Origin: Candidatus Omnitrophica bacterium UBA6253 | Lineage (GTDB): Bacteria > Omnitrophota > Gorgyraeia > Gygaellales > Profunditerraquicolaceae | NCBI GenBank assembly: GCA_002441245.1 | Contig: DJVP01000008.1 | Span: forward strand, 170,540-234,539 | Direction of reading: 5' to 3' | DNA length: 64,000 nucleotides | Shown here: piece after piece, positions 1 through 64,000 of the stretch | Position numbering within the stretch: position 1 is the first letter of the stretch | How the letters are laid out: each line of letters begins with the position of its first letter | Made by a program: the position numbers and the translations under genes | Notes under the pieces: model-generated | Told to the model about the DNA's origin: nothing | What the model saw: only the letters and a program-made list of their open reading frames with translations | Databases searched by the model: none

Positions 1-57
1 TTATAAATTTCTCTGTTTTGATAATGCTGATTTTGGGTAAAACCAGCCTCTAATGTC

Positions 58-85
58 TTGATATTTTACTCATATAATGTATAAT
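58..85 (+). promoter_or_regulatory. putative sigma70-type promoter upstream of tRNA-Leu
   Basis: TTGATA at 58-63, a 16-nt spacer, then TATAAT at 80-85. It lies about 70 nt upstream of the tRNA 5' end. Sequence match only. Confidence 0.3.
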
Positions 86-152
86 TACCTTACCCATATT
101 TTATGCGATGGTGTAATCTATATCGATAAAGTATTTTATTTAATAGGTTTAT

Positions 153-233
153 GCGCGGGTGGTGAAATGGCAGACACGCAAGCATGAGGGGCTTGTGCCG
201 CAAGGCTTGGGGGTTCAACTCCCCCCTCGCGCA
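153..233 (+). tRNA. tRNA-Leu (anticodon GAG), class II tRNA with long variable arm; CCA not encoded
   Basis: Hand-folded cloverleaf. Acceptor stem GCGCGGG/CTCGCGC with a G-U pair and discriminator A. D-stem GTG/CAC. Anticodon stem CAAGC/GCTTG with loop A-T-GAG-G-G. 13-nt variable arm TGCCGCAAGGCTT. T-stem GGGGG/CCCCC with loop TTCAACT. Confidence 0.8.
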
Positions 234-448
234 TTAAATTCTAACAACTGCTTGTAATAAAATCATACCTGTAGAGTTTTTTCTGTCTTTTGCGCCCCCT
301 GAGTTAAAATTTATCTTCTACATTTTATAGTTGCGGTGTATAATCAAAACAGTTGTATTTTTAAGGAAATAAAACTCTAAAACCCCGTTAATTCAGCCTA
401 ATATACAACTACAGGCAAATAGGGGCCCAGTTTAAAACAACTTAAGAA

Positions 449-1339
449 ATGTCAGATAAATATCTTTATATAATTCCGTTTTTTTCTTTTTTTCTGGGCA
501 TTATTATAATTTTCCTTGGAAGAACGATCTTCAGGCATCAAGGTTTAACTTCTAAGGGTATCTCTATTGTTGGCGGATTTAGCATAGGATTGCCTTGTCT
601 TTTTACCGGGGCATTAGTTTTATGTTTTTCCGGGTGTCCGGAAAAAGGAACAATCGGCATACTTACTGCATCATTGCTGATGTTTATTTTTGGAGTGATT
701 GATGATTGGCATGAATTATCAATAGGGGCTAAGATTGCTACTCAGGCCATAGCCATATGTTTATTGGTACTTCAAGGCATGCAAACGCACATTATTTATA
801 TAGGAAATATTCCTAATATTGCGATAACTTTTATTTGGATTATAGGGATTACTAATGCTTTTAACCATCTGGATATAATGGATGGATTAGCTGGTTTAGT
901 CGCCTTTGTCATAAACCTGGCTTTTTTTGTTACCGGTTATGTTAACGGGAATATGCATGTCGTGGTTTTAACTTTAGCTTTGGGAGGGGCCCTAGCCAGT
1001 TTTTTAATCTTTAATTTACCTCCGGCAAAAATTTATATGGGAAACTCCGGTAGCCATTTTCTGGGTTTTCTGTTGGCATCCATGGCTCTGATGGATAGCT
1101 ACGCCCCGCTGGAAAGACCTATAGCGCTTTTGGCGCCTTTATTTATATTGGGGCTTCCAATACTTGATACCTGTTTTTTGATTATTATTCGTATCAGACA
1201 AAGGCGGTCTCCCTTTAGGAAAAGTGATGATAATTTAGCCATCCGTTTCTTAAACTCAGGTTATTCCAAGAAGAAAACTTTGCTAATAATGTTTTCAATG
1301 GCCGCTGTTTTTTCTTTGTTGGGTTTATTCTTTAGGTAG
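449..1339 (+). CDS. polyprenyl-phosphate N-acetylhexosamine-1-phosphate transferase (GT4 MraY/WecA family), polytopic membrane protein
   Basis: 296 aa, very hydrophobic. Carries the DDxxD motif (IDDWHE) and the family signature NAFNHLDIMDGLAGL (NxxNxxDGxDGL). This is the expected initiating enzyme of an undecaprenyl-linked glycan pathway. Confidence 0.85.
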   Translation: MSDKYLYIIPFFSFFLGIIIIFLGRTIFRHQGLTSKGISIVGGFSIGLPCLFTGALVLCFSGCPEKGTIGILTASLLMFIFGVIDDWHELSIGAKIATQAIAICLLVLQGMQTHIIYIGNIPNIAITFIWIIGITNAFNHLDIMDGLAGLVAFVINLAFFVTGYVNGNMHVVVLTLALGGALASFLIFNLPPAKIYMGNSGSHFLGFLLASMALMDSYAPLERPIALLAPLFILGLPILDTCFLIIIRIRQRRSPFRKSDDNLAIRFLNSGYSKKKTLLIMFSMAAVFSLLGLFFR

Positions 1340-1550
1340 ACTGCTTAATTCTCCAGGGGCGCTGTTTATTTTAATAGTTTATTTATGACTGTAATTTAAT
1401 CGAAGAAAATAGGTTGCAAGGTTTATCATTCCTTTAATCTAAACATATCTTGTTAGAACGCACCAAAAGTCATGTCCCGCAAAAGGTTTCCGTATCTGGC
1501 GTAATTACGGATCAGATAACATTTGGTAATTGAGCCTTATGCGTATCTTC

Positions 1551-1579
1551 TTGCCTAAGGGTACAGCTTTTGCTATAAT
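1551..1579 (+). promoter_or_regulatory. putative sigma70 promoter (extended -10) for the exporter/rSAM operon
   Basis: -35 TTGCCT (1551-1556), a 17-nt spacer, then TGcTATAAT (1571-1579). It sits in the 440-nt intergenic gap before the GTG start at 1780 and implies a 5' leader of about 190 nt. Confidence 0.45.
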
Positions 1580-1779
1580 TACCCAAGAATAGCCAAAACG
1601 GGCCAAAAATCTTATTAAAGATTATCTTCGCAAGTGTCCTAGTTTACAAAGCTTAAAATGAGGACTTCGCATCAATTGTCGCGTTTTCCTGTTGAGCGGG
1701 TTAAGTTAATGTAGTTATCCTATTTATGATATTAGTTGCGAAACAGCCTGCAAAGTAATTTTAGCTAAGGAGTAATTGA

Positions 1780-2559
1780 GTGTTTAAAGAAAGAATAAAA
1801 AAAATAAACAATAGCTGGCCAGTGATAAAAAGCATGGTTTTGCGAAACCAAAAAGATAAGTATGGAGGTACTGGTTTGGGCATTTTGTGGTCGGTTATTA
1901 ATCCAGTTTTGATTGCTCTAGTAATTACCTTCGTTTTTACTTTTGTGATGAAAACGGACATTAAGAATTATCCTTTATTCGTATTAAGCGGGCTCCTGCC
2001 GTGGTTTTTTTTCGTTAACTCCATTACCGAATCTACTAATTCTATGCGCCAGAATCTGGATGTTTTAAATCGGTTTTCTATGCCCAAAGAAGCTGTTCCC
2101 CTCAGCCTGGTATTATCAAACTTTATAAACTTTGCTATAGGTTTTATAATTATATTACCTGTTTTTATTTTGTTCAAACCTGAAATCATTTTCCAGCTTT
2201 TGCTTTTGCCTATCCTTATGCTTTTATTCCTTGTTTTTACCTTGGGTGTTTCTTTGGGGTTTAGTGTACTTACTTTCTATTGTAGAGACCTGTCGCAGCT
2301 TGTTAGCGTTGGTACAATGTTTCTGTTTTGGGTTACGCCGATATTTTATGATTTAAAAGCCGTCCCTATTAAATACCACTGGATTATCTACATAAACCCA
2401 GTTTTTAATTATGCAGCAATTTATCAATCGTTATTATATAAAGGGACAGCTGGTTCTTTCCAGCTGTGGCTGGGGGGTGTGTTGTTTGCTGTTATTGGGT
2501 TGTTTTTTGGGTATGCCCTTTTCCTTAATAAGGAAAATGAGATATTGAAAAACATTTAA
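1780..2559 (+). CDS. ABC-2 type polysaccharide exporter permease (Wzm/TagG/KpsM-like)
   Basis: 259 aa with 6 predicted TM segments. GTG start preceded by SD AAGGAG (1767-1772). Typical size and hydropathy for this family. The stop overlaps the start of the downstream ATPase gene. Confidence 0.8.
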   Translation: MFKERIKKINNSWPVIKSMVLRNQKDKYGGTGLGILWSVINPVLIALVITFVFTFVMKTDIKNYPLFVLSGLLPWFFFVNSITESTNSMRQNLDVLNRFSMPKEAVPLSLVLSNFINFAIGFIIILPVFILFKPEIIFQLLLLPILMLLFLVFTLGVSLGFSVLTFYCRDLSQLVSVGTMFLFWVTPIFYDLKAVPIKYHWIIYINPVFNYAAIYQSLLYKGTAGSFQLWLGGVLFAVIGLFFGYALFLNKENEILKNI

Positions 2560-2560
2560 G

Positions 2561-5395
2561 ATGGTATCGATAAAACTTCAGAGTACTTGGTTAAAATATA
2601 GAATTGAATTTAAAGAAAACGGCAGGTTTATGCCCGAAGATTTCTGGAGCCTTAAGAATATAAATTTAGAGGTTAAACAGGGTGAGGTTGTCGGTATTAT
2701 CGGAGAGAATGGTGCGGGAAAAAGCACCCTGCTTCGGGTTATCGGTGGGATGCTCAAGCCGGATAAGGGTTCATTTGAAGTTAACGGCAGAGTTGCAGGT
2801 CTGATAGATTTGGGGGGCGGTTTTCAAAAAGACTTAACCGGGAAAGAAAATGTATATTTAATTTCTTCCCTGTTTGGACTTTCCAGAAAACAGGCGGAAG
2901 CTCGTTACAATGACATAGTAAAATTCGCCGCGATAGGCAGATTTATTAATGCCCCCGTCAAATGTTACTCTCAAGGCATGCTGATGCGCCTGGGTTTTGC
3001 CATCGCCATATACGTAGACCCCGATATATTGCTCTTAGATGACTCTTTTGTTGTAGGAGATATGTATGCGCAAAATAAATGTATTAACAAGCTATTTGAA
3101 TTGAGAGACCAAGGCAAGACAATTATACTTGTCAGTCATGATTTATCGATCGCCAAGCGCATGTGTTCCCGCGGTATTTTCTTAAGAGAAGGCAGGATCA
3201 TTAAAGATGATTTGATAAACAGGGTCTGTGATTATTATACCGAAACAGTCGGAGACAAGAAGGGGATAGCTATCCTGGAAGAGGGGCAATCTGGCATAGT
3301 ATTTAATAACGGTAGGTTAATTATAAGGTGCAAAGAAGGGGCAATTACTGCCCGCAATGGCGGTTTTTCCACGGTAACGCTATCCGGCCGGGAATACCTC
3401 TCTACCTCTGCTGATTGGCAAGTTGATAGGATTGATGGCACTGATGGTAAAGGGATTATAGCTACAGGTTCGTGGCCGGATATGCCGGTGTTAGAGCGCT
3501 GGAGGTTATTATTCCTAAACGAAAGGGAACTGATTTGGGAGATAACCATAGAATCTATAATAGAGGGTTTGTTGCCTGAGCGCTGCCAGACTAGTGTTAT
3601 TTTTCAGGAAGGGTATAAGGATTGGTTTACAACCAAAGAGGAAAAGGCATTTTCAAAAGCCTTTCTTCAGGGAGGAGACTGGCAGTGTGAGCTGGTAGAT
3701 GATTCGTTGAATGCAATAATCGGTTTAAAGGGCGAAGACGCCAGTAGTATAGCCTTACCTGTAGTGATCTTGGATCGGATTAGTAATAACCAACAGGCTA
3801 GATGCCGCATTGGCAATACCGGTTCCATTGACGCAGGAAGAATATTGGATTATGCAGTTTTTCCTGAAGAACCTGATCCGGGGGGCTCTGCTTTCAAGTG
3901 GACTGTTTTTTACAGCAAGCTGATATTTTTTGATCCCTCCCGCACAGAGGCAATATTGGAATTTTTGGGTAATGCCAGGAAATTAATGCGTGATTCAATC
4001 TTTATCAGTAGCGGAGCGCTTGGTGTTTCCTGCAGAGAGCGCGAAATCGGGATTTATTGGAATGAAATATTAGTAACTCGCGATGCAGGGTTGAATACGC
4101 AATTCATATATCAGGATAAGAGCTATAGCGCAATAGAAGGAAATTGGTCTATTACTAGGGAGAGCAGCCGACAAATACGTGTTGTTATTTCCTGGGATGC
4201 GTTAAGAGGTTTAAGGCAGATCTGGCGCATAATTATCGATAATGATGAAAATAATACAGTGAAATGGGAAATAACTTTAGAGACGGATGAAGAACATAGG
4301 ATAATAAACAGGCAGACGGAATTATTGTTAAATAAAGAGTACTCTGGATGGTTTACCGCTGAAGAAAATGGGCAATTTGACAGGATGGAGAAAAAAGGCG
4401 GAGCAGTTGTTTTGAATAAATACGCGAATAATTACGCCGGAGTTGAGGCCTTAGGCAAAAAAGAAGCATTGCTTTTGCCCGAAGCATCCCTTTCTTGCGA
4501 TAGTGATATACCCATGGTATCTTATATCTCTAAGAATAACGGGGAGTCATCTCCAGGGGTAAAATTACAATTCTTAGAAATTGACTCAATAGAACGGGTA
4601 CGCGCCTATCCTGGTAAGAACAAATATTTTAATGGCTCTATACGCATAGCAACGCCTTTTATCCGGCCAGACGGGAAATCCGAGAGAAAACAGATTTCTG
4701 TGTTTACTGGCGATATCCCCTGTTTGATACGCCATGGAAGGTTAAGTTTTATTTTTGATCATGGAAAAGGCAGGATTCTTTGGGATGGTTTAGAGTTGAC
4801 TAAAGGATTAAGTCTGTATTCATCGGGGTTAATACAGGAGCGTTGGCATGATTCATCACAAGCACGTTGGCAGGTATCAAAAGCTGATGCCACAAGCATG
4901 GTTGTTGTAGGTCAGTGGCCCTGGGTGCCAATGAAGCAAATTTGGGAAATTTCTGTAGCAGAGGCGAGAACCATTATGATAAAGATTTCAAAACAGATAT
5001 GGGATGATAAAGCTATTATTTTTGAGCGGGAACAGGTCGGGCTTATGGTCTCTGATTATTATAAGGAGTGGTTTTTCCCGCGGCAGTTCAAAGCTAAATT
5101 CCCAGTTGATTTTATTGGGCATACTGGTATTTTTTGGGAGAGATTATGGTGTGGCGCCGGCAGCAGCATCATTGGAGTAGAAAAAAGTTTGATGAAAAAA
5201 GGCTTGTTTAAGAGAAAGCTTATACCCTCCTTATCTTTTGAATCTTTTCCTGATTCTCAGGCGCGTCAAGCCATAGTTGAAAACACGGATGATCTTTTTC
5301 AGGCAAGGGTAATGCAATACGAAATCTCCCCCCGTTCCGGAAGCGGCGGTGGAACAAGTATTTATTTTCACGGTAAAATAAAGGTCATAACTTAG
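2561..5395 (+). CDS. ABC transporter ATP-binding protein (Wzt/TagH/KpsT-like) with ~700-aa C-terminal extension
   Basis: Walker A GENGAGKST, signature YSQGMLMRLGFA, Walker B ILLLDD (DD rather than DE), H-loop VSHD. Residues ~250-944 are non-ABC and contain repeated FDHGKGRILWDGLELTKG / KWEITLE modules. Confidence 0.85.
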   Translation: MVSIKLQSTWLKYRIEFKENGRFMPEDFWSLKNINLEVKQGEVVGIIGENGAGKSTLLRVIGGMLKPDKGSFEVNGRVAGLIDLGGGFQKDLTGKENVYLISSLFGLSRKQAEARYNDIVKFAAIGRFINAPVKCYSQGMLMRLGFAIAIYVDPDILLLDDSFVVGDMYAQNKCINKLFELRDQGKTIILVSHDLSIAKRMCSRGIFLREGRIIKDDLINRVCDYYTETVGDKKGIAILEEGQSGIVFNNGRLIIRCKEGAITARNGGFSTVTLSGREYLSTSADWQVDRIDGTDGKGIIATGSWPDMPVLERWRLLFLNERELIWEITIESIIEGLLPERCQTSVIFQEGYKDWFTTKEEKAFSKAFLQGGDWQCELVDDSLNAIIGLKGEDASSIALPVVILDRISNNQQARCRIGNTGSIDAGRILDYAVFPEEPDPGGSAFKWTVFYSKLIFFDPSRTEAILEFLGNARKLMRDSIFISSGALGVSCREREIGIYWNEILVTRDAGLNTQFIYQDKSYSAIEGNWSITRESSRQIRVVISWDALRGLRQIWRIIIDNDENNTVKWEITLETDEEHRIINRQTELLLNKEYSGWFTAEENGQFDRMEKKGGAVVLNKYANNYAGVEALGKKEALLLPEASLSCDSDIPMVSYISKNNGESSPGVKLQFLEIDSIERVRAYPGKNKYFNGSIRIATPFIRPDGKSERKQISVFTGDIPCLIRHGRLSFIFDHGKGRILWDGLELTKGLSLYSSGLIQERWHDSSQARWQVSKADATSMVVVGQWPWVPMKQIWEISVAEARTIMIKISKQIWDDKAIIFEREQVGLMVSDYYKEWFFPRQFKAKFPVDFIGHTGIFWERLWCGAGSSIIGVEKSLMKKGLFKRKLIPSLSFESFPDSQARQAIVENTDDLFQARVMQYEISPRSGSGGGTSIYFHGKIKVIT

Positions 5396-5403
5396 GAATT
5401 GCT

Positions 5404-7743
5404 ATGAATGGATTATTTGTAATATTCAGGAAAAAGCTAGAAGAGACACACATTCGCAAGGAATTAAGAAGAATAAAAATGCGGATGATCTCTAATGGCG
5501 ATTTGAAGATTTGGCTTGATGATGCCAGTAGATTAAGGTTATTTTATAAAAATGTTGAATTAACCAAAGGTTATGGCTTAAGCTCTAGTATTTTATCCGA
5601 AGGGGTTTGGCACCATTCACATGAAACAGTTTTTGAAGCAGAGAAAATCTCCGAAAACCAGATGCGTATCTTTGTGTTTTTCCCGGGCATACCTATACAC
5701 CAGGAATGGTTGATAAAGATCGATTCTCGGGAGTCAATTAGTTATGAGGTTAACACAGAATTAATAGATAATATGCGGATAGATAATTTGAAAGCGGATT
5801 TTTTTATTTCAAAATCATATTTCCGTCGGGTATATAAATTAGAGGATGTAGTATTTCCACAGGAGTTCAATGCCTCTTGGAATATATTAAGCAATATGCC
5901 CAAAGATAACTTTATTGGCTGTACATCATTAAAGCCGGAGTACCCCAGTATATGTTTAGAATCTAGCAGTGGCGTTAAAAATTTATTTAGTGCAGGCAAT
6001 ACCGATTTCGTCTTGTCTTCCCGCGTACTTGAAGCCCAGATTGAAGAAATCGATGAATATCTCAAACCAGGGGTATATGAACATTTTAAAATCCATATAC
6101 AATTCTATCCGGATAAATCCGTGCTTGAAGATATGCTGGCTAAAATAAGAACTCAGAAGCAGCTTGAAGAGGAAAATCGAAAAAAAGGAGTGTTTGAGTA
6201 TTTCAAAAAAGAGCCGGCCGATCTTTTGTCGTGTAAAGAAGGCTGCATATATTTGTATGGAGATTCTGATCTTCTACATGATAAGATTAGCGGCGTACCA
6301 GGTGATTTTAACAAGATTATTGGAAAAATAAAAAAGATTGCGGGTAAGGGCTCATTTTATATCGGTGTATCGAGATATAATTTTTTCTGCCTGCATGTAA
6401 TTGCGCAGTATATTGCGGATATTATTGGCCAGCGCATTGATTTGCGTTCCCTTAATATAACTTTCTTGCCAGGCTGTAATCTTTACGCCAGCTTTGGTAT
6501 TTATTTGAATGAACTCACCCGGCGCTTAAGCCAGCATAAGATATATTTTTATCTAAAAGATACAGGTTTATTGGAGCTATTAGAAACTATATCCTCACAG
6601 GCTGATCAGTACAATGAAAGAGATCTATTGAGGCTGCTGGGGGTTATCGCGGAGCATCCTTTTATAGGCCCGCAGACGATAGTTCTGGATACGTATCATC
6701 AATGCAATACTGATTGTGTCCATTGCTGGATTCATACTCCTAGGCGTAAGAACCCCGGCCAGATAAGGGAGCTGGAAATGGATATCAATTTGTATAAACA
6801 GATCATAGATGATGCGGCAAAGATATTATGCGACGAGATTATCATCCAGGGCGATGGAGAACCTATGCTTGATGATAGGTTTATGGAGATGATCACTTAC
6901 GCCAGGAACAAAGGATTAAAAGTGCTCTTTTTTACAAACGGGATACTTTTAGATAAAAAGAAGGCGGCCGAGATAATCAATTTGGAGATAAATGAAATAT
7001 TCTGTAGCTTGCCCGCGGGTACGGCAAAGACATACGCCTTAATTAATTCAAAACAGTCTGAAAATTCATTTAGTCTAATTGAAAAAAATCTCAAGAATCT
7101 TATTGGTATGCGCAATAATGCGGGTAGAAGTAAACCTTTATTACAAATGACGCATGTTATACATAATTTAAACTACCATGAAATAGAAGAGATGGCCAGG
7201 TTTGATGCCTCTATTGGGGCAGATAAGGTAAGGTTCTATTTGGTAAGGCTGGACAATAATATTAAACCCTTGAAATTAAAATCCAGCCATATCAAAAGTA
7301 TCCAGGAATCCTTGGAACGCATAGAACCTTTTCTTAAAGCCAAAGGTATAGAGTTACAAGATAATATTCATTTTCAGCTTCAGCATTATAATCCAGAAAG
7401 CGGGGATTGGTCTGGGGAAACCTTTTCTAATATGGGTTGCCCGGTAGGGTGGTTTTTTTCGTTAGCATTATTCAAAGGAGAAGTAAGTATGTGTTGTCAT
7501 CTGCGCATAGTTGATATTTTAAAAGAAAAAAGTTTTGCGCAAATCTGGGATTCTGTTCGCTACAATGAAGTCCGAATTTATGCGAAATATCTGAATAAAC
7601 ATAAGAATGAACATTTTTTAAACGGAAGGAAGTTATTCGATGACTCTTGTCGGCATTGCGATACGCATCAGGTTATTCTAAGGATTAACCAGCTTATGAA
7701 CAAATATCACCTGGACAAATTTTATCAAGAGAGTTTTTTATGA
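5404..7743 (+). CDS. radical SAM protein with C-terminal Cys-rich (SPASM/twitch-like) region and ~420-aa N-terminal extension
   Basis: 779 aa. rSAM triad CNTDCVHCW at about residue 440. C-terminal cysteine clusters (MGCPVGW, MCCHLR, CRHCDTHQ). The N-terminus carries the ELTKG module (KIWLDDASRLRLFYKNVELTKGYG). Paralogous to the 33568 gene. Confidence 0.8.
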   Translation: MNGLFVIFRKKLEETHIRKELRRIKMRMISNGDLKIWLDDASRLRLFYKNVELTKGYGLSSSILSEGVWHHSHETVFEAEKISENQMRIFVFFPGIPIHQEWLIKIDSRESISYEVNTELIDNMRIDNLKADFFISKSYFRRVYKLEDVVFPQEFNASWNILSNMPKDNFIGCTSLKPEYPSICLESSSGVKNLFSAGNTDFVLSSRVLEAQIEEIDEYLKPGVYEHFKIHIQFYPDKSVLEDMLAKIRTQKQLEEENRKKGVFEYFKKEPADLLSCKEGCIYLYGDSDLLHDKISGVPGDFNKIIGKIKKIAGKGSFYIGVSRYNFFCLHVIAQYIADIIGQRIDLRSLNITFLPGCNLYASFGIYLNELTRRLSQHKIYFYLKDTGLLELLETISSQADQYNERDLLRLLGVIAEHPFIGPQTIVLDTYHQCNTDCVHCWIHTPRRKNPGQIRELEMDINLYKQIIDDAAKILCDEIIIQGDGEPMLDDRFMEMITYARNKGLKVLFFTNGILLDKKKAAEIINLEINEIFCSLPAGTAKTYALINSKQSENSFSLIEKNLKNLIGMRNNAGRSKPLLQMTHVIHNLNYHEIEEMARFDASIGADKVRFYLVRLDNNIKPLKLKSSHIKSIQESLERIEPFLKAKGIELQDNIHFQLQHYNPESGDWSGETFSNMGCPVGWFFSLALFKGEVSMCCHLRIVDILKEKSFAQIWDSVRYNEVRIYAKYLNKHKNEHFLNGRKLFDDSCRHCDTHQVILRINQLMNKYHLDKFYQESFL

Positions 7744-9926
7744 GAATAGCACTTGTTAATCTGCCCTGGTACAATTTATGCAGATCGGGTGTAAGGGCCG
7801 GGTCGCGCTGGCCACATTTGATGGCCCGGCATGAACGGGGTTATCTTCCCTACCCTTTTTTCCTGGCTTATGCAGCGGCATTATTAAAAGAGAATAATTT
7901 TGAAGTGATCTTGATTGATGCCATAGCCGAAGGTCTTTCTTACACCGTCTGCATCAACAGGTTGCGTAGCCTTAAATGCGATCTCTATGTTTTTGAAACA
8001 TCAACTGTAACCCTAAAGCATGATATCGGGCTCATAAAAAAAATAAACAAACATACCCCCGTAGTTATGTGCGGACCGGATGTAAATATACAAAAACCCT
8101 CTTTTATAAAGAATTATCCGTTTATTACTTATGTTATTTCTGGTGAATATGAATTAACTCTTTTGGATTTAGCCCGGCACATAAAGGATAAGAGAGGCTT
8201 AAGCGATGTCCCTGGGCTCATTTACCGTCTTGGAAGCAAAATAACTGTTAACCCATTGCGTGAACTCGCTGATCTAGATAAGCTTCCCTGGCCTTTACGG
8301 GAAGGCCTTCATATGACAAATTATAATGATGCTCCCGGTAATATGCCGCTTCCTTCGGTTCAGATGGTTGCCAGCCGGGGATGTCCTTATAGGTGCAAGT
8401 TTTGTCTTTGGCCGCAGGTGATGTATCAGGGGAACAATTACAGGTCTAGGGATGTTAAGGATGTAATAAAAGAAATGAAGTTTTTGGTGAACAATATGGG
8501 GTTTAAATCCGTATATTTTGATGATGATACATTTAATTGCGGCAAGCCCAGAATGCTTGCTTTTTGCGATGAGATTAAGAAGCAAGATTTGACAGATACC
8601 CCCTGGGCGATCATGGCCCGTCCTGACCTTATGGATGAGGAAATACTAATGAGGATGAAAGAGGCGGGGTTATATGCCGTTAAATATGGGGTTGAGTCGG
8701 CTACCCAGAGTTTACTTGATGGCATCAACAAAAATATGGATCTTAAGAAAACAGAGAAAATGATCCGTTTTACAGAGCAGCTTGGGATTAAAACTCATCT
8801 TACGTTTACATTTGGTCTACCGGGAGAGACAAGAGAGAGCATACGCAGGAGCATTAATTTCGCAATTTACCTTAATCCTGACTCTGTACAATTCTCCATA
8901 GCTACTCCGTTCCCGGGAACGGAATTTTACCGGGAAATTGAGACAAGTGGACTTCTTCTTACAAAGGAATGGTCAGAGTATGATGGTAACAATAAGAGCG
9001 TTATTTGTTCCGACAATTTAAGTAAAAAAGAATTAGAACAAAGTATCCGTGTTGCTTATGGCCGATGGCGCAACCATTATTTAAACAGGCGGTATCTTAA
9101 GGGGCAAAGGCTGAATATTTCTCTGCCCGGACTGGTTTTATTTTCTTTAAAAAGACGCGGAATATTTTTGACAGCAATAAAGCTGTTAAGTTTTTCATGC
9201 CTTCAGATTAAGGCACTTGTTTTAATAAGAATAAATCGGCTTATGGATATTTTTAAAAGAAGCTCTGGGCATCTAAATTCTATAGCTATGGGCAGGGTGG
9301 GGCTATTTTTTGACCACTCAGGAATACGCCTTTTTTGGGAGAATAAAGAACTTACCAGAGAAGATGGTTTTAGAAGTTGTAATGGTTTGCCAGAAGGCAA
9401 GAAAATAAAAAGCGGCGCATTTACGTTTGGGGATTTTAAGAAAGAGGCGGACAACCAGATTTCATTAAGGAAAAGATACGCCGATTCTGATATTGAAGAG
9501 GATTGGAAATTTGAGATCATTGATGAAAAGCAGATTGATTGGAGCGTTAAAGTACATAATAGGCATGGCGGTATAACTTCCGGCGAGTCAAGGCTTGCGC
9601 TTATTTTATCAGATGAATATCAAAAATGGTTAGATTCATGGGGGGAGGGCGGTTTTTATTCTGTTTTTGATAATCTTGAAGTTGAATTAAGAAACCCAAA
9701 AACAAAAATGGTTGGCGTGAGGGGGAGGAAAAAATTGACAAGGGAAATTCCGACTATACTATTAGATGCTGCTTCTAATAACGGTATAACTGCTTGTATA
9801 CGGAATAGCCCTGTTTTAGGGGCACGCATATTAGAGGTTAGACAGGCAGGGGATATTTTCTCCGCCCGGATAAAAATCGTAGAAGAAGGTTTTAATAAGC
9901 GCAAAAGACGCCCCGGGCCATTATAA
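7740..9926 (+). CDS. class B (B12-binding domain) radical SAM protein with ~250-aa C-terminal extension
   Basis: 728 aa. N-terminal Rossmann-like B12-binding region (MRIALVNLPWYN...EVILIDA). rSAM motif SRGCPYRCKFCLWP. The C-terminal extension contains GLFFDHSGIRLFWENKELTRE and DWKFEIIDEK modules. ATGA overlap with the upstream gene. Confidence 0.8.
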   Translation: MRIALVNLPWYNLCRSGVRAGSRWPHLMARHERGYLPYPFFLAYAAALLKENNFEVILIDAIAEGLSYTVCINRLRSLKCDLYVFETSTVTLKHDIGLIKKINKHTPVVMCGPDVNIQKPSFIKNYPFITYVISGEYELTLLDLARHIKDKRGLSDVPGLIYRLGSKITVNPLRELADLDKLPWPLREGLHMTNYNDAPGNMPLPSVQMVASRGCPYRCKFCLWPQVMYQGNNYRSRDVKDVIKEMKFLVNNMGFKSVYFDDDTFNCGKPRMLAFCDEIKKQDLTDTPWAIMARPDLMDEEILMRMKEAGLYAVKYGVESATQSLLDGINKNMDLKKTEKMIRFTEQLGIKTHLTFTFGLPGETRESIRRSINFAIYLNPDSVQFSIATPFPGTEFYREIETSGLLLTKEWSEYDGNNKSVICSDNLSKKELEQSIRVAYGRWRNHYLNRRYLKGQRLNISLPGLVLFSLKRRGIFLTAIKLLSFSCLQIKALVLIRINRLMDIFKRSSGHLNSIAMGRVGLFFDHSGIRLFWENKELTREDGFRSCNGLPEGKKIKSGAFTFGDFKKEADNQISLRKRYADSDIEEDWKFEIIDEKQIDWSVKVHNRHGGITSGESRLALILSDEYQKWLDSWGEGGFYSVFDNLEVELRNPKTKMVGVRGRKKLTREIPTILLDAASNNGITACIRNSPVLGARILEVRQAGDIFSARIKIVEEGFNKRKRRPGPL

Positions 9927-9938
9927 AAACACGATAAG

Positions 9939-11189
9939 ATGCGAAGTATATTTATACATCCTTTTAAAAGAACTTTTTCCAGGTATCTGGACACTCTGGG
10001 TGTTCTAGACGGTTCTTTTGCTTACAAGGGGCCTGGTTCTGTCCAAATAGACCTGACAAATAACTGCAATAATAATTGCATAGGATGTTGGTGTAATTCC
10101 CCTCTTTTGGGTGAAAAAGAGATTTCACCCGACGTAAAAAATCAAACTCTTCCCTATGGGCGGGTGATCGCCCTGATAGATGAATTATATCGTATGGGCA
10201 CGCGCCATATCTATTATGCCGGAGGAGGGGAGCCTTTTATGCACCCGCAGATTATGGAAATAATCAGACACACTAAGAAGCGGGGATTAGAATGCTATAT
10301 TAACACAAATTTTACCTTGATTGATGAAAAGAGGGCCAAGAAGCTCGCGGAAGAAGGAGTAGATTCGTTGACCGTGAGTATTTGGGCCGGAACTGCCGGC
10401 ATGTATGCCTTGACACACCCCAGCAAAAACGAAGGGACTTTCCTGAAGATTAAAGAGACGCTGCAGTATCTTAATGCGGTCAAGAAAAAGCATCCTTTCG
10501 TAAAGATTTATAATGTCATCTTTAATAAGAATTATCATGAGTTAAGGACTATGGTTGAATTTGCATTAAATACTCGTGCGGAAGCCGTGGAATTTACCGT
10601 AATCGATACGATTCCGGGAAAGACAGATTCTTTGCTTTTAAATAATTCGGAAAAACAGGCTTTGCTTGAAAGTTGCTTCGGGATAAATAAGCAATATGAG
10701 AATAATGGACTGGCGGATAAGATAAAGCTGCTTAATTTTGAGCAATTCATGCGCAGGATTTCAAGCAGTGGCTCAAAATCCGCGGAGTATGACTCGGATG
10801 TCATTGGCAAAATCCCCTGTTATGCCGGGTGGGCTTTTGTCAGGATATTAGCGGATGGCAATGTTAATTCCTGCTTAAAATCCCACAGATTTCCGGTAGG
10901 CAATATTTTTAAGGAAGACTTTGGATCTATATGGAATAATAGCCTGCAGAGGCTGTTTAGGGAGAAAACATTTAAGATGGATAAAGATGATCCTTTTTTT
11001 TCCCTGATTGGCAATGATCCTGATTCTAGAATGGGGTGCTTTAAGAGCTGTGATAATATGGGGCATAATATGGACCTGCATGGCAGGTTTGTTTCTTTGA
11101 GCCCGGTAGAGCACAGGATATTAACCGGTATTAGTGGCATGGTAAAACGGGCGCGAGGAACAAAACTTAAGCAGGAAAGGAGCAACTAA
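9939..11189 (+). CDS. radical SAM protein with C-terminal auxiliary Cys cluster region
   Basis: 416 aa. CNNNCIGCW triad, GGGEPF motif, C-terminal cysteines (CYAGW, NSC, CFKSCDN). Core related to the 5404 and 33568 genes. Confidence 0.75.
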   Translation: MRSIFIHPFKRTFSRYLDTLGVLDGSFAYKGPGSVQIDLTNNCNNNCIGCWCNSPLLGEKEISPDVKNQTLPYGRVIALIDELYRMGTRHIYYAGGGEPFMHPQIMEIIRHTKKRGLECYINTNFTLIDEKRAKKLAEEGVDSLTVSIWAGTAGMYALTHPSKNEGTFLKIKETLQYLNAVKKKHPFVKIYNVIFNKNYHELRTMVEFALNTRAEAVEFTVIDTIPGKTDSLLLNNSEKQALLESCFGINKQYENNGLADKIKLLNFEQFMRRISSSGSKSAEYDSDVIGKIPCYAGWAFVRILADGNVNSCLKSHRFPVGNIFKEDFGSIWNNSLQRLFREKTFKMDKDDPFFSLIGNDPDSRMGCFKSCDNMGHNMDLHGRFVSLSPVEHRILTGISGMVKRARGTKLKQERSN

Positions 11190-11310
11190 TGGTGTCAACA
11201 AATTGGCAGAAATTTATAACATGCTGTAAAAACGGCGGATTATTTTATGCCTTCTATAAGGGTTTTAAATATTTAGCATGGCGTAATCAGTGCGCGCGTA
11301 AAAAGATTGA

Positions 11311-12432
11311 TTGGAGGCAATTCAGCAGATAGCTAGTTTTGTTGAATTTTATATGCGTTCATTACAATATATCAAAGAGATTGGAAGTATTGTAAGGGGA
11401 GAAGTAAGGGCGTTATTCCCTGTATTCTCTAGGCCTGCCTGTATGCCTCCTGATTTTGTTTGTATTGGTATTACAGACGCCTGCATGCTTAGATGTAAGA
11501 TGTGCCAGAAATGGAAAGAAGATATTTTTATAAAAGACAAAACAGGTGAGCCTGCAGTTGAAGATTGGAAGCGTGCTATTTCTTCGTTGCATAAGCTTAC
11601 TGTTAAACCATTGCAAATAAATTTCGGCGGAGGAGAACCGCTTTTAAAAAAAGAGATCTTTGAGTTGGTCAGTTTTTGCAAACAAAACGGGTTAAAAACT
11701 AATATTGCTACCAATGGCTATCTTATAAACAAGGAAATGGCTAAACAAATAGCTGATTCCGGTTTGGATAGTATTATTATTTCTCTGGATAGCCTTTGCG
11801 AAGATACCCATGATTACTTGCGGGGTAAAAACGGCACATACAGGCAGGTGATGAATGCTTTGGAGTTGCTTGATAAATCCTGCGAAGGGCTTTATAAGGG
11901 TTTATGTTGTGTTATTTATCAGAAAAATATGGAAGATGTTTTAGGATTAGAGGCTTGGGCAGAAAAGGATCAGCGGATTAACTCGGTCTATTTTATGGCA
12001 GCTATGCAGCCTAATAACACAGCGCCCGATATGCGCTGGTATGAAAAAGAAGAATTCCAGGCACTCTGGCCAAAAGACCCTGTCCGGGTAGGTGCGATTA
12101 TCGATGAACTTATAAAAATAAAAAGAGGCAGGTCGAAGATCACCAACCAGATATCTCAGCTGGAGGCGTTTAAGCATTACTATAAGCAACCTGACCGCTT
12201 TGTTAAGAGTTCCCAATGTAATATGGGTGCGGCGCTGCATTTTAGCTCTTCGGGGGATATTTTTCTCTGTTACCGGTGGCAAGTTTTAGGTAATGTAAAA
12301 ACCGATGACGTTGCCTCTGTCTGGAATTCCCGCTTGGCCAAAGAAGCGCGGTTTGATATAGCAGCCTGTAAGGATAACTGTCATTTTTTGCTTAATTGTT
12401 TTTTTAAAGAAGGATACTCTTTTAAAATATAA
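11311..12432 (+). CDS. radical SAM/SPASM-type protein, tandem paralog 1 of 11
   Basis: CMLRCKMCQKW triad, FGGGEPLL, SLDS, C-terminal NCHFLLNCFF. Start uncertain: TTG at 11311, or ATG at 11353. Confidence 0.8.
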   Translation: MEAIQQIASFVEFYMRSLQYIKEIGSIVRGEVRALFPVFSRPACMPPDFVCIGITDACMLRCKMCQKWKEDIFIKDKTGEPAVEDWKRAISSLHKLTVKPLQINFGGGEPLLKKEIFELVSFCKQNGLKTNIATNGYLINKEMAKQIADSGLDSIIISLDSLCEDTHDYLRGKNGTYRQVMNALELLDKSCEGLYKGLCCVIYQKNMEDVLGLEAWAEKDQRINSVYFMAAMQPNNTAPDMRWYEKEEFQALWPKDPVRVGAIIDELIKIKRGRSKITNQISQLEAFKHYYKQPDRFVKSSQCNMGAALHFSSSGDIFLCYRWQVLGNVKTDDVASVWNSRLAKEARFDIAACKDNCHFLLNCFFKEGYSFKI

Positions 12433-12471
12433 CCGGGACGGATGCGCTATTAGGATAAGAAAGGAATCATT

Positions 12472-13518
12472 ATGCAAAGCAGCTTAGATAAAAGATTTGA
12501 TTTAAAGAATAATCCTGGTTTTTTAAAGCCAGGTTTCTGTTGTATCGGCATTGTTGATACCTGCATGTTAGAGTGTAAGATGTGCCAGAAATGGAAGGAT
12601 GATCCTGGCACAAAGGGCATTTCTCAACCGACAACAGATCAATGGAAGATTTTTATCAGCCAATTGCGTGATTTGGTAGATGAGGGTTTTGAAATTGATT
12701 TTGGCGGCGGAGAAGCATTAATGAGACCGGATCTTTTAGAGCTGGTCTCTTATGCAAAGGGTCTGGGGTTTAGAAACGCGATAGCTTCCAATGGCTACCT
12801 GATTAATGACGAGATGGCCAAAAGGATAGTAGATTCTGGTTTAGACAGCATAGTTTTATCTCTGGATAGTTTAAAACCTGAAATTCATGATAGTATGCGT
12901 GGCAAAAAAGGCGTTACCGAAAGGGTTTTTAAGGCCATTGAATACCTAAGAAAATATTCAAAAGATATACACATAGGGATATGCACAATAATTATGGAGC
13001 AAAGCTTGGACGGTATTATTGATTTGGCGGAATGGGTAAATACAAATAGGGATAAGATGAATTCTATTTTGTTTATGGCTCCCATGCAACAGAATAATAC
13101 ACCTTGCGATCTGGAATGGTTTAAGAAAGCTGAATATAATTTTATCTGGCCAAAAAACAGTAAAAAGGTTCAGGATGTCCTTGATGAACTAATCAGGCGC
13201 AGAAAACTGGGCCACTGGATAGGTGATTCTATCCCGCAGTTAGAGGCCTTTAAATTATATTTTCAGAATCCCGCTAAATTCGTAAAAAATAACCCGTGTA
13301 ATTTAGATAGAGCCGTGCATGCCAGTTCAATTGGAGATATATATTTATGCTACCGCTATGGCGTGCTTGGCAATATTAAGAATGGAGATGATCTCAGGCA
13401 GATATGGAACTCGCAGGTGGCCAGTAAAGTCAGAGGCGAAGTAAGGCAGTGCGATGATAATTGTCATTTTCTACTCAACTGTTTTTTTGAGGGTGATTAC
13501 CCTTTTGGCGTGAAATAA
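12472..13518 (+). CDS. radical SAM/SPASM-type protein, tandem paralog 2
   Basis: CMLECKMCQKW, FGGGEAL, NCHFLLNCFF. SD AAGGAA upstream. Shares an identical 23-nt stretch with paralog 1. Confidence 0.85.
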   Translation: MQSSLDKRFDLKNNPGFLKPGFCCIGIVDTCMLECKMCQKWKDDPGTKGISQPTTDQWKIFISQLRDLVDEGFEIDFGGGEALMRPDLLELVSYAKGLGFRNAIASNGYLINDEMAKRIVDSGLDSIVLSLDSLKPEIHDSMRGKKGVTERVFKAIEYLRKYSKDIHIGICTIIMEQSLDGIIDLAEWVNTNRDKMNSILFMAPMQQNNTPCDLEWFKKAEYNFIWPKNSKKVQDVLDELIRRRKLGHWIGDSIPQLEAFKLYFQNPAKFVKNNPCNLDRAVHASSIGDIYLCYRYGVLGNIKNGDDLRQIWNSQVASKVRGEVRQCDDNCHFLLNCFFEGDYPFGVK

Positions 13519-14522
13519 TGAAGGTAAAAGGGATAAGACATAAGCTTACTGTAGCAATATTGAGCGTAATTTTATTTTTTGGCACATTTGAAGTCGCGCT
13601 AAGAATTATTAAATTCCACGTAAACCAGACAAACCAGTATTTTAAATTTGCAAGTTTTTATTTTGTTCCCGATAAATCTGTACCTATAGAGCTTAAAGAC
13701 CCTTACTTATTCTGGAGTAATTATAAACATGAATATTTTCGAGGGCGGCATCATCCTTTAGTAAAACCAAAAGATACCTTTAGAATTATTTGTATGGGGG
13801 ATTCGATTACTCAGGGTTGGGCACCATATAATATTAAGTTTAACGAGACTTATCCTTATATGTTAGAAGAATTATTCCATAGTAACAAGATGAATAATCT
13901 TGAGGTTATAAATGCGGGAACCGGTGGGTATACTTCTTTTCAAGGATTGCGTTTTTTAAAGAGGGATTTATTAAATTACGATCCGGATTTATTAATTATA
14001 TGGTTTGGCATAAATGATGCAGACAATGCTATTTTATTTATCGATAAAGAACAGAAGATGTGCAATAAAACAATTAAAAGATTGGATGCTTTCTTAAGCC
14101 ACAGTAAATTTTATCAGCTTTATCAGCAGGTACTGTTTCGTCTTGCCTCTTGCAGGTGGTTTGATAAAAAAAGGGTTTCTGGGGAAGACTATTGTAATAA
14201 TCTGAGGGAGATGGCAAATCTAGCCAAGAAAAATAATATTACTCCGGTTTTTATTATTCCTTTCCTGAGATTCGGTTCCGAGGTGTTGTCGTATAAAGAA
14301 ATGAAAGATTACAAGAAATATGCAGAGATCTTCAATGAATTTTCAAATAAAGGTATTATAGTAGTAGATTTAAGCCTCCTTTTTAAAGGCAAGGAAGATC
14401 TTGATTCTTATTTTATTGATAGGTGCCATCTTGCCTTAAAAGGCAATAGGCTGGTATCTGAAGATATTTACGACATATTAACGGGCAGAGGAATTATAAG
14501 TAATACCAAGAAAGGATATTGA
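13518..14522 (+). CDS. SGNH/GDSL-family hydrolase (esterase/acyltransferase-like), N-terminal membrane anchor
   Basis: 334 aa. Block I ICMGDSITQGW, N-terminal TM helix. TAATGA overlap with the upstream gene. Confidence 0.7.
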   Translation: MKVKGIRHKLTVAILSVILFFGTFEVALRIIKFHVNQTNQYFKFASFYFVPDKSVPIELKDPYLFWSNYKHEYFRGRHHPLVKPKDTFRIICMGDSITQGWAPYNIKFNETYPYMLEELFHSNKMNNLEVINAGTGGYTSFQGLRFLKRDLLNYDPDLLIIWFGINDADNAILFIDKEQKMCNKTIKRLDAFLSHSKFYQLYQQVLFRLASCRWFDKKRVSGEDYCNNLREMANLAKKNNITPVFIIPFLRFGSEVLSYKEMKDYKKYAEIFNEFSNKGIIVVDLSLLFKGKEDLDSYFIDRCHLALKGNRLVSEDIYDILTGRGIISNTKKGY

Positions 14523-14523
14523 C

Positions 14524-15570
14524 ATGGTCGACCAACGGGAAGCCGATGAGAAAGTGGATATTTTGGGTAAAGCTAATATTTTAAAACCCGCATTCTGTTG
14601 CGTAGCTGCCACGGATTACTGTATGCTGCGCTGCAAAATGTGTAATAAATGGTCAGAGCCAATACCTAAACCGGAAGAGTTGCCGTCTATAGCAGAATGG
14701 AAGCGTTTTATAACCGGGTTCCGGGAGCTTGTTGATGAACAGTTTGAAATGGATTTTGGGGGAGGAGAAGCGCTTTCAATGCCCGGCATCCTTGAGATGG
14801 TCAGGCATGCAAAGGATTTGGGTTTTAAGACTACTATGGCGTCAAATGGCTATTTGATCAATAAGGAGATGGCTATTAAAATAGCTGATTCAGGCCTTGA
14901 TGCGGTCAGCCTTTCTTTGGATAGCCACCGTGCGCAGTTACACGATAAGATGCGCGGCGTAGAAGGCGTCTATCAGCGGGTAATGGAGGCCATAGATAAT
15001 ATATCAAAGTATTCAAAGCATACCCGTAAAGGGCTATGTTGTATTATTATGGATGAAAATATTGACGATATATTGCCTTTGGTGCAGCTTGCTGATAAGA
15101 ACCCTAAAATCGACTGGATATATTTTATGGTTGTGGTCCAACCCAATTACAGTGGTCCGTTAACCGATGATTGGCGGGATGAATATAAATATCTTTGGCC
15201 CAAGGATAAGGTAAAAACAATTGCCTTGCTTGATGAATTGATCCGGCTAAAGCAAAGTAATTCAAAGGTGAGCAACAGGGTAGAACATCTGAGGGCTTAT
15301 AAAGCCTATTTTAATAATCCGCAAAAACTGGTCAATAAAGCGCGTTGTATTGTTGGTGGCAGGGCGATCAGTATAAACTCTTATGGATTTGTGCAACTGT
15401 GCCTTTTTAAAGATTTTATTGGTAACATCCGGAAACAGGATATCCGGGATATCTGGCGCTCTCAGGATGCAGAGGTGATCAGAAAGCAGGTGGATCAGTG
15501 TAAAACCAATTGTCATTTACTTCTTAACTGTTGCTACATAGAGGATGAACCATCGCTTTATTCTTCATAA
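14524..15570 (+). CDS. radical SAM/SPASM-type protein, tandem paralog 3
   Basis: CMLRCKMCNKW, FGGGEAL, NCHLLLNCCY. Confidence 0.85.
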   Translation: MVDQREADEKVDILGKANILKPAFCCVAATDYCMLRCKMCNKWSEPIPKPEELPSIAEWKRFITGFRELVDEQFEMDFGGGEALSMPGILEMVRHAKDLGFKTTMASNGYLINKEMAIKIADSGLDAVSLSLDSHRAQLHDKMRGVEGVYQRVMEAIDNISKYSKHTRKGLCCIIMDENIDDILPLVQLADKNPKIDWIYFMVVVQPNYSGPLTDDWRDEYKYLWPKDKVKTIALLDELIRLKQSNSKVSNRVEHLRAYKAYFNNPQKLVNKARCIVGGRAISINSYGFVQLCLFKDFIGNIRKQDIRDIWRSQDAEVIRKQVDQCKTNCHLLLNCCYIEDEPSLYSS

Positions 15571-15579
15571 CCAACCATT

Positions 15580-16587
15580 ATGGATAAAGGCCGATTTTTA
15601 GAAAAACCGCGTTACTGTTGTTGGGTGCTTAATTATCGCTGCATGTTCCGGTGTAAAACCTGTTATATCTGGAATGTTAAAGATAATAAGGGTGAGGAGA
15701 CGTCTTTAGAGCAAAAAAAACAGTTTGTAAAATCTTTACGAGGATTTGTTGGGCCGGATTTCGAATTCCACTTATCGGGTGGAGAGCCCTTGTTGACCGA
15801 GGGCATAATTGAATTGATTGATTTTATTTCCTCTGAAGGGTATAAAACTAACCTGGTTACAAATGGTTTTCTTGTCAATGATGCCATGGCCAGGTCAATT
15901 GTTTCCAGCGGGCTGGGAACAATTACTTTTTCGCTTGATGGCAGGAAAGCCTCTACGCATGATTTCCTGCGCGGTGTTGATGGCAGTTATGAAAAAATAA
16001 TGCAGGCGATCGGCTATATAGACAAATGCCGTAAAAATCGGAAACCCGCCATATCCATACTTACAATTATTATGGAGCGCAATCTTAAAGAATTGTTGGA
16101 TTTGGCTGAATGGGCTAATAATGACAAGCGGCTGGAGATGATAAGTTTTCAGGCGATTACCCAGCCGTTTTGTGAGGCCACGAACAGCGATTGGTTTTTT
16201 GAAGAGAAAAACAACTTTCTTTGGCCTCAGGACGCTGCCTCAGCCGTGGCACTTATGGAGAAGTTGCGCGACTTTAAGCTTAAGGGTTATAAAATAGGCA
16301 ATCATCCCAATCACTTCTTGCATTTTAAGGGATATTTCGAGAATCCGCAGCAATTCTTAAAAAAGATAAAATGTAATCTCGGAGATTATGAGTTCCATAT
16401 AGATCCTTATGGCAAGGAATTTTTCTGTTGTTTTATGGAGCCATTCGGTAATATTAAAACCGGGAATCTGCCTGAAATTTGGCATTCTCCAGCAACTCAA
16501 GGTATACGAGAAAACGTGTATTATTGTAAGAAAAATTGCCATATTATGGTTAATTGTTTCTATGAAGATGAAAAAAGTACTACGTAA
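15580..16587 (+). CDS. radical SAM/SPASM-type protein, tandem paralog 4
   Basis: CMFRCKTCYIW, SGGEPLL, NCHIMVNCFY. Confidence 0.85.
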   Translation: MDKGRFLEKPRYCCWVLNYRCMFRCKTCYIWNVKDNKGEETSLEQKKQFVKSLRGFVGPDFEFHLSGGEPLLTEGIIELIDFISSEGYKTNLVTNGFLVNDAMARSIVSSGLGTITFSLDGRKASTHDFLRGVDGSYEKIMQAIGYIDKCRKNRKPAISILTIIMERNLKELLDLAEWANNDKRLEMISFQAITQPFCEATNSDWFFEEKNNFLWPQDAASAVALMEKLRDFKLKGYKIGNHPNHFLHFKGYFENPQQFLKKIKCNLGDYEFHIDPYGKEFFCCFMEPFGNIKTGNLPEIWHSPATQGIRENVYYCKKNCHIMVNCFYEDEKSTT

Positions 16588-17884
16588 CTTGATATTCATA
16601 TCCTTACCAAGCATTTTTATTTTTTTGCTTATATTTGAACTCTTTTTGAGAGTAGGCGGTTGGGTATATCTTTGGCAGCGCCATCCGGAAACGTATAAGA
16701 AGGCAATGAGTTACGGGCAACAAAATAAATTCACTATTTTATGTTTAGGTGATTCGTTTACCGAAGGAGCCGGCACGGACAGAAACAATAGCTATCCTAA
16801 GCAGTTGGAGAAAATATTACTTAAAAATATAACCGGAGTAAATATAAATATAATTAATGGAGGGCGAGGAGGGAATAGTTCGTCCTTACTTTTAAAGTAT
16901 TTGCCGGTCGACCTGCTCCGGTATAACCCTGACATCGTATTAATAATGATAGGTTGTAACAATGTATGGAATTTTCAAGACAGCAGCTATTTTATTATAA
17001 ATAAGAAAGGAGGATATTTAATTCAGAATTTAGATAGTTTATTAACTAATCTGCGCACGTATAAAATGTTAAAGTTAGCCTACTTTAATACTAAAGCTTT
17101 TTTAAACACCGGGCTTAAGAAATCCCATGAAGATTATAATGAATTTTATGAATTTGCAGAAGCTGTTGATAGTATGAATGCAGATAAAAGATCAAAAGCA
17201 CTTACTAAATCTGCTGTCGCCAGTAGCCAGGATGGTAATTTTGATCTGGCCTTAAATCAATTGCAAGATGCGCTGGCTATCGATGGAAACAACTATATTG
17301 CTCATATTTGTATGGGGAATCTGTGGACAGGAAAAAAGGAGTTTGAATTAGCAAGGGCATCAAGGTTGCAGGCAATCCATATGATCCATAGATGGAATCA
17401 ATTTTTGGTTACAAGTATGATTGCGCAAATTGACCGTGAAACAGAAATGGATATGGTTAACAAAAAAGAGGTATTAGACGAGTTGGCAGTAATAAAAAAA
17501 GCGGTAGAGGTTTCTCATAAAACCAATACCGGGGATAACGCTATTGCATTAATAGAAGCAAAAATTAATTCGATAAAAGACAGATCTGTTATTCAGAAAA
17601 TTATAGAGTATGATTTAAGCCGGGCAATAAAGATAGCCAGGAATAGCGGGGCGCAAGTTGTTTTAGAAACCTATCCTTTCCGGAGTTTTATAAATATTTT
17701 CCGTGAGATAAGCGAAAGGTTCAGCGTTCCCTTAGTGGATAACTATGCAGTATTTAAGAAAGAGCAATTGTCGCAGTATCTTTTTGTTCCGGATGGACAT
17801 TGTAACGCGAAAGGTTACGGAATAATAGCCGAAAACACATATAAGACATTAATTAAATATAACCTTTTGCCCGGCAATAGATAA
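16562..17884 (+). CDS. SGNH/GDSL-family hydrolase with TPR-like helical insert
   Basis: LCLGDSFTEGAG block I after an N-terminal TM helix. TPR-like helices in the middle (ALNQLQDALAIDGNNYIAHICMGNLW). Start placed at the ATG for MKMKKVL. The ORF-track start at 16409 would overlap the upstream gene. Confidence 0.65.
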   Translation: MKMKKVLRNLIFISLPSIFIFLLIFELFLRVGGWVYLWQRHPETYKKAMSYGQQNKFTILCLGDSFTEGAGTDRNNSYPKQLEKILLKNITGVNINIINGGRGGNSSSLLLKYLPVDLLRYNPDIVLIMIGCNNVWNFQDSSYFIINKKGGYLIQNLDSLLTNLRTYKMLKLAYFNTKAFLNTGLKKSHEDYNEFYEFAEAVDSMNADKRSKALTKSAVASSQDGNFDLALNQLQDALAIDGNNYIAHICMGNLWTGKKEFELARASRLQAIHMIHRWNQFLVTSMIAQIDRETEMDMVNKKEVLDELAVIKKAVEVSHKTNTGDNAIALIEAKINSIKDRSVIQKIIEYDLSRAIKIARNSGAQVVLETYPFRSFINIFREISERFSVPLVDNYAVFKKEQLSQYLFVPDGHCNAKGYGIIAENTYKTLIKYNLLPGNR

Positions 17885-17901
17885 TTAATTTGCGATTTTA
17901 C

Positions 17902-19179
17902 ATGAACATAAAGAAAACACTGCACAGAATAATATTTATATCTATACCGAGCATTTTGGTTACGCTTGTCGTTCTTGAAATAGGTTTGAGATCAGCGGGG
18001 AATTTGTATTGCAGTAATTATATTGGATCCGTACCGGGCAATCTCAAGGAAAATAAGCTCAGCATACTTTGTCTCGGAGATTCATTTACAGTCGGGGCGG
18101 GGGCATCGACCAGGAATAGTTATCCAAGGCAGTTAGAGCGTTTATTGCGCGAGAATATAGGCAGGGATATAAAAGTGATCAACGCCGGACGCATGGGGAA
18201 CACCTCATCCTTGCTCTTAAAAAATTTTGAGAAAGATATCGCCTTATACAGACCGAAGATAGTAATAGTAATGATAGGATGTAACAACTCCTGGAATTTT
18301 GAGGATAGCAGTTATTTCAAGTTATACAAAGAAAAAGTAGGGTGTTTTGAGAAAATAGATGGAATATTGAGTCGCCTAAGAATATACAAACTGATAAAAA
18401 TAGGTTACCTTGGTTTTAAAAATAGTAAAATTAAAGAACCGGGGATAGTCCGGGATAATATTAGTAATGAATCTTTAAGGCTGTCAGCGCTTGGAGCTGA
18501 GTTATTTATGGAAGGCAGGTTTGATCCGGCCGAGGATAAGCTTAAGGAGGCGTTGATATCGGATAAAAATAATTATATTGCTCATTTGTGGTTGGCGCAT
18601 ATATATAACGCCCGGTCAGAATTTAAGGAAGGCAGGGAAGAATTGTGGAAGGCAATCAGGACTATAGGCGAATGGAACGACGAATTAATTTATGACGTGA
18701 TCTGCCGTATTCCCGAGCAAAATGATTTCAGGATTATTGAAAAAGAGTTGAGCGAAATTAAGCGATATATTGAAGCTAGGTATTCTAAAGATAGTGGTAA
18801 GAGAGCGAGCCTGGTAAGATTAATAGATGCGAAGCTGGATTTCTCAGAAGATAAGCAAATACCTCGGAGGGTATTAGAATATGATTTGGGGCAGATAGTC
18901 AGTCTTGCCAAAAGTAAAGGAATCATCCTTATTTTGCAAACATATCCTCATGATGGGTCATCGCTATATAATGTTTGCCAAAGAATAAGCGGTTTATTCA
19001 ATATGCCACTGGTAGATAATTTTTCTGCATTTAAGGAAATAGAGAAAAACAGTAACATAAATGATTTTTTTGCACCTGATAAGCATTGCAACGATAACGG
19101 CTATAGAATAATAGCTGAAAATACTTATGACACATTATGCGCTCGCAATCTTCTCTCGAATGTAGAGAGGCCTAATTAA
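17902..19179 (+). CDS. SGNH/GDSL-family hydrolase with TPR-like insert (paralog of the 16562 gene)
   Basis: LCLGDSFTVGAG, same architecture as the 16562 gene. Start placed at the ATG for MNIKK; a TTG at 17890 is the alternative. Confidence 0.65.
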   Translation: MNIKKTLHRIIFISIPSILVTLVVLEIGLRSAGNLYCSNYIGSVPGNLKENKLSILCLGDSFTVGAGASTRNSYPRQLERLLRENIGRDIKVINAGRMGNTSSLLLKNFEKDIALYRPKIVIVMIGCNNSWNFEDSSYFKLYKEKVGCFEKIDGILSRLRIYKLIKIGYLGFKNSKIKEPGIVRDNISNESLRLSALGAELFMEGRFDPAEDKLKEALISDKNNYIAHLWLAHIYNARSEFKEGREELWKAIRTIGEWNDELIYDVICRIPEQNDFRIIEKELSEIKRYIEARYSKDSGKRASLVRLIDAKLDFSEDKQIPRRVLEYDLGQIVSLAKSKGIILILQTYPHDGSSLYNVCQRISGLFNMPLVDNFSAFKEIEKNSNINDFFAPDKHCNDNGYRIIAENTYDTLCARNLLSNVERPN

Positions 19180-19250
19180 GGTGGAATAAGCAGTATATTA
19201 TATCCGATTATTTTTATGCAGCTGGTTTTGTAATACGGGAGGAGGATAGG

Positions 19251-20249
19251 ATGTTACAGGGGGCTGATATTGAAAAAAACAAGATAAAGCTAAGTTATAT
19301 CCATGTGGTTTTAACTGTTAATTGTGTATTGCGTTGCAAGATGTGTTTTAATTGGAAGAATAATGAACAAAATGAGATTGAAAGCGAGCATATAAAAGCG
19401 GCAATAATAGCTTTATATGAAAATAACCTTCTTGTGAACGATATGGTAACAATAAATTTCGGGGGCGCCGAAGCGCTTCTAAGGAAGGATACCTTTGATT
19501 TAATTAAAGTTGCTGCGGAAAGAAATTTAAGCACGGCTTTGTGTACAAGCGGCTATTTGTATAACGCGGAGGTATCCAAGAAAATTATAGATTCAGGATT
19601 AAAATGTATCGCCTTGCCTTTGGATAGTTCAGACCCAAAGAAACATAATTATTTAAGAGGGGTTGATGGGGTATTTGAGAAGGCCATGCAGATAATACAA
19701 GAGCATCCTGGTAAAGTGGCTTTAACCTGTACTATTTCCGAGTATAATATTGATGAGGTTTGTAAAATAGCTGAGTGGGTTGAATCTAACGATAATATTG
19801 CGCATCTGGGGTTTCAGGCGATAGTCAGCCCTTTAGGCATAAATTGGGAAGGTGCGCCGAGGAGGGAATGGATTAACCGTTCGGAATTTACTCATCTGTG
19901 GCCTAAGGACATGAAAAAAGTCAAAAACAATATAGATAAGTTGATAAAAATCCGCAATAAATCAAGAAAAATATATACTACTGAAAAACATCTGAATTTC
20001 TTTAAGGGCTATTTTGAAGATCCCTTTAAAATATGCAGAAATGCTAAGTGCAGAGTAGGAGATAATGCGGTTACAATCATGAATAAAGGGGATGTCGTAT
20101 TCTGCCATGATAATGAGCCCCTTGGGAATATCAGAACGGAAGGGATAATCGATATTTTATCCGGCCCAAAAGTCGCTCAAGTAAAGCGAAAGATGCTGGA
20201 TTGCACACAGGTCTGTGAGTTTTTTGTAAATTGTTTCTTTGAGGAATAG
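19251..20249 (+). CDS. radical SAM/SPASM-type protein, tandem paralog 5
   Basis: CVLRCKMCFNW, FGGAEALL, CEFFVNCFF. Confidence 0.8.
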   Translation: MLQGADIEKNKIKLSYIHVVLTVNCVLRCKMCFNWKNNEQNEIESEHIKAAIIALYENNLLVNDMVTINFGGAEALLRKDTFDLIKVAAERNLSTALCTSGYLYNAEVSKKIIDSGLKCIALPLDSSDPKKHNYLRGVDGVFEKAMQIIQEHPGKVALTCTISEYNIDEVCKIAEWVESNDNIAHLGFQAIVSPLGINWEGAPRREWINRSEFTHLWPKDMKKVKNNIDKLIKIRNKSRKIYTTEKHLNFFKGYFEDPFKICRNAKCRVGDNAVTIMNKGDVVFCHDNEPLGNIRTEGIIDILSGPKVAQVKRKMLDCTQVCEFFVNCFFEE

Positions 20250-20312
20250 TCATCCAGGGTTTAATTAATATGGGATTTTATATGCATGATATTTATAACT
20301 TGAGAGGATGGA

Positions 20313-21362
20313 ATGCAGAATAACCTGAACGATAATAATTTACCGGCTTTTTGCCTTTTGGTAGTATCAAAGAATTGTAACTTTCATTGTAAGATGTGTA
20401 ATATGTGGAAAAACAAGAATCGCCAGATAGATAGAAAAGAACTCACAATAGAAGAGATAAAGGGGTTTGTCGATGACCTTAAGAATGTGACTACTGAACC
20501 AATTTTTATACACCTTATTGGCGGAGAGGCGCTGCTGCGCCCTGATCTTACAGAGATTATTGCCTATATCCGCGAACAAGGGTTTAACAGTTCGATTACC
20601 ACTAATGGGTATTATATTGATGAAGGGATGGCTAAAAAGCTGGTTAACTCCCGGCTTACCGGAATTTTTATTTCACTAGATGGATTTAAAGAGGAGACTC
20701 ACGATTATTTACGCGGGGTAAAAGGAAGCTATCAGCATGTCATGGATGCAATAGAGTTCTTGGATAAGCACCGTGGCGCTGATAAGAAAAACAGACTGAG
20801 TATCGGCATTACCATGACTATGATGGAAAAAAACCTGGATGAAATTATAGATCTTGTGGAATGGGCCAATACCAATGAAAAGCTCAATGATGTATTTTTA
20901 AATGCCTGCCTTCAGCCATTTGATTGCGATGATCAGAAAAGAGAATGGTTTAAGGAAAGCAGACACAGTGAGGTATGGCCGCAGGACCCTGGCAAGATTA
21001 AAAACATCCTTGAAAAGCTGGCGGTACTTAAAGAAAAAGGCTATAAAATTTGTAATCCTCCGGAACAATTACGCTTAATAAAAGAATATTTTACTAATCC
21101 TTACCGTTTTATCCATGATCAAAAAGTAAAATGTCCCCGCGGAGACCTGGCGCCTGAAGTAAATGCCTATGGCGATATTAATATGTGTTTCTGCATGGAG
21201 CCGGTAGGCAATATCCGTAAAAACAAATTCTCCGAAGTTTGGTTTTCGGAAGGCATGATTAGAGCGCGGCAGGAAATTAAGAAATGTAAGAAAGACTGCG
21301 ATATAGTCGTTAATTGTTTTTATAAAATAGAAAATATTATAGATCCAGTAAAATCAGAATAA
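20313..21362 (+). CDS. radical SAM/SPASM-type protein, tandem paralog 6
   Basis: CNFHCKMCNMW, IGGEALL, DCDIVVNCFY. Confidence 0.85.
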   Translation: MQNNLNDNNLPAFCLLVVSKNCNFHCKMCNMWKNKNRQIDRKELTIEEIKGFVDDLKNVTTEPIFIHLIGGEALLRPDLTEIIAYIREQGFNSSITTNGYYIDEGMAKKLVNSRLTGIFISLDGFKEETHDYLRGVKGSYQHVMDAIEFLDKHRGADKKNRLSIGITMTMMEKNLDEIIDLVEWANTNEKLNDVFLNACLQPFDCDDQKREWFKESRHSEVWPQDPGKIKNILEKLAVLKEKGYKICNPPEQLRLIKEYFTNPYRFIHDQKVKCPRGDLAPEVNAYGDINMCFCMEPVGNIRKNKFSEVWFSEGMIRARQEIKKCKKDCDIVVNCFYKIENIIDPVKSE

Positions 21363-23017
21363 TGAAAATAAAGCTTATTCGTTTACCAACTTTCTTCCAG
21401 AGCTGGGATATCAATTCATCAGAGCTCAATTCAAGCCTTCTGCCTCCCCTGGGTCCGGCCCTGATCACTGGATATTTATCGAGACGCGGGTTTGAAATCG
21501 AACAGGATGATTTGAATATCAGGATATTCTTCGAACACCGCTATAATGGTTTTTTATTTGACCAGAAACCGTTTTTTGACCAGGCTCGGATAGTTGATTA
21601 CTGTAAGGGCAAGCAGTTTGATCCCGGCCTTGATGCTATTTTCCAGCAACTTGAGGAAAAATGCCCGGTAAAAGGTTATGAAGTTATTCTTTTATCAATA
21701 CAGGAAAGCCTGCGGAATAGATCTAATGTGCTTTTTGCCTGTGCCTACGCGCAATACCTTAAAACTAAATATCAGCCGTTTATTATGCTAGGCGGTTTTG
21801 GGGTAGCAGTGAGGCTGATGTATTTAGAGTATGATTTTCCCTGCATAGACTTTTATGTAATAGGGGCAGGAGAAAAATTACTGGAGACTGTTCTGAAGGC
21901 AAAAAAAGAAGGGCGCTTACTTTTATCGCTTGACGGTGTTTACTATGAACGTAATAACCGGGTCTTAAGCTCCGATTACCGAAAAATAGAAAAACCGGTC
22001 TTTGCCGGTTTGCCTATTGAATATTACCGTTATCGCGGGATATACTCTGAATATTGTTCTGATGTAAAGGATATCATTGATGAATTTCATCATTCGCAAA
22101 CATTAGTGATGCCATTCAGCCTTATCAAGGGCTGTCCCCATAAATGCATTTTTTGTTCAGAGTCAAATGGTAAGCTTGATTTTATTATGGATCATGATGA
22201 GGCTGCGGTCGCTTTGAATGAATTGCAAAAGGCATATAACCCCGCTGGATATTTCTTTCTTGACAATGAAATTAATGTTAACCAGAAATACGCGCTTAAC
22301 TTGTGTAATTCGATTATAAATAAGGGGCTTAAGATCCAATGGAGTGATTGCGCCAGGGCAGATTTTACTACCAAGGATATTTTGTCCAAAATGAAAGAAT
22401 CGGGGTGTATTAGGCTTATCTTTGGCATTGAGACGGGGAGTAGAAAATTACTTGAATATGTTAAAAAAGGAGTTTCTTTGGAGCAGCTGGAGTCTGCTAT
22501 CCGTTGGGCAAATGAATTAGGGATTTGGACCGGAATAGAAATAATATGCGGACTTCCGCATGAGTCAGATCAGGATATCCGGGAAACGACTGATTTTCTA
22601 AAGCGCAATAAAGATTATATCAACCGGTTTTATTACAATACATTTGACCTGCGTGGTGGAAGTCTGTTGTTTCATGAGCCGCGTAAGTATGGGATTGAAA
22701 ATATATTTGATGTCAATGAAGTAGTCTCTTTCGCAGAACGTAAATACAGCAAGAATTTTACGCAGTTTGGGTTTGATGAGATTGGCGGGCTGCGCTGGGA
22801 AGAAAAGAAAAAACAGACCCTTTCCTCTTACGATAAAGTTGTTGGCGCTATGGGAGGGTATGAGGGATTCCCTACTCTTGAAGAGGAACATTTCCTTTTC
22901 TTTCTATATAAGAAGTATGGATATGATCTGGAGAAAATCCAAGTGATATTTCGCAGGGTAGCTCAGGAAAAAGGTAAATACAGGGATAGCTTGCGTAGGA
23001 CAGGAGCTTTGATATAG
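21362..23017 (+). CDS. class B (B12-binding-like N-terminal domain) radical SAM protein
   Basis: 551 aa. The N-terminus has a PPLGPALITGYL...EIEQDD Rossmann-like pattern. rSAM motif IKGCPHKCIFCSES. Confidence 0.7.
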   Translation: MKIKLIRLPTFFQSWDINSSELNSSLLPPLGPALITGYLSRRGFEIEQDDLNIRIFFEHRYNGFLFDQKPFFDQARIVDYCKGKQFDPGLDAIFQQLEEKCPVKGYEVILLSIQESLRNRSNVLFACAYAQYLKTKYQPFIMLGGFGVAVRLMYLEYDFPCIDFYVIGAGEKLLETVLKAKKEGRLLLSLDGVYYERNNRVLSSDYRKIEKPVFAGLPIEYYRYRGIYSEYCSDVKDIIDEFHHSQTLVMPFSLIKGCPHKCIFCSESNGKLDFIMDHDEAAVALNELQKAYNPAGYFFLDNEINVNQKYALNLCNSIINKGLKIQWSDCARADFTTKDILSKMKESGCIRLIFGIETGSRKLLEYVKKGVSLEQLESAIRWANELGIWTGIEIICGLPHESDQDIRETTDFLKRNKDYINRFYYNTFDLRGGSLLFHEPRKYGIENIFDVNEVVSFAERKYSKNFTQFGFDEIGGLRWEEKKKQTLSSYDKVVGAMGGYEGFPTLEEEHFLFFLYKKYGYDLEKIQVIFRRVAQEKGKYRDSLRRTGALI

Positions 23018-23020
23018 CCG

Positions 23021-23992
23021 ATGGGTAAGGATAAGATGGAACTAAGTTTAAGCCTTAATAATACCTGTAATCTTCGCTGCCGGATGTGCCGGATATGGAA
23101 TTCCGGGGAAGAAGAAAATAAATTAACCCTTGAAAAATGCCAGGGCGTTATTGATGAATTAGGGGCATTTGAAGTCAAGGGGGTGCGGCTTAGCGGTGGA
23201 GATCCGCTTTTGGTGCCCTGGGTTTTGGATTTGGCGGGCTATATCAATAAGAAAAAATACCATAGTTGTGCTACGACTAACGGTTCTATGATCAATGAGG
23301 CATATGCCTTGAAAATTGTTTCTTCGGGGCTCTCTAATTTGAATATTTCTTTGGATTCATACACACCCGGTATACATGATACAATACGCGGTTTGCCGGG
23401 CGGCAGGGACCGGATTATGGATGCAATTGGCCACATAGCTAAGAAAGGGTCCGGCCCCGAGATAGGCATTAATACCGTTATCTCAAATTTTAATCTCGAT
23501 GACCTGCTTATTTTGGCGGATGCCATTCAAGATGATAAAAGAATAAATCATCTTTATTTTATGGCGATCATGCAGCCTTTTAATACCCCGCCAGATAAAG
23601 GGTGGTTTTTGAAAGAAGATTTTCGCGGCCTCTGGCCGGAAGATAAAGATAAGGTTAGATACGTAATCAATGAATTAATTGCCCGCAAGAAGTCAGGCTA
23701 TAAAATAAATAACAGTTTTGCGCAATTGCGGGCATTCGTTGACTATTTTCTTGACCCGCTTCACTTTGCCAGGAAAAATACCTGTAATCTCGGCAAGGAA
23801 GTTATGGAGGTCAATCAAATGGGGGATGTTTTTTTGTGCCATTTATACGAAAGCATAGGTAATGTTTTTCAAGATTCACTGTCAAATATCTGGGGCTCAG
23901 AAAAAGCGCGCCTGGTGAGGGACAAAATAAACCGCTGTAGCCAGAACTGCAATCTTTTGATCAATTGTTATTTTGAGGAGGAAGATGTATAG
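23021..23992 (+). CDS. radical SAM/SPASM-type protein, tandem paralog 7
   Basis: CNLRCRMCRIW, SGGDPLL, NCNLLINCYF. Confidence 0.85.
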   Translation: MGKDKMELSLSLNNTCNLRCRMCRIWNSGEEENKLTLEKCQGVIDELGAFEVKGVRLSGGDPLLVPWVLDLAGYINKKKYHSCATTNGSMINEAYALKIVSSGLSNLNISLDSYTPGIHDTIRGLPGGRDRIMDAIGHIAKKGSGPEIGINTVISNFNLDDLLILADAIQDDKRINHLYFMAIMQPFNTPPDKGWFLKEDFRGLWPEDKDKVRYVINELIARKKSGYKINNSFAQLRAFVDYFLDPLHFARKNTCNLGKEVMEVNQMGDVFLCHLYESIGNVFQDSLSNIWGSEKARLVRDKINRCSQNCNLLINCYFEEEDV

Positions 23993-24950
23993 GCCGCGGA
24001 TTTGTTCGATTGAATTGTTCAGGAGATGCTGCCTTCGCTGCCGCATGTGTAATATGTGGAAGGTCAAGGAAGATGATAAGGGCCTTGATAAGGATACGCT
24101 GGAGCATTTAGCTTGCGGGCTTCTCTCAGTTATGAATGGGGAAAAAGAGGTTGTTTTAAGTGGCGGCGAACCATTATTGCATTCAGATATTGTTGAAATT
24201 ATCCGCCAATTCAGCCTTAAGGGTTTTAAGGTGGGGATGGCTTCTAATGGCGTTTTAATTGATCAAGCCAAGGCTGGGGAATTGGCAGGTGCGGGTTTAA
24301 AGAATATCCAGCTTTCATTAGATAGCGTTAATAAGGAAACCCATGATTTCTTAAGGGGGGTGCCCGGCGCATATGAAAAAGTATTGCAGGCAGCTGGATA
24401 CCTGAAAGTCCACAAGGGTAAGGTTTCTGTCTGTGCTCAGACGGTGATCTCAGGAAAGAATTTAGAAGAGCTCGTTGATACTATAGAATTTATTAAGGAT
24501 GATGGCAGGTTTGATGCCATATCATTTATGGCGGTGACCACTCCCTTTTTTGCGACTATCGATAATGACTGGCAGGAGAATAGTGAGTTTTCTTTTTTAT
24601 GGCCGTGCGATTCAAAGCGGGTGGATAAAATTATTGACCAGATTATTGCTTTAAAAGCCAAAGGTTATCCAATCGCAAATCCAGTAGCTCAATTTGAATT
24701 ATTCAGAAGTTATTTTCACCAGCCGCGCAAGCGCAGGCAAATGGCGCGCTGCCAGCTGGGTGATTATGTTGTAAGCATTGACCCGTCTGGTGAAGTAAGG
24801 ATATGTTGTTTTATGGATTCTGTGGGTAATATTTACGTAAACGACATTACTCTTTTACTGGATAACCCGCAAGTAGAGAAAATGCGGCAGGATATGCGTG
24901 CCTGTAGCAAGGTATGCAACACTCTCGTAAACTGTTTTTTTAAAGCATGA
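23985..24950 (+). CDS. radical SAM/SPASM-type protein, tandem paralog 8
   Basis: CLRCRMCNMW, SGGEPLL, VCNTLVNCFF. Start placed at the ATG (MYRPR), which is preceded by SD GAGGAGG; the ORF-track start at 23973 is a TTG. Confidence 0.85.
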   Translation: MYRPRICSIELFRRCCLRCRMCNMWKVKEDDKGLDKDTLEHLACGLLSVMNGEKEVVLSGGEPLLHSDIVEIIRQFSLKGFKVGMASNGVLIDQAKAGELAGAGLKNIQLSLDSVNKETHDFLRGVPGAYEKVLQAAGYLKVHKGKVSVCAQTVISGKNLEELVDTIEFIKDDGRFDAISFMAVTTPFFATIDNDWQENSEFSFLWPCDSKRVDKIIDQIIALKAKGYPIANPVAQFELFRSYFHQPRKRRQMARCQLGDYVVSIDPSGEVRICCFMDSVGNIYVNDITLLLDNPQVEKMRQDMRACSKVCNTLVNCFFKA

Positions 24951-24970
24951 AAATTTAACCGAGAACCTCT

Positions 24971-25966
24971 ATGAATGAAAAAAGCGCCACCATACAGCAT
25001 TGTGATCTTATTGTCACAGAAAACTGCTTTTTGCGTTGTAAAATGTGTCACATCTGGAAACATAGAAAAGATGATGAGACCATCCCTTTTAAAACATATA
25101 TTGAATTCTTAAGCGCACTTAAGGAGCTTTCGGGTAAAAATACGCAAATTCAGTTTGTCGGCGGAGAACCACTGCTTAAAAAGGGGATACTGGATTTAAT
25201 CAGTTGTGCCAGTAGCCATGGATTTCCTACTACCATGACCACTAATGGATGTTTAATCGACCGTGAGATGGCTGATGGGATAATTGCTTCAGGTCTTAAT
25301 GCTATTGGTTTTTCGCTGGAAAGCCTGCATGGGCAAAGGCATGATTTCTTAAGGGGTGTGCCCGGTACCTTTAAAAAAGTCATGGATGCAATTAGCTATT
25401 TTCAGGATACATCTGCTCCAAAAGATATTTTTATCAGTACTATAATCAACGGAACAAACCTGGAAGATATTATTGCTATCGCCGAGTGGGTAAATAAAAA
25501 TCCGCGCTTAAGTTTTGTATACTTTCAATCAGTAATGCAGCCGTTCGCTATGGCCGAGGATGATTCCTGGCATCAAAGGGAAGAGGTAAGATTTCTCTGG
25601 CCCGATACAACTGCGGTGCATAAAGTGCTTGATAAGCTGATTGCCCTCCAGAAGCAGGGATATAAAATCGCCAATCCCCCGGGTCAATTCAACGCCTTTA
25701 AGAATTATTTCAGTGATCCCCGGAAGTTCATAAAAAAAATAAAATGCAATCTTGGACATAATGCCTTTAGTGTGTTGCCTAATGGAGATGTGTTTCTTTG
25801 TTTTTCCTTGCCTCCGATAGGAAATATCATGGTTGATAAGATAGGTGCTATTTGGGTTTCAGAAAAGGCCCGCAAGGCAAGGGAACAAATCTCCAGTTGC
25901 CAGAAAAACTGTAAATTGATGATTAATTGTTTTTTTGAAAACGAAGAAAGCAAAATAATTAAATAA
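24971..25966 (+). CDS. radical SAM/SPASM-type protein, tandem paralog 9
   Basis: CFLRCKMCHIW, VGGEPLL, NCKLMINCFF. Confidence 0.85.
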   Translation: MNEKSATIQHCDLIVTENCFLRCKMCHIWKHRKDDETIPFKTYIEFLSALKELSGKNTQIQFVGGEPLLKKGILDLISCASSHGFPTTMTTNGCLIDREMADGIIASGLNAIGFSLESLHGQRHDFLRGVPGTFKKVMDAISYFQDTSAPKDIFISTIINGTNLEDIIAIAEWVNKNPRLSFVYFQSVMQPFAMAEDDSWHQREEVRFLWPDTTAVHKVLDKLIALQKQGYKIANPPGQFNAFKNYFSDPRKFIKKIKCNLGHNAFSVLPNGDVFLCFSLPPIGNIMVDKIGAIWVSEKARKAREQISSCQKNCKLMINCFFENEESKIIK

Positions 25967-25991
25967 ATTAATGTCCGCAGAAGGAATAAAA

Positions 25992-27362
25992 ATGAAAAAC
26001 CTGAGAGCCTTAAAAGAAGCCAAGCCATTTGACCCCAGCTGGCCACGCTACAGCTGTGCCTTAATAAATAGGAGTTGTGTATTACCGTGCAAGATGTGTT
26101 TGAACTGGAAAAACCAGGTGGATGGCCCGGGTGATAAATTTAAATATTTTAAGAAATACATTGAAAGCCTGGCTGATTTTGTAGAGTACCCCATGGAAAT
26201 CAATATTATGGGCGGAGAGCCGCTGATGGAAGATTGGATATTTGATTTAATAGAAGTGATTGAGGAGAGTGGGTTTACGTCTATTATTTCCACAAACGCC
26301 TATTTAATAGATGATAAAAAGGCAAAACAGATTATGAATTCCTCTCTGCGGGTGCTGGGAATTTCGTTGGATAGCATTGATAGTAAAATCCACAATTTCT
26401 ATAGGGGCAAACCGGACGTTACGCAGCATACTTTTGAAGCCCTGCGCCTATTGGAAAAACATAAGCTTTCAAGCAGGGCCCCGGTTGTGGATATCCTTAC
26501 GCTTTTTATGAAGAAAAATCTCGATGGAATAATCGAGCTTGTTAAATGGGTTGATAAAAACAAGTTTGTAAGCAATGTTGCCTTTGCTGCTTTATTAAAT
26601 TCAATTCTTCCTTCCGGGACAGAAAATTGGTTTAATAGGGATGAGTATAAAGATATTTGGCCTGATGATGCTAAAAAAGTACATGAGGTGATAGATGAAG
26701 TGATTAACATGAAGAAGAATGGCAGCCATATTGTTAATCCGGTTTCGCAGCTTGAGGCCTTCAAAGAATATTATAAAAACCCTATAGAATTTATTTATTC
26801 GACGCCATACAGCATAAGGGATTTTGTTATAGAGATGGAGCCTACCGGAGAGCTTTATCTGAGCGGATACCGCTTGGGTAGCATTAATGATCCTGAGACC
26901 TTGAAAGAAAAATGGCATTCAAAGGAAGCGGATAAAATACGGGAGACAGTGGCTAAATATGGTTCAGAGAGTTCCCGCTCGGCATTAATCAATTTTATTT
27001 GTGTTTTTCAGGAAGCCGGCAACTCTGAGTCAGGTTGTTCTACGACTGAGAAAGATTTTGTTGATTATCAAAGCCGCAAGGGTTTTAATTGTCAGAAGCA
27101 GGGTGATTACCGGCAAGCCGTGGAACATTTTAAAAAGGCTTTAGAAAAAAGACCCGATAGTCCTGATTTGCATATAGGAGTTGCATATAACTCTTTAAAA
27201 TTAGAGGACTATAAGACTGCAACGCAGGAATACGAGAAGGCATTTCAGCTAAATCACAAATTTAGAGAAGAGTTTATTTATAATTATAATGATGCGGTTA
27301 GGGGTTTGTCAGAGATGCTGCCTGATAATGGTAAATTGTTCCGCAAAGAGACGGGAAAATAA
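25992..27362 (+). CDS. radical SAM/SPASM-type protein, tandem paralog 10, with C-terminal TPR-like extension
   Basis: CVLPCKMCLNW and MGGEPL. About 110 C-terminal residues are TPR-like (QKQGDYRQAVEHFKKALEKRPDSPDLHIGVAYNSLKLEDYKTATQEYEKAFQLN). Start placed at the ATG after SD AAGGA; an ATG at 25971 is the alternative. Confidence 0.8.
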   Translation: MKNLRALKEAKPFDPSWPRYSCALINRSCVLPCKMCLNWKNQVDGPGDKFKYFKKYIESLADFVEYPMEINIMGGEPLMEDWIFDLIEVIEESGFTSIISTNAYLIDDKKAKQIMNSSLRVLGISLDSIDSKIHNFYRGKPDVTQHTFEALRLLEKHKLSSRAPVVDILTLFMKKNLDGIIELVKWVDKNKFVSNVAFAALLNSILPSGTENWFNRDEYKDIWPDDAKKVHEVIDEVINMKKNGSHIVNPVSQLEAFKEYYKNPIEFIYSTPYSIRDFVIEMEPTGELYLSGYRLGSINDPETLKEKWHSKEADKIRETVAKYGSESSRSALINFICVFQEAGNSESGCSTTEKDFVDYQSRKGFNCQKQGDYRQAVEHFKKALEKRPDSPDLHIGVAYNSLKLEDYKTATQEYEKAFQLNHKFREEFIYNYNDAVRGLSEMLPDNGKLFRKETGK

Positions 27363-27365
27363 ATA

Positions 27366-28340
27366 ATGGATATCAGGAAGCCGGTATTTTGTTCAATAGA
27401 GGTTTTGTATAGTTGCATATTAAAATGTAAGATGTGCCATATGTGGAAGAATACCCGGACTGCCGAGGAGATGTCTATCGCAGATTGGAAAAAATTTATT
27501 GTTGAGCTAAAAGAATTTATCGATACCGCCACCCCTATAAATATAACAGGAGGGGAGCCTTTGCTTAAAGAAGATGTTTTGGATTTAGTGCGCTTTGGCG
27601 TTAAGAGTGGTTTTGGCTCTGTTTCAATGACTACTAATGGTTTCTTAATTGATACGTCTATAGCTTCTGCCATGGCTGATTCAGGATTGAGCATGGTTTC
27701 TATGTCGTTGGATAGCTTAGATCAGGGCGTACATGATAACATCAGAGGTTTAAAAGGTGCCTGTAAGAAGGTAATGGAGGCTTTTGAGTATTTCAGGAAT
27801 TATCCCGGAAACCTTAAAAAATTAGGCGTACAAACCATTATTATGGGGCCTAATCTGGGAGGAATTTTAGATTTGGTCAAATGGGCGCATAACAGAAACA
27901 TATCTATTTATTTTATGGCTATTGCGCAGCCATTATGTTTGAGTTTGCCGGGCAACTGGCATTTAGAATCAGAATATAGTTTTCTCTGGCCAAATGAGAA
28001 AACAAGGTTATTTGAGGTTATAGACACTCTTGTAAAATTTAAAGAGGATGGTGTTGATATTGGTAATTCAGTAGCTCAGCTAAAAGCTTTTAAGACTTAT
28101 TTTACGGACCCCAATGATTTTGTAAAGAAACACAGGCAATGCAGGATGGGAGATGGAATGCTTAAAGTCGATCCTTGGGGTAATGTGTCGCTATGCGCTG
28201 AAAAAGGGGCTATTGGAAATGTACGCGTTGAAAAAATAGGTGATCTCTGGTTTTCTAAAAAAGCGGCTGATATCAGGGAGTCGATTAAAACCTGTAAGAC
28301 AAACTGCCCTCAACTGGTCAATTGTTTCTTTGAAGATTAA
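27366..28340 (+). CDS. radical SAM/SPASM-type protein, tandem paralog 11
   Basis: CILKCKMCHMW, TGGEPLL, NCPQLVNCFF. Confidence 0.85.
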   Translation: MDIRKPVFCSIEVLYSCILKCKMCHMWKNTRTAEEMSIADWKKFIVELKEFIDTATPINITGGEPLLKEDVLDLVRFGVKSGFGSVSMTTNGFLIDTSIASAMADSGLSMVSMSLDSLDQGVHDNIRGLKGACKKVMEAFEYFRNYPGNLKKLGVQTIIMGPNLGGILDLVKWAHNRNISIYFMAIAQPLCLSLPGNWHLESEYSFLWPNEKTRLFEVIDTLVKFKEDGVDIGNSVAQLKAFKTYFTDPNDFVKKHRQCRMGDGMLKVDPWGNVSLCAEKGAIGNVRVEKIGDLWFSKKAADIRESIKTCKTNCPQLVNCFFED

Positions 28341-28362
28341 GCCTCCTACCTATTTTACTGGA

Positions 28363-30171
28363 ATGATTATAAAACTAATTAAAGATAAAATTAAACGGAA
28401 AAATCGGGTTAATTATTCGCAGGATAAAATGCCGGCCCCTAAAGGTTTATTAGGTTTTTTAAAATCCAGGATAAACATTTCCTATCTAACATTATCGCTG
28501 CTTTTTTTATTCCACGCCATAAATAATATCGTGATTATCTCTAAAGATACCACTCCTCTTATTGGCGATTCTTTAGGGCTTTATGTACAAAGTTGTCGTT
28601 ATTCGAGGTTAATCTTGGATGCTATTGGATCTTTTAATCTGCGGAGCATACTGCTTATTCTTAAAAATATGCCGTTAAACGGGCAACTGTTTGGCTTGGT
28701 GGCTGCGCCCTTCTATTTTCTTATAGGAACTCAGCATGATGTCGCAGTCATTTCGAATCAGATTTTTTTTCTGGTATTAATATTGAGCATATTTGGTCTC
28801 GGCAGGGTCTTATTTAACAATACCGTCGGGCTCCTGGCGGCTTTTGTCATTTCTTTTTATCCTTCAGTGTTTGGTTTTTCCAGGATTTACATGCTCACCT
28901 TTCCAATATTGTCCGTGGCAACGCTATGTGTATATTTATTGATTAAATCAGACGGATTTAATGACCGGAAATATTCTATATTTTTAGGTTTAGCTTCTGG
29001 TTTAGGGGTATTATTAAGGCCGCGTTTTCTGATCTACATTTTTATCCCGGTGCTTTTTTATGTTCTTAAGGGTCTGGCATCTTTATATCAACAAAGAATT
29101 AATTTAGTAAAGATTCCAGCAAAACAGGTTATAATTAATATCCTCCTTTCGGTTATTTCTTTCTGGCTTTTTCTTTACCCCTGGGTTTCGCTGGATGGTC
29201 TTATTAGATACTTCAATTATCAGAAGATGTGGTCAACCCTGCCAAGCCTTTCCAAAATTATTCCTACATTTTTATATTATCTTCGAGTACTATTTAGCAT
29301 GCAATTAAATTGGTTTCTTTCTTTTTTATTTTTAATAGGCTTATTAACTGTTCTTTTTTCCCGGAGTAACAAAACGAAGATTTATTTTCTCTTATCCTGG
29401 TTTATAATTTCCTTAATTATTCTTTCCAGTTTTGGGTTAAAGCAGTATGGCCGCCTGATAATTCCTTTATGTACACCTATTGCACTTGTTACCTCCTCGG
29501 GTTTGGAAAAATTAATAAAATTCAAGGTCTATAGGTATATCCTATCAGTATTACTGCTCTTTACTATAGGGCAATATTTTTTCATTTCATATCATCCCCT
29601 GGTAGATAAGCAGCCTTATGCTTCAATGCTTGCGCCAAACAGGAATAGTGTGCGCTCTTATTTTAATGAAATTTTTTTATCTCGGGGATTATTGTGGATG
29701 AACAATGATGATTGGAAAACGGGCCAGATTTTAGCTGAATTGAAAACGCGTAGAAATTTTAACAATAGATTTAAATGGGAACTTATAAATAGTAATATAA
29801 AATATCTCAGGCGGGGCAGGGATTTTTCTCCCGGCAATACTAGTAATATTGTCAGAGTATTATATTTGGGATATTCCGGCTCACCGGTTAATAATGAGAT
29901 TGAAGATAAAATTTATATGCACAATCTTTATCTGACGATGATTAGTTTCCAATCGGATGATTTTGATTTGAAAGGCTTATTTTCTGAGGAGGATATCCAG
30001 CACATAGTATTGGGGGCGGATTATGTTGTTAAGTTTAAAACAGAGTTATTGCCTGGGACAGTCATTTCCAGAGTGATTAAGAAGTTTACTGCGAATATTG
30101 ATAGTTTTGAGAAATTGAAAGTGGTAAGCTTGCCATGGGGAGAATGTGAGATTTACGGGGCTAAAATTTAA
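28363..30171 (+). CDS. GT-C fold membrane glycosyltransferase (GT39/83, ArnT/PMT-like) with C-terminal soluble domain
   Basis: About 12 TM helices in the N-terminal 400 aa, typical of polyprenyl-P-sugar-dependent glycosyltransferases. The C-terminal soluble domain is about 200 aa. Start placed at an internal ATG so the gene does not overlap the upstream gene; MPAPK at 28423 is an alternative. Confidence 0.65.
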   Translation: MIIKLIKDKIKRKNRVNYSQDKMPAPKGLLGFLKSRINISYLTLSLLFLFHAINNIVIISKDTTPLIGDSLGLYVQSCRYSRLILDAIGSFNLRSILLILKNMPLNGQLFGLVAAPFYFLIGTQHDVAVISNQIFFLVLILSIFGLGRVLFNNTVGLLAAFVISFYPSVFGFSRIYMLTFPILSVATLCVYLLIKSDGFNDRKYSIFLGLASGLGVLLRPRFLIYIFIPVLFYVLKGLASLYQQRINLVKIPAKQVIINILLSVISFWLFLYPWVSLDGLIRYFNYQKMWSTLPSLSKIIPTFLYYLRVLFSMQLNWFLSFLFLIGLLTVLFSRSNKTKIYFLLSWFIISLIILSSFGLKQYGRLIIPLCTPIALVTSSGLEKLIKFKVYRYILSVLLLFTIGQYFFISYHPLVDKQPYASMLAPNRNSVRSYFNEIFLSRGLLWMNNDDWKTGQILAELKTRRNFNNRFKWELINSNIKYLRRGRDFSPGNTSNIVRVLYLGYSGSPVNNEIEDKIYMHNLYLTMISFQSDDFDLKGLFSEEDIQHIVLGADYVVKFKTELLPGTVISRVIKKFTANIDSFEKLKVVSLPWGECEIYGAKI

Positions 30172-30233
30172 TAATCTCTTCGCGTTTTGGTATAATTTTA
30201 TCATTTTGATTTATATCGAGGGCAAGTAGGCTA

Positions 30234-31682
30234 ATGAAAATACTTTTAATTACACCTCCCATTTTTAAAAACAATAGCAGTCAGATTTGGACAAACCGTA
30301 TTAGGCGGGGTTTCCTGCCCCCCTTGGGTATTGGTTACCTTGCTGCAGTCTTGATTCAAGATGGGCATATGGTTAAGATAATAGATTCTCAGGGGATGGG
30401 TTATGACGTAGGCAAGGTTATCTCTGGGGTAAGAAGTTACGGGCCTGATGCCCTGGGAGTCTCTTTTTTAACGCCCCAGGAGGATGATGCATATAAAATA
30501 ATAAGCGAAATAAAGAAATATTTTAAAGATATCCCGGTTATCGTTGGAGGGGCGCATCCAAGTTGTTTCCCCCAGGAAACAATGGAAAGATGTAAGGAGA
30601 TCGATGTCTTGGTTGCCGGCGAAGGTGAATATATTATGCTTGATATAATCCACTGTTTAGAAAAAGGCGGCGCATTAAAAGACGTAAAAGGAATTTATTT
30701 CCGGAACGACAATGGGGGAGTCTTAAAAACCTCGAAAGACTGCCAGGTGGTTGATTTGGATACGTTGCCTTTTCCTGCCCGCCATCTTTATAATTTAGCA
30801 TCTTATGCCCCCGAGCCTTTTGAAAATAAACGTTTGCCATCGACAAGCATGGTTGTTTCCAGGGGCTGCACTTATGCCCAGTGTACATTTTGTTATCGTT
30901 CCGGTATTTTAAAAAAACAATATAGAATCCAAAGCGCCGAGAAAACTATAGATGAGATACGCTACCTGGTTAAGAATTTCGGAGTCAAAGAGTTCATATT
31001 TTATGATGATAGCCTGTTATCAGACAAAAAATGGATAACAAGCTTTCTTAGGTTATTGAAAAAAGAAAGAATTCTGATTTCATGGTCTTTCCGCGGCAGG
31101 TCAGATGCGGTTGAGCTTGATATTTTAGAAGAGGCAAAAGAAACAGGTTGTTTTAGTATCGCTTTTGGATTTGAATCAGGGAATCAGGACCTTCTTGATA
31201 ATATTAAGAAGGGGATTACTTTAGAGCAAAGCAGGCGCGCAGCCAGTTTAGCCAACAGCGTAGGATTGGAGGTTGTAGGCACATTCATGCTGGGGTTACC
31301 CGGGGAGACTCCAAAAAAGGCAGAAAAAACAATAGAATTTGCTATAGATCTCGATTGTACTTATGCCGCTTTTATACCAACACATCCTTTTCCGGGGACT
31401 GAACTATATGATCAATGCCGGGAAAGAGGGGAGATTGTAGAAAGTCCTTATTCGGATGAAGTGCGGCATTCAAGGTATATTCCAAGGATAGCCTATATAC
31501 CGTCCGGATACAAGAATAAAGAAGAGCTTTCAGGAATGGTAATAAATGCTTACAAAAGATTTTATCTTCGCTCAGGCTTCTTTTACAAGCATATTAGAAA
31601 GATTAATAGTCTTGAAGACATAAAAAGATATTGGGATGGAATTACTTTCTTTCTCGGGTTATCTTTAAGCAGGGGATCATGA
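30234..31682 (+). CDS. class B (B12-binding) radical SAM protein
   Basis: N-terminus MKILLITPP...LGIGYLAAVL..VKIIDSQ (B12-binding-like). rSAM motif SRGCTYAQCTFCYRS. Confidence 0.8.
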   Translation: MKILLITPPIFKNNSSQIWTNRIRRGFLPPLGIGYLAAVLIQDGHMVKIIDSQGMGYDVGKVISGVRSYGPDALGVSFLTPQEDDAYKIISEIKKYFKDIPVIVGGAHPSCFPQETMERCKEIDVLVAGEGEYIMLDIIHCLEKGGALKDVKGIYFRNDNGGVLKTSKDCQVVDLDTLPFPARHLYNLASYAPEPFENKRLPSTSMVVSRGCTYAQCTFCYRSGILKKQYRIQSAEKTIDEIRYLVKNFGVKEFIFYDDSLLSDKKWITSFLRLLKKERILISWSFRGRSDAVELDILEEAKETGCFSIAFGFESGNQDLLDNIKKGITLEQSRRAASLANSVGLEVVGTFMLGLPGETPKKAEKTIEFAIDLDCTYAAFIPTHPFPGTELYDQCRERGEIVESPYSDEVRHSRYIPRIAYIPSGYKNKEELSGMVINAYKRFYLRSGFFYKHIRKINSLEDIKRYWDGITFFLGLSLSRGS

Positions 31683-32374
31683 GTCTTATGGTAAATGAAA
31701 TTTCTGTATTTATACCAGCATATAATGACGAAAAGACGATAGGGAGAGTTATTTTAGATGCCATTTATGTTTTGCACCCCCTAAGGATTGACTATGAAAT
31801 AATTATTGTTGACGACGGCAGCAGGGATACTACGGCTGAAATAATTAGGGGCCTTGCTAAAACCTATAAAATGATAAAACTCATACAACATGGAAACAAC
31901 AGAGATTATGGGGCAGCATTAAGAACCGGGTTTAAGGCAGCAACCAAGGAATGGGTGTTCTATACCGATGGAGACGGGCAATATGATATAAAAGAAATAA
32001 CTAAGCTATTACCTTATACAGAAGATTTTATTTTTATAAATGGGTGTATAATAAAAAGAAAAGATCCAGCATACAGGATTATTTTTGGAAAGGCGTATCA
32101 ATTTTTAATTGATACCTGTTTTGGTAAAACACTGGTATATACTAATTGCGATTTCAGGTTAATCAAAAAAGAAACCATTGATCGAATTACCATAAATTCA
32201 AATAGCGGTTTTGCTCCGGCAGAAATGATCGTCAAGCTGACTAGGAACGGGGTGAAGGCCAAAGAAGTTTTGATCAGTCACTTTCCACGGCAATACGGCC
32301 ATTCTCAGTTTTTTAACGTCAGGAAAATTTTCGGTTTGATAAGCGATTTCTTAAAGTTTCTGATATATAAATGA
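31679..32374 (+). CDS. GT2 glycosyltransferase, polyprenyl-phosphate sugar synthase-like (DPM1/ArnC-like)
   Basis: ISVFIPAYNDEKTI, IIVDDGSRDTT and YTDGDGQYD motifs. 232 aa. ATGA overlap with the upstream rSAM gene. Confidence 0.75.
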   Translation: MSLMVNEISVFIPAYNDEKTIGRVILDAIYVLHPLRIDYEIIIVDDGSRDTTAEIIRGLAKTYKMIKLIQHGNNRDYGAALRTGFKAATKEWVFYTDGDGQYDIKEITKLLPYTEDFIFINGCIIKRKDPAYRIIFGKAYQFLIDTCFGKTLVYTNCDFRLIKKETIDRITINSNSGFAPAEMIVKLTRNGVKAKEVLISHFPRQYGHSQFFNVRKIFGLISDFLKFLIYK

Positions 32375-32506
32375 ATAATTTTGTTTATATTATAGCTAGG
32401 GGCAGGATAAAATTGCCCGAAATAACTTAGCTGGTATGGAAGGGGCAATTCAGCCCTATTTAAAATATGCAGAATGTGCCTTTTAAGCTATTAATCAGGA
32501 TAATAA

Positions 32507-33496
32507 ATGGCCAATAATTTATTTGCTGGCAAAAAAGTATTAATTGCAGGAGGAATGGGGTTTATCGGAAGCAACCTAGCGCGTGAATTAGTAAGGTTAA
32601 AAGCCAACGTTTTGATTATAGACTCCATGTTTCCTTCGTGTGGAGGCAATAATTTTAATATAAAAGGTCTTAGAGGCAAGTGTAAAATAGTAATCAAAGA
32701 TATAAGGGAGCAACTTCTTATAAATAATCTGGTAAAGAATCAGGATTTTATTTTTAGTTTGGCAGGGCAAGTTAGCCATGTCAGCAGCCTGGATAATCCG
32801 TTTTGGGACCTGGAGAACAATTGCCGGGCACAACTTTCATTGCTTGAGGCTTGCAAAAAATATAACCCTAAAGCAAAAATAGTTTTTTCTGGAACTAGGG
32901 GGGAATATGGAAAATCCGTGTATTTACCGGTAGACGAAAGCCACCCTATGAAACCAGTTGATATCAACGGGATCAATAAGATGGCGGCAGAATCATATTA
33001 TTTATTGTATCACAGAAACTATGGGTTAAGGACGGTTTCGCTTAGGCTGACTAATACCTATGGGCCAGGGATGCAAATGAAAAACAACACTCAGGGGTTC
33101 TTGAATTTATTTATACGATTAGCAATGGATGGCAGGGATATAAAAATCTTTGGGAAAGGTGCGCAGGTCAGGGATTTCAATTACATAGATGATGTGACCA
33201 GCGCATTTTTAATCTCTGCTGTAAATAACAATTCTGATGGGCAGAGTTTTAATTTAGGAAGCGATGCGCCTATAAGCATTATTGATGTGGCAAAATTGGT
33301 TATCGAGTTGTGCGGCCGCGGGAGAATTAAACACGTGCCTTTTCCCGAAGAATACAAGATGACCGAGGTAGGAGATTACGTTAGTAACAATAAAAAAATT
33401 AAGAGAACCTTAGGTTGGAAACCCAGGGTTGCGTTAAGAAAAGGTCTTGGCGAGACGATAGATTATTATAAAAAGTATAAAGAATACTACTGGTAA
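32507..33496 (+). CDS. NAD-dependent sugar epimerase/dehydratase (extended SDR family)
   Basis: N-terminal GGMGFIGSNL Rossmann motif. 329 aa, the typical size of UDP-sugar 4-epimerase, 4,6-dehydratase or decarboxylase enzymes. Confidence 0.75.
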   Translation: MANNLFAGKKVLIAGGMGFIGSNLARELVRLKANVLIIDSMFPSCGGNNFNIKGLRGKCKIVIKDIREQLLINNLVKNQDFIFSLAGQVSHVSSLDNPFWDLENNCRAQLSLLEACKKYNPKAKIVFSGTRGEYGKSVYLPVDESHPMKPVDINGINKMAAESYYLLYHRNYGLRTVSLRLTNTYGPGMQMKNNTQGFLNLFIRLAMDGRDIKIFGKGAQVRDFNYIDDVTSAFLISAVNNNSDGQSFNLGSDAPISIIDVAKLVIELCGRGRIKHVPFPEEYKMTEVGDYVSNNKKIKRTLGWKPRVALRKGLGETIDYYKKYKEYYW

Positions 33497-33567
33497 CACG
33501 TTAATGGATAAAAACGTAATTTGTTGGGGAGCGTATAAATCAAGATTGCGGGAGGTCATAAATAATT

Positions 33568-35271
33568 ATGAATAGTTACAGGGTAAGATTTTTATTAAGA
33601 AAACTAAATATTTTTTCAATTGAGCTAAGAAGCTCCTCCCTGAAGAGTATGAGGCAGTTATTTGCTAGCCCATTTAAAGCCAATCGTTACCTGCGGGCTT
33701 TTTTAAAATATAATATGGTTTTTGCCCCAAAGGCGCCGATAACAGAAAAAAACCCAAAACTTTCAGTAAACAATTTTAATTTATTTGGCGATTTTGAAGA
33801 GTTGCATAATAGGATAGCGGGAACAGAGGAAGATTTTGCAAAGATTATCGCGCAGATAAAAAAGCTTGCGGTTAAAGGTCGAGAGGTCAAGATAACCATC
33901 GGTCTTTCAAGGTATAATTTTGCGCGGCTGAATAAAATGGCTGAATTCCTTATGTTTCTTTTAGGGGAAAAAATAGACCTTTCTTCAATTGAGCTTAAGC
34001 TTTTTCCGGTAAAAGACCTAGCAGAAAATGTTTTTAGATATATTGAAAGTATTAAAAAGCAAATAGATAACAAAAAAATAGAAATATCGTTTTATGACAA
34101 CCAATTAATGGATATTCTTAATACAGTAAGCCTGCATGCTAAGGTAGACCCCGGCAGGGAAAGGAATCTGCTAAGGCTTTTAGGAATAATTAGCGAGCAG
34201 GTTTTTATCGGTCCGCAAACAATTGTTTTTGATCCGTTCCACCGTTGTAATACAAAATGCCAGCATTGCTGGGTTCATACTCCCGGAGTAAAACATCCGG
34301 AGGAATTCCTCGAGCGTAAATTTGATTTTGAGCTTTTTAAAAAGATAATTGATGATGCCTCTGGAATGATGACTGATGGAATTATCCTCCAGGGCGATGG
34401 TGAACCGCTAATGTATGATAAATTCATGCCTATGCTCAGATACGCGCGCAGCAAGAAATTGGGGGTATTATTTTTTACGAACGGGATCTTGCTCGATGAG
34501 GAAAAATCAAAGGAGGTGATAGAATTAGGGGTCAATGAGATTTACTGTAGTTTTCCTGCCGGCAGCGCTGAAACTTATGCCAAAATCTCCACAGTTCAGC
34601 CCGGAGATACTTTTTATAAAGTGCGCGATAATTTAAAGAGGTTTATGGAGCTTAGGAGAAAATCCGGAAACAGTCAACCTCGACTGATTGTCAGCCATGT
34701 TATTCATACTCTTAATTATCACGAATTGATAGAAATGGCCAAAATGGATGCCCATATTGCTCCGGATGCGGTGCGTTTTTACCTGATCAGACTTGATGTT
34801 ATGAACAAATTCCTGCAATTAAAACCCCATGAAATAGAAATAATCAAAAAACAGGTCCCGGAAATCTCACGGATACTTGAAAAAAATAACATTGAGCTTG
34901 TCAACAATTTTGAATTTCAGCTTGACCATTATGATGAAAAGACCGGCGCCTGGTCGAAAGATTTCTTTTTAAGCCATGGTTGCACAATCGGTTGGTATTT
35001 CAATCTTATCCCCGCTAAATATGATATGAGTTTTTGCTGCCATTTGCGCACCGTCGGATACCTGGACAAAAGATCATTTAAGGATGTATGGAATTCAACT
35101 GAATACTGGCGATGGAGAAGGCAGGCTAAATATCTCAAGGATAATAAATTCGCGCGGTTTGCTAATGGGCAGCTGCTATACGATGAACATTGTGATCACT
35201 GCGATAACCACCAGACAATTATCAAAACAATGAATGAATTGAAAAAATACGATTTATATAAATACTACTAA
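33568..35271 (+). CDS. radical SAM protein with Cys-rich C-terminal region and ~220-aa N-terminal domain (paralog of the 5404 gene)
   Basis: CNTKCQHCWVHTP triad, GPQTIVFDPFHR, C-terminal CCHLR...CDHCDNHQ. The N-terminal domain matches the middle part of the 5404 gene (GLSRYNFARL versus GVSRYNFFCL). Confidence 0.8.
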   Translation: MNSYRVRFLLRKLNIFSIELRSSSLKSMRQLFASPFKANRYLRAFLKYNMVFAPKAPITEKNPKLSVNNFNLFGDFEELHNRIAGTEEDFAKIIAQIKKLAVKGREVKITIGLSRYNFARLNKMAEFLMFLLGEKIDLSSIELKLFPVKDLAENVFRYIESIKKQIDNKKIEISFYDNQLMDILNTVSLHAKVDPGRERNLLRLLGIISEQVFIGPQTIVFDPFHRCNTKCQHCWVHTPGVKHPEEFLERKFDFELFKKIIDDASGMMTDGIILQGDGEPLMYDKFMPMLRYARSKKLGVLFFTNGILLDEEKSKEVIELGVNEIYCSFPAGSAETYAKISTVQPGDTFYKVRDNLKRFMELRRKSGNSQPRLIVSHVIHTLNYHELIEMAKMDAHIAPDAVRFYLIRLDVMNKFLQLKPHEIEIIKKQVPEISRILEKNNIELVNNFEFQLDHYDEKTGAWSKDFFLSHGCTIGWYFNLIPAKYDMSFCCHLRTVGYLDKRSFKDVWNSTEYWRWRRQAKYLKDNKFARFANGQLLYDEHCDHCDNHQTIIKTMNELKKYDLYKYY

Positions 35272-35401
35272 TTTATATCTATGCGCACCCCGATAAAGTT
35301 TTTTCTTGTCTTTTGCCTTTTTTTGCTGTCACTGATCATGGATTCGTGTCTGTATCTTCTTAAGAAATTAAAAAAGATCATTATTTTCCCCGGGGGTTGA
35401 T

Positions 35402-36589
35402 ATGAAAATACTCATGGTGCATCCGCACGACATCTATTCGCTTGCCGAACCCTGGGCGGTACGCATAGTTTATTTTGCCAAAGAGTTTGAGAAAAAAGGG
35501 CATACAGTGGAACTGGCATATTTCCCTTTAGAATGGAACCGCCAAAAGGCCTGGCGATTATCTAAAAATATACGTCTTATCCCTTTACCAAGGAAACACG
35601 GTCCCCATATTTTGATTTCCAATATTTTGGTGTTGTGGCGCCTGGCAGCCCGGGTGGATATCGTACATTTACAGAAATGTTTTTACCATGCTGCTATCCC
35701 TGCAATGTTAGCCGCTCTTTTTAGGGGTAAGCATTTGCATTATGATTGGGATGATTGGGAAGTTAAAATATATGAAGTTTCTACCTATCCAAGCTTACTG
35801 AGGAATGTTATCCGTAAATTTCTCTCTATTTTGGAAAATACCATTCCGCTAGTAGCTGATACTGTTTCCGTGGCAAGCCGGCGGTTAAAAATAGAATGCA
35901 ATAAGATTATCAGGCGCGGCGATATGATTTTTGATGCCCATGTGGGTGCGGATCTTAAGCAGTTCAATCCTCTGGTTTCCGGTTTGGCTGTTAAGGAGAA
36001 ATTCGGCATTACAAGACCGCTTATTTTGTATCTTGGTCAACTCCACGGTGGACAGTATGTTGAACTTTTTATCCGAACTGCTAAAAAGCTAATAAGCGAT
36101 TATCATCAGAATTTATCTTTTATGATAGTGGGCGATGGGTATATGGCTAATGATCTGAAGAAAATGACAAACAATTTGGATTTAAGCAGGGACATAATCT
36201 TTACCGGAGCCGTTTCTCATGAACTTGTTCCGCAGTATGTTGCTGCCGCAGATATATGCGTTGCCTGTTTTGAGGAAAACGAAGTTACTTCGTGTAAGAG
36301 CCCTCTTAAGATAGTCGAATATTTGGCTTCCGGAAAAGCAATTGTTGCTAGCAAAGTAGGGGAGGTTCCGGAGATGCTGCAGGATTCGGGAGTTTTAGTG
36401 GCCCCCGGAGATGTCGAATCTTTGGCATCGGGAGTTATCAGGGTATTATCCGATTCCGAGTTCAAAGATAAAATTCAGAAATCAGCCCGCAAGCGTGCGG
36501 AAGAAAAATATAATTGGGAGGTAACTGCCAGCAACCTCTTGAAGGCCTACGAAAACAGAGTTGTCAAAAATAAAAATTATCGCCTTTAA
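35402..36589 (+). CDS. GT4 family glycosyltransferase (GT-B fold)
   Basis: EX7E motif EYLASGKAIVASKVGEVPEM. 395 aa. Confidence 0.75.
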   Translation: MKILMVHPHDIYSLAEPWAVRIVYFAKEFEKKGHTVELAYFPLEWNRQKAWRLSKNIRLIPLPRKHGPHILISNILVLWRLAARVDIVHLQKCFYHAAIPAMLAALFRGKHLHYDWDDWEVKIYEVSTYPSLLRNVIRKFLSILENTIPLVADTVSVASRRLKIECNKIIRRGDMIFDAHVGADLKQFNPLVSGLAVKEKFGITRPLILYLGQLHGGQYVELFIRTAKKLISDYHQNLSFMIVGDGYMANDLKKMTNNLDLSRDIIFTGAVSHELVPQYVAAADICVACFEENEVTSCKSPLKIVEYLASGKAIVASKVGEVPEMLQDSGVLVAPGDVESLASGVIRVLSDSEFKDKIQKSARKRAEEKYNWEVTASNLLKAYENRVVKNKNYRL

Positions 36590-36614
36590 TATATTCAACG
36601 AATATTAAATAACA

Positions 36615-38933
36615 ATGAATAAAAGATTAGAAAAAGATTGCAGAGGGAAAATTAACTGGGGTATATATTCTTTAGTGGCGATTATTTTGTTTCATTTTAT
36701 AAATAACCTTATCTGGCTTCATTTAGATCAAACATATCTTTTGGATGATGCTCATTGGCACTTTTTATTCAGCTTGAGAGTTTTTGACTTCTTAAGAGAA
36801 CGCATTTTTCCGTCCTTGGCCGAAATTTCCAATAATTATTTTGCTTTTAGGTGGCATGGGATTCTAGTTGGATATTTAACTGCTCCTTTCTATTTTATCT
36901 TTGGCTTAACTCAAGACTCGGCAGTCATAATAAGCAGCTCAATTTTCCTGTCTATCCTTGTGCTTTCTATCTATGGAGTTGGAAAGACTCTTTTTGATAA
37001 AAGGACGGGTCTTTTATCAGCATTTTTGGTATCTATGTATCCTTTGGTATTTAACCATATGAGAACGTACATGCTAGACCTTCCCTTGACTTCTATGGTT
37101 GTTTTAAGCGTTTTCCTGCTTTTAAAAACCGAAGGTTTTACTAGTAGAAAGTACTCTTGCCTTTTTGCTGTTATCTCCGGCCTTGGTTTACTGATAAAAT
37201 TCAATTTTGCCATTTTTATCTTAGGTCCACTGGCTATAATTATTTACAAACTCTTGAGGAAAAATGGCTTTAAACAGACATGGCGAAACATGGCCTTGGT
37301 ACTTTTTATTATAGTTTTAATCTCCTTTAGATTTTATGGACTGAAATTCTGGGAGGTAGCTAATCGTATCTATAGTTGTTCTTGGTTTTATACGATTAAT
37401 TTTTATCCCAGAATTTCTTTTATTTATATTCTGCAGAATTATCTAACGGTGGGCAAGGATTATCTATTCTTTTTCCTGAGGGATTGTTTTAATAATTCTG
37501 TTTCGCCTATGCTGTTTATTTTGTTTTCCTTCGGAATCTTTGCCAATAATAAACACAGGGGGATCTTATTTGCCTGGTTAGGTTTTCCGGTATTTTTATT
37601 AGCCTTTTTATTTTACTATCCCGATCAAAGCAGGTATTTCATGCCGGTTTTGCCGGTTTTAGCCTTGATTTCTAGTGCCGGAATTATGACATTACAAAGC
37701 GTAAAATTAAGGCGAATGTTTATAACCTTGGTTGTTGGCTTAGGCTGCTTCCAGTATTTTGCCATATCTTACAGAATTGATTTTTTGCCTAAACAAATTC
37801 AAATGAAAATCCCGCTAGGGCATAATAGGTCTTTGCCCATTATGGTGTTTAAAAGAGATTTAGATATGGGGTTTAGGAGCGGAGTAGATACTTTTTCTTA
37901 TCCTGCAAGGATAGAGGATAAAAACAAAGAATTGCTTAATGAGATATTAGAAAACTCAAATAACTTGCAAAACAAAATTAATGTATTTTTTATGGGTAGT
38001 AACGTTCGGATTTATCAACCGTTTATATATGAGGCTTTTGTCAGAAAATTGCCTATCGCTATTAATTATGTTCCTCTTAGCGAAGAAGAGAAATATAAGG
38101 ATCAGACATTAGAGGTATATAATATATTAAGGGCGGATTATGTAGTTGTTACAAGGGGGCGGCGCAATCAGGGTGCACCACTTTTTATAAAAAAGAGATT
38201 AGAGGAATCAAGCCTGTTCTTTGAAAGAAATATTGGCAAGTTTAAATTGATAAAGGAATTCAATTTTACTAATGGGGACTCACTTTTATTGTATAAGAAG
38301 AAAAATCAAAACTATTCCAGAATTGTCAAAAATAATTTAGAAGTTTTTTTCAAAGATGGCATTGTAAGGATAGTTTATCATGGCAAAGAGATAACAAGCA
38401 ATGTTGGTTTAGAGGTTTCGTTTACGTTAGAAGGAAAGCATTATTCCAATCCTTATTTTCAGTGGAGCAGCGAATTCGTAAGCCATAAGAGTCTGATAAT
38501 TTATGCCAAAGCTGAAGATTTGCCTTTGTTGATGAAGTGGGAACTTAGCCTTGAGAATAGCCGAAAGATAGACTGGAAAGTAAGTATTGATACATTGCTT
38601 AAAAATAAAATTGATAATTTATATTTAACCCTATTTTTAACACCAAGATATACGGAATGGGAGAGTTTTTTGGGAAAAAAAGAATTTGGTTCAAGGAATA
38701 TACATGTTTTTGAAGAAATTAGGCTGCTTGATTCAAGAACAAAATCAGTTATCTTGTATAGCTCAAAAGAAAAGACTCTTCCAAAGATAATGTTTTCTGC
38801 TGACAATTATTCGGATGTTCTGCCTTTCGTTAAATGGAGAAATGATTTAAGGGGCATCGGATTTTATGTAAAAACAAAAAGCCAGCCTTTGGATAAACAA
38901 AACATTTTTTCTGGAATTATTTCTTTTAAATAG
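36615..38933 (+). CDS. GT-C fold membrane glycosyltransferase (GT39/ArnT/PMT-like) with ~330-aa C-terminal soluble domain carrying ELTKG-type module
   Basis: N-terminal polytopic region with a first-loop DD motif (HLDQTYLLDDAHWHF). The C-terminus contains FFKDGIVRIVYHGKEITSNVG and MKWELSLENSRKIDWKV, both similar to the Wzt C-terminal modules. Confidence 0.7.
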   Translation: MNKRLEKDCRGKINWGIYSLVAIILFHFINNLIWLHLDQTYLLDDAHWHFLFSLRVFDFLRERIFPSLAEISNNYFAFRWHGILVGYLTAPFYFIFGLTQDSAVIISSSIFLSILVLSIYGVGKTLFDKRTGLLSAFLVSMYPLVFNHMRTYMLDLPLTSMVVLSVFLLLKTEGFTSRKYSCLFAVISGLGLLIKFNFAIFILGPLAIIIYKLLRKNGFKQTWRNMALVLFIIVLISFRFYGLKFWEVANRIYSCSWFYTINFYPRISFIYILQNYLTVGKDYLFFFLRDCFNNSVSPMLFILFSFGIFANNKHRGILFAWLGFPVFLLAFLFYYPDQSRYFMPVLPVLALISSAGIMTLQSVKLRRMFITLVVGLGCFQYFAISYRIDFLPKQIQMKIPLGHNRSLPIMVFKRDLDMGFRSGVDTFSYPARIEDKNKELLNEILENSNNLQNKINVFFMGSNVRIYQPFIYEAFVRKLPIAINYVPLSEEEKYKDQTLEVYNILRADYVVVTRGRRNQGAPLFIKKRLEESSLFFERNIGKFKLIKEFNFTNGDSLLLYKKKNQNYSRIVKNNLEVFFKDGIVRIVYHGKEITSNVGLEVSFTLEGKHYSNPYFQWSSEFVSHKSLIIYAKAEDLPLLMKWELSLENSRKIDWKVSIDTLLKNKIDNLYLTLFLTPRYTEWESFLGKKEFGSRNIHVFEEIRLLDSRTKSVILYSSKEKTLPKIMFSADNYSDVLPFVKWRNDLRGIGFYVKTKSQPLDKQNIFSGIISFK

Positions 38934-39000
38934 TCACACAAGGTGCCATTTTTATTTTATAAAACATCGTAAAAAGCATGGCTTTGGAAATTAAAGATAA

Positions 39001-40116
39001 ATGGCTAATTCTAAAAATAAAAGAATTATATTTATAACGCGAGAAGGGTATCATCTTTCTGGAGCCAGAGTAAGGTGCTATAATTTTGCCTGCGAATTAA
39101 AAAAACTCGGCCTGGATACGCAAGTATTCTCATTCGGCGACCATCTTGCGGCGAAATACGGGGAAGAAGAAAGCCAAATGCCCTTCAGGAAGAAAATTTA
39201 CCTTAATATCTCAGCAATAAAGAAACTGGCCCAAGAGAAGGGCTCTGTATTTTTCATACAACGGCTCAATTATCACTCTTTGGCTCCTGTATTTGTTTCT
39301 TTGTTCAGGAGGAATAAGATTATATTTGATTGTGATGACTGGAATATCCGGGAGGACCCCGTTTACTATTTTGGCCTTTATCCCAGTTCAAAAATGGAAT
39401 TTCTTACCCGCGGTATCTGTGGTTATGCCAATGTTTGCACAACGGCGAGCATGTTTCTTAAGGAATATTTTGGTAAATTTTCCCGCAAAATTTATTATCT
39501 GCCGACTGGAGTTGATACTGATCTTTTTAAGCCCCAGCCAGATATCCACAATGATTCAGCGGTCAGGTTTTCCTGGGTAGGGACAATATATCATAGAGAA
39601 ATGTATGAAAATGTGCGATTTATCTTGGATTGCTTTTCTGTTTTAGCCAAACAACATGAGAACATATTTTTGTATCTGGCCGGCTCAGGTTCATATTTTA
39701 AAGATATCTTTGAACAAGCAAAAAGCCTATTTTGTGCAGATCGTATAGCCATAAGCAGCTGGATTCATCCGGATAAGATGCCTGATTACTTGAGCCATAT
39801 GGATATAGGGCTTTTGCCTTTGATCCAGGACAGCAAATTTAACCAGGCGAAAAGTCCCACTAAGCTTTTTGAATATATGGCTTTGGCTAAACCGGTAGTT
39901 GCCAGCAAAATGGGGGAGGCTGAGTTGATCATTAAGGATGGTAAAACCGGATTCCTGGCGTCAAACAAGGAAGATTTTGTATATTATATGAAGCTTTTGA
40001 TAGATGGCGTAAGGTTAAGGAATGATTTGGGATATAAGGCAAGAAAGGAAGTTGAAACGGGATATTCGCTTAAAGTTTTAGGCTGTAGACTTAAGTCGAT
40101 ACTCGATTATATTTAA
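39001..40116 (+). CDS. GT4 family glycosyltransferase
   Basis: EX7E-like motif EYMALAKPVVASKMGEAELII. 371 aa. Confidence 0.7.
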   Translation: MANSKNKRIIFITREGYHLSGARVRCYNFACELKKLGLDTQVFSFGDHLAAKYGEEESQMPFRKKIYLNISAIKKLAQEKGSVFFIQRLNYHSLAPVFVSLFRRNKIIFDCDDWNIREDPVYYFGLYPSSKMEFLTRGICGYANVCTTASMFLKEYFGKFSRKIYYLPTGVDTDLFKPQPDIHNDSAVRFSWVGTIYHREMYENVRFILDCFSVLAKQHENIFLYLAGSGSYFKDIFEQAKSLFCADRIAISSWIHPDKMPDYLSHMDIGLLPLIQDSKFNQAKSPTKLFEYMALAKPVVASKMGEAELIIKDGKTGFLASNKEDFVYYMKLLIDGVRLRNDLGYKARKEVETGYSLKVLGCRLKSILDYI

Positions 40117-40973
40117 TGATTAAGATTTCAGTAGTGATTTTGACTTACAATAGCGCAAGTTACATAAAGCCGTGCCTGGATTCTGTCTATGGACAGAATT
40201 ATCAGGGGGTTGAGATAATAGTGGTGGATAACGGTTCAAAAGATGAAACAGCAGGTCTGGTTAGAGAAAATTATCCCCAGGTAATTTTAATTAAAAATAA
40301 AAATAACCTTGGTGCCTGTAAGGGCAGAAACCAGGGTATTGAAGCTGCACACGGAGAATGGATTGTCACTTTAGATTGTGATATAATACTTACGAATAAT
40401 TTTTTGTGTGAAATTGTAAAAATTATTAAACATGCCTCTAATACGGTAGGTATGATTCAACCGAAAATAATGAATGTGCATAAAAACACTATTTTCTCAA
40501 TGGGAATATACGTGTCCTTTTTGCGCAGATTTCACGATATCGGTAAGAATAAAATAAACTCAACAAAATTCAACAAACAAAAATATATTTTTGGAGTTTG
40601 CTCTGCGGCGGCTGCATATAAGAGAGATATGCTTGAGGCTATCAGGGGTGCGAATGGATATTTCGACGAACGTTTTTTCTTTCTATTTGAAGATGTTGAT
40701 TTATCCTGGAGAGCGCAGAAAAGAGGGGTAAAGGCTTCATTTTGCCCCGGTGCCGTATGTTATCATCATGGTGATAGCTCTCATACTCCTGAAAATATCA
40801 GGCAATATCTTAGTTTGCGCAATCGTTATTTTACCTTACTAAAAAATGATTTTCCGCGCAGGATTATTTTGTCTTTTATATTTTACGATCTTCCGCGTTT
40901 CCTGTATATATTAATAACCAACCCTTATGCCCTAAGGGCACTCAATGACGTTCTTTATTTTAAACGTAGTTAA
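40116..40973 (+). CDS. GT2 family glycosyltransferase
   Basis: ISVVILTYNSASYI, VVDNGSKDET and a DxD motif (TLDCDIIL). TAATG overlap with the upstream gene. Confidence 0.8.
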   Translation: MIKISVVILTYNSASYIKPCLDSVYGQNYQGVEIIVVDNGSKDETAGLVRENYPQVILIKNKNNLGACKGRNQGIEAAHGEWIVTLDCDIILTNNFLCEIVKIIKHASNTVGMIQPKIMNVHKNTIFSMGIYVSFLRRFHDIGKNKINSTKFNKQKYIFGVCSAAAAYKRDMLEAIRGANGYFDERFFFLFEDVDLSWRAQKRGVKASFCPGAVCYHHGDSSHTPENIRQYLSLRNRYFTLLKNDFPRRIILSFIFYDLPRFLYILITNPYALRALNDVLYFKRS

Positions 40974-40975
40974 TA

Positions 40976-42538
40976 ATGGAAATAAATAAGATACTGCTAG
41001 TTAGGCCGCCGCGCTATATGTGGCCTTTTATTAATGAATCGGATAATTTTCTCTTGCCTCTAGGCTTGCCTTGTATTGCCGCTGCCGTACGTAACTCTTT
41101 CCCCGGGATTGAAATAAAGATAATAGATTGTCCGCCGCTTAAAATAGGCTGGAAGAGTTTAGGAAATATCTTAAGAGAAGAGAAGCCGGATATTGTAGGC
41201 GCCGGGGAAGAAGCCCTTTATCAGCATGAGGCAGGCAAGTTATTTGAGCTGGCAAAGGAGATTAATCCGGGAATATTAACTATTGCCGGCGGTCATTTTT
41301 TCTCCTGGATGCTGGAATATAGCCTAGGTAGATATGCGATAGATGTTATTGCTAGGTTTGAAGGGGAGGAGACTATAGTTGAATTAATCAATACGCTTAA
41401 GACAGGAGGCGATTTATCGACGGTAAAAGGAATTTCTTATAAGAAAAATGGGGTTATAGTCAAAACTCCTTGCCGGCCGTTAATTAAAGATTTAGATAAA
41501 TTGCCCTTACCAGCTTACGATCTTATGCCGATGGGTAAATATTCTCCTTTTGGTTATCTTTGGCCCCAGAGCGTTACGCTTGAACATTCACGCGGCTGCA
41601 TCGACAGGTGTAGTTTCTGTTCTTTATGGACATTTTGGGGTAAGCATAATAAGGCGGATATTGATAGGGATGAATTAGACGTAACTCCCAGATACAGGAC
41701 CAAAAGCGTTGAAAGGACGCTTGAGGAGGTTGATATAGTCTATAAAAAATATAACCGGCGTTATATTATTTGGGCTGACCCTACTTTTAATGTTGATCCT
41801 GTTTGGACTGACGCTTTCTGTGAAGGTCTTTTAAGGAGGAGTTATAAGGATTTATATTGGTGGGCATTTATCCGCGCGGATTTTGCCTTGCGGGATGAAC
41901 GTTTAGGCATATTGGAGAAAATGGTGAAGGCAGGCTTGATCCATCCTTTAATCGGCATAGAAAGATGTTGTTCTGAAGATTTAAGAAAAATCAGGAAGTC
42001 GGGTTATACCAGTGAATTAACCAAGGAAATATTTATGATTTTCAAAAAAAAGTATCCTCATGTTTTCAGGCAGGGGACCTTTGTCACCTGCCTTCCTTTT
42101 GATACCCGAAAATCAATGTTGGATTTAGTAAAATATGCCGTTGATATTGATATTGATTATCCGGCTTTTCATCCCGTGGCTCCTGTACCGGGAACATATC
42201 TTTATCAAGAAACAAAGAAGAGTGGATTTATAGATGAAAATGATTTCTCAAAATATGATTGGAGCACTCCGATATTAACTTCGGAAACCGGGATATCCCG
42301 GTCCGAATTCGCCAAATTAAATATCGAGCTTAATAAACGTTACGTACTTTATCGCCCGCATTGGCTGATCCGGGGTTTATTCTCTTCGCATAAACATAAG
42401 CGTGGATTATATTGGTGGTTTTTTATTAATACCCTTAAGGTGATGTCTCTGGAAATATGGGGTATAATTATCGGGAAGAAAAAATATAAGGGCATCACTG
42501 GTTTTATGTATATGAAGAAGCCTAAATGGTATGATTGA
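40976..42538 (+). CDS. class B (B12-binding) radical SAM protein
   Basis: N-terminal B12-binding-like region (LVRPPRYMWP...LGLPCIAAAV..IKIIDCPP). rSAM motif SRGCIDRCSFCSLW. Confidence 0.75.
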   Translation: MEINKILLVRPPRYMWPFINESDNFLLPLGLPCIAAAVRNSFPGIEIKIIDCPPLKIGWKSLGNILREEKPDIVGAGEEALYQHEAGKLFELAKEINPGILTIAGGHFFSWMLEYSLGRYAIDVIARFEGEETIVELINTLKTGGDLSTVKGISYKKNGVIVKTPCRPLIKDLDKLPLPAYDLMPMGKYSPFGYLWPQSVTLEHSRGCIDRCSFCSLWTFWGKHNKADIDRDELDVTPRYRTKSVERTLEEVDIVYKKYNRRYIIWADPTFNVDPVWTDAFCEGLLRRSYKDLYWWAFIRADFALRDERLGILEKMVKAGLIHPLIGIERCCSEDLRKIRKSGYTSELTKEIFMIFKKKYPHVFRQGTFVTCLPFDTRKSMLDLVKYAVDIDIDYPAFHPVAPVPGTYLYQETKKSGFIDENDFSKYDWSTPILTSETGISRSEFAKLNIELNKRYVLYRPHWLIRGLFSSHKHKRGLYWWFFINTLKVMSLEIWGIIIGKKKYKGITGFMYMKKPKWYD

Positions 42539-43701
42539 TGAGAGTATTTAGAAAAGTAATCAACATATTGATTGCAATGTTGCTTATCTTGAGGTCCCCT
42601 AAGGATAAGACTGAAGCTAACAACTTGCCGCTTGAAGAGAATAAATACAGTTCAATTTTGCTGTCACTGGATAAAAAAACAGGTTCAATTATCCCCGCAG
42701 AGAAGAAGGTCATTACTTCTCAGGTAGCAATAGTCAAAGGCAACGATTTATATTCTATTACCAGGAAAGCTATTAATCTTTTGGGAGGGATGGGTACTAT
42801 AGTTAAGAAAGGCGATAAAGTATTTATAAAACCGAATTATGTATCCGGAGGTCTGGATGGGCATGATCCGGTTGCTGCCGGGGAAATAGCCCATCCTGAG
42901 GTAGTGGCTTCGGTGGCTGAAGAATGCATAAAGGCAGGAGCAAAAGAGGTTGTGATAGGCGAGTGGGTTGAACGTCCGGTTAAGATTAATTTTGGAGGTA
43001 AGGAGGGTAAGGAGGGTGCCCAGGTTAAACATTTGATAGACCTTTTAAATAAAAAATACGGGAAGAAGATATTTTTGATCAATCTTATGGAATATACAAC
43101 ACATTTCAGGTATTTTCCATCAAAAACAAAACTAAAATTCCTGGCTATTCCTAACTTGGTGGCCGAGGCGGATGTAGTTATCTCTATACCTTCATTAAAA
43201 ACACATCACAAGCCGTCACCGGTGAGTCTGGGGATGAAGAATTTTATGGGGATTATGCCTTCTGTCTTATACGGCGAACCAAGATATAAACTTCATCAGG
43301 CAGGGTTACATCAGGTGCTTGTAGATATTAATAAGGCTGTGAGTCCGGATCTGGTGGTAGTCAGTGCAGGATTCGGCATGGAAGGAAGAGGGGCTTCTTT
43401 ATTCTTAGGCGGGAAAGCCGTGGATGTGAGCAAAAGAATAGGAGGCGCCTTGGTAATCGCAGGTAGAGACCCGGTAGCGACAGATGCCACGGCAACCCGC
43501 ATGATTACAAAAAACTGGAATCCGCTGCCCGCTGACCAAAATTTAGGAACGCCCTGGTATATTAATCATATTAGGATGGCCTCTGAGCAAGGGTTGGGTA
43601 ATTTAGATAGTTCCAAGATACTGATTTTAGGGGAGCAACTGGATGATGTAAAAATGAATTGGGAATGCTCTGATGATAACGTATACCCGGAATTACCCTG
43701 A
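42535..43701 (+). CDS. DUF362-like protein with N-terminal signal/anchor
   Basis: N-terminal hydrophobic helix, then a DUF362-like pattern KGDKVFIKPNYVSGG ... AHPEVVASVAEECIKAGAKEVVIGE. Family assignment from memory of the motif only. Confidence 0.45.
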   Translation: MMRVFRKVINILIAMLLILRSPKDKTEANNLPLEENKYSSILLSLDKKTGSIIPAEKKVITSQVAIVKGNDLYSITRKAINLLGGMGTIVKKGDKVFIKPNYVSGGLDGHDPVAAGEIAHPEVVASVAEECIKAGAKEVVIGEWVERPVKINFGGKEGKEGAQVKHLIDLLNKKYGKKIFLINLMEYTTHFRYFPSKTKLKFLAIPNLVAEADVVISIPSLKTHHKPSPVSLGMKNFMGIMPSVLYGEPRYKLHQAGLHQVLVDINKAVSPDLVVVSAGFGMEGRGASLFLGGKAVDVSKRIGGALVIAGRDPVATDATATRMITKNWNPLPADQNLGTPWYINHIRMASEQGLGNLDSSKILILGEQLDDVKMNWECSDDNVYPELP

Positions 43702-43702
43702 T

Positions 43703-44635
43703 ATGGATAAGAAAACAATTTTTAGCATAGTTTGTTTTAGTGTCTTCCTATTTAATTTATTGTTAATCCCAGCATACTCCAGCCCTATATTAGTTGTTGA
43801 TGCCAGCAGTTCGAAAGGGAAATGGGGTAAGGGGGTAATTACAAGCAGAGAGGTTTCTTTTACTAACAGTCCATCAATTAAATCTGAAGTTCAAATATAT
43901 ATTGAAAACCCCGGGAAATATCAACTATTTTTGTATGTACATCATAATTACAGGAAAGCGATTCCCTGTATTTATGTAGAGGTTTTAAGCGATGGGGGAA
44001 TTTTATATAATGGTTCTCACCGAATAGAGAATATATGGTATCTCGATAAAGATTCTCCTGGAAGATGGTTTATGGTTTCTTTGACCCAAGAGCCATACTG
44101 GGAATTACCTAAAGGAAAGCTGATTATCCGTTTTTGGGCAGATGCGTTTAAAACAATTTGGGGTAATGGCAAAACTTCAATGGAAGGGAAGATTTCAATT
44201 GATAAGTTTTTTCTTATCCCGGTAGAAGAATCAGGTCCAGGGATGGATTTACCATGGTTTATATCCTCCGGGGCTGGTGATAAAATCCGGGAAATAGTTG
44301 ATTATTATCCGCAGTATGCCTCAGATTCAATCAGGGTGGGTAAAGACAAAAGCGATTTTTTTCTAGAGACCTACATCCCTCAAGCGGGATATTATAAATT
44401 GGGCGGTTCAGTGTTTTCGACAGTAAATAATAATTTAAATATATCGATCAGCGGGGAATCGGACAGGCGGCAGATAAGTATTGCGGTTGCAGGGGCGGAT
44501 ACCTGGTCTTTTATTTATTCAAGCCCCGTATATTTAATAAAAGGCAGGCATGTTTTAGAATTTCTCCCTAGCGGATCAAATGAAATATTAATTGATTTCT
44601 TATTGTTAACCCCCTGCGCTAAAGAAGGGAACTGA
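43703..44635 (+). CDS. secreted hypothetical protein (signal peptide)
   Basis: N-terminal MDKKTIFSIVCFSVFLFNLLLIPAYS signal-like sequence. No recognisable catalytic motif. Start moved to the ATG downstream of the upstream stop. Confidence 0.5.
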   Translation: MDKKTIFSIVCFSVFLFNLLLIPAYSSPILVVDASSSKGKWGKGVITSREVSFTNSPSIKSEVQIYIENPGKYQLFLYVHHNYRKAIPCIYVEVLSDGGILYNGSHRIENIWYLDKDSPGRWFMVSLTQEPYWELPKGKLIIRFWADAFKTIWGNGKTSMEGKISIDKFFLIPVEESGPGMDLPWFISSGAGDKIREIVDYYPQYASDSIRVGKDKSDFFLETYIPQAGYYKLGGSVFSTVNNNLNISISGESDRRQISIAVAGADTWSFIYSSPVYLIKGRHVLEFLPSGSNEILIDFLLLTPCAKEGN

Positions 44636-44639
44636 AAAT

Positions 44640-45812
44640 ATGGAATTAATTCCACCGACTAATTTTGATGATGTTTTAGTAGATGCATTTAAGGCCATGG
44701 GTATTAAAGAGGTTTATGGTAAATTAGCGGTTGATTTTATAGGGGGAGGGAGATTTGCTTCCGGGCTGCCGAATGTAGGCAGAGTAAATTTCTTAAAACA
44801 TATAAAGAAATTAAACGATGCCGGGATAGGTTTTAATTATATCCTTAATGCGCCTTGTTTATCGTCCAGGGAATTTACGCGTACAGGCAGGAGAAGAATC
44901 AAAAAATTGCTCAATTGGCTGGATTTAAACGGAGTAAAGAAAGTCACGGTCGCTATTCCCTATTTACTGCAAGTAATCAAAGATAACTATCCGGATTTTA
45001 AGGTATGCGTATCGACATATGCGCAGGTCGATTCATATCAGAAAGCAAAATATTGGCAGGATATTGGAGCGGATGAAATAACCCTGCTTGATACGTCAGT
45101 GAACAGGAATTTTAAATTATTAAAGGCAATTAGGAGCAAAATTTCTGCGAAATTACGCTTAATCGCCAATACAGGTTGCTTGCATCACTGCCATCTTCTC
45201 CAGTCTCATGCATTATCAGCCTCTCATGGCTCACAGGAATCATATTTTCACAAACCGGGTTTTGCAGTTGATTATTGCGTAATTTGCTGCAGATATTTAA
45301 GGTTGCTTGACCCGGTGAATTTTATACGTTCACAATGGATCAGGCCTGAAGATATCGGCATTTATGAAGCAGAGGGTATTGACGGAATAAAATTAATTGA
45401 CCGGAGATGTTCCGCTGCAACGATAATTGCAATTACGAAAAGTTATTATGAAAGAAAACACCACGGAAACTTATTGGATTTGCTGCCAGCTTTTCACGGA
45501 AAATCACCAAAGAACTTAACCAGCATTTTACTTAAAATAAAATATTGCCTTCATCCGTATGAGAATAACATTTTTAATATATTAAAATTATACAAAACAA
45601 TAGAAGGCATAGATATCTATATCGATAATATTAAACTTGGCGGTTTCCTTTCCGGCTTGAAGTCAAGGGATTGCGACTATTTGGATTGTTCGGAGTGCGG
45701 TTACTGTAATAAAGTTGCGCAAGAAGCTGTCCGTTACGATAAAGATTATATCGATAGAATGTTGAAGGCATATAAAGGCCTGATTAATGATATTGTTAAG
45801 GGTGAACTATAA
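44640..45812 (+). CDS. peptidase U32-family-like protein (UbiU/RlhA-type fold), paralog A of 3
   Basis: Architecture MEL.PP...VYG..GGR...GIGFNYILNA...LLQVIKDNYPDFKV.VSTYAQV parallels U32 (ELL.PAG...GADAVY.G...GVKVYVA.N...FP.LKIH.STQ). Cys-rich segments CLHHC and CVICC replace the canonical PROSITE motif. Confidence 0.5.
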   Translation: MELIPPTNFDDVLVDAFKAMGIKEVYGKLAVDFIGGGRFASGLPNVGRVNFLKHIKKLNDAGIGFNYILNAPCLSSREFTRTGRRRIKKLLNWLDLNGVKKVTVAIPYLLQVIKDNYPDFKVCVSTYAQVDSYQKAKYWQDIGADEITLLDTSVNRNFKLLKAIRSKISAKLRLIANTGCLHHCHLLQSHALSASHGSQESYFHKPGFAVDYCVICCRYLRLLDPVNFIRSQWIRPEDIGIYEAEGIDGIKLIDRRCSAATIIAITKSYYERKHHGNLLDLLPAFHGKSPKNLTSILLKIKYCLHPYENNIFNILKLYKTIEGIDIYIDNIKLGGFLSGLKSRDCDYLDCSECGYCNKVAQEAVRYDKDYIDRMLKAYKGLINDIVKGEL

Positions 45813-45818
45813 TAAAGA

Positions 45819-47000
45819 ATGAAATATTCAGTACCGACAAATTGGCAAGACGAATTAATCGACGGATTAATGCCTGCGGAAGGTTCAGAATTATACGGGA
45901 AGTTAAATAATGATGTTATCGGCGGCGGCAGGGCTTCGGCGCTTTTGCCTTTTGTTTCTGAGAAGACAGCCAGGAGGCATATTAATATTGCGCATCAGAA
46001 GGGGTTCCGGTTTAATTATCTGTTAAACGCAACCTGCCTAGGTAATTCCCGGTATCTTGAATCACATGGAAACAAAATTAAGAGGTTGTTGAATTGGCTG
46101 GTTTCGGCTGGGGTTGACGCAGTCACAGTTTCCTCTTCCTCCATGGTGAATTTAGTACGGAAATATGCCCCGGGATTGGATATCTATGTTTCTGTCCAGG
46201 AAAATATTAATAATGAATTTCAGATAAAACATTGGGATGAAATAGGGGTTGATAAAATTACGCTTTCTGTTTTAGATCTGAACAGGAATTTTGCCTTGCT
46301 CCGTAAGATTAAAGGGAAGACAAGATGTGATTTACAGCTAATTGCTAATTTGAAATGCTTGTTAGGCTGCCATGCCTATCACTGCCATGGTAATTTAAAC
46401 GCGCATAGTTCTCAATCAGGTCATCGGCTGAAAGGATATTTAATCGATTATTACACTTTGAAATGTAACTATATACGCTTTAGGAATCCGGAGGAATTTA
46501 TAAAAAGTCCATGGATACGACCAGAGGATGTCCATTATTACGAAGAAATCGGTATCCATTGGCTTAAATTGGTGGGAAGGGAAATGGAATCGGGAAAAAT
46601 TCAGCAGATATTTAAGGCATATAAAGACAGGCGTTATGACGGGAATTTATTGGATTTGTTCCCGGGCACAGAAAAGAAGTTGGTTGATTTCAAGAAGGTA
46701 GCTCGCCATTTTAGATATTTCTTCCGGCCGCAACATGTCAACATCTTGAAGTTATCCCAGGTGCGTAATATTTTTAAAGAAGATGGGATATATATTGATA
46801 ATAGAAGTTTGGACGGGTTTTTAGAGTATTTCTGGTTTGAAAAGTGTAATTTAATTTGCGGCGCGCAATGCGAATATTGTAAAAAAGTCACGCAAAAGGC
46901 GATAGTCATTAAGCAAGAGTATCTTAAAGAAAGAATCAAAAATAGCGAAACATTCTTAAATAGTCTCATAAACGGATCACTGTTCGATGGCTATTGCTAA
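45819..47000 (+). CDS. peptidase U32-family-like protein, paralog B
   Basis: Same architecture as the 44640 gene, with cysteines CLLGCHAYHCHG. Confidence 0.5.
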   Translation: MKYSVPTNWQDELIDGLMPAEGSELYGKLNNDVIGGGRASALLPFVSEKTARRHINIAHQKGFRFNYLLNATCLGNSRYLESHGNKIKRLLNWLVSAGVDAVTVSSSSMVNLVRKYAPGLDIYVSVQENINNEFQIKHWDEIGVDKITLSVLDLNRNFALLRKIKGKTRCDLQLIANLKCLLGCHAYHCHGNLNAHSSQSGHRLKGYLIDYYTLKCNYIRFRNPEEFIKSPWIRPEDVHYYEEIGIHWLKLVGREMESGKIQQIFKAYKDRRYDGNLLDLFPGTEKKLVDFKKVARHFRYFFRPQHVNILKLSQVRNIFKEDGIYIDNRSLDGFLEYFWFEKCNLICGAQCEYCKKVTQKAIVIKQEYLKERIKNSETFLNSLINGSLFDGYC

Positions 47001-48009
47001 AATTACCCTAACCGTCCCTACTAATTGGCAAGATGATCTGTTGTCGGCCTTCTCGGATAGCAATATCGGCTGCGTTTATGGAAAAATAGGCGGTGATTTT
47101 ATCGGCAGTGGTAGCCTTTTACATGATTTGGGTTTTAAATTATCAAAAAAGGGCATTAGCGACTATATAAAGAAAATACATAAGCAGGAAAAAACTTTTA
47201 GGTATATCATAGATGTCTCCTGTCTCGATAATGCGGAATGGACCCGCGCAGGCCAAAAGCGGATTAGAAATCTATTGGATAGATTATTGTCCTTTGGCGT
47301 TGACTCAGTATCAGTTGCTATGCCGTACCTTGTTGAGTTAATTAAAAGGCAATATCCGAAATTGCTTGTTGAAATCTCTTTGGTTGCCGAAGTGGATAAC
47401 GCCGTGCGCGCAAAGCGCTGGGAGGATTTAGGCGCAGATACAATTACCCTCGCATCTTATAAAATTAACCGCAATTTCCAGTTATTAAAAGAAATTCGTA
47501 ATGCTGTAAAATGCAATTTACAATTAACCGCTAATCAATGCTGCCCTAGTAATTGTATCGATTATGGATTTAATGCTAATTTACTGTCACACATAAAAGA
47601 TAGGGAGCGTCGGGATAATGTAGGCATTCATTGTGCAAGCCAACAGGACCAGCGGGATGCAGGATTTGAAATTATTTCAGCCCAATGGATACGCCCGGAG
47701 GACATTCATTATTATGAAGAAATAGGTATTGATAGTTTGCAATTACTTGATTCCGGTATTGGGAGTAAAGATATATTGAGAATTATTGATGCTTATTCTA
47801 AAAGATTATATCCGGGTAACCTGGCGGAGTTGATCCCTGTTTTTTTGCGCCACACACCTGAGAGGATCTTTATTAACAACTCAGCTTTAGATAAATTTAT
47901 TGGTTATTTTGTCGAAGGAAAGTGCCTTGGTTTATGCGATGAATGTGCATATTGTAAAAATGTTGTAAATAAACTGGTCAGCGCGGATTATTTATACGCT
48001 CGCATCTGA
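46987..48009 (+). CDS. peptidase U32-family-like protein, paralog C
   Basis: Same architecture, with cysteines NQCCPSNC. Overlaps paralog B by 14 nt. Confidence 0.5.
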   Translation: MAIAKITLTVPTNWQDDLLSAFSDSNIGCVYGKIGGDFIGSGSLLHDLGFKLSKKGISDYIKKIHKQEKTFRYIIDVSCLDNAEWTRAGQKRIRNLLDRLLSFGVDSVSVAMPYLVELIKRQYPKLLVEISLVAEVDNAVRAKRWEDLGADTITLASYKINRNFQLLKEIRNAVKCNLQLTANQCCPSNCIDYGFNANLLSHIKDRERRDNVGIHCASQQDQRDAGFEIISAQWIRPEDIHYYEEIGIDSLQLLDSGIGSKDILRIIDAYSKRLYPGNLAELIPVFLRHTPERIFINNSALDKFIGYFVEGKCLGLCDECAYCKNVVNKLVSADYLYARI

Positions 48010-48029
48010 ATTAGCCTTTTCGTGTAATT

Positions 48030-49517
48030 ATGAAGATTTTATTAATCAATCCGATATCCGACGAATATCAGCTCGCCTACTGCTATCAGCGCTTAATGGC
48101 TCCCGTGCCGCCGATGGGCCTATGCTATATAGGTGCTGTACTTGAGCAACAGCATCACCAAGTTTATATAATAGACCAGTATGCCTACAAAATGACTAAT
48201 TCTGCACTAATAAAATCGATACATACTATCCGGCCGGATATAATTGGTTTTTCTTGTTTGACCCCCTGCATTAATAATATTAAAACCCTATCTTCTAAGA
48301 TCAGGTCAATTTATCCTCATATTAAAATCATACTCGGAAATTTACACGCAACAATATTTGCCGAGGATATTTTAAATGAGCGTATTGCCGATATTATTGT
48401 CCGCGGCGAGGGCGAGCTTGCAACAGCCGAAATTGTTTCTGCCGTTGATAAAAATCAAGATATATCTTCTATCCGTGGCATAAGCTATTTTAACCATGGA
48501 TGTATACACCACAATGAAGACCGGACTGATATAGCGGACCTTGATTCTTTGCCTTATCCGTCATGGGATTTGTTGGATTGGAACTATTATAAGAGGTCCC
48601 CAATGCTTGGTTTAAATGAGCCGGCGGTTCCTATACGCGCGTCCCGGGGGTGCTGTTATTCATGTATTTTTTGCGCCCAGGGTAAGATTCATAAAAGTTT
48701 TCGCCGCCGGAACATTGGTAGCGTAATTGATGAAATTGAGTTCGTCTATGAAAAAAACAAAATCAGGAATTTTGTTTTTTGCGACAGTTTTTTCCCTCAT
48801 TCAGACGAAGGTGCTGAGTTATTTTGTGATGGCATCGTATCCCGTGGTTTGCATAAGAAAATTAAATGGTTTACTGAACTTCGTTCCGATGGAATCCGCC
48901 CGGATTTACTTAAAAAAATGAAAGAGTCAGGGTTGTATTTAATAATGTTTGGATTTGAATCCGGGAATCAAAAGATCCTTGATTCTATGAATAAAAGGAC
49001 AAGGATTGAGCAGGCGATTAAAACGATGGGTATTATAAAAAATGAGAAAATATTAACTTTAGGTTTTTTTATGTTAGGTATGCCGGGAGAAACAGTGGAA
49101 AGCTGTAAAGATACAATTGCATTCTCCAAGAAGCTGGATTGCGATTTTGCTAAGTTTAATATTGTTATCCCGTACCCGGGTACAGAACTTTATGATAAAT
49201 ATAAGGATAAAATTAATCCCCGTTGCGGTTTTGATGATTTTACAAGTTGGAATGGGTGGATTTTAGGTAAACGTAACTTGCCATTTATTCCCCAGGGTAT
49301 GACCCAGGAAAAATTATTCAAGATGCAGGCTTTGGGGATGTTCAGCTATTATGTCCGTCCGCGGATTATAATACGATGGATGAAATTAAATACTTTAAAT
49401 ATAGGAGAGATGATTTTTGGCGGTTTTTTCCTTTTTTTTAAAATAGCTCAGATTATGATTAAATCAGGAAGTAGATTAATTAAGCGTATTTTAAGAATTA
49501 CCGCGGTTGATGATTAA
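48030..49517 (+). CDS. class B (B12-binding) radical SAM protein
   Basis: N-terminus MKILLINP...MGLCYIGAVL..VYIIDQ. rSAM motif SRGCCYSCIFCAQG. Confidence 0.8.
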   Translation: MKILLINPISDEYQLAYCYQRLMAPVPPMGLCYIGAVLEQQHHQVYIIDQYAYKMTNSALIKSIHTIRPDIIGFSCLTPCINNIKTLSSKIRSIYPHIKIILGNLHATIFAEDILNERIADIIVRGEGELATAEIVSAVDKNQDISSIRGISYFNHGCIHHNEDRTDIADLDSLPYPSWDLLDWNYYKRSPMLGLNEPAVPIRASRGCCYSCIFCAQGKIHKSFRRRNIGSVIDEIEFVYEKNKIRNFVFCDSFFPHSDEGAELFCDGIVSRGLHKKIKWFTELRSDGIRPDLLKKMKESGLYLIMFGFESGNQKILDSMNKRTRIEQAIKTMGIIKNEKILTLGFFMLGMPGETVESCKDTIAFSKKLDCDFAKFNIVIPYPGTELYDKYKDKINPRCGFDDFTSWNGWILGKRNLPFIPQGMTQEKLFKMQALGMFSYYVRPRIIIRWMKLNTLNIGEMIFGGFFLFFKIAQIMIKSGSRLIKRILRITAVDD

Positions 49518-49572
49518 ATTTTGAGATTGAAGGGCAGCTAAGGTTAACTTGTTTTAAAACGCGGTTTAGTCC

Positions 49573-50424
49573 TCAGTCTTCTAGCAAGTTAGACAATCTG
49601 CCCTTTTTGCCTTTTTCTAAATATTCAGCAATAAGCTTTGTAAAAGTTGCAATCTTATCTTTAAAGAAAATTAATGATAATTCTTTATATTCTTCATAAG
49701 TATGGCTATTAAGGTAATACCAGTGTAACCAAATGTTAAAAAGTATGAATTGAAAACAACGAGGTTGCATCTGCCGGTCTAGTTTTGAACCTTTGACGTT
49801 CTCTGATGGCATCAGGCCGAGCGAATAAAGTTTATATCCGGTTGTTTTTTCCTTCCACCCAGCAGCATGAAGATTGTTTTCTTCACTTTGAAATACAGGA
49901 AGCCTTTCGAGATGCAGTCTGTCTGAGAAGTCAATATCCTGCGGTCCCTCAAACTCGAATACAGGATTAAAATAATTGATTCCAAAATTTAAATACATTT
50001 TCTTAGTCTCATTTATTACACCATCCATTTGATCGGGGAAAAAGTACATTCCCTGGTTTGCTCCGTCACAGGCATAAGTTATATTGTTGCGCAGGCAATA
50101 AATGATGGTGCGGATGTGCATTGTTAATTTGCATAAGCCGCAAGTAGAAAGAAGTGAGAGGCGGTATTTTATCAAATTAGCCAGGAAATTCTCATAAGAT
50201 ACCTTTTTAAATAATTTATCTATCGAAATCGTCGTATGTGTAAATTTATCTTCGCCAAATTTGTCTTTAAGTTTTTTGACATTGATCAGTGGGTTGGTAA
50301 TAGAAAAAAGTCCGAAACGGCGGTAAGTAATTAAGTGTACTTTATCGAATTGTTTTGCCGCGAGGCAGGCAGTGAGTGTTGAGTCTGTGCCTCCGGAGTA
50401 TAGGAGAGCGGTTTCTTTATTCAT
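49573..50424 (-). CDS. PP-loop ATP pyrophosphatase superfamily protein (QueC/ExsB-like)
   Basis: LYSGGTDSTLTACLAA...KVHLITYRRFG matches the SGGxDS PP-loop and the QueC-like pattern. C-terminal cysteines CGLCKL...YCL...ACDG. One of only two minus-strand genes in the window. Confidence 0.55.
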   Translation of the reverse strand: MNKETALLYSGGTDSTLTACLAAKQFDKVHLITYRRFGLFSITNPLINVKKLKDKFGEDKFTHTTISIDKLFKKVSYENFLANLIKYRLSLLSTCGLCKLTMHIRTIIYCLRNNITYACDGANQGMYFFPDQMDGVINETKKMYLNFGINYFNPVFEFEGPQDIDFSDRLHLERLPVFQSEENNLHAAGWKEKTTGYKLYSLGLMPSENVKGSKLDRQMQPRCFQFILFNIWLHWYYLNSHTYEEYKELSLIFFKDKIATFTKLIAEYLEKGKKGRLSNLLED

Positions 50425-50425
50425 C

Positions 50426-50617
50426 TTATTTTTGTTTTTCTGTTCTTGTTTCTTTTAACTCATTGATTATGAATTTCAGGATGATTATATAATTTAGATA
50501 AATGAATTGTGTCATCCAGCCGAGAATCTCGCTGAAAATAATACGCGCACGCCAGGGTAAGATTACGCCAATAGTGCAGATAAGAAAGGCAAGTGATTTT
50601 CTAAAGAAGCGTACCAA
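50426..50617 (-). CDS. small putative membrane protein (63 aa)
   Basis: One TM helix (LAFLICTIGVILPW). Its TAA stop lies 1 nt before the ATG of the PP-loop gene on the same strand, suggesting co-transcription. Weak evidence. Confidence 0.3.
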   Translation of the reverse strand: MVRFFRKSLAFLICTIGVILPWRARIIFSEILGWMTQFIYLNYIIILKFIINELKETRTEKQK

Positions 50618-50864
50618 ATTTTCTCCGTAGCTTGCATTATGATAAACGTTTCATTGGTATTATAAAATACTTACCATTACAAATCAAGCTGTATCAATTT
50701 CTTCATGCAAACTTGAAATTATCAAGAAACTTCTCGATAATTCTGAAGCGATAGCTTATAATAGTAGATACTATTTATACAGTTTGATCGCAAGGTATGT
50801 TTGTATAATGGTGGAAGTTATAGCGTAAATATTAACAATTAATTAGGCGTAACATATTGAAATT

Positions 50865-52475
50865 ATGAAGTTTATGGATAATTACTTATTATTTTTAACG
50901 AAGGAAAAAGTCAGCATAAAAATATTATATTTAACCGTTGTCCTAATAATAGCTTTATTCCTGCGTTTGTACTGCATGGATTCTTTTAGTTTTTCCTATG
51001 ATGAAGCCAGCCATCTCGTAGATAACCGGTCAATATTTAGTATTGCTCCGCTTGATAAGTTTTTTGACGCTGGTTTTACGGTTAAAAACCACGATTTTTT
51101 AAAATTATATGATCATGGTTTCATTTATTACTGGAAAAAGATTGCCGGAGACTCAGAAAGGAATCTAAGGTTTTCTTCCCTGATTTTCTCGTTACTTAGC
51201 ATAATTTTAGTATATAAAATTGGCAAAAAGTATTTTTCCGAAAAGGCAGCCTGCATTGCAGTAGCTTTGATCGCGATATCCCCGTTCCACATCTATTACG
51301 CGCAAGAATTAAGGCCATATGCGGCAATAGGATTTATTTCCCTGGTTGCAATATATAGTTTTATAAAATATTTAAATCAGAGAAAAACGTCTTACCTTTG
51401 CATATATATAATTTCTAGCATTGCAAATATTTACGCTCATTTTGTAACCATTACTTTAACTTGCGCCATGGTTGTATATTTACTTATAGGCCTTAAAAGA
51501 TATAGGAGGCTCATTTCGCGCTTAATTCTGGCCCATGTTTTGATTTTAGCTTTAACATTGCCAGTCTGGATCATCATTGCCAATAACCTAAAATTGTTCT
51601 TATTATGCAATCTGGATAATTTTCGTATCGTTGAATATCCTATATGGTTGGAAAAGGTTCGCCCAGTCCATGTTTTCAATACACTTAAAAATATGAGTAT
51701 TGGTTATAATCTCGATTATAGTTCATTGACTGGGAAAATCGCAGCCATTGTATATTTCTTCCTTTTTTGCTTTGGTATTTTCAAGTATAGAGCAAAAGCG
51801 GAAGCCAGGATATTAGCAATGTGTTTCTTGGTACCGTTATTGCTGTTATTTATGATTTCTCAAATCAAAGCCTGTTATGTTGACAGGTATTTTTTCCCGG
51901 GGGCAATTATATATATATTGGGCGCAGCTATTGGCTTGAGCAAAATCAAAGGGAAGCTTTTGGTTTTTTTATTAGCTGCAATTATAGGCATCAATATAAT
52001 GGCTTTGAAAAATTATTATAATAATCTGTATCCCGACTCATTGGGCATTAACGAGCGTTTCGGAATCAGCGAGAAAACTGATATCAGGCCTTTGGTTAAT
52101 TATCTGGCCTCGAATTACAAGAGCGGCGATATAATTTTGCATACCTGGAAAGGCAATGTCTTTCCGCTGAGATATTATGTGCCGATTGCAGCAAATGATG
52201 CAGCATTGGAAGGTGCATGCAACCGGGGGTTAGTTATTGATTACGACCTGGCGAGTAATGAATTTTTCAGGCTGGAATACAATACCTTGCATCCATACGT
52301 CAACAGAATGGAGAAATTCCATATTGAAGATGTTGGTGGTAAATTAAACAGGGTGTGGGTGATTAAGTTCAATAAAGATGATTGGCTGATTGAATATTTG
52401 AAGAATAATAACTATGAACAAATGGACGATAGAATATTTAACAGGAACAAATTATATTATTTTATTAAAAAATAG
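50865..52475 (+). CDS. GT-C fold membrane glycosyltransferase (GT39/ArnT-like)
   Basis: Polytopic N-terminus with a DE motif in the first loop (SYDEASHLVD). About 150 aa soluble C-terminus. Confidence 0.65.
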   Translation: MKFMDNYLLFLTKEKVSIKILYLTVVLIIALFLRLYCMDSFSFSYDEASHLVDNRSIFSIAPLDKFFDAGFTVKNHDFLKLYDHGFIYYWKKIAGDSERNLRFSSLIFSLLSIILVYKIGKKYFSEKAACIAVALIAISPFHIYYAQELRPYAAIGFISLVAIYSFIKYLNQRKTSYLCIYIISSIANIYAHFVTITLTCAMVVYLLIGLKRYRRLISRLILAHVLILALTLPVWIIIANNLKLFLLCNLDNFRIVEYPIWLEKVRPVHVFNTLKNMSIGYNLDYSSLTGKIAAIVYFFLFCFGIFKYRAKAEARILAMCFLVPLLLLFMISQIKACYVDRYFFPGAIIYILGAAIGLSKIKGKLLVFLLAAIIGINIMALKNYYNNLYPDSLGINERFGISEKTDIRPLVNYLASNYKSGDIILHTWKGNVFPLRYYVPIAANDAALEGACNRGLVIDYDLASNEFFRLEYNTLHPYVNRMEKFHIEDVGGKLNRVWVIKFNKDDWLIEYLKNNNYEQMDDRIFNRNKLYYFIKK

Positions 52476-52497
52476 ACTGATGAAAATTAGGGGATAG

Positions 52498-53847
52498 ATG
52501 TTTAAGATTGATACGCATACCGTTATCCTTGGCGCTGGTTTTACAGGCTTAGTAATTGCGGATTTACTGACCAGAAAAGGGTATGATGTTATCCTGCTGG
52601 AAAAGGAATCCCTGCCGGGTGGGTTAAGCAGGACAATAGATTTTGATGGTTTTAGATTTGATTTGGGGGGGCATTGCCTTTATCTTAATGATAAGGAATA
52701 TTCTGAATATATCAAGTATATTCTTGGCGGCAGCAGTGATATTTTAATTCGCCATGACCGCAAGAGCAGTATATTTTTTGACGGGAAGCTATTAAGGTAC
52801 CCACCCAGTATCTTAGGGCTGTTTTCTTATAAGAAATCAGATATACTTGGTTTTCTGCTTGGATTTTTTGTAAATACAGCTAAAAACGGACCCAGTTTAG
52901 AGGAATGGTTGGTTTCACGAGTGGGGAAAGTTATCCATAATTTATATTTTAGGGATTACACCAAGAAAGTCTGGGGCTTACCGGCTAATCTTATTTCTGC
53001 GGACTGGGCAGAACAAAGGATCGGGAAAATTAATAAAATCAGCTTAGTAAAAAACTTATTTAAAGAAATGCGCAATAACAAGGAAAACTCCCGTACGTTT
53101 TATTATACTAAAAATGGCATAGGTAAAATTTGTGATGGGCTGGTGGATAGGCTATCCGGTAAAGCAAGCATCCTGTTTAACGCTAAAATTAATAAAATAG
53201 AGCATCATCAAAATAAGCTTAAGTATTTGAGATTTACTCAAGGCGAGGAAGAAAAGCATTTATATTTTAAGAATATTGTTTCAACTATACCGCTTATTCC
53301 TCTTTTGGATTATTTGCCACCTTGCAAAAAACCTTCCGTGCTTGATTTAAGAAATACCATACGTTACAGAGACCTGGTATTAGTATTTATGACTTTTAAC
53401 AAAAAAAGTATTTTAAATGAACATTGGGTCTATTTCCCGCAGGCCGATGTCCCATTTGCCAGGCTTAGCGAGCCTAAGAACTGGAGTCTTGGAATGGTTG
53501 AGCAGGATAAGACTTCTTTGTGCGTAGAATTATTCTGTAATTTTAATGATAGTCTTTGGAATAAGCAAGACAGCGAACTTGTTGATATGGTTATTGATTC
53601 GCTAGCCCAAAATTCCATAGTTACTAAAAATGAGCTAAGCAATGCACTTGTAATGCGCCTGCCTTTTGCCTACCCACTTTTATACCTGGGATATAGCGAT
53701 AATTTAAATAAAGTTACTGAATTTTTATCATATTTCAACAATCTTTATTTAGCCGGCAGAAATGGCACCCATTCTTATTATGACCTGAAAGAGTGCGTAG
53801 ATAGCTCTAAAAATACAGTCAACGATTTAATCAATAACGATCATTAA
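52498..53847 (+). CDS. FAD/NAD(P)-binding oxidoreductase (amine oxidase / protoporphyrinogen oxidase-like family)
   Basis: VILGAGFTGLVIADLL...VILLEKESLPGGLSRT, i.e. a dinucleotide-binding GxGxxG motif plus GG..RT. UDP-galactopyranose mutase-like function cannot be excluded. Confidence 0.7.
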   Translation: MFKIDTHTVILGAGFTGLVIADLLTRKGYDVILLEKESLPGGLSRTIDFDGFRFDLGGHCLYLNDKEYSEYIKYILGGSSDILIRHDRKSSIFFDGKLLRYPPSILGLFSYKKSDILGFLLGFFVNTAKNGPSLEEWLVSRVGKVIHNLYFRDYTKKVWGLPANLISADWAEQRIGKINKISLVKNLFKEMRNNKENSRTFYYTKNGIGKICDGLVDRLSGKASILFNAKINKIEHHQNKLKYLRFTQGEEEKHLYFKNIVSTIPLIPLLDYLPPCKKPSVLDLRNTIRYRDLVLVFMTFNKKSILNEHWVYFPQADVPFARLSEPKNWSLGMVEQDKTSLCVELFCNFNDSLWNKQDSELVDMVIDSLAQNSIVTKNELSNALVMRLPFAYPLLYLGYSDNLNKVTEFLSYFNNLYLAGRNGTHSYYDLKECVDSSKNTVNDLINNDH

Positions 53848-53848
53848 A

Positions 53849-55324
53849 ATGAAAATACTTTTCATATATCCCGGATATGAAAATCTGGGAATCGAATACC
53901 TATCATCGGCATTAATTAAAAATGGTCATCAAGCCTTTTTGATTTTTGATCCAGTTCTTTTTAACGAATGCGGAAGCATCAGGATACGTTTCCTGTCTTC
54001 TCTCCTGAATTATACAAAAACAATACTTAAAAGGATTGCACGTATTAATCCGGATCTCATTTGTTTTTCCTGCGTATCGGATAATTTCAAGTGGATGCTG
54101 GATATTGCCGGAAAAATTAAGGCTAATTTTGATATTCCGATTATAGCAGGCGGCATACATCCTACCTCAGTTCCTGACTTGGTAATCAATAACGATTTAA
54201 TAGATTATATTTGTGTCGGCGAAGGCGATGAAGCGATCGTGGAGTTAGCCAATAAAATGCAGATGGATAATGGCTGCCGTATAAAAAATATATGGTCTAA
54301 GAAAGAAGGAGTGGTTATTCCTAATGAAGTCAGGCCGTTGATTGAAAATTTAGACAGCTTGCCATTTCCGGATAAAGACCTGTATTATAAAGAATATAAA
54401 TTTTTCTCCCGAGGTTATCTTATTGCTACCTCAAGAGGGTGTCCTCATTCTTGTACATATTGTTCCAACAGCCTGTTGAGAGAAATCTATCGTGACAAAG
54501 GTAGGTATCTTCGGCGCAGGAGCGTAGGCAATGTGATAGAAGAGTTGGGCCGGGCAATTAAGAAATATAAACCAACCTATGTTCATTTTTGCGATGAAGT
54601 ATTTACGACCGACAAGATATGGTTGCGGGAATTCGTTGATTTATATAAAAAAAATATAAATTTGCCATTTGCCTGTTATTCATCACCCTTGTTTATAGAC
54701 GAACAAACAGCCGGCCTTCTTGAGGAGGGCGGATGCTATAAGCTTCAAATAGGCGTGCAGACTTTAAATGAAAATACGAGAAGAAATTTATTGAATCGAT
54801 GGTATACTAACCAGGAAATTGAGCAAACCATCAAAATCGCCAAGAAAAATAAAATCTATCTGACCTGTGATAATATTTTAGGCTTACCGGGAGAGTCCGA
54901 GCAAGATTTACTCGAAATGGCAAAATTTTATAATTTAAATATGCCGAACCATATAGAAATTTTTTGGCTAAGGTATTACCCTCGGACTGCGATAGCAGAT
55001 AAGATTTTTAATCCCGCTATACTGAAAAATAGCGGTCCGCAGAAGCCGGAACTTGACATCAAGCCCCGCGGTATCGCTACCGGGGGGGACACTTACAGGA
55101 AGGAACTTGCTAAGTTTCACTTTTTATTTGCGATCTTCCCTTTGTTGCCGGAGGGTATTCGCCGAGTTATCCTGAATAAAAGATTATACCGGTTTTTTCC
55201 GTCCCTAAAACCAATTTGGGTAATTTTATTATTTAAGTATTTAAATAAGGCAAGGTTTGATTTATTCACGGACTCGACCATGTCGCGGTATATTTTCTTC
55301 TGTAGAAAATTATTTAAACTCTGA
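53849..55324 (+). CDS. class B (B12-binding) radical SAM protein
   Basis: N-terminus MKILFIYPGYENLGIEYLSSAL. rSAM motif SRGCPHSCTYCSNS. Confidence 0.8.
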   Translation: MKILFIYPGYENLGIEYLSSALIKNGHQAFLIFDPVLFNECGSIRIRFLSSLLNYTKTILKRIARINPDLICFSCVSDNFKWMLDIAGKIKANFDIPIIAGGIHPTSVPDLVINNDLIDYICVGEGDEAIVELANKMQMDNGCRIKNIWSKKEGVVIPNEVRPLIENLDSLPFPDKDLYYKEYKFFSRGYLIATSRGCPHSCTYCSNSLLREIYRDKGRYLRRRSVGNVIEELGRAIKKYKPTYVHFCDEVFTTDKIWLREFVDLYKKNINLPFACYSSPLFIDEQTAGLLEEGGCYKLQIGVQTLNENTRRNLLNRWYTNQEIEQTIKIAKKNKIYLTCDNILGLPGESEQDLLEMAKFYNLNMPNHIEIFWLRYYPRTAIADKIFNPAILKNSGPQKPELDIKPRGIATGGDTYRKELAKFHFLFAIFPLLPEGIRRVILNKRLYRFFPSLKPIWVILLFKYLNKARFDLFTDSTMSRYIFFCRKLFKL

Positions 55325-55353
55325 TGCAATGAAATATTATCGGGCCGCCAGGT

Positions 55354-56235
55354 ATGCATAAAATTAATCTTTTAAATATTAAATGCCCATTGTGCGGGAT
55401 TTCGCAAACAAAGGAATATATTTTTGTGAAGGATATGACTGTTTATAAATGCATCAATTGCAAAATGATGTTTCAGGATGCGTTACACCTGCCTGCCTCG
55501 GGAGATAAATGCAGCGAAACATTCTATAGCTTAGAACAGGCAGCAATTGAGCTTAAAACTGCAATTGAGAATGAGAGGATGCGTATAATACAGGGGCATA
55601 TTAACCGTGATATAAAGGGGATGAGGATACTTGAAATTGGTTCAGGATTAGGGGTTCTTGGTAACATGCTTAAGGGTAGACAGGCTGAATATCTGGGTAT
55701 TGAGCCATCGGTCTCTCTTTATAATGCATCTATCCGGAATTTTCCTTATCTAGAAAGCAATATAAAAAATACCTATTTTGAAGAAGCCCGCATTGATAAA
55801 GATTATTTTGATCTTATTCTAATGGTTGATGTCCTGGAGCATATACCAGACCCGGTTGGCTATATTAAAAATGTCAGGCAGCATCTCAGGAATGGAGGTA
55901 TTTTATATATAGAGATTCCTAATGAAGATCTTCTGCAGTTAAAAGGATGGGTAAGAAGAAAATTGGATTTTTATTTTGGTTATCCCACTCACCCGTTGCA
56001 TGTCAGCCTTTTTACTAAAAATACGCTCAGCATATTATTAAGGAGTTCGGGATTCAGGCCCGTTTTTGTTTCTCAGAATTCAATTCTCGGAAATAAATCG
56101 CGGATGAAGTATTTATTGAAAAAAAGATACTCTTTGTTTGTAGATATTTTATGCAATCTTTTCAATTTCTCAAAGCTAGATTTAATTCTACAGCAGGGCA
56201 ATTTAATAGGCATAGGGTTGAGAGATGGTTTATAA
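55354..56235 (+). CDS. class I SAM-dependent methyltransferase with N-terminal Cys4 zinc-ribbon
   Basis: N-terminal CPLCG...CINCK. Motif I ILEIGSGLGVLG. Motif DVLEHIPDP. Confidence 0.75.
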   Translation: MHKINLLNIKCPLCGISQTKEYIFVKDMTVYKCINCKMMFQDALHLPASGDKCSETFYSLEQAAIELKTAIENERMRIIQGHINRDIKGMRILEIGSGLGVLGNMLKGRQAEYLGIEPSVSLYNASIRNFPYLESNIKNTYFEEARIDKDYFDLILMVDVLEHIPDPVGYIKNVRQHLRNGGILYIEIPNEDLLQLKGWVRRKLDFYFGYPTHPLHVSLFTKNTLSILLRSSGFRPVFVSQNSILGNKSRMKYLLKKRYSLFVDILCNLFNFSKLDLILQQGNLIGIGLRDGL

Positions 56236-58015
56236 ATACAAATTTCTATATAAAACTTGTTTAATCCTGTTGGTTTTGTTCAGCCTGTATATTTGCTTTT
56301 GGAAGTTAGGGGTTTCCAGTTTTTATGATTTGAATGAGGCTTATCTTGTTCAATTAAGCAAAGATTTTTCAGAAAACATAAATTTAGCCAATCCGGCCGG
56401 TAGCGCAACCTTTGCTCGCCTTTACGATCCCCTGCCGGTTTTTTTAACTAACTTATCATTTAAAATATTCGGCGAATCGGAGTCTTCAGCGAGATTCTTC
56501 CCGGCATTCTTTGGCTTCCTAACTATTTTACTAACTTTTATATTTGCAAAATCTATATACAGAAATAAAACCGTTGCCTTATTCTGCGCGTTTATACTTG
56601 TCACAAGCTATCAATTTATTTTTAACCGGGGTATCAGGTCTGCGGATGGGTATGCGATACCTGTTTTCTTTATGTTAACTTTCATATTTTTAATATGGAG
56701 AAGCCGCCAAGATGTGAAGTTTTTTTACTTATCAGCAATTCCTCTGGGGCTTTTAGGCTTATCTATAACCTTTGGTTTAATTTTTATATTAGGCTTGTTT
56801 ATTATTTTATTATTTCAGTCTTTGGATAGGAGATTCTTTGGTTTGAAACAATGGGGGATATGGCTATTGTTATTAATAGTAACTATAAGCCCTTGGATAG
56901 CATATCTGTTAATAAGTAAGCAGTATCTGAATTATTTTAATTTTTATTTCAATTTTATTGTATCCAATATTGCCCGGATAAAGATATTCGGCTTGGGGTT
57001 CCTGCAGGAATTTATTTCATTGGATAAATTTGATTTAGCCGCCTCCGATCATTATAATCCTTTAATACTTTGGAATGTGCTAAAATTCGGATTGTTCCCC
57101 TGGAGTATTATGCTTATACCTTCCTTTGTGTTTTTATTTATACGTTTATTCAAAACAAAAGAATACCCTCCGGCAGACAAATTAATTTTTTCCTGGATAC
57201 TGCCGACAATCATAATGATTATGGCAATTACGATATTTACCAGGTCATGGTGGATAAATATTCTATGTCCCGCTTTGGCAATAGTGGTAGGTAAATTTAT
57301 TTATGATTTTGTTTGGGGTTTTCGTAAAAATACTGCTATTTCATTTCTTTTATCCTCATGGTTTATTGCAATGCTCATAGTAACTCAGCCATTGCAGTTA
57401 CATCAGGTTGGGTATAATCCTGTCCCTTGGATGGAAAGCGGTTTGATATCAGGCAGCCTGCGATACAATGTCAGCAACCCCATATTCTGGATTTTTTGTT
57501 TAACTGTTGTTATATTCCTGATGCAGATAAGTTTTAAAAGATTAAATATGAAGTTCGCTAATAAATATATTTTTGTGCAAATATCAGCTGCGCTTTTTTT
57601 TGTAGTTTCCCTTGTTAATATTATCTATTTAGTTAATAATTCTCAAAATAAATCAGAAATGGATACTATTGGGAGCCTGATAAATAATGAGAAGGCTATA
57701 GCGCCAGGCAAAAAACTTATTTTATATAATATCGCTCTTTTGGGAGGTGCCTCTAGGTTAACTCCAGAGTTAAAAGAGCGTTGGAGTGATTACTATTATT
57801 TGAATAAGATAGGTATGCCCAAAGAGAAGATTAATGAAAATCTCCCGTTGATCCTTGAGTTGTTTAACAGCCACAAAGAAGATATCTGCTTGATGAAAAG
57901 AGAGGATTTCAATAATTTAATAAAGTTGAGGCAAAAAGAAGAAATGAAAATAAGTATTATCTGGATTGGTAATGAGTACGTGCTTTTAAATATGAACAGT
58001 AAATTAGCTATATAA
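56225..58015 (+). CDS. GT-C fold membrane glycosyltransferase (GT39/ArnT-like)
   Basis: Polytopic N-terminal region with an acidic first loop (YDLNEAY). More than 12 TM helices. About 150 aa soluble C-terminus. Confidence 0.65.
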   Translation: MVYKYKFLYKTCLILLVLFSLYICFWKLGVSSFYDLNEAYLVQLSKDFSENINLANPAGSATFARLYDPLPVFLTNLSFKIFGESESSARFFPAFFGFLTILLTFIFAKSIYRNKTVALFCAFILVTSYQFIFNRGIRSADGYAIPVFFMLTFIFLIWRSRQDVKFFYLSAIPLGLLGLSITFGLIFILGLFIILLFQSLDRRFFGLKQWGIWLLLLIVTISPWIAYLLISKQYLNYFNFYFNFIVSNIARIKIFGLGFLQEFISLDKFDLAASDHYNPLILWNVLKFGLFPWSIMLIPSFVFLFIRLFKTKEYPPADKLIFSWILPTIIMIMAITIFTRSWWINILCPALAIVVGKFIYDFVWGFRKNTAISFLLSSWFIAMLIVTQPLQLHQVGYNPVPWMESGLISGSLRYNVSNPIFWIFCLTVVIFLMQISFKRLNMKFANKYIFVQISAALFFVVSLVNIIYLVNNSQNKSEMDTIGSLINNEKAIAPGKKLILYNIALLGGASRLTPELKERWSDYYYLNKIGMPKEKINENLPLILELFNSHKEDICLMKREDFNNLIKLRQKEEMKISIIWIGNEYVLLNMNSKLAI

Positions 58016-59403
58016 TGTTTGTATCTTCGCCGGTTATTTTTATAAACCCTCCGGGGCCAGCTAATCTTTACAGGAGCATGGTATGTGCTTTTGTTTCAAA
58101 GGCTAAATATATCTGGCAGCCTCATGATTTTATTAATCTGAGCGCCCAGATACCCGCAGAATACAAACTTAGATTAATAGATTGCAGTATAAATAATTAT
58201 GAAGCTGATTATGTTTTTGATGAAATAGGCATTTCGCACCCAGGTTTATGTGTAGCTGCTATCTCTAGTATTTTATTTAATGAAGACCTGATTTTTCTTA
58301 AAAAGCTCAAATCAAGATTTCCGGGTCTAAAATTACTGGTAATCGGCAATATCCTGCTGGAGAAATATTTCAGGAAGCAGGTTTTGGAGTATGCCGATGG
58401 TTTGATTTTGAATTCTCTGGATGTAGATCTGTGCTCATATATAAAAAATGGTACGACTAATTCGAAAAACTTGATACTTAAAGACGGATCTCCCGGTGAT
58501 TCCGGCGGATCTAATGACAAGGTTTCGCTAAAGAAGGTCTCTATCGGTATCCCGAGGCATTCCTTATTTTTAAATAAGCGGTATCGTTTCCCGTTTGCAA
58601 AATCATATTTGTATAGCGCGGTTACTACTCAATTCGGATGCCCTTTTCAGTGTGCTTATTGCTCATGGGCAAAGATTCCGGTATCGTACAGGGATTATAC
58701 AGAGGTTCTCGAAGAGTTGAAATTAGCGACAAGCTTAGGCATAAAAAACATTTTTTTTACTGACCCCAGTTTTGGGTTCCCAAAGAAGAATGCCTTTGCG
58801 CTTGCAGAGGGTATTATAAAAATAAAATTGGGTATTAAGTGGTCTTGTTATGCAAATCCGTTATTATTAGATAAAGAGTTCTTAAGTTTAATGAAAAAGG
58901 CAGGGTGTCACACATTAATTACTGGCATAGATGATGGTGATTTTGATATGTTGCGCCAGGAGTTCAATAGGGATGTGCCTGAAGCAAAAATAATAGAGTT
59001 TTGCAATATTTGCCATGATCTAGGCATGCAGGTTTGTGGAGATTTTATTATCGGCCTTAACCAAGCCAATGAATCTTGTCAGCGCATTATTAATATTGCC
59101 AAAAAACTCGATTTAGATTATGCGTCTTTTAATATATTTTCTATCCTGGTTGGTTCTCTGGTAAGGGAAAAGCTGATAAAAGAATGCAAGTTTAGCCCCT
59201 GCGGTGCGAGCCTTGACCCCAGCGGCAATAGCGGGCAAATAGACAAGAGACTGGTCCATTTGAGGAATTTAGCCGTGAGAAAATTCTATATGCGGCCAAG
59301 ATACCTTTTAAAACGTATGATGAAAATAAAAAGTTTTAACGAATTTGTGATACAATTTGAGGAGATGATAGGGCTTTTCAGCAAACTAAGGAATGTTAAA
59401 TGA
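58015..59403 (+). CDS. radical SAM protein with degenerate B12-binding-like N-terminal domain
   Basis: rSAM motif QFGCPFQCAYCSWA. N-terminal Rossmann-like region of about 200 aa. TAATG overlap with the upstream gene. Confidence 0.7.
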   Translation: MFVSSPVIFINPPGPANLYRSMVCAFVSKAKYIWQPHDFINLSAQIPAEYKLRLIDCSINNYEADYVFDEIGISHPGLCVAAISSILFNEDLIFLKKLKSRFPGLKLLVIGNILLEKYFRKQVLEYADGLILNSLDVDLCSYIKNGTTNSKNLILKDGSPGDSGGSNDKVSLKKVSIGIPRHSLFLNKRYRFPFAKSYLYSAVTTQFGCPFQCAYCSWAKIPVSYRDYTEVLEELKLATSLGIKNIFFTDPSFGFPKKNAFALAEGIIKIKLGIKWSCYANPLLLDKEFLSLMKKAGCHTLITGIDDGDFDMLRQEFNRDVPEAKIIEFCNICHDLGMQVCGDFIIGLNQANESCQRIINIAKKLDLDYASFNIFSILVGSLVREKLIKECKFSPCGASLDPSGNSGQIDKRLVHLRNLAVRKFYMRPRYLLKRMMKIKSFNEFVIQFEEMIGLFSKLRNVK

Positions 59404-60455
59404 GGCCTGATAAACAGCTAAAACAATGGATATTTGCCGCTAGGATATTCGGTAAAGGGCTTACTTGGCACGATTATTTAAAAATAACCAGGTATATATT
59501 TTTAAAACGTATTTTGCAAAAAAATATTCCCGTCTCAGCGGTTTTTGCTATTACATACAGATGCCAATGCAACTGCGTGCATTGTTCGGTAGGGGCATAT
59601 AAAAGCAAACCGGATGAGGAATTGACTACCCGGGAAATCAAGAATGCCATTAATGCATTATCCAAATTATGGATATTCAAGATTACGTTTTTTGGAGGGG
59701 AGCCTTTGTTGAGGGAAGACCTGTTTGAATTATTGAATTATGCCGGTTCGCTTAGAATGCGCGTTTCGATAGATACTAATGGTTTAGCCTTAACCCCTGA
59801 GGTTGTTAAGAAGTTAAAATTGGCCAAAATAGCGAATGTGAATATAAGTTTGGATAGTCCTGACCCGGATATTCATGATAAGCTAAGAGGGGTGCCCGGA
59901 TGTTTTGAGCGGGCAATCAGCGGTATTAAGCTTTGCGTAGCAGCAGGCATTCCCTGTCTAGTATCGACTTATGCCTCGAAAAGGGCTATAGCTAACGGTG
60001 ATATGAAGAAGTTAATCAGCCTTTCCCGGTCACTTGGCGCCTCCGGAGTTAAAATCCTTTTGCCTATTATTTCTGGTAAATGGCTTGGGAGCATGGAAGA
60101 GAAACTTTCTTTGCAGGAAGAAGAGGAGGTCAGGAAGTTACTTGATCCTTTGTTCGTCTACATAGAGGATGCCTTGTCAATGCTGCGAAACTCATCAAAG
60201 AGATGCTCAAGTTTAGATAAGAACTTTTTTTATATATCTCCATTCGGAGATATACAGCTCTGCCCTGCCGTACCGTTATCCTTTGGCAATATAAGGCATC
60301 ACGATCTCAGCAGCATTGTAAAAAAAATGTGGGCTCATCCGACAAGCAATATAAAGTGCGAGGGCTGTTTAATCAACAATAAAGTATTCCGGGACAGGTA
60401 CTTTTCTAAAATAACCGAGAAAAATAACCTACCAATTTCCGCATATGAGGCTTAA
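59400..60455 (+). CDS. radical SAM protein with C-terminal auxiliary cluster (SPASM/twitch-like), Cys-rich triad CQCNCVHC
   Basis: ITYRCQCNCVHCSVG, FGGEPLL, C-terminal CPAV...CEGC. Confidence 0.75.
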   Translation: MRPDKQLKQWIFAARIFGKGLTWHDYLKITRYIFLKRILQKNIPVSAVFAITYRCQCNCVHCSVGAYKSKPDEELTTREIKNAINALSKLWIFKITFFGGEPLLREDLFELLNYAGSLRMRVSIDTNGLALTPEVVKKLKLAKIANVNISLDSPDPDIHDKLRGVPGCFERAISGIKLCVAAGIPCLVSTYASKRAIANGDMKKLISLSRSLGASGVKILLPIISGKWLGSMEEKLSLQEEEEVRKLLDPLFVYIEDALSMLRNSSKRCSSLDKNFFYISPFGDIQLCPAVPLSFGNIRHHDLSSIVKKMWAHPTSNIKCEGCLINNKVFRDRYFSKITEKNNLPISAYEA

Positions 60456-61476
60456 AAGTTACATAGAGCATCAATTCCTAATGTTAAAGATCTTTTTATC
60501 GGTATCGCCTCTGTCTTTATATCCCAGAATTATAATCAACGTGATAAAAAACGATATTTTGCGTTTATATTCTCCTTCTTCCGCAGTAATTGGCCTTACC
60601 TATTTATGCCAGTGTCAATGCGTTCATTGCTCGGCATCTTTATACAAGAAAGATACTAGAGGAGAATTGACTTTAGCAGAAATTAAAAAACTTTTAGATG
60701 AAATTAAAAGCCTTGGGGTGCCGCGCATAAATTTAAGCGGGGGAGAGGCTTTATTAAGAAAGGATATCTTCCAGATAATAAAATATGCCCGTAATAAATT
60801 TGTGACTGTCCTGGAAACTAACGGTCAACTTTTAGACGAAGAAAAGGCTGTGGAGCTGAAGGCCGAAGGTATTTCATGCGTAGCCGTGAGCATAGATAGT
60901 CATAAGCCAGAAATTCATGACAAGTTGAGAAACCTGGGAGGCTGTTTTAAAAAAGCCATAAGGGGAATATCTTATTGCTTAAGAAATAAAGTACCATGCT
61001 TGATTTCTACTTATATCACATCCGAGAGAAATAATCCTGACGATATTAATGGCATGATGGCTTTAGCCGGAGAGCTTAAGGTTTTAGCGGTAAGGATTAT
61101 CCCGCCAAGGCCGGTAGGCAGTTTTTCTTGCCATACAAGTTCCTTGTTAAGCAGTGGACAGGAGCAGTGTTTAACAAGAGACATAAACCATAGAATAGCG
61201 TATTTTAAAGGGATCCCCGCGCCCAAAAATTGCGGGATATTTACTAAGTCGACATTTTATATTTCACCTTATGGTGAAGTTCAGCCCTGTGCGTTCCTGC
61301 CTTTATCCTTCGGCAATATTAGAAGACGGCCTTTACGGGTAATATTAAATGAAATGTGGGACCATGAGATATTTAACTTTCCGGATAGAAATTGTCTTAT
61401 ATTGAATAAAGAGTTTCGTAAAAGATATATCCCGGAAGAAAAGAACAGTTTATTTCCCATCGAAATTGTTAAATAA
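60445..61476 (+). CDS. radical SAM protein, paralog of the 59400 gene
   Basis: LTYLCQCQCVHCSAS, SGGEALL, C-terminal CAFLPLSFGNI. Confidence 0.75.
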   Translation: MRLKSYIEHQFLMLKIFLSVSPLSLYPRIIINVIKNDILRLYSPSSAVIGLTYLCQCQCVHCSASLYKKDTRGELTLAEIKKLLDEIKSLGVPRINLSGGEALLRKDIFQIIKYARNKFVTVLETNGQLLDEEKAVELKAEGISCVAVSIDSHKPEIHDKLRNLGGCFKKAIRGISYCLRNKVPCLISTYITSERNNPDDINGMMALAGELKVLAVRIIPPRPVGSFSCHTSSLLSSGQEQCLTRDINHRIAYFKGIPAPKNCGIFTKSTFYISPYGEVQPCAFLPLSFGNIRRRPLRVILNEMWDHEIFNFPDRNCLILNKEFRKRYIPEEKNSLFPIEIVK

Positions 61477-61491
61477 GGGCAAAGTATAATC

Positions 61492-63006
61492 ATGCATATT
61501 TGTTTTGTCCATAGCCATTATGAAAGCCTGGCCATAGAATACCTTTCCTCGATTTTAAGAAAAAACGGACATAAAACCAGCCTGATTTTTGATCCCGCAT
61601 TATTCCACAATTTCTTCTTGGACAAAAACTGCTTATCCAGGATATTTAATTTCAAAAATTATATATTGAGAAAAATTGAAAAGGATAGGCCTGATATGGT
61701 AGCCTTTTCTGTAATTTCGGATAACTACGGCTGGATTTTAGAAATATCAAAACAGATTAAATCCAAAATCAATGCTACCATTGTATTTGGAGGTATCCAC
61801 CCTACAGCTGTACCGGAGTATGTTTTAAATGACAGGGTGGCCGATTACATAGTCATTGGCGAAGGAGAACATGCTTTCTTGGATTTAGTAAATGCCCTTG
61901 ATAGAAAACAGAATGTAACCAATATTCAAAATATAGGCGGCTATAACGGCGGGAATATCTATATCAACCCGGTGCGTAAGCCAATAGCAGATTTAGATGC
62001 GTTGCCGTTTCCGGATAAGGATTTATTTTATGATCAGTGTAAGATGCTGGTTAAGGATAGCTACATGATCATGGGTAGCCGGGGATGTGCGAATAGCTGT
62101 AGTTATTGCTGGAATAGTACGATTCATAAGATTTATGGCGGCAATATTTATTATAGGAGGAGAAGCCCGGTTAATGTAATAGAAGAATTAAAATGGGCAA
62201 TAGACAAATATAAAATTAAAAAAGTAACGTTTTATGATGAAGTTTTTACTTCCGATAAAAAATGGCTTATTGAATTCTTAGGTTTGTATAAAGAAAATGT
62301 CGCCCTTCCTTATTTCTGCTGCGTTCACCCCAGGGATATAGATAAGAAAATAGTTAATCTGCTTTCGGATTCCGGTTGTGCGGCATTGAATATAGGAATC
62401 CAGACTGCCAATGAAATTACCAGGGTTAATATATTGAATAGGCCGGGTCCTAACCAGCAAATAATCGATGCATTGAGAGCTTTAAGGGGGACAAAAATAT
62501 TTGTTTATTCTAATATTATATTAGGTTTACCTAATGAGGCAGAAAGCGATCTTATTGCAACCTTGTCATTCTGTAATTCTTATAAAGCCGATTTGCCGGC
62601 AATTTACTGGTTACGTTATTACCCCGGGACAAGAATAGTCGAGATAGCCAGGAATAAATTGTTTATAACAGAAGATGAAGTTGCAAAGATAAACGAAAGC
62701 AAAGATTATTCCCCCTATGCCATATCAGGAAGCACTTATTGTAAGGATGCCGCGCGTATCGGCAATCTTATATTATTAAGCGGGGTTATACCCAAAACAA
62801 TCATGGATCGCTTAATCAGATCCCGTATCTACAGGTTTATGCCATCGGTAAATTTACTTTTTCCGGTAATCATATTTATGAGTTACCTGAAGGTTATTTT
62901 AGAGGGTAAGCGTTGCCCATTCCATTATTTCGGCCTGTTTACTTATTTAAAATATCACCTCTTTTATATATACAAAAAAATGTTTTGTTATTTGGGTATT
63001 TATTAG
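61492..63006 (+). CDS. class B (B12-binding) radical SAM protein
   Basis: Paralog of the 53849 gene (MHICFVHSHYESLAIEYLSSIL). rSAM motif SRGCANSCSYCWNS. Confidence 0.8.
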   Translation: MHICFVHSHYESLAIEYLSSILRKNGHKTSLIFDPALFHNFFLDKNCLSRIFNFKNYILRKIEKDRPDMVAFSVISDNYGWILEISKQIKSKINATIVFGGIHPTAVPEYVLNDRVADYIVIGEGEHAFLDLVNALDRKQNVTNIQNIGGYNGGNIYINPVRKPIADLDALPFPDKDLFYDQCKMLVKDSYMIMGSRGCANSCSYCWNSTIHKIYGGNIYYRRRSPVNVIEELKWAIDKYKIKKVTFYDEVFTSDKKWLIEFLGLYKENVALPYFCCVHPRDIDKKIVNLLSDSGCAALNIGIQTANEITRVNILNRPGPNQQIIDALRALRGTKIFVYSNIILGLPNEAESDLIATLSFCNSYKADLPAIYWLRYYPGTRIVEIARNKLFITEDEVAKINESKDYSPYAISGSTYCKDAARIGNLILLSGVIPKTIMDRLIRSRIYRFMPSVNLLFPVIIFMSYLKVILEGKRCPFHYFGLFTYLKYHLFYIYKKMFCYLGIY

Positions 63007-63014
63007 GGGCATCC

Positions 63015-64000
63015 ATGGCAAAAATATTATTCATCAGCGATAACTATCTTAATGAAAGCCTGGGCATTATGTGTCTAAGCGCTTATTTAAAAACCAGGAG
63101 CCACCAGGTGGATATCGCTTTGTTATCGGAATATAAAAGAATAGGTGACCTTTTAAGATTTATCCAGGGGGCTGCTTGTGACATTATAGGTTTTTCAGTT
63201 ATGACCCCGCAGGTATCTGCCTTCCGGCACGTATCCAAGATAATTAAAGAGACAACCCATCATAAAATTATCTGGGGTGGTCCGCATTGCACTTTGATGT
63301 CGGATGAAATTTCAGAAGGCGGCTACGTCGATATTATTTGTATCGGAGAGGGGGAGGAGCCGCTATTAGAACTTATGAACCGGATCGATGAGCGCAAAGA
63401 GTTTGATGATATAGCGAATCTTAGGATAAAGAAAAAAAACGGATGGGTAAATAATGAGCTTTGTAACTTGGAATCCGATTTAGATAGGTATCCATTCCCG
63501 GACAGGGCATTATATTATGACAAATATCCGTTTTTGCGCAATTTTGTTTTAAAGAGATTTGTTACTATGCGCGGCTGCCCTTATGATTGTTTTTACTGTT
63601 TTGCGCCTAACTTTAAAGAGATATATAAGGGCAAAGGGGAGTTAGTCCGCCGGCACAGTGCTGAATATATAATTGCCGAGATAAAATCTGTTATTTCTAG
63701 ATACCCAATCAAGATACTTCATTTTTCCGATGATACATTTAATGCGGACAAAGATTGGGTGATGAATTTCCTGGTAAGTTATAAAAAAATATCAGCTTGC
63801 CATTTACCTGTAATATTTCTGTTGTGGGGATTGACGAGGAAATGATAGGCGGCATGAAGGATGCAGGGTGTAGTGGGGTAACCTTTGGTCTGGAAAGCGG
63901 ATTAGAAGATATACGCTTCAACGTTTTGAATAAAAAATTCAAAAATGTTGATTTTATCGAAACATCGCGCCTGCTTCACAAACACAAAATAAGATTTGTA
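63015..64000 (+). CDS. class B (B12-binding) radical SAM protein, 3'-partial, interrupted by apparent frameshift in an A7 tract at 63783-63789
   Basis: MAKILFISDNY...MRGCPYDCFYCFAP. The frame ends at 63845, but homology to the 53849 and 61492 paralogs (..LPFTCNISVVGIDEEMIGGMKDAGCSGVTFGLESG) continues in a different frame, which would be restored by one extra A in the A7 run. Either a pseudogene or a homopolymer sequencing error. Confidence 0.65.

Follow-up and report, generated by a model that had tools for sequence, protein, structure and literature searches.

The window, the whole 64,000-nucleotide stretch of DNA analysed here, holds 25 radical SAM (rSAM) enzymes among genes for the assembly and export of a glycan. 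Such a content suggests an as yet undescribed system in which a surface glycan undergoes unusually heavy radical tailoring. In our preferred account, which we regard as reasonably probable, a battery of radical tailoring enzymes is coupled to export of the glycan by the ABC-transporter-dependent route, with glycan-level steps as proposed below. The locus is at home in MAGs of uncultured Candidatus Omnitrophota, and no description of it was found in the published literature.

In a Pfam hmmscan of all 48 window ORFs of at least 150 aa, PF04055 (Radical_SAM; gathering score 29.5 bits) was matched above gathering score in exactly 25 ORFs spanning 5404-63845, with starts at 5404, 7740, 9939, 11311, 12472, 14524, 15580, 19251, 20313, 21362, 23021, 23973, 24971, 25971, 27366, 30234, 33568, 40976, 48030, 53849, 58015, 59400, 60445, 61492, and 62913. 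The sequence-only reading had placed about 25 rSAM enzymes in under 60 kb of a glycan assembly and export locus, and this is borne out; far from missing the domain in most of the proposed ORFs, the search placed all 25 above gathering score. Against a background of 3–5% rSAM genes, considered generous, finding 25 among 48 ORFs has a binomial tail probability of 1e-25 to 3e-20. The block continues to ~80 kb, with the same gene mix, on further contigs of the organism, which add seven rSAM genes (at least 32 overall, more than half of the locus genes) as well as two GT2, one GT-C, two GDSL, and one polysaccharide deacetylase gene; the greater part of the locus lies in the window. The single co-directional block originally described holds for all but one gene.

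152-234 (+): tRNA-Leu(GAG), upstream flank of the locus (ARAGORN, Rfam RF00005)
49573-50424 (-): PP-loop ATP-pyrophosphatase-like protein, motif SGGTDS, the sole minus-strand gene

The WecA, Wzm/Wzt, GT2, GT4, GT-C, and SDR genes said to accompany the rSAM enzymes were all recovered by hmmscan of the window ORFs, as a WecA/MraY-family transferase, Wzm, Wzt, two GT2, two GT4, four GT-C (PMT_2), and one SDR, alongside three GDSL/SGNH proteins, three U32-like proteins, a DUF362 protein, an FAD oxidoreductase, and a SAM methyltransferase. A strictly anaerobic lifestyle is consistent with the rSAM, B12, and U32 content.

449-1339 (+): WecA/MraY-family polyprenyl-phosphate HexNAc-1-P transferase, putative initiating enzyme (PF00953, 106 bits)
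1780-2559 (+): Wzm, ABC-2 permease (PF01061, 55.9 bits)
2561-5395 (+): Wzt ATPase, 944 aa, an N-terminal ABC domain followed by three galactose-mutarotase-like units of ~240 aa (nt 3203-3952, 3935-4669, and 4655-5392)
13518-14522 (+): GDSL/SGNH hydrolase or acyltransferase, N-terminal hydrophobic segment (PF13472, hydropathy)
16409-17884 and 17890-19179 (+): two GDSL/SGNH proteins, 38% identical to each other, N-terminal hydrophobic segments (PF13472)
28240-30171 (+): GT-C glycosyltransferase (PMT_2), ~11 hydrophobic segments (PF13231)
31631-32374 (+): small GT2, ArnC-like polyprenyl-phosphate sugar synthase type (PF00535)
32507-33496 (+): SDR nucleotide-sugar epimerase/dehydratase (PF01370, PF16363)
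35402-36589 (+): GT4 glycosyltransferase (PF00534, PF13692)
36615-38933 (+): GT-C (PMT_2) with a C-terminal mutarotase-like unit (PF13231, unit HMM)
39001-40116 (+): GT4
40116-40973 (+): GT2
within 42535-48009 (+): DUF362 protein (42535) and unknown N-terminally anchored protein (43673)
within 42535-48009 (+): three U32-like Cys-rich paralogs (44640, 45819, 46987)
50865-52475 (+): GT-C (PMT_2)
52498-53847 (+): FAD/NAD-binding amine-oxidase-family oxidoreductase, PRK07208-like, weakly similar to UDP-galactopyranose mutase
55354-56235 (+): class I SAM-dependent methyltransferase
56225-58015 (+): GT-C (PMT_2/PMT)

The transferase at 449 has ~10 hydrophobic segments and scores 90 bits with the NCBIfam WecA profile (cutoff 326). 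The best NCBIfam matches of the small GT2 at 31631 (undecaprenyl-phosphate L-Ara4FN transferase) and of the SDR (dTDP-glucose 4,6-dehydratase) are likewise sub-cutoff. The GDSL gene at 16409 overlaps the gene before it, and its true start therefore probably lies later.

The 25 rSAM proteins, which lack membrane segments in a hydropathy scan, comprise eleven tandem SPASM/Twitch-type, nine class B-like, three CxxxCxxCW (W-type), and two CQCxCVHC enzymes. The CxxxCxxC triad ascribed to all of them is intact in 24, with 30234 carrying Cx4Cx2C instead; the GG(E/D)P motif, also ascribed to all, is exact in only 10, with GGEA in four more, and the class B-like proteins lack an exact match in the motif scan. 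Since none of the rSAM proteins reaches a curated family cutoff in an NCBIfam profile search, reaction type is not transferable by homology. The W-type trio (CNTDCVHCW, CNNNCIGCW, and CNTKCQHCW at 5404, 9939, and 33568) and the CQC(N/Q)CVHC pair (59400 and 60445; best NCBIfam matches AhbD/NirJ-like, sub-cutoff) stand as proposed. Nine class B enzymes with B12-binding domains had been counted, and whilst nine class B-like proteins are present, PF02310 is matched in seven only, one of these being 7740 at 28.2 bits, under the 32.1 cutoff. The other two, 21362 and 58015, are assigned to the class B-like group solely on homology to the other class B enzymes and on their best NCBIfam matches (for 21362 ApyD, PhpK, and BchE, all sub-cutoff). 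An indel of 1 nt splits the 25th rSAM gene, 62913, when compared with GCA_028718365.1, in which the gene is intact and encodes 484 aa.

5404-7743 (+): W-type rSAM/SPASM enzyme with one N-terminal mutarotase-like unit (PF04055, PF13186)
7740-9926 (+): class B (B12-binding) rSAM with a C-terminal mutarotase-like unit (PF04055, weak PF02310)
9939-11189 (+): W-type rSAM/SPASM enzyme, 416 aa (PF04055, PF13186)
21362-23017 (+): class B-like rSAM, 551 aa, without PF02310 (PF04055)
30234-31682 (+): class B rSAM with Cx4Cx2C (PF02310, PF04055, motif)
33568-35271 (+): W-type rSAM/SPASM enzyme, 46% identical to 5404, without a mutarotase-like unit (Pfam, motif)
40976-42538 (+): class B rSAM (PF02310, PF04055)
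48030-49517 (+): class B rSAM (Pfam)
53849-55324 (+): class B rSAM (Pfam)
58015-59403 (+): class B-like rSAM without PF02310 (Pfam, NCBIfam)
59400-60455 and 60445-61476 (+): two CQCxCVHC-type rSAM enzymes, the second with a SPASM match (Pfam, motif)
61492-63006 (+): class B rSAM (Pfam)
62913-64000 (+): class B rSAM, frameshifted here, the locus running on past the window end

The profile matches bear on whether these enzymes tailor a lipid or glycolipid (hopanoid-like, ladderane-like, or membrane-spanning), or a lipid anchor, rather than sugars, which we consider unlikely. The best NCBIfam matches of several class B proteins are HpnJ, HpnR, and the ladderane-type ‘lipid biosynthesis B12-binding/radical SAM protein’, several paralogs match the tetraether synthase Tes, and the window holds three genes of the GDSL ‘lipase’ family. 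These scores, however, fall far under the curated cutoffs (249 versus 577.6 bits for HpnJ, the best match of 7740; 107–124 versus 360 for the ladderane type; 29–65 versus 450 for Tes), and neither the 48 ORFs nor the flanks contain a fatty-acid, polyketide, isoprenoid, or glycerolipid synthesis gene. Moreover, the part of its substrate on which HpnJ acts is derived from sugar, GDSL/SGNH proteins frequently serve as glycan O-acyl enzymes too, and the mutarotase-like domain shared within the locus has a fold typical of carbohydrate enzymes.

The eleven tandem SPASM-type paralogs that had been predicted are present, at starts from 11311 to 27366, with 29–46% mutual identity and PF13186 (SPASM) matched in 10. 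The rSAM triad and five auxiliary cysteines are kept in ten, with 25971 having lost four of its five C-terminal cysteines and carrying TPR repeats in their place.

11311-12432 and 12472-13518 (+): paralogs 1 and 2, 46% identical to each other (PF04055, PF13186)
14524-15570 and 15580-16587 (+): paralogs 3 and 4 (PF04055, PF13186)
19251-20249 and 20313-21362 (+): paralogs 5 and 6 (PF04055, PF13186)
23021-28340 (+): paralogs 7 to 11, starting at 23021, 23973, 24971, 25971, and 27366 (Pfam, Cys conservation, collinear orthologs)

The structure prediction recommended in the sequence-only reading, an AlphaFold (AF2) model of 24971 with a pLDDT of 91.5, matches solved rSAM/SPASM-Twitch enzymes in Foldseek, including the sugar decarboxylase BlsE over its full length (TM 0.69/0.70), DesII, and BtrN. 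The peptide maturases SkfB, SuiB, CteB, anSME, and PqqE are as numerous as sugar enzymes among the nearest solved structures, and with ChlB they stand among the top neighbours of the model, as would be expected if the battery matured a ribosomal peptide or protein (RiPP-like or glycoprotein) which the glycosylation genes merely decorate. Sactipeptide and ranthipeptide maturases among the sub-threshold NCBIfam matches, the TPR tail of 25971, and the capacity of PMT_2-type GT-C enzymes for protein glycosylation fit such a product, which nevertheless appears very unlikely. No PqqD/RRE domain is matched by Pfam in the 48 ORFs, and the paralogs leave no room for an N-terminal RRE because their CxxxCxxC triad lies at residues 16–58. 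The few intergenic gaps hold no plausible precursor ORF, and Pfam finds neither a leader peptidase nor a peptide exporter in the 48 ORFs, where Wzm/Wzt is the only transporter. Instead, some of the rSAM enzymes carry a fold of the carbohydrate-enzyme type, and fusions of such enzymes with Wzt itself exist in relatives.

This fold is that of the mutarotase-like unit, present in three copies on Wzt and one each on 5404, 7740, and the GT-C at 36615. An HMM built from the Wzt units alone locates the other copies at nt 5419-6129 (iE 3e-28), at nt 9219-9902 in the C-terminus of 7740 (iE 4e-23), and at nt 38265-38930 in the C-terminus of 36615 (iE 2e-26). The unit is rare, with 647 representatives at E ≤ 1e-3 among 1.84 billion; among the best 150 of the 647 it is carried by 88 Wzt-type ATPases, 10 GT-C proteins, and ~10 rSAM enzymes of the W-type or class B (eight of them W-type). 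Two relatives (P0137 and P0216) combine ABC_tran, mutarotase-like units, Radical_SAM, and SPASM in a single polypeptide, as confirmed by Pfam. The fold is typical of carbohydrate enzymes and, together with the fusion partners, suggests that the unit may bind glycan; the fold is, however, also found outside carbohydrate contexts, with matches to an NDH subunit, a viral capsid protein, and a YidC domain. The copy on 36615 is probably periplasmic and the remainder cytoplasmic, a placement that fits one glycan being bound on both sides of the membrane. The product had been left as a surface glycoconjugate or lipid; the fold common to Wzt, two rSAM enzymes, and a GT-C, along with the natural Wzt-rSAM fusions, favours glycan and disfavours lipid.

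Neighbourhood comparison across MAGs, likewise recommended from the sequence, revealed collinear arrays of 10–14 paralogs in related MAGs. For every paralog of the window, other MAGs hold a separate ortholog that is collinear and a reciprocal best match, at 54–95% identity compared with 29–46% between paralogs, which indicates old duplications of which every copy has been kept. Two relatives (L021 and L026) preserve the order Wzm, long Wzt, W-type rSAM, class B rSAM, rSAM/SPASM, and paralog array although their Wzt or paralog proteins are just ~42% identical. Outside the lineage, a contig with a Wzt annotated at NCBI as Ca. Schekmanbacteria carries a smaller locus with Wzm, a one-unit Wzt, two B12-rSAM genes, a GT-C, and GT4 genes. 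The retention of the paralogs bears on whether the locus is a variable surface-antigen cassette, with paralogs as alternative or partly decayed options per strain or phase and few modifications per glycan. Hypervariable polysaccharide cassettes are reported from Omnitrophota genomes (10.64898/2026.06.07.730766), 25971 has lost auxiliary-cluster cysteines, and assemblies differ in the 62913 indel and in 5404, which has one mutarotase-like unit here and two elsewhere, so that not every gene need function in every strain. We nonetheless find this account decidedly unlikely: one-to-one collinear orthologs in several MAGs argue for long-term retention of the full set, 24 of the 25 triads and, in ten paralogs, all five auxiliary cysteines are intact, and the window lacks invertible-promoter-like repeats and recombinase genes.

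Under the tailoring and export account, polyprenyl phosphate would be primed by the WecA/MraY-family transferase, and the chain built by the cytoplasmic GT4 and GT2 enzymes from sugars conditioned by the SDR, FAD enzyme, and SAM methyltransferase. Before export, the soluble cytoplasmic rSAM battery may carry out many different C-H functionalisations on the sugars, presumably once these are part of the polymer and not while they are nucleotide sugars, with each enzyme serving a different position or residue. Class B (B12) enzymes would most likely catalyse C-methylation or rearrangement at unactivated sugar carbons. For the SPASM/Twitch paralogs and the enzymes of W-type and CQC-type, the most likely reactions would be oxidation, epimerisation, dehydration, or decarboxylation, in line with the sugar chemistry of BtrN, DesII, and BlsE. 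The mutarotase-like unit may recruit 5404, 7740, and 36615 to the polymer, and the Wzt units may make export depend on the tailored structure being present, in the manner of the carbohydrate-binding module found on E. coli O9a Wzt. Wzm/Wzt would then export the lipid-linked glycan, for extracytoplasmic decoration by ArnC-like GT2 enzymes, four GT-C enzymes, and three N-terminally anchored GDSL/SGNH proteins.

The claim that the rSAM density lies beyond known clusters agrees with the highest comparable literature count that we found, up to 13 rSAM genes adjoining group VI nitrogenase paralogs in groundwater Elusimicrobia (10.1101/765248). Both cases involve an uncultured PVC-related anaerobe and many rSAM enzymes, some with B12 domains, of unknown product; the Elusimicrobia clusters have NifHDK-like neighbours and a predicted tetrapyrrole-type cofactor, whereas the present locus is glycan-centred and without nitrogenase-like genes.

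With the O-polysaccharide pathway of E. coli O9a and Klebsiella the locus shares a WecA-family initiator, cytoplasmic glycosyltransferases, Wzm/Wzt without Wzx or Wzy, and a C-terminal extension on Wzt outside the ATPase. There, the extension of the substrate-recognising Wzt is a single ~150-aa Wzt_C jelly-roll module, and tailoring is limited to one terminating methyltransferase/kinase. Here, it consists of three ~240-aa mutarotase-like units, with no PF14524 (Wzt_C) match to the window Wzt in hmmscan, the Wzt-type unit also occurs on rSAM enzymes and a GT-C, and rSAM enzymes number in the dozens. The WzmWzt systems of these organisms are the prototypes of ABC-transporter-dependent O-polysaccharide export (PMC6379404, PMC11231755). 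Extracytoplasmic glycan decoration by a GT2 polyprenyl-phosphate glycosyltransferase and a GT-C is also an established pathway type (PMC11127046). The small ArnC-like GT2 (31631, with others beyond the window) and several PMT_2-type GT-C enzymes resemble these three-component systems of GT2, flippase, and GT-C (PMC11127046), unlike which no dedicated small flippase gene is recognised here and one GT-C bears a mutarotase-like unit.

Like BtrN, DesII, BlsE, AprD4, GenK, and HpnJ, the enzymes of the locus combine an rSAM core with a Twitch/SPASM auxiliary or N-terminal B12 domain, and HpnJ and AprD4 are among the best sub-threshold NCBIfam matches of the class B genes. Natural-product sugar pathways, however, modify small molecules with one to four rSAM enzymes; here there are at least 32, they lie in a locus for polymer export, some of them carry a domain of the exporter type, and none reaches an equivalog cutoff. 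In the proteusin (polytheonamide-type) RiPPs, rSAM epimerases and B12-dependent C-methyltransferases modify a polymer many times. Whilst proteusins employ a leader-bearing ribosomal peptide and few iterative enzymes, as opposed to the glycan context, many non-identical enzymes, and absence of a precursor or RRE here, the two share a logic in which a genetically simple polymer becomes chemically complex through repeated radical epimerisation and C-methylation, as proposed for the present glycan.

The window carries 48 ORFs that are 150 aa or longer, named here by their start positions, and a Pfam scan of all 48 places 25 of them, between 5404 and 63845, above the gathering score of the radical SAM (rSAM) domain PF04055 (29.5 bits), with scores of 33–93 bits. 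The sequence-only reading, which had counted about 25 rSAM ORFs and named absence of the domain from most of them as its refutation, is upheld on this point. At an assumed rSAM background of 3–5%, the binomial tail for 25 of 48 ORFs is 1e-25 to 3e-20. Of the 25, 24 and not all have the exact Cx3Cx2C triad of the SAM-binding [4Fe-4S] cluster, the exception being the B12-type (class B) enzyme at 30234–31682, whose triad CTYAQCTFC is Cx4Cx2C and not the canonical spacing, although its PF04055 score is 88.8 bits. The motif GG(E/D)P, also attributed to all 25, had been overstated, as it is exact in only 10, with GGEA in four more. GC content is even along the window (0.33–0.41), plus-strand GC skew is positive throughout, and 47 of the 48 ORFs lie on the plus strand, so that the single co-directional block proposed earlier holds but for one gene. 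This sole minus-strand gene (49573–50424, minus strand), which bears the PP-loop motif YSGGTDST and weak DUF7411/QueC matches and is followed by 440 nt of non-coding sequence, divides the block into two co-directional parts.

The subclasses first recognised by eye are all recovered, namely eleven tandem paralogs, nine class B-like enzymes, three ORFs with CxxxCxxCW (W-type; 5404, 9939, and 33568), and two with CQC(N/Q)CVHC, although the domains assigned to them are not uniformly present. The eleven paralogs, lying between 11311 and 28340 with pairwise identities of 29–46%, form the tandem family described, with SPASM matches in ten and none in 25971. Across the window PF13186 SPASM exceeds its cutoff in 14 ORFs, with 33568 slightly under it (20.3 against 21.5). 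Whereas a canonical SPASM domain has seven cysteines, including CX2CX5CX3C, the paralogs keep five C-terminal cysteines, C-x17-C...C-x3-C-x5-C, and frequently an N-terminal one, a pattern compatible with at least one putative auxiliary cluster of a Twitch-like or abridged SPASM type. In paralog 25971–27362 the SAM-cluster triad is retained, whereas four of the five auxiliary cysteines conserved in the family are missing and a TPR tail has been added; the protein may act as a scaffold or work by a different mechanism. Seven of the nine class B-like enzymes match the B12-binding domain PF02310, above cutoff and ahead of the rSAM domain in 30234, 40976, 48030, 53849, 61492, and 62913, and below it in 7740 (28.2 against 32.1); 21362 and 58015 have no PF02310 match in Pfam and are class B-like by homology to the others only. 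Cobalamin binding is putative for these enzymes. Compared with GCA_028718365.1, the last class B gene (62913–64000) carries a 1-nt indel that splits it into 276 and 208 aa in the window and in a Logan contig, where the NCBI MAG has an intact 484 aa; this reflects either strain variation or assembly error.

None of the 20 rSAM genes scanned reaches the cutoff of any curated NCBIfam family, and hence no function can be transferred to them. The best sub-threshold matches are generic, those of the SPASM types being AhbD, NirJ, GeoRSP, and the tungsten-enzyme maturase and those of class B being HpnJ, BchE, ApyD, and PhpK, and homologous proteins in databases bear only the name ‘radical SAM protein’. 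An AlphaFold (AF2) model of 24971, the sole representative modelled, was built from 56 sequences with a pLDDT of 91.5 and matches SkfB, BlsE, SuiB, CteB, MoaA, anSME, viperin, DesII, and PqqE, with the match to BlsE extending over the full length (TM 0.69/0.70). The model predicts the partial TIM-barrel rSAM fold for this representative, supporting the earlier assumption that the triads sit in an rSAM-fold context, and points to a SPASM/Twitch enzyme whose nearest neighbours are peptide- and sugar-acting about equally. A RiPP or other protein substrate for the rSAM battery, as those peptide-acting neighbours might imply, is nevertheless unlikely. The features of RiPP rSAM maturation (sactipeptide, ranthipeptide, PQQ, and mycofactocin type) are missing, with no precursor gene or precursor-like small ORF among the tightly packed genes, no RRE/PqqD match in any of the 48 ORFs in Pfam, no peptide exporter in the locus, NCBIfam RiPP maturase matches far under their cutoffs, and a paralog triad at residues 16–58 that lies too near the N-terminus; the RiPP reading is set aside for want of a precursor, RRE, or peptide exporter. 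A lipid substrate is similarly improbable and is set aside since no lipid-synthesis gene is present among the 48 ORFs and the lipid-family NCBIfam scores fall far short, with HpnJ (TIGR03471; equivalog cutoff 577.6 bits) reaching at best 249 bits (7740) and 215 bits (30234) in a locus devoid of hopanoid genes, and the rSAM family of ladderane-type lipid clusters (TIGR04072) reaching 101–124 bits against a cutoff of 360.

The remaining genes describe a glycan pathway. Pfam matches to PF00953, PF01061, PF00005, GT2, and GT4, and the lack of any flippase or polymerase family (Wzx, Wzy) among the 48 ORFs, make up the predicted gene set of an ABC-transporter-dependent (O-PS type) pathway, comprising a phosphoglycosyltransferase, ABC-2 permease, ATPase, and cytoplasmic glycosyltransferases. 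A tRNA-Leu(GAG) at 152–234 immediately precedes the wecA-like gene and is the only Rfam match in the window, where no cobalamin or SAM riboswitch was found and Tandem Repeats Finder returned no repeats. The rSAM proteins have no membrane segments predicted by hydropathy scan, and N-terminal hydrophobic segments occur in three GDSL/SGNH proteins, a DUF362 protein, and the unknown ORF 43673; those of the GDSL/SGNH proteins suggest that acyl modification takes place outside the cytoplasm. At its longest, the ORF of the second GDSL gene shares 179 nt (16409–16587) with the paralog before it, and the actual start therefore probably lies farther downstream. A small ArnC-like GT2 and four GT-C proteins would fit extracytoplasmic glycosylation from polyprenyl-phosphate sugars, an established scheme (PMC11127046).

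A sub-module at 42535–48009 combines the DUF362 protein, the N-terminally anchored product of the unknown ORF 43673, and a tandem trio of Cys-rich U32-like paralogs (33–36% identical). The three paralogs match PF01136 above its cutoff, yet over only ~65 of 233 profile positions, score 35.9 against a cutoff of 534 for TrhP, and match the PDB U32 protein 5d88 at E 0.009. UbiU, UbiV, and TrhP represent the O2-independent hydroxylase type of the U32 family, and by analogy it may be speculated that the trio are O2-independent hydroxylases.

The Wzt exporter component has no Pfam match beyond its ATPase domain at E≤1e-3, the classical Wzt_C (PF14524) included, and differs from classical Wzt proteins in that three ~240-aa units replace the Wzt_C carbohydrate-binding module. 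All-against-all BLAST revealed weak similarity between this tail, the N-terminus of the W-type rSAM 5404, and the C-termini of class B 7740 and GT-C 36615, each of which carries one copy of the unit, and an HMM built from the Wzt units alone detects these three copies at iE 1e-23 to 1e-28. The unit has no Pfam match; its structure model (pLDDT 88, pTM 0.87) predicts a galactose mutarotase-like (supersandwich) fold by structural match to solved members, with the unit alignment comprising 24 rows stacked from the units of 16 Wzt orthologs. When the 145-aa core common to the six copies was aligned and used in a word-indexed search, a single protein was returned, an uninformative result; homologs came from a search with the Wzt tail and from a subsequent exhaustive search with the unit profile, which identified only 647 proteins with the unit at E≤1e-3 among 1.84 billion representatives. 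The best 150 of these include 88 Wzt-type ATPases with 2–7 units, 10 GT-C proteins, and about 10 W-type or class B rSAM enzymes, and the unit is distributed alike in related loci. Two of the 88 ATPases, P0137 (1856 aa) and P0216 (1217 aa), bear a C-terminal rSAM/SPASM domain, with ABC_tran, Radical_SAM, and SPASM confirmed by Pfam on a single polypeptide, thereby joining a Wzt ATPase to the rSAM type that adjoins Wzt downstream in the window. Unit sharing and these fusions are the strongest evidence that the rSAM enzymes may act on the Wzm/Wzt-exported product.

Unit number also differs between assemblies, as the W-type rSAM 5404 carries one unit in the window (5404–6174; 779 aa) and its counterpart in GCA_028718365.1 two (L010, a stretch of that genome with the same locus, 14956–18210; 1084 aa, longer by 897 nt). 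Identical 177-nt repeats bound the extra segment, within which a 51-nt sequence repeated perfectly in tandem 3.4 times encodes an E/K/R-rich linker.

The window sequence is also present in the Candidatus Omnitrophota MAGs GCA_028712745.1 and GCA_028718365.1 (NCBI), and identical sequence occurs in JGI, ENA, and Logan assemblies, and an assembly artefact or chance is ruled out by this recurrence in independent assemblies and by the related arrays found in other MAGs. Contigs of the same organism carry the locus past the window end, giving at least 32 rSAM genes in ~75 kb of one co-directional block, in a locus of at least 80 kb, of which a metagenome scan lengthened the downstream part by 6.9 kb. 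The genes 3' of the window are, in order:

intact class B, rSAM/SPASM, class B, polysaccharide deacetylase, GDSL, DUF5989 protein
then two class B, GDSL, GT2, class B, rSAM/SPASM
then GT2, rSAM/SPASM, GT-C interrupted by the contig end

On the 5' side, 4 kb ahead of the wecA-like gene, there is one rSAM gene beyond those counted above, and the region before the tRNA in the same genome (L010) encodes a 759-aa spermine-synthase-like protein, a DsbD_2 protein, and an rSAM.

Scanning paralog 24971 against one genome per GTDB species located related loci mainly in Omnitrophota MAGs, with 10–14 paralogs in a row, and the gene order, from Wzm through long Wzt, W-type rSAM, class B rSAM, and rSAM/SPASM to the paralog array, is repeated in relatives with proteins sharing only ~42% identity. 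Window paralogs have their own reciprocal-best collinear orthologs in other MAGs, 75–95% identical in the related locus L013 (except 25971 at 41%, 27366 at 59%, and 19251, which has none) and 54–76% identical in L014, L015, and L020, compared with 29–46% between window paralogs. The duplications are therefore old and every copy has been retained, which argues for distinct roles of the paralogs. This one-to-one orthology speaks against the locus being a variable antigen cassette of alternative or decaying tailoring options, a reading that nonetheless fits the two differences between assemblies inside the locus and the hypervariable polysaccharide cassettes reported in Omnitrophota (10.64898/2026.06.07.730766).

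A minimal version of the locus beyond the Omnitrophota-labelled set (L025, 10001–21398), whose Wzt protein bears the NCBI label Ca. Schekmanbacteria, comprises Wzm, Wzt with one C-terminal unit, two GT4, B12-rSAM, two GT4, B12-rSAM, and GT-C. Double-length ORFs (686–733 aa) at L014 15062–17122, L015 7738–9939, and L017 1910–4099 score as two fused paralogs, with L017 (CAZEKF010000003.1; 11 tandem paralogs and a W-type rSAM) labelled ‘uncultured Methanosarcinales archaeon’, which may reflect a mis-binned Omnitrophota contig or gene transfer. In the related locus L026 (5681–9193) a carbamoyltransferase and an SxtJ-like gene lie between the wecA-like gene and wzm, and a 58-aa DUF5989 gene occupies L007 18003–18179 in the downstream part of the window's own locus, together hinting at glycan O-carbamoylation in some relatives.

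From the domain content, the shared and fused units, the predicted folds, and the conservation of the locus, we infer a pathway in which synthesis would begin on polyprenyl phosphate and continue by cytoplasmic elongation, with a cytoplasmic rSAM battery performing multiple radical C–H functionalisations. Class B enzymes would perform C-methylation or rearrangement, and SPASM/Twitch types oxidation, epimerisation, dehydration, or decarboxylation, with the tandem paralogs acting on either the polymer or nucleotide sugars. The mutarotase-like units would bring Wzt itself and the Wzt-adjacent enzymes to the glycan, and export would be followed by periplasmic glycosylation and acylation. We advance only tentatively, and as somewhat doubtful, the fuller proposal that a dedicated assembly line of more than 30 rSAM enzymes rewrites the sugars of an Omnitrophota surface polysaccharide at dozens of unactivated carbons. 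Its reactions would be C-methylation, epimerisation, oxidation, and deoxygenation, to which the U32 trio may add O2-independent hydroxylation, and a shared glycan-binding module hitherto unrecognised would couple it physically to Wzm/Wzt, with the radical chemistry doubling as export signal.

If true, rSAM tailoring would dominate the chemistry of a cell-surface polymer. Many Omnitrophota are ultrasmall and host-attached, and the proposal predicts a chemically exotic, probably enzyme-resistant surface glycan with a bearing on host attachment or evasion. It also suggests that O-antigen-type ABC exporters may recognise substrates through a module of a new type, one that they have in common with tailoring enzymes. 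The diverged but related SPASM/Twitch and B12-dependent enzymes of the locus, numerous and probably carbohydrate-acting, are a rich source of new C–H functionalising biocatalysts; these implications are testable with recombinant proteins and enrichment cultures.

A literature search that covered a minority of subscription papers found no published description of the locus. Its component superfamilies and pathway type are all known, and rSAM sugar tailoring is known from a few pathways for antibiotics and hopanoids, each using between one and four such enzymes. What appears new is the scale of at least 32 rSAM genes, the largest comparable count found being up to 13 in an Elusimicrobia cluster (10.1101/765248), together with an exported glycan that would be tailored mainly by rSAM chemistry, a Wzt tail of three mutarotase-like units, and the occurrence of that tail in, and its fusion to, rSAM and GT-C enzymes. 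Read as an assembly line of more than 30 rSAM enzymes, the locus would be the glycan counterpart of the proteusins.

Follow-up and report, generated by a model that had tools for sequence, protein, structure and literature searches.

Six copies of an unannotated, all-beta module are carried by four proteins encoded in a 64,000-nucleotide stretch of Candidatus Omnitrophica bacterium UBA6253 (contig DJVP01000008.1), referred to here as the window, and these copies are truly homologous. Three of them lie in tandem in a Wzt-like ATPase and one each in a radical SAM/SPASM enzyme, a B12-radical SAM enzyme, and a GT-C glycosyltransferase. The reading favoured here, with a probability of roughly 0.6, is that the module acts as a non-catalytic glycan-recognition domain common to the exporter and the tailoring enzymes, and it probably lets all four hosts recognise one surface polymer. 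At the level of sequence, the module is a domain family absent from the libraries searched, having no match in Pfam, NCBIfam, or PDB sequence searches, and no description of the domain or of the cluster was found in a literature search.

The features of the cluster described here all lie on the plus strand. A polyprenyl-phosphate priming transferase of the WecA/MraY type (Glycos_transf_4, Pfam PF00953, E 2.4e-30) is encoded at 449..1339, a gene type also found upstream of Wzm/Wzt in loci L006, L011, and L012. The ABC-2 type permease Wzm, partner of Wzt, is encoded at 1780..2559 (PF01061, ABC2_membrane, E 5.5e-15), and the 944-aa Wzt-like ABC ATPase at 2561..5395 (ABC_tran, E 6.8e-21). The Wzt consists of a nucleotide-binding domain and hinge (approximately aa 24-245) followed by three tandem modules, Wzt-R1 (3254..3934; 177 bits with the A2 profile), Wzt-R2 (3995..4651; 172 bits with the same profile), and Wzt-R3 (4724..5389), the copy that was modelled. 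Among PDB entries it is closest to the Wzt of Aquifex aeolicus (8dku, 7k2t; E 9e-63), the alignment covering query aa 24-245 only; the ATPase also matches PDB TarH and TagH (E 1e-51 to 9e-44), and NCBIfam TagH/Wzt models are matched at E 3e-56 to 1e-44, all under the curated cut-offs. With a Wzt/TagH-related ATPase, an adjacent permease gene, and a priming transferase in the cluster, the exporter is of the Wzm/Wzt (ABC-2) type.

The remaining hosts are enzymes. The radical SAM/SPASM enzyme at 5404..7743 (rSAM 5404; 779 aa in the window, Radical_SAM at aa 431-600, SPASM at aa 679-752) carries an N-terminal module (5470..6117; A2 profile 194 bits, leave-one-out 74 bits). A conserved linker domain of 150 aa (aa 266-415) separates this module from the radical SAM core and the SPASM domain, and in other organisms the linker domain is kept alongside the module and the radical SAM core. 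The B12-binding radical SAM enzyme at 7740..9926 (rSAM 7740; B12-binding and Radical_SAM domains) is HpnJ-like, matching the HpnJ model at E 7e-74 with 249 bits, below the family cut-off of 578, and bears its module at the C-terminus (9270..9923; A2 profile 140 bits, leave-one-out 68 bits). The GT-C membrane glycosyltransferase of the PMT_2/GT39 type at 36615..38933 (PMT_2, E 1.2e-14) has about 11 transmembrane helices, from which a spacer of some 150 aa leads to a C-terminal module at 38301..38927 (A2 profile 149 bits, leave-one-out 73 bits). No seventh copy was found with the module profile in the window, the other three GT-Cs and the radical SAM proteins with long N-termini all scoring at most 8 bits, and 23 of the 25 radical SAM genes of the cluster are without a module. 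One of the module-less proteins, encoded at 33568..35271 (Radical_SAM and SPASM; no match to the module profile), is a paralogue of rSAM 5404 that has the linker domain in common (80 bits with a linker probe over approximately aa 71-208, or aa 73-210 of the stop-to-stop ORF 33562-35268), making it a natural comparison partner for that enzyme.

A module common to the transporter, the radical SAM enzymes, and the GT-C had been proposed in an earlier, sequence-only reading of this DNA, and the profile comparisons bear this out at levels far above chance. In leave-one-protein-out profiles the left-out copies score 32.4-74.1 bits, compared with at most 8.2 bits for shuffled sequences (best score among 500 composition-preserving shuffles per copy). 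HHalign among host-specific sub-profiles, built from non-window homologues only and grouped by host protein, gave a probability of 100% and E-values of 1e-38 to 2e-50 over 213-234 columns, where a result no better than background had been named beforehand as a possible refutation. The eight peptide strings on which the proposal drew are all present within a few bases of where they had been placed, at 4751-4807 and 4259-4285 in Wzt (different copies, R3 and R2, respectively), 5506-5577 and 5701-5733 in rSAM 5404, 9300-9362 and 9501-9530 in rSAM 7740, and 38346-38408 and 38532-38582 in the GT-C. The proposed size of about 100 aa, however, took in the N-terminal half only of a module that is about 215-230 aa long, and a start at 5506 left out the Wzt copies, the module-bearing span of the window being approximately 3254-38927. 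The expected four to six instances have become exactly six, with the tandem trio in Wzt accounting for three.

The module is not confined to this genome. The profile search suggested in the same reading, carried out as an exhaustive HMMER search of 1.84 billion proteins, found 598 cluster representatives with E<=1e-3, of which 226 reach E<=1e-30. A word-index homologue search with 6-copy and 65-sequence alignments returned one fragment only (P0001), the index evidently missing the family, and a related-locus search with a single-protein query returned two close relatives only. The architectures that recur are Wzt with 2-8 modules, GT-C with 2-4, and radical SAM enzymes with 1-4. Among the best 150 of the 598 representatives, about 85 are Wzt ATPases with 2-5 modules and one further has eight, 11 are GT-Cs with 2-4 modules, about 10 are radical SAM/SPASM proteins that have 2-4 modules and lack an ATPase domain (one further such protein, P0058, additionally having a B12-radical SAM domain), and four are B12-radical SAM proteins with 1-2 modules. 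P0013 and P0097 combine ATPase, modules, and radical SAM/SPASM in a single polypeptide; the former, from locus L006, is one continuous ORF and adjoins GT4 and Wzm genes. Radical SAM genes come after, or are fused to, the module-bearing Wzt in 6/6 independent loci with enough downstream sequence, the order Wzm, module-bearing Wzt, radical SAM genes being found in L004, L008, L011, and L013 and the fusion in L006. Across organisms the copies cluster by position and by host protein: the nearest relatives of Wzt-R1 and Wzt-R2 are the first and second copies, respectively, of other Wzt proteins, and those of the rSAM 5404 module are the module copies of other radical SAM/SPASM proteins. This grouping points to an old, maintained add-on and not to recent shuffling.

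Structure prediction, also suggested beforehand, gave a confident model of Wzt-R3 with a galactose-mutarotase-like supersandwich fold, built of about 20 strands and containing no helix as long as four residues. The structural neighbours of the model are nearly all carbohydrate-acting proteins, and the fold is shared with aldose 1-epimerases, accessory domains of GH38, GH97, GH15, GH2, GH94, and GH65, polysaccharide lyases, and OpgG/OpgD. Sequence identity to galactose mutarotase-like supersandwich proteins is, however, 4-13%, and the module has no sequence match to any Pfam family of the mutarotase-like clan; a search of the six copies against Pfam, which includes many families of carbohydrate-binding modules (CBM), likewise gave no match. 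Mutarotase-like domains occur on glycoside hydrolases, whereas the module occurs on an ABC ATPase, radical SAM enzymes, and a GT-C. The positions conserved among 384 copies are aromatic, Thr, Ser, Gln, Asn, Arg, Gly, and Pro, with aromatic and polar columns including T at 90%, S at 77%, Q at 76%, N at 77%, R at 80%, and Y at 88%, together with four Trp at 68-87% and a fifth at 60%.

The location of the copies suggests what they might recognise. When averaged over 11 homologues, hydropathy and the positive-inside pattern place the N-terminus of the GT-C inside and its C-terminus outside (a simple analysis of these two properties and not a dedicated predictor, a scan of the single sequence being too noisy). 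By this prediction its module lies in the periplasm, while the copies on Wzt and the radical SAM enzymes have to lie in the cytoplasm. Copies on both sides of the membrane favour a ligand that is likewise found on both sides, which would be the polymer. We infer the following order of events. A polyprenol-linked glycan would be primed by the GT4-type transferase and assembled in the cytoplasm, where the two module-bearing radical SAM enzymes would dock on the nascent polymer through their modules and tailor it. The tandem modules of Wzt, in place of the canonical Wzt carbohydrate-binding domain, would then recognise the polymer once it is finished or tailored, probably through multivalent contacts, and thereby select it for export by Wzm/Wzt. 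After export, the periplasmic module of the GT-C would hold the same polymer during the addition of sugars from polyprenyl-phosphate donors. The earlier suggestion, that a shared domain binds the substrate and so links the radical SAM chemistry with the polymer that is exported, gains support from homology, fold, position, fusions, synteny, and topology, with binding as the presumed function; all computational tests able to contradict it turned out in its favour. Since the window copies are 17-24% identical and differ at several conserved polar positions, they may not all bind the same epitope. That most radical SAM genes of the cluster have no module also counts against this reading.

It is also conceivable, though unlikely, that the modules form an assembly scaffold, binding each other or the Wzt ATPase and docking the radical SAM enzymes at the cytoplasmic face of the transporter, so that biosynthesis and export would take place in one complex. 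Tandem arrays, the ATPase-module-radical SAM fusions of other organisms, and copies that are position-specific and divergent, as expected of specific protein interfaces, would all fit such an arrangement, but a periplasmic GT-C copy, as predicted, could make no contact with the cytoplasmic Wzt and radical SAM copies, and in L007 neither a module-bearing Wzt nor any radical SAM gene lies within 13 kb of a GT-C with two modules. The canonical binding domain of Wzt does dimerise and contact the ATPase domain (PMC9445017), and YidC P1 and PnsB2 share the fold of the module without a known sugar ligand; against this, the structural neighbours are mostly carbohydrate-acting, and conserved Trp, Tyr, Gln, Asn, and Arg are typical of sugar sites. 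That the module is itself catalytic, being a mutarotase, an epimerase, or a domain that cleaves or transfers glycan on the polymer, is improbable. Aldose 1-epimerases are defined by a conserved catalytic His and Glu. Neither is conserved in the module, and no His, Glu, or Asp is found among the 40 most conserved columns of the 384 copies. Moreover, 2-8 tandem copies per protein would be unusual for a catalytic domain, and the module, at about 220 aa, is shorter than the mutarotases it matches (270-380 aa).

The sequence-only reading had left the choice between a carbohydrate and a lipid carrier as the ligand, of which the carbohydrate is now favoured. Recognition of the undecaprenyl-pyrophosphate end or of the membrane surface instead of the sugar chain would also account for copies on both sides of the membrane, the lipid-linked end being present on each, but none of the analyses speaks specifically for it, and where as many as eight soluble copies follow one another, they cannot all contact a single lipid anchor. 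In addition, no hydrophobic or amphipathic segment was seen in the module, its model is an ordinary soluble beta-sandwich, and its structural neighbours bind sugars and not lipids, which makes a lipid ligand very improbable. Chance resemblance of K/E-rich low-complexity sequence, which pairwise identities of only 17-26% could bring to mind, is rejected on the leave-one-out scores (32-74 bits as opposed to at most 8.2), HHalign, the 598 family members, and the single confident fold.

Compared with characterised exporters, the putative glycan-recognition module occupies the place of the canonical Wzt_C domain (PF14524; Wzt of A. aeolicus, E. coli O9a, and R. terrigena) after the ATPase and hinge, R1 starting at approximately aa 232-237 and the alignment with A. 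aeolicus Wzt ending at query aa 245 (chain residue 255). The canonical domain binds the polymer at its non-reducing terminal cap, and export depends on it. It is single, whereas the module is present on Wzt in 2-8 tandem copies, and it measures about 150 aa (chain residues approximately 256-404 of a 404-aa Wzt) as opposed to about 220 aa. To our knowledge, it has not been reported on tailoring enzymes more generally. Like the module, it is expected to pick out the finished polymer for export; it is described as a jelly-roll dimer with a swapped C-terminal strand, with no report of its presence on tailoring enzymes such as the radical SAM and GT-C hosts of the module (PMC9445017); the module, by contrast, is a galactose-mutarotase-like supersandwich that does not qualify as a jelly roll. 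PF14524 had no match to the whole Wzt at E<=0.1 nor to the six copies at E<=10.

A functional analogy can be drawn with the maturases of RiPPs, in which a recognition domain delivers a polymeric substrate to the catalytic centre. As in PqqD-like RiPP recognition elements, the recognition domain would lie N-terminal to a radical SAM/SPASM core; the folds, however, are unrelated, the RiPP element being a small winged helix with a three-stranded sheet and the module an all-beta supersandwich. The ligand of the former is a leader peptide and the presumed ligand of the latter a glycan, and, unlike RiPP elements, the module is also found on the exporter and the GT-C. It is possible, as a tentative extension by analogy, that the module is a glycan recognition element, a polysaccharide counterpart of the leader-peptide logic, in which one domain family would mark the proteins acting on a given lipid-linked polymer. 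The modules would recruit the radical SAM set, which would tailor the glycan in the cytoplasm after its polymerisation, would gate export because Wzt would accept only the tailored product, and would then guide periplasmic decoration by the GT-C. Tandem carbohydrate-binding modules on carbohydrate-active enzymes, which target the enzyme to a polysaccharide and raise avidity, are likewise non-catalytic tandem beta-sandwich domains, but their hosts are degradative, whereas those of the module are biosynthetic or involved in export and most of its copies are cytoplasmic. The module-bearing GT-C, of the PMT_2 type, shares its cluster with small GT2 genes, a pairing repeated in L007 and L011. In this it resembles three-component systems, in which GT-Cs modify glycans outside the cytoplasm using polyprenyl-phosphate sugar donors (PMC11127046); these are not known to have a C-terminal supersandwich module in common with the exporter.

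If the tentative recognition-element reading is true, it would define a pathway, widespread and uncharacterised, of Omnitrophota and similar uncultivated anaerobes, in which the target of the radical chemistry is a polysaccharide chain instead of a nucleotide sugar or peptide. Cargo checking by Wzt would here be done by a larger and different fold in arrays of 2-8 copies, and the same domain would be carried by the presumed cargo-modifying enzymes on both sides of the membrane. The 598 representatives, unnamed in Pfam and NCBIfam, could serve as a sequence signature by which to find, in uncultivated bacteria, a conserved glycan pathway rich in radical SAM enzymes. The module also offers a concrete handle on the substrates of these radical SAM enzymes, which are otherwise unpredictable, and as small soluble domains, the modules should be expressible and usable to fish out the polymer.

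The number of copies in rSAM 5404 differs between assemblies. Window positions 1-5403 are identical to L001, and in assembly GCA_028718365.1, with the same sequence, the rSAM 5404 gene has two module copies and a EEEARRRQEEIKRKQL tandem repeat. Relative to that assembly, the window has at 6156..6174 the junction of a 915-nt deletion or assembly collapse, recognised by shared prefix and suffix with a 19-nt overlap.

Four proteins of the window carry copies of one domain, here called the module: a Wzt-type ABC ATPase (2561-5395), a radical SAM (rSAM)/SPASM protein (5404-7743), a B12-binding rSAM protein (7740-9926) and a PMT_2-type GT-C (36615-38933). Within Wzt, the ABC_tran match spans aa 31-162 and those of the TagH/Wzt NCBIfam models are confined to aa 26-232, while all-against-all BLASTP of the non-catalytic parts resolved the tail into three repeats. 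A sequence-only reading had described a shared module of about 100 aa in these four types of host. Domain matches uphold all four types, all eight peptide strings quoted from them lie within a few bases of where they had been placed, and the sharing stands, but the length does not, the likeness running well past 100 aa as six segments of ~220-245 aa that align collinearly end to end. Leave-one-protein-out profiles scored the left-out copies at 32.4-74.1 bits, compared with at most 8.2 bits for the best of 500 shuffles per copy. Between sub-profiles built from non-window homologues only and grouped by host (first Wzt copy, last Wzt copy, rSAM/SPASM-borne, GT-C-borne and B12-rSAM-borne), HHalign returned a probability of 100% and E-values of 1e-38 to 2e-50 over 213-234 columns, so that the similarity lies far above the K/E-rich background against which the sequence-only reading had asked for it to be judged. 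On both comparisons, chance similarity of K/E-rich sequence is refuted as the source of the module.

Profile searches of Pfam, NCBIfam and PDB sequences gave no match to the module, canonical Wzt_C included, and a word-indexed protein search with module alignments returned a single fragment. The profile search that had been proposed along with the original claim yielded exactly six copies in the window, with no other match above 8 bits in a six-frame scan, and, by exhaustive HMMER over 1.84 billion cluster representatives, 598 proteins at E<=1e-3 (472 at E<=1e-10, 226 at E<=1e-30). The best 150 of the 598 were sorted into architectures with the module profile and probes derived from the catalytic domains encoded in the window. 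Of these 150, ~85 have a Wzt ATPase and, after it, two to five modules, or eight in one protein, and ~36 are module-only fragments; 11 are GT-C proteins with a spacer and then two to four modules, ~10 join an rSAM/SPASM core to a conserved 150-aa linker and two to four modules without an ATPase domain, and a B12-rSAM protein that bears one or two modules, at either end, makes up the remaining type (four cases). Fusions also occur: P0058 unites B12-rSAM and rSAM/SPASM domains with one module after each, while P0013 and P0097 are single polypeptides of ATPase, modules (five and two, respectively), linker and rSAM/SPASM, the former in a continuous reading frame of 1865 codons adjoining GT4-type and Wzm genes. 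Across organisms the copies cluster by position and by host protein, the first, second and third Wzt copies of the window being nearest to first, second and last copies of other Wzt proteins, and the rSAM-borne and GT-C-borne copies nearest to others of their kind. Each protein type has therefore long possessed and retained the module, rather than acquiring it by a recent shuffle in this genome.

The linker has no Pfam match; it is also present (80 bits), without a module, in a paralogue of the 5404-7743 enzyme at 33568-35271. Window bases 1-5403 are identical to contig JAQUMA010000002.1 of GCA_028718365.1, and the rSAM/SPASM gene at 5404-7743 lacks 915 nt of its counterpart there (12844-16098 of that locus), with which it is otherwise identical, the junction lying at 6156-6174. 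The longer gene holds a second module copy, separated from the first by a EEEARRRQEEIKRKQL tandem repeat; its two copies end in identical tails, which suggests that the shorter window gene arose by repeat collapse during assembly or by recombinational deletion. Two copies are likewise found in a 76%-identical relative (L004), where the reading frame is split into overlapping ORFs (12019-13134 and 12987-15683).

Structure prediction, also suggested by the sequence-only reading, was poor when AlphaFold2 was given the six window copies alone (pLDDT 55.9); with 59 further diverse copies, the third Wzt copy was modelled as an all-beta domain of ~20 strands (pLDDT 92.7, pTM 0.90). The predicted fold is a galactose-mutarotase-like supersandwich, though the module has no match among the described families of that clan, and the epimerase residues are absent from it. 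Over 384 copies, the most conserved positions are Thr (90%), Tyr (88%), Arg (80%), Ser and Asn (77% each), Gln (76%) and four Trp (68-87%), a fifth Trp reaching 60%, with Gly, Pro and Phe likewise among them; these aromatic and polar positions are consistent with a surface that binds sugar. The canonical Wzt carbohydrate-binding domain is a dimeric, strand-swapped jelly-roll (PMC9445017), from which the predicted supersandwich differs, and the module corresponds to PF14524, the family of that domain, in neither sequence nor fold. The whole window Wzt matches A. aeolicus Wzt (8dku, 7k2t; E 9e-63) only over aa 24-245, and thus the module array starts at the canonical domain's place. The module is rated an unannotated family of domains, taking the place of the canonical Wzt recognition domain and shared with tailoring enzymes. 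A literature search outside subscription journals turned up neither a Wzt domain nor a cluster type of this kind, though absence there is not proof.

The favoured reading, with a probability of roughly 0.6, makes the module a non-catalytic domain that recognises a glycan and serves tailoring, export and periplasmic sugar addition, in a mode of action proposed to resemble that of the Wzt carbohydrate-binding domain and of tandem CBMs. The rSAM/SPASM and B12-rSAM enzymes with modules would bind to the nascent, polyprenol-linked chain for tailoring, by a logic similar to that of RiPP radical SAM maturases, whose recognition elements have an unrelated fold; the tandem Wzt array, filling the role of the canonical cap-binding domain, would then recognise the polymer, probably multivalently, and select it for export, and the GT-C copy would hold the exported chain during sugar addition. 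Radical SAM enzymes and the ATPase domain of Wzt reside in the cytoplasm. The GT-C has 11 hydrophobic spans (hydropathy averaged over 11 homologues), a K/R-rich N-terminus and a DD motif (YLLDDAHW) in the first long loop, after which K/R-rich short loops (2.5-3.7 K+R per sequence) strictly alternate with K/R-poor ones. Its module-bearing tail is accordingly predicted to lie outside, and GT-C enzymes in general likewise have their soluble C-terminal domain in the periplasm. If the prediction is right, the same module acts on both sides of the membrane, which favours a ligand that crosses it, i.e. the polymer, and direct contact of the GT-C copy with the Wzt or rSAM copies is ruled out. This predicted placement weakens the reading of the module as a protein-protein scaffold, as does another locus (L007) in which a two-module GT-C lies beside a GT2 gene with neither a module-bearing Wzt nor an rSAM gene nearby; such a scaffold appears improbable, though it is the strongest of the rivals. 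A catalytic domain is distinctly unlikely, since the module occurs in tandem and conserves no His, Glu or Asp over the 384 copies, which is evidence against a mutarotase-type role. Binding of the lipid carrier, at odds with up to eight soluble copies in series, is slightly less probable still.

The whole 64-kb window is one same-strand cluster, with genes for a GT4-type priming transferase, Wzm and Wzt. In it 25 ORFs carry a Radical_SAM domain, and further genes encode three U32-like and three GDSL-type proteins, four GT-Cs of the PMT_2 type, a flavoprotein, an epimerase, a methyltransferase, and GT1 and GT2 enzymes. Such rSAM gene density inside a Wzm/Wzt glycan cluster is remarkable by itself. 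Relatives at 70-76% identity belong to MAGs labelled Candidatus Omnitrophota and uncultured Planctomycetales, the sole name attached to one GT-C relative being 'glycosyltransferase family 39 protein [Candidatus Omnitrophota bacterium]'. Synteny recurs in independent loci, with a core of a GT4-type gene, often a flavoprotein, Wzm and a module-bearing Wzt followed by rSAM genes, part of which carry modules. Wzt has three copies in L004 and L008, five in L011, followed by a B12-rSAM with an N-terminal module, and eight in L013; L006 encodes the fusion P0013.

The 25 Radical_SAM ORFs lie on one strand at 5404-63845, with SPASM in ~16 and B12-binding domains in ~7-9, and none of the 25 reaches an NCBIfam family cut-off. 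Two of the B12-rSAM proteins, 7740-9926 (E 7e-74) and 30234-31682 (E 2e-63), have as best match, far below the family cut-off, HpnJ, a hopanoid-associated enzyme thought to contract the glucosamine ring to a cyclitol, a likeness that hints at carbocycle-forming or C-methylating chemistry on sugars. Small rSAM/SPASM paralogues are separate genes in the window, whereas in L011 the gene immediately following that of the module-bearing B12-rSAM joins three to four such units in a single 1447-aa protein (16349-20692).

The flavoprotein is PRK07208-like (Amino_oxidase/NAD_binding_8) and weakly matches UDP-galactopyranose mutase. It is encoded at 52498-53847 in the window and again at 1436-2725, 7919-9232 and 3594-4886 in L006, L011 and L012; in other organisms it usually sits between the GT4-type gene and Wzm, and it looks like a core pathway component. 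At 42535-48009, a DUF362 gene precedes a tandem of three peptidase-U32-like paralogues (44640, 45819 and 46987), each matching only ~65 residues of the U32 model; the U32 family includes oxygen-independent hydroxylases such as UbiU/UbiV, so anaerobic hydroxylation of the product is a possible role for the three. The GDSL/SGNH-type proteins (13518-14522, 16409-17884 and 17890-19179, one with TPR) are scattered between rSAM genes, and a similar gene adjoins Wzm in L008; given an overlap of 179 nt with the preceding ORF, the one at 16409-17884 probably starts farther downstream. The sole sizeable minus-strand ORF (49573-50424, 283 aa, weak DUF7411 match) forms, with gaps of ~440 nt each at 1339-1780 and 50424-50865, the only break in the tightly packed cluster. 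Fusions of rSAM to TPR occur in the window (25971-27362) and in the distant locus L008 (19803-22325), and TPR is a further recurring appended domain in such clusters.

Follow-up and report, generated by a model that had tools for sequence, protein, structure and literature searches.

A window of 64,000 nucleotides from an Omnitrophota metagenome-assembled genome, the whole of the stretch analysed here, appears to hold most of a giant ABC-transporter-dependent envelope-glycan locus that is conserved in Candidatus Omnitrophota and whose product is predicted to be tailored by radical enzymes and recognized by a domain here named domX; we put the probability of this reading at roughly 0.55. The radical SAM domain PF04055 is found in over half of the open reading frames (ORFs) of at least 150 aa in the window (25 of 48), nine of them with class-B architecture (B1 to B9) and 16 of SPASM type (S1 to S16). 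All but one of these 48 ORFs share one strand in an operon-like packing, with start and stop codons overlapping at 7740, 21362, 58015, and 59400; such a density of radical SAM genes in a tightly packed co-directional array is no chance pattern. The radical enzymes, together with domX tying two of them to the exporter, make it probable that a polymer of the cell surface is the substrate of an unknown radical chemistry performed by the locus.

The sequence-only reading of the window had counted nine class-B genes. All nine are real, and their start coordinates agree with the ORFs, but the count was understated, since the window holds another 16 radical SAM genes that were missed and at least three more genes with both PF02310 and PF04055 lie within 10 kb downstream of it. 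Nine is thus a lower bound for class B, and the whole locus holds at least 12 such genes. The gene order Wzm-Wzt-S1-B1-S2...S8, with B1 at 7740, is met again in some 20 genomes of Omnitrophota type. A search with a query built from three S-family paralogues yielded 23 related loci, mostly from Omnitrophota metagenome-assembled genomes or a single-amplified genome, with the common order Wzm-Wzt-S1-B1-S2-S3-S4-S5-S6-S8; orthologues of B1, a conserved core gene, occur in 15 of the 23 at 43%–89% identity. Searches of the literature on Omnitrophota radical SAM enzymes, on O-antigen and SPASM proteins, and on cobalamin-dependent radical enzymes and polysaccharides did not return a description of this type of locus. 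Just upstream of it, an Rfam scan placed a tRNA-Leu(GAG) at 152..234 (this and all features below are on the plus strand).

The glycan context that had been proposed for the cluster is well supported by its other genes, which include a WecA-like GT4 enzyme, a Wzm/Wzt pair, GT1 and GT2 glycosyltransferases, an ArnC-like GT2, four GT-C enzymes, and an SDR dehydratase/epimerase. An adjacent ABC-2 permease and ABC ATPase, a polyprenyl-phosphate transferase, and glycosyltransferases (PF01061, PF00005, and PF00953 for the first three) together correspond to export of the Wzm/Wzt type, and the closest NCBIfam families of the two transporter proteins are glycan and teichoic-acid exporters, at scores below the equivalog cut-offs. 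The GT4 polyprenyl-phosphate HexNAc-1-P transferase of the WecA/MraY family (449..1339; PF00953, 106 bits; 90 bits against the WecA model TIGR02380, below its cut-off) is likely the initiating enzyme. Wzm (1780..2559; PF01061) is closest to galactan Wzm and KpsM, and the 944-aa Wzt (2561..5395; PF00005) has a nucleotide-binding domain (aa 1–230) closest to TagH and galactan Wzt, followed by three tandem domX copies. Further downstream are a GT-C enzyme of the PMT_2 type (a, 28240..30171); the ArnC-like GT2 of the polyprenyl-phosphate sugar synthase type with the SDR 4,6-dehydratase/epimerase (31631..33496); a GT1, GT-C b, GT1, and GT2 series (35402..40973); a DUF362 protein, a 320-aa protein without assignment, and three U32-family paralogues (42535..48009); GT-C c with a flavin amine-oxidase-like protein that weakly matches UDP-galactopyranose mutase (50865..53847); and a class I methyltransferase with GT-C d (55354..58015).

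In the ABC-dependent pathways for O-antigen, galactan, and teichoic acid, one likewise finds a WecA-family initiator, adjacent Wzm and Wzt, cytoplasmic glycosyltransferases, and an extension of the ATPase on the substrate side. In contrast to these pathways, over half of the genes of the present locus encode radical SAM enzymes; and unlike that of O-antigen Wzt, the extension is made of three domX copies of about 195 aa instead of the carbohydrate-binding module PF14524, with domX also being fused to biosynthetic enzymes. The C-terminal 694 aa of Wzt (251–944) lack PF14524 and any other Pfam match at E ≤ 1, and at the same threshold nothing meaningful was found in the N-termini of S1 and S14, the C-terminus of B1, or the 320-aa ORF.

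The previously undescribed domX is an all-beta domain that matches nothing in Pfam. Its six copies in the window (hmmsearch E values of 1e-41 to 1e-54) comprise three in Wzt, namely aa 232–438 (3254..3874; E 1e-41), aa 476–677 (3986..4591; E 3.5e-44), and aa 719–927 (4715..5341; E 9.5e-55), and one each in S1, B1, and GT-C b (36615–38933, with the C-terminal domX at nt 38301–38885). In an exhaustive HMMER search of 1.84 billion representative proteins, domX occurred in just 592. The best 150 of these 592 include 89 ABC ATPases, 11 GT-C enzymes, six S1-like SPASM radical SAM proteins, and five class-B radical SAM proteins, one form of the last being a B1-domX-S2 fusion. The number and position of the copies vary, from two to nine in Wzt, and the association persists.

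The third Wzt copy was modelled with AlphaFold2 as an all-beta structure (pLDDT 93.9) that has no Foldseek match at E ≤ 0.001; its best matches, all weak, are supersandwich domains of carbohydrate-active enzymes (E 0.01–0.05, TM 0.44–0.58). C-terminal modules of Wzt proteins recognize the chain terminus, as in E. coli O9a and Klebsiella O12, and domX may be a shared product-recognition module whose role resembles that of the carbohydrate-binding module of O-antigen Wzt, in which case the exporter and the first radical enzymes would meet at a common polymer through domX. We regard as rather unlikely the alternative that domX is a protein–protein docking module joining Wzt, S1, B1, and GT-C in one membrane complex. 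Its occurrence in four enzyme classes, the variable copy number in Wzt, the weakness of the fold matches, and the failure to match PF14524 would all suit such a module, but the better fold matches are without exception sugar-binding or sugar-enzyme domains. Moreover, the C-terminal domain of solved GT-C enzymes is periplasmic, and if the same holds here, the domX of GT-C b would be out of reach of cytoplasmic partners.

The sequence-only reading had assigned to each of the nine class-B genes a B12-binding-like Rossmann region and a radical SAM triad, and this is borne out by PF04055, the cysteine motifs, and PF02310 or profile comparison. The genes are B1 (7740..9926; radical SAM in aa 1–450 and a C-terminal domX at nt 9264–9851), B2 (21362..23017; with an inserted degenerate N-terminal domain), B3 (30234..31682), B4 (40976..42538), B5 (48030..49517), B6 (53849..55324), B7 (58015..59403), B8 (61492..63006), and B9 (63015..64000; frameshifted and running off the window end). 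PF04055 scores 33.5–88.8 bits in all nine, above the gathering score of 29.5, and the triad is CX3CX2C in eight and CX4CX2C in B3 (C212-TYAQ-C217-TF-C220). PF02310 reaches its gathering score in B3, B4, B5, B6, B8, and B9, is sub-threshold in B1 (28.2 versus 32.1 bits), and is absent at E ≤ 0.01 from B2 and B7. For these last three genes the fold was recovered by profile–profile comparison (hhalign) with the N-terminal domains of the six clear ones: B1 matched with a probability of 98.9%, the B2 family profile with 97.9% (E 3.5e-13; 92.5% as a single sequence), and the B7 family profile with 98.9% (E 2e-17; 8% as a single sequence). The AlphaFold model of B7 (pLDDT 94.4) agrees with this assignment, superposing over its full length on AprD4 (PDB 6fd2; TM 0.73/0.75, E 2e-21), its best structural match, and also on TsrM, MgmA, OxsB, CysS, and TokK. 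A crude hydropathy scan also noted a hydrophobic segment at aa 475–493 of B1.

The start of B9 is an internal ATG of ORF 62913–63845, and the same start is used in a sister assembly. Its frame is broken at a run of seven A (63783–63789) and continues in another frame past the window end; the sister assembly has eight A and an intact counterpart of 484 aa, and the break is a homopolymer frameshift.

The layout of a Rossmann-like domain and a radical SAM partial barrel is the same in TsrM, OxsB, TokK, CysS, and MgmA, all of them solved, and in HpnJ, BchE, GenK, and Fom3; as in class B generally, the triad of the nine genes stands at about residues 190–260. They differ from the known class-B enzymes in the C-terminal domX of B1, the CX4CX2C of B3, and the degenerate GGxH strand motif, where the cofactor would be held, in B1, B2, and B7. 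AprD4, which is the best PDB sequence match of both B3 and B7 (16% identity), has the same two-domain layout, is cobalamin-free, and acts on a carbohydrate, as a 1,2-diol dehydratase on the aminoglycoside sugar of paromamine. On unrelated contigs, homologues of B7 lie amid the glycan genes YfhO, UDP-GlcNAc 2-epimerase, Wzy_C, PMT_2, polysaccharide deacetylase, and GT9. Class-B precedents on carbohydrates are GenK, GenD1, Fms7, and MoeK5 (PMC12931638).

No reaction can be assigned to any of the nine, because none reaches an equivalog cut-off, and among the NCBIfam models none attains that of any characterized class-B family. The best match is HpnJ (TIGR03471) for B1 and B3, at 249.4 and 214.9 bits against a cut-off of 577.6; BchE (TIGR02026) for B4 and B5, at 181.7 and 209.3 bits against 481, BchE being also second-best for B3 and B8; ApyD for B2; and TIGR04072, a family of lipid or "ladderane" B12 radical SAM proteins, for B6, B8, and B9, with at most 124 bits against 360 in the nine genes. 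The AprD4 diol dehydratase model NF033070 gives at most 113 bits against 500, and the likeness to AprD4 is in fold only. Models specific for methylases lie far below their cut-offs in the nine genes (TsrM at most 59 bits, PhpK 130, KedN5 87, and HpnR 115) and, for most of them, also below HpnJ and BchE, which are non-methylating enzymes. The extensive C-methylation that had been proposed for the cluster therefore finds no support in the family scores. Since the nine genes fall into at least four old and divergent subfamilies with 23%–42% identity, it is more likely that they catalyse nine different reactions than that all of them methylate.

For the same reasons we think it improbable that most or all of these genes encode cobalamin-dependent methyltransferases that act on C or P in the manner of Fom3, GenK, and TsrM, producing a heavily C-methylated glycan in an organism that has cobalamin. 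Such enzymes would fit the six PF02310 matches with their retained SxL...GGxH strand pattern and the fusion, seen in a related context, of a class-B gene with a class I methyltransferase, and C-methyltransferases, sugar methylases among them, are the largest known class-B group (PMC12931638). However, three of the nine have the degenerate motif, and B7 is structurally nearest to an enzyme that does not bind cobalamin. Moreover, the window has no cobalamin riboswitch (Rfam scan, where the tRNA was the sole match) and no gene for transporting or salvaging cobalamin (Pfam scans), and cobalamin synthesis is not universal within the phylum (PMC10066038). The further suggestion that the cluster marks access to cobalamin finds no support on the same points, as the fold occurs without the cofactor: in AprD4-like enzymes the Rossmann-like domain is present and cobalamin unbound, and ArsL homologues too have the fold but not the cobalamin (PMC12931638). 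The DxHxxG motif, proposed as a check, occurs in none of the nine, as in the solved class-B members; this is normal for class B and uninformative, because cobalamin is bound there base-off, with no His ligand and no sequence signature in the solved members (PMC12931638). A PF02310 match is proof neither of cobalamin use nor of methylation, and the nine genes are candidate binders.

The scores with HpnJ and TIGR04072 also bear on the possibility that the enzymes modify a membrane lipid (a hopanoid-, ladderane-, or tetraether-like one, or a glycolipid aglycone) instead of sugars. Weak matches of the S family to the tetraether synthase Tes (PDB 7tol), the three GDSL "lipase" genes of the window, and the presence of Omnitrophota among the taxa surveyed for radical SAM enzymes that modify lipids point the same way. 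But the Tes score, about 56 bits against 450, is, like those already given, far below its cut-off; cyclase, isoprenoid, fatty-acid, and ACP genes are absent from the window; and the part of its substrate on which HpnJ acts is the sugar moiety of the hopanoid. We consider a lipid substrate distinctly unlikely. The two readings are partly compatible, in that the product could be a glycolipid.

The SPASM-type genes begin with S1 (5404..7743), in which an N-terminal domX (nt 5467–6057; two copies in the sister assembly) is joined by a linker to the radical SAM/SPASM part, and S2 (9939..11189), which in one protein (P0186) is fused to B1-domX. They are followed by S3–S13, 11 tandem paralogues of about 330 aa with 30%–46% identity (11311..28340), among which B2 and three GDSL/SGNH genes (13518, 16409, and 17890) are interspersed; in S12 the auxiliary-cluster cysteines are gone and TPR repeats have been acquired. 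S14 (33568..35271) is a paralogue of S1 (46% identity) without domX, and S15 and S16 (59400..61476) are AhbD/NirJ-like, the Pfam SPASM domain being detected in S16 only. The S family is below every NCBIfam family cut-off. Like the small-molecule SPASM/twitch enzymes BlsE, BtrN, MoaA, and AhbD/NirJ, which act on sugars and cofactors, its members are compact, with SPASM cysteines present and the peptide-recognition domain absent; unlike these enzymes, they include a tandem array of 11.

SPASM enzymes are typical maturases of ribosomal peptides (RiPPs), the closest solved sequences of the S family include SkfB, CteB, and SuiB, and mining tools tend to label such Omnitrophota clusters as RiPP or "ladderane" (PMC9902471). 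It is nevertheless very improbable that the array matures a ribosomal peptide and that the ABC transporter exports it. The S proteins begin about 15–55 residues before the Cys triad and align from their own N-terminus, as do BlsE and MoaA, whereas SkfB, CteB, and SuiB have some 100–130 extra N-terminal residues, the RiPP maturases' peptide-recognition extension of about 100 aa being absent. In Pfam scans none of the 25 radical enzymes has a PqqD/RRE domain, the window shows neither a peptidase nor a leader-cleavage domain, and neither of the only two intergenic gaps above 132 bp contains a plausible precursor ORF. Furthermore, the transporter belongs to the ABC-2 Wzm/Wzt type, nearest to glycan and teichoic-acid exporters, and glycosyltransferases are spread throughout the locus.

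Returning to a radical-tailored envelope glycan, the family assignments suggest that the WecA-like enzyme would begin the chain on polyprenyl phosphate, the cytoplasmic GT1 and GT2 enzymes would extend it, and Wzm and Wzt would export it; outside the cytoplasm it would be decorated by the ArnC-like GT2, the four GT-C transferases, and membrane-anchored GDSL enzymes. The radical enzymes, predicted to be cytoplasmic, would act between initiation and export, each class-B enzyme making a different radical transformation on sugars, either of the lipid-linked polymer itself or of precursors to it. The candidate reactions would methylate unactivated carbons, contract a ring or form a carbocycle in the HpnJ/OxsB manner, or dehydrate or deoxygenate the sugar in the AprD4 manner. 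A more far-reaching proposal, which we hold tentatively and at somewhat less than even odds, is that of a lineage-wide Omnitrophota "radical tailoring line", in which about 30 radical SAM enzymes, at least 12 of them with class-B architecture, would work on a lipid-linked glycan before export, with the polymer recognized by domX. This proposal takes domX as a beta-supersandwich and the domX of the GT-C enzyme as periplasmic. Radical SAM enzymes are known to act singly or in pairs on nucleotide sugars and small glycosides, and we know of no precedent for their action on a polymeric lipid-linked glycan.

A conserved envelope-glycan locus in which radical SAM enzymes outnumber glycosyltransferases implies undescribed sugar chemistry, in what is to our knowledge a phylum without a cultured member. 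With an inferable common substrate class, its roughly 12 uncharacterized class-B and 17 SPASM enzymes are targets for enzymology, and domX physically marks those that would work with the exporter. Automated mining of biosynthetic gene clusters may mislabel such loci as "ladderane" or RiPP, judging from their class-B and SPASM content. If the tailoring line is true, radical SAM chemistry would for the first time be seen on a polymeric envelope glycan, and these ultra-small, possibly host-attached bacteria would carry a hyper-modified sugar coat with C-methylated, deoxygenated, or carbocyclic units.

The window is an almost unbroken plus-strand array (approximately 38% GC). Of its 48 ORFs with a length of 150 aa or more, 47 lie on that strand, and all intergenic gaps but two are 132 bp or shorter. 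The array is interrupted by the sole minus-strand gene (49573-50424), after which comes a 440-bp gap. The product of this gene is PP-loop ATPase-like, with an SGGxDS motif and weak matches to DUF7411 and QueC. A Pfam scan found the radical SAM domain PF04055 in 25 of the 48 ORFs, 16 more than the nine class-B genes (B1-B9, starting at 7740, 21362, 30234, 40976, 48030, 53849, 58015, 61492, and 63015) picked out by a sequence-only reading; the Pfam SPASM domain is present in 13 of these 16 additional, SPASM-type genes (S1-S16).

The predicted functions of the non-radical-SAM genes describe an ABC-transporter-dependent glycan pathway: a GT4 enzyme of the WecA/MraY family, the ABC-2 permease Wzm (1780-2559) and a 944-aa Wzt (2561-5395) whose ATPase domain most resembles TagH and galactan Wzt, two GT1 and two GT2 enzymes (one GT2 being ArnC-like), four GT-C (PMT_2) enzymes, an SDR 4,6-dehydratase/epimerase, a class I methyltransferase, three membrane-anchored GDSL enzymes, a flavoprotein weakly matching UDP-galactopyranose mutase, and three U32-family paralogues with a DUF362 protein. 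The latter four lie in a module (42535-49517) together with a 320-aa protein without assigned family and the class-B gene B5. Among U32 proteins are the O2-independent hydroxylases UbiU/V and TrhP. A Thorarchaeota MAG (locus L030) has a comparable set, three U32 genes alongside one B5-like and one S15-like gene.

All nine positions proposed for the class-B genes are ORF starts, and PF04055 exceeds its gathering score in each. The cysteine triad is CX3CX2C in eight of them and CX4CX2C in B3 (30234-31682), where residues 212-220 read CTYAQCTFC. The B12-binding domain PF02310 is over threshold in six genes (30234, 40976, 48030, 53849, 61492, and 63015), slightly sub-threshold in 7740, and not detected at E<=0.01 in 21362 and 58015. 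The three doubtful genes were compared, profile to profile, with an alignment of the six clear N-terminal domains. The probability was 98.9% for 7740, and for 21362 it was 92.5% as a single sequence and 97.9% (E 3.5e-13) with its orthologue profile. For 58015 the single sequence gave only 8%, and the profile of its family (123 homologues, several themselves with PF02310) gave 98.9% (E 2e-17) across 177 columns. The AlphaFold model of 58015 (pLDDT 94.4) has a Rossmann-like beta-alpha N-domain and superposes full-length on AprD4 (TM 0.73/0.75), and also on TsrM, MgmA, OxsB, CysS, and TokK. Since the N-terminal domains match the B12-binding fold in Pfam, in the profiles, and in the 58015 model, all nine genes have class-B architecture. 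The count of nine is correct for the window but is a lower bound: three further genes with PF02310 and PF04055 lie within 10 kb past its end, where another SPASM enzyme, a polysaccharide deacetylase, and more GDSL genes are also found.

The nine are old paralogues (23-42% identity) that form at least four groups (B6/B8/B9, B1/B3/B4/B5, B2, and B7), and every radical SAM gene of the window scores below the trusted cut-offs of all NCBIfam families. The best matches are HpnJ for B1, B3, and B7 (249, 215, and 95.8 bits versus a cut-off of 577.6), BchE for B4 and B5 (182 and 209 versus 481), TIGR04072 for B6, B8, and B9 (67-112 versus 360), and ApyD for B2 (97.5 versus 750). Matches to HpnJ, TIGR04072, and Tes, along with the presence of GDSL genes, suggested a lipid as the target of the radical SAM enzymes; however, these scores fall far under the cut-offs, and no lipid-backbone genes were found in the window. 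A glycolipid product would reconcile the lipid and glycan readings.

The sequence-only reading had deduced extensive C-methylation from these genes. Precedents for C-methylation of sugar carbons are listed (GenK, GenD1, Fms7, and MoeK5), but BchE, OxsB, ThnL, and HpnJ do not methylate (PMC12931638), which, with no gene at a family cut-off, makes the deduction weak. The same applies to the cluster as a marker of access to cobalamin. AprD4 and ArsL homologues have the Rossmann-like domain and do not bind cobalamin (PMC12931638); AprD4 is the best solved match of B3 and B7 in a PDB sequence search, and B7 is closest to this cobalamin-free enzyme. The GGxH strand motif is degenerate in B1, B2, and B7 and mostly kept in the other six. 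Absence of DxHxxG, a motif proposed as a check, from all nine is uninformative, because in the solved members of class B cobalamin is bound base-off, with no need of that histidine (PMC12931638). No cobalamin riboswitch, transport gene, or salvage gene was found within the 64-kb window, and fewer than 75% of Omnitrophota genomes encode cobalamin biosynthesis (PMC10066038). That the class-B genes are mostly cobalamin-dependent methylases seems to us improbable. Probably they do several different things, candidate reactions being sugar-carbon C-methylation, HpnJ/OxsB-like ring contraction or carbocycle formation, and AprD4-like dehydration.

Eleven of the 16 SPASM-type genes (11311-28340) are a single subfamily of ~330-aa paralogues with 30-46% identity; among the others, S1 (5404-7743) pairs with S14 (33568-35271), and S15 with S16 (59400-61476). 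One of the eleven, S12 (25971-27362), retains the radical SAM triad; its auxiliary-cluster cysteines are gone, and a TPR domain has been added at the C-terminus. Such an array could be read as a RiPP cluster, but this is unlikely: Pfam scans showed no RRE/PqqD domain, the intergenic gaps contain no plausible precursor ORF, the S-family has no N-terminal extension, and the exporter is of glycan type.

Exporter and enzymes share a ~195-aa all-beta segment, domX, which recurs in the translations and was confirmed by phmmer and an iterated HMM. The six copies in the window lie in Wzt (three in tandem after the ATPase domain, 3254-5341), at the N-terminus of S1 (5467-6057), and at the C-termini of B1 (9264-9851) and the GT-C enzyme 36615 (38301-38885). 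At E<=1 none of them matches any Pfam family, not even PF14524 (Wzt_C). Across 1.84 billion representative proteins, an exhaustive HMMER search recovered domX in only 592 (E<=0.001). Among the best 150 of these, 89 are ABC ATPases with 2-8 copies, 11 GT-C enzymes, six S1-like SPASM enzymes, and five class-B enzymes, including one B1-domX-S2 fusion; 39 have no other recognised domain and are probably fragments. Across related loci the copy number is 2-9 in Wzt and 1-3 in S1, and the position varies (N-terminal in one B1 orthologue) while the association is kept. Instead of binding sugar, domX may be a docking domain. In B1 (7740-9926) a hydrophobic segment between the radical SAM core and domX (residues 475-493) is a candidate membrane anchor or membrane-spanning segment.

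A sister assembly (GCA_028718365.1, contig JAQUMA010000002.1) is 99.992% identical to the window. In the window, 63015 terminates at 63845 because an A7 run (63783-63789) shifts the frame, and the coding sequence continues in another frame past the window end. This run is A8 in the sister assembly, where the gene is intact with 484 aa, the difference being either sequencing error or phase variation. The sister S1 has 1084 aa and two domX copies, versus 779 aa in the window, which is without ~900 bp between two exact 177-bp repeats (5998-6174) with 100% identical flanks; the shorter form is due to either assembly collapse or recombination.

MAGs that bear the name Candidatus Omnitrophica or Omnitrophota contain identical proteins, as do metagenomes of methanogenic hydrocarbon enrichments. 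When one genome of each GTDB species was scanned, with three S-paralogues as queries, 23 strong related loci emerged, most in Omnitrophota MAGs or a SAG and a few in bins labelled Planctomycetia, Patescibacteria, Margulisiibacteriota, or Methanosarcinales. Seven under these other labels (L012, L017, L018, L020, L023, L026, and L027) carry a near-syntenic Omnitrophota core cluster, with 15 S-paralogues within 21 kb in L027; mis-binning, mislabelling, or horizontal transfer could account for them. When locus ORFs were mapped to window proteins, the conserved order was Wzm - Wzt - S1 - B1 - S2 - S3 - S4 - S5 - S6 - (GDSL) - S8 - S11-like copies, with a variable distal part. Orthologues of B1 (43-89% identity) are present in 15 loci, and its place in this order makes it a core gene. 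B2 recurs in several loci, and B7-family homologues on unrelated contigs likewise lie among glycan genes. Adjoining one of these, in a glycan context, is a 714-aa fusion of a class-B radical SAM and a class I SAM methyltransferase domain (L061, 3266-5410). In P0186 (1403 aa) and L024 (17940-20996), B1-like class-B and S2-like SPASM enzymes are joined through domX in one polypeptide. These natural fusions suggest that B1 and S2 (9939-11189) act together.

Alongside the observed gene content, architectures, conservation, and domain sharing, we propose the following scheme. The WecA-like enzyme would start a polyprenyl-phosphate-linked glycan, to be extended in the cytoplasm. There the radical SAM enzymes would tailor it, since their need for reduced Fe-S clusters and SAM requires a cytoplasmic location, and Wzm/Wzt would export the product. 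Outside, it would be decorated further by the GDSL enzymes and by the GT-C enzymes, the latter drawing on polyprenyl-phosphate sugars supplied by the ArnC-like GT2. In this scheme domX would be a common recognition module, in a role like that of the C-terminal carbohydrate-binding module of O-antigen Wzt proteins such as those of E. coli O9a and Klebsiella O12. We give a probability of roughly 55% to this overall picture of an exported glycan tailored by radical SAM enzymes, with domX for recognition and mixed class-B chemistry. In such MAGs, surveys that cover Omnitrophota BGCs have recorded "ladderane" clusters and RiPPs (PMC9902471); no published description of such a locus was found in the literature searched. 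The enzymes add new members to superfamilies that are already known, and the system is a phylum-conserved glycan export locus of an already known pathway type, dominated by radical SAM enzymes and linked by an undescribed domain.
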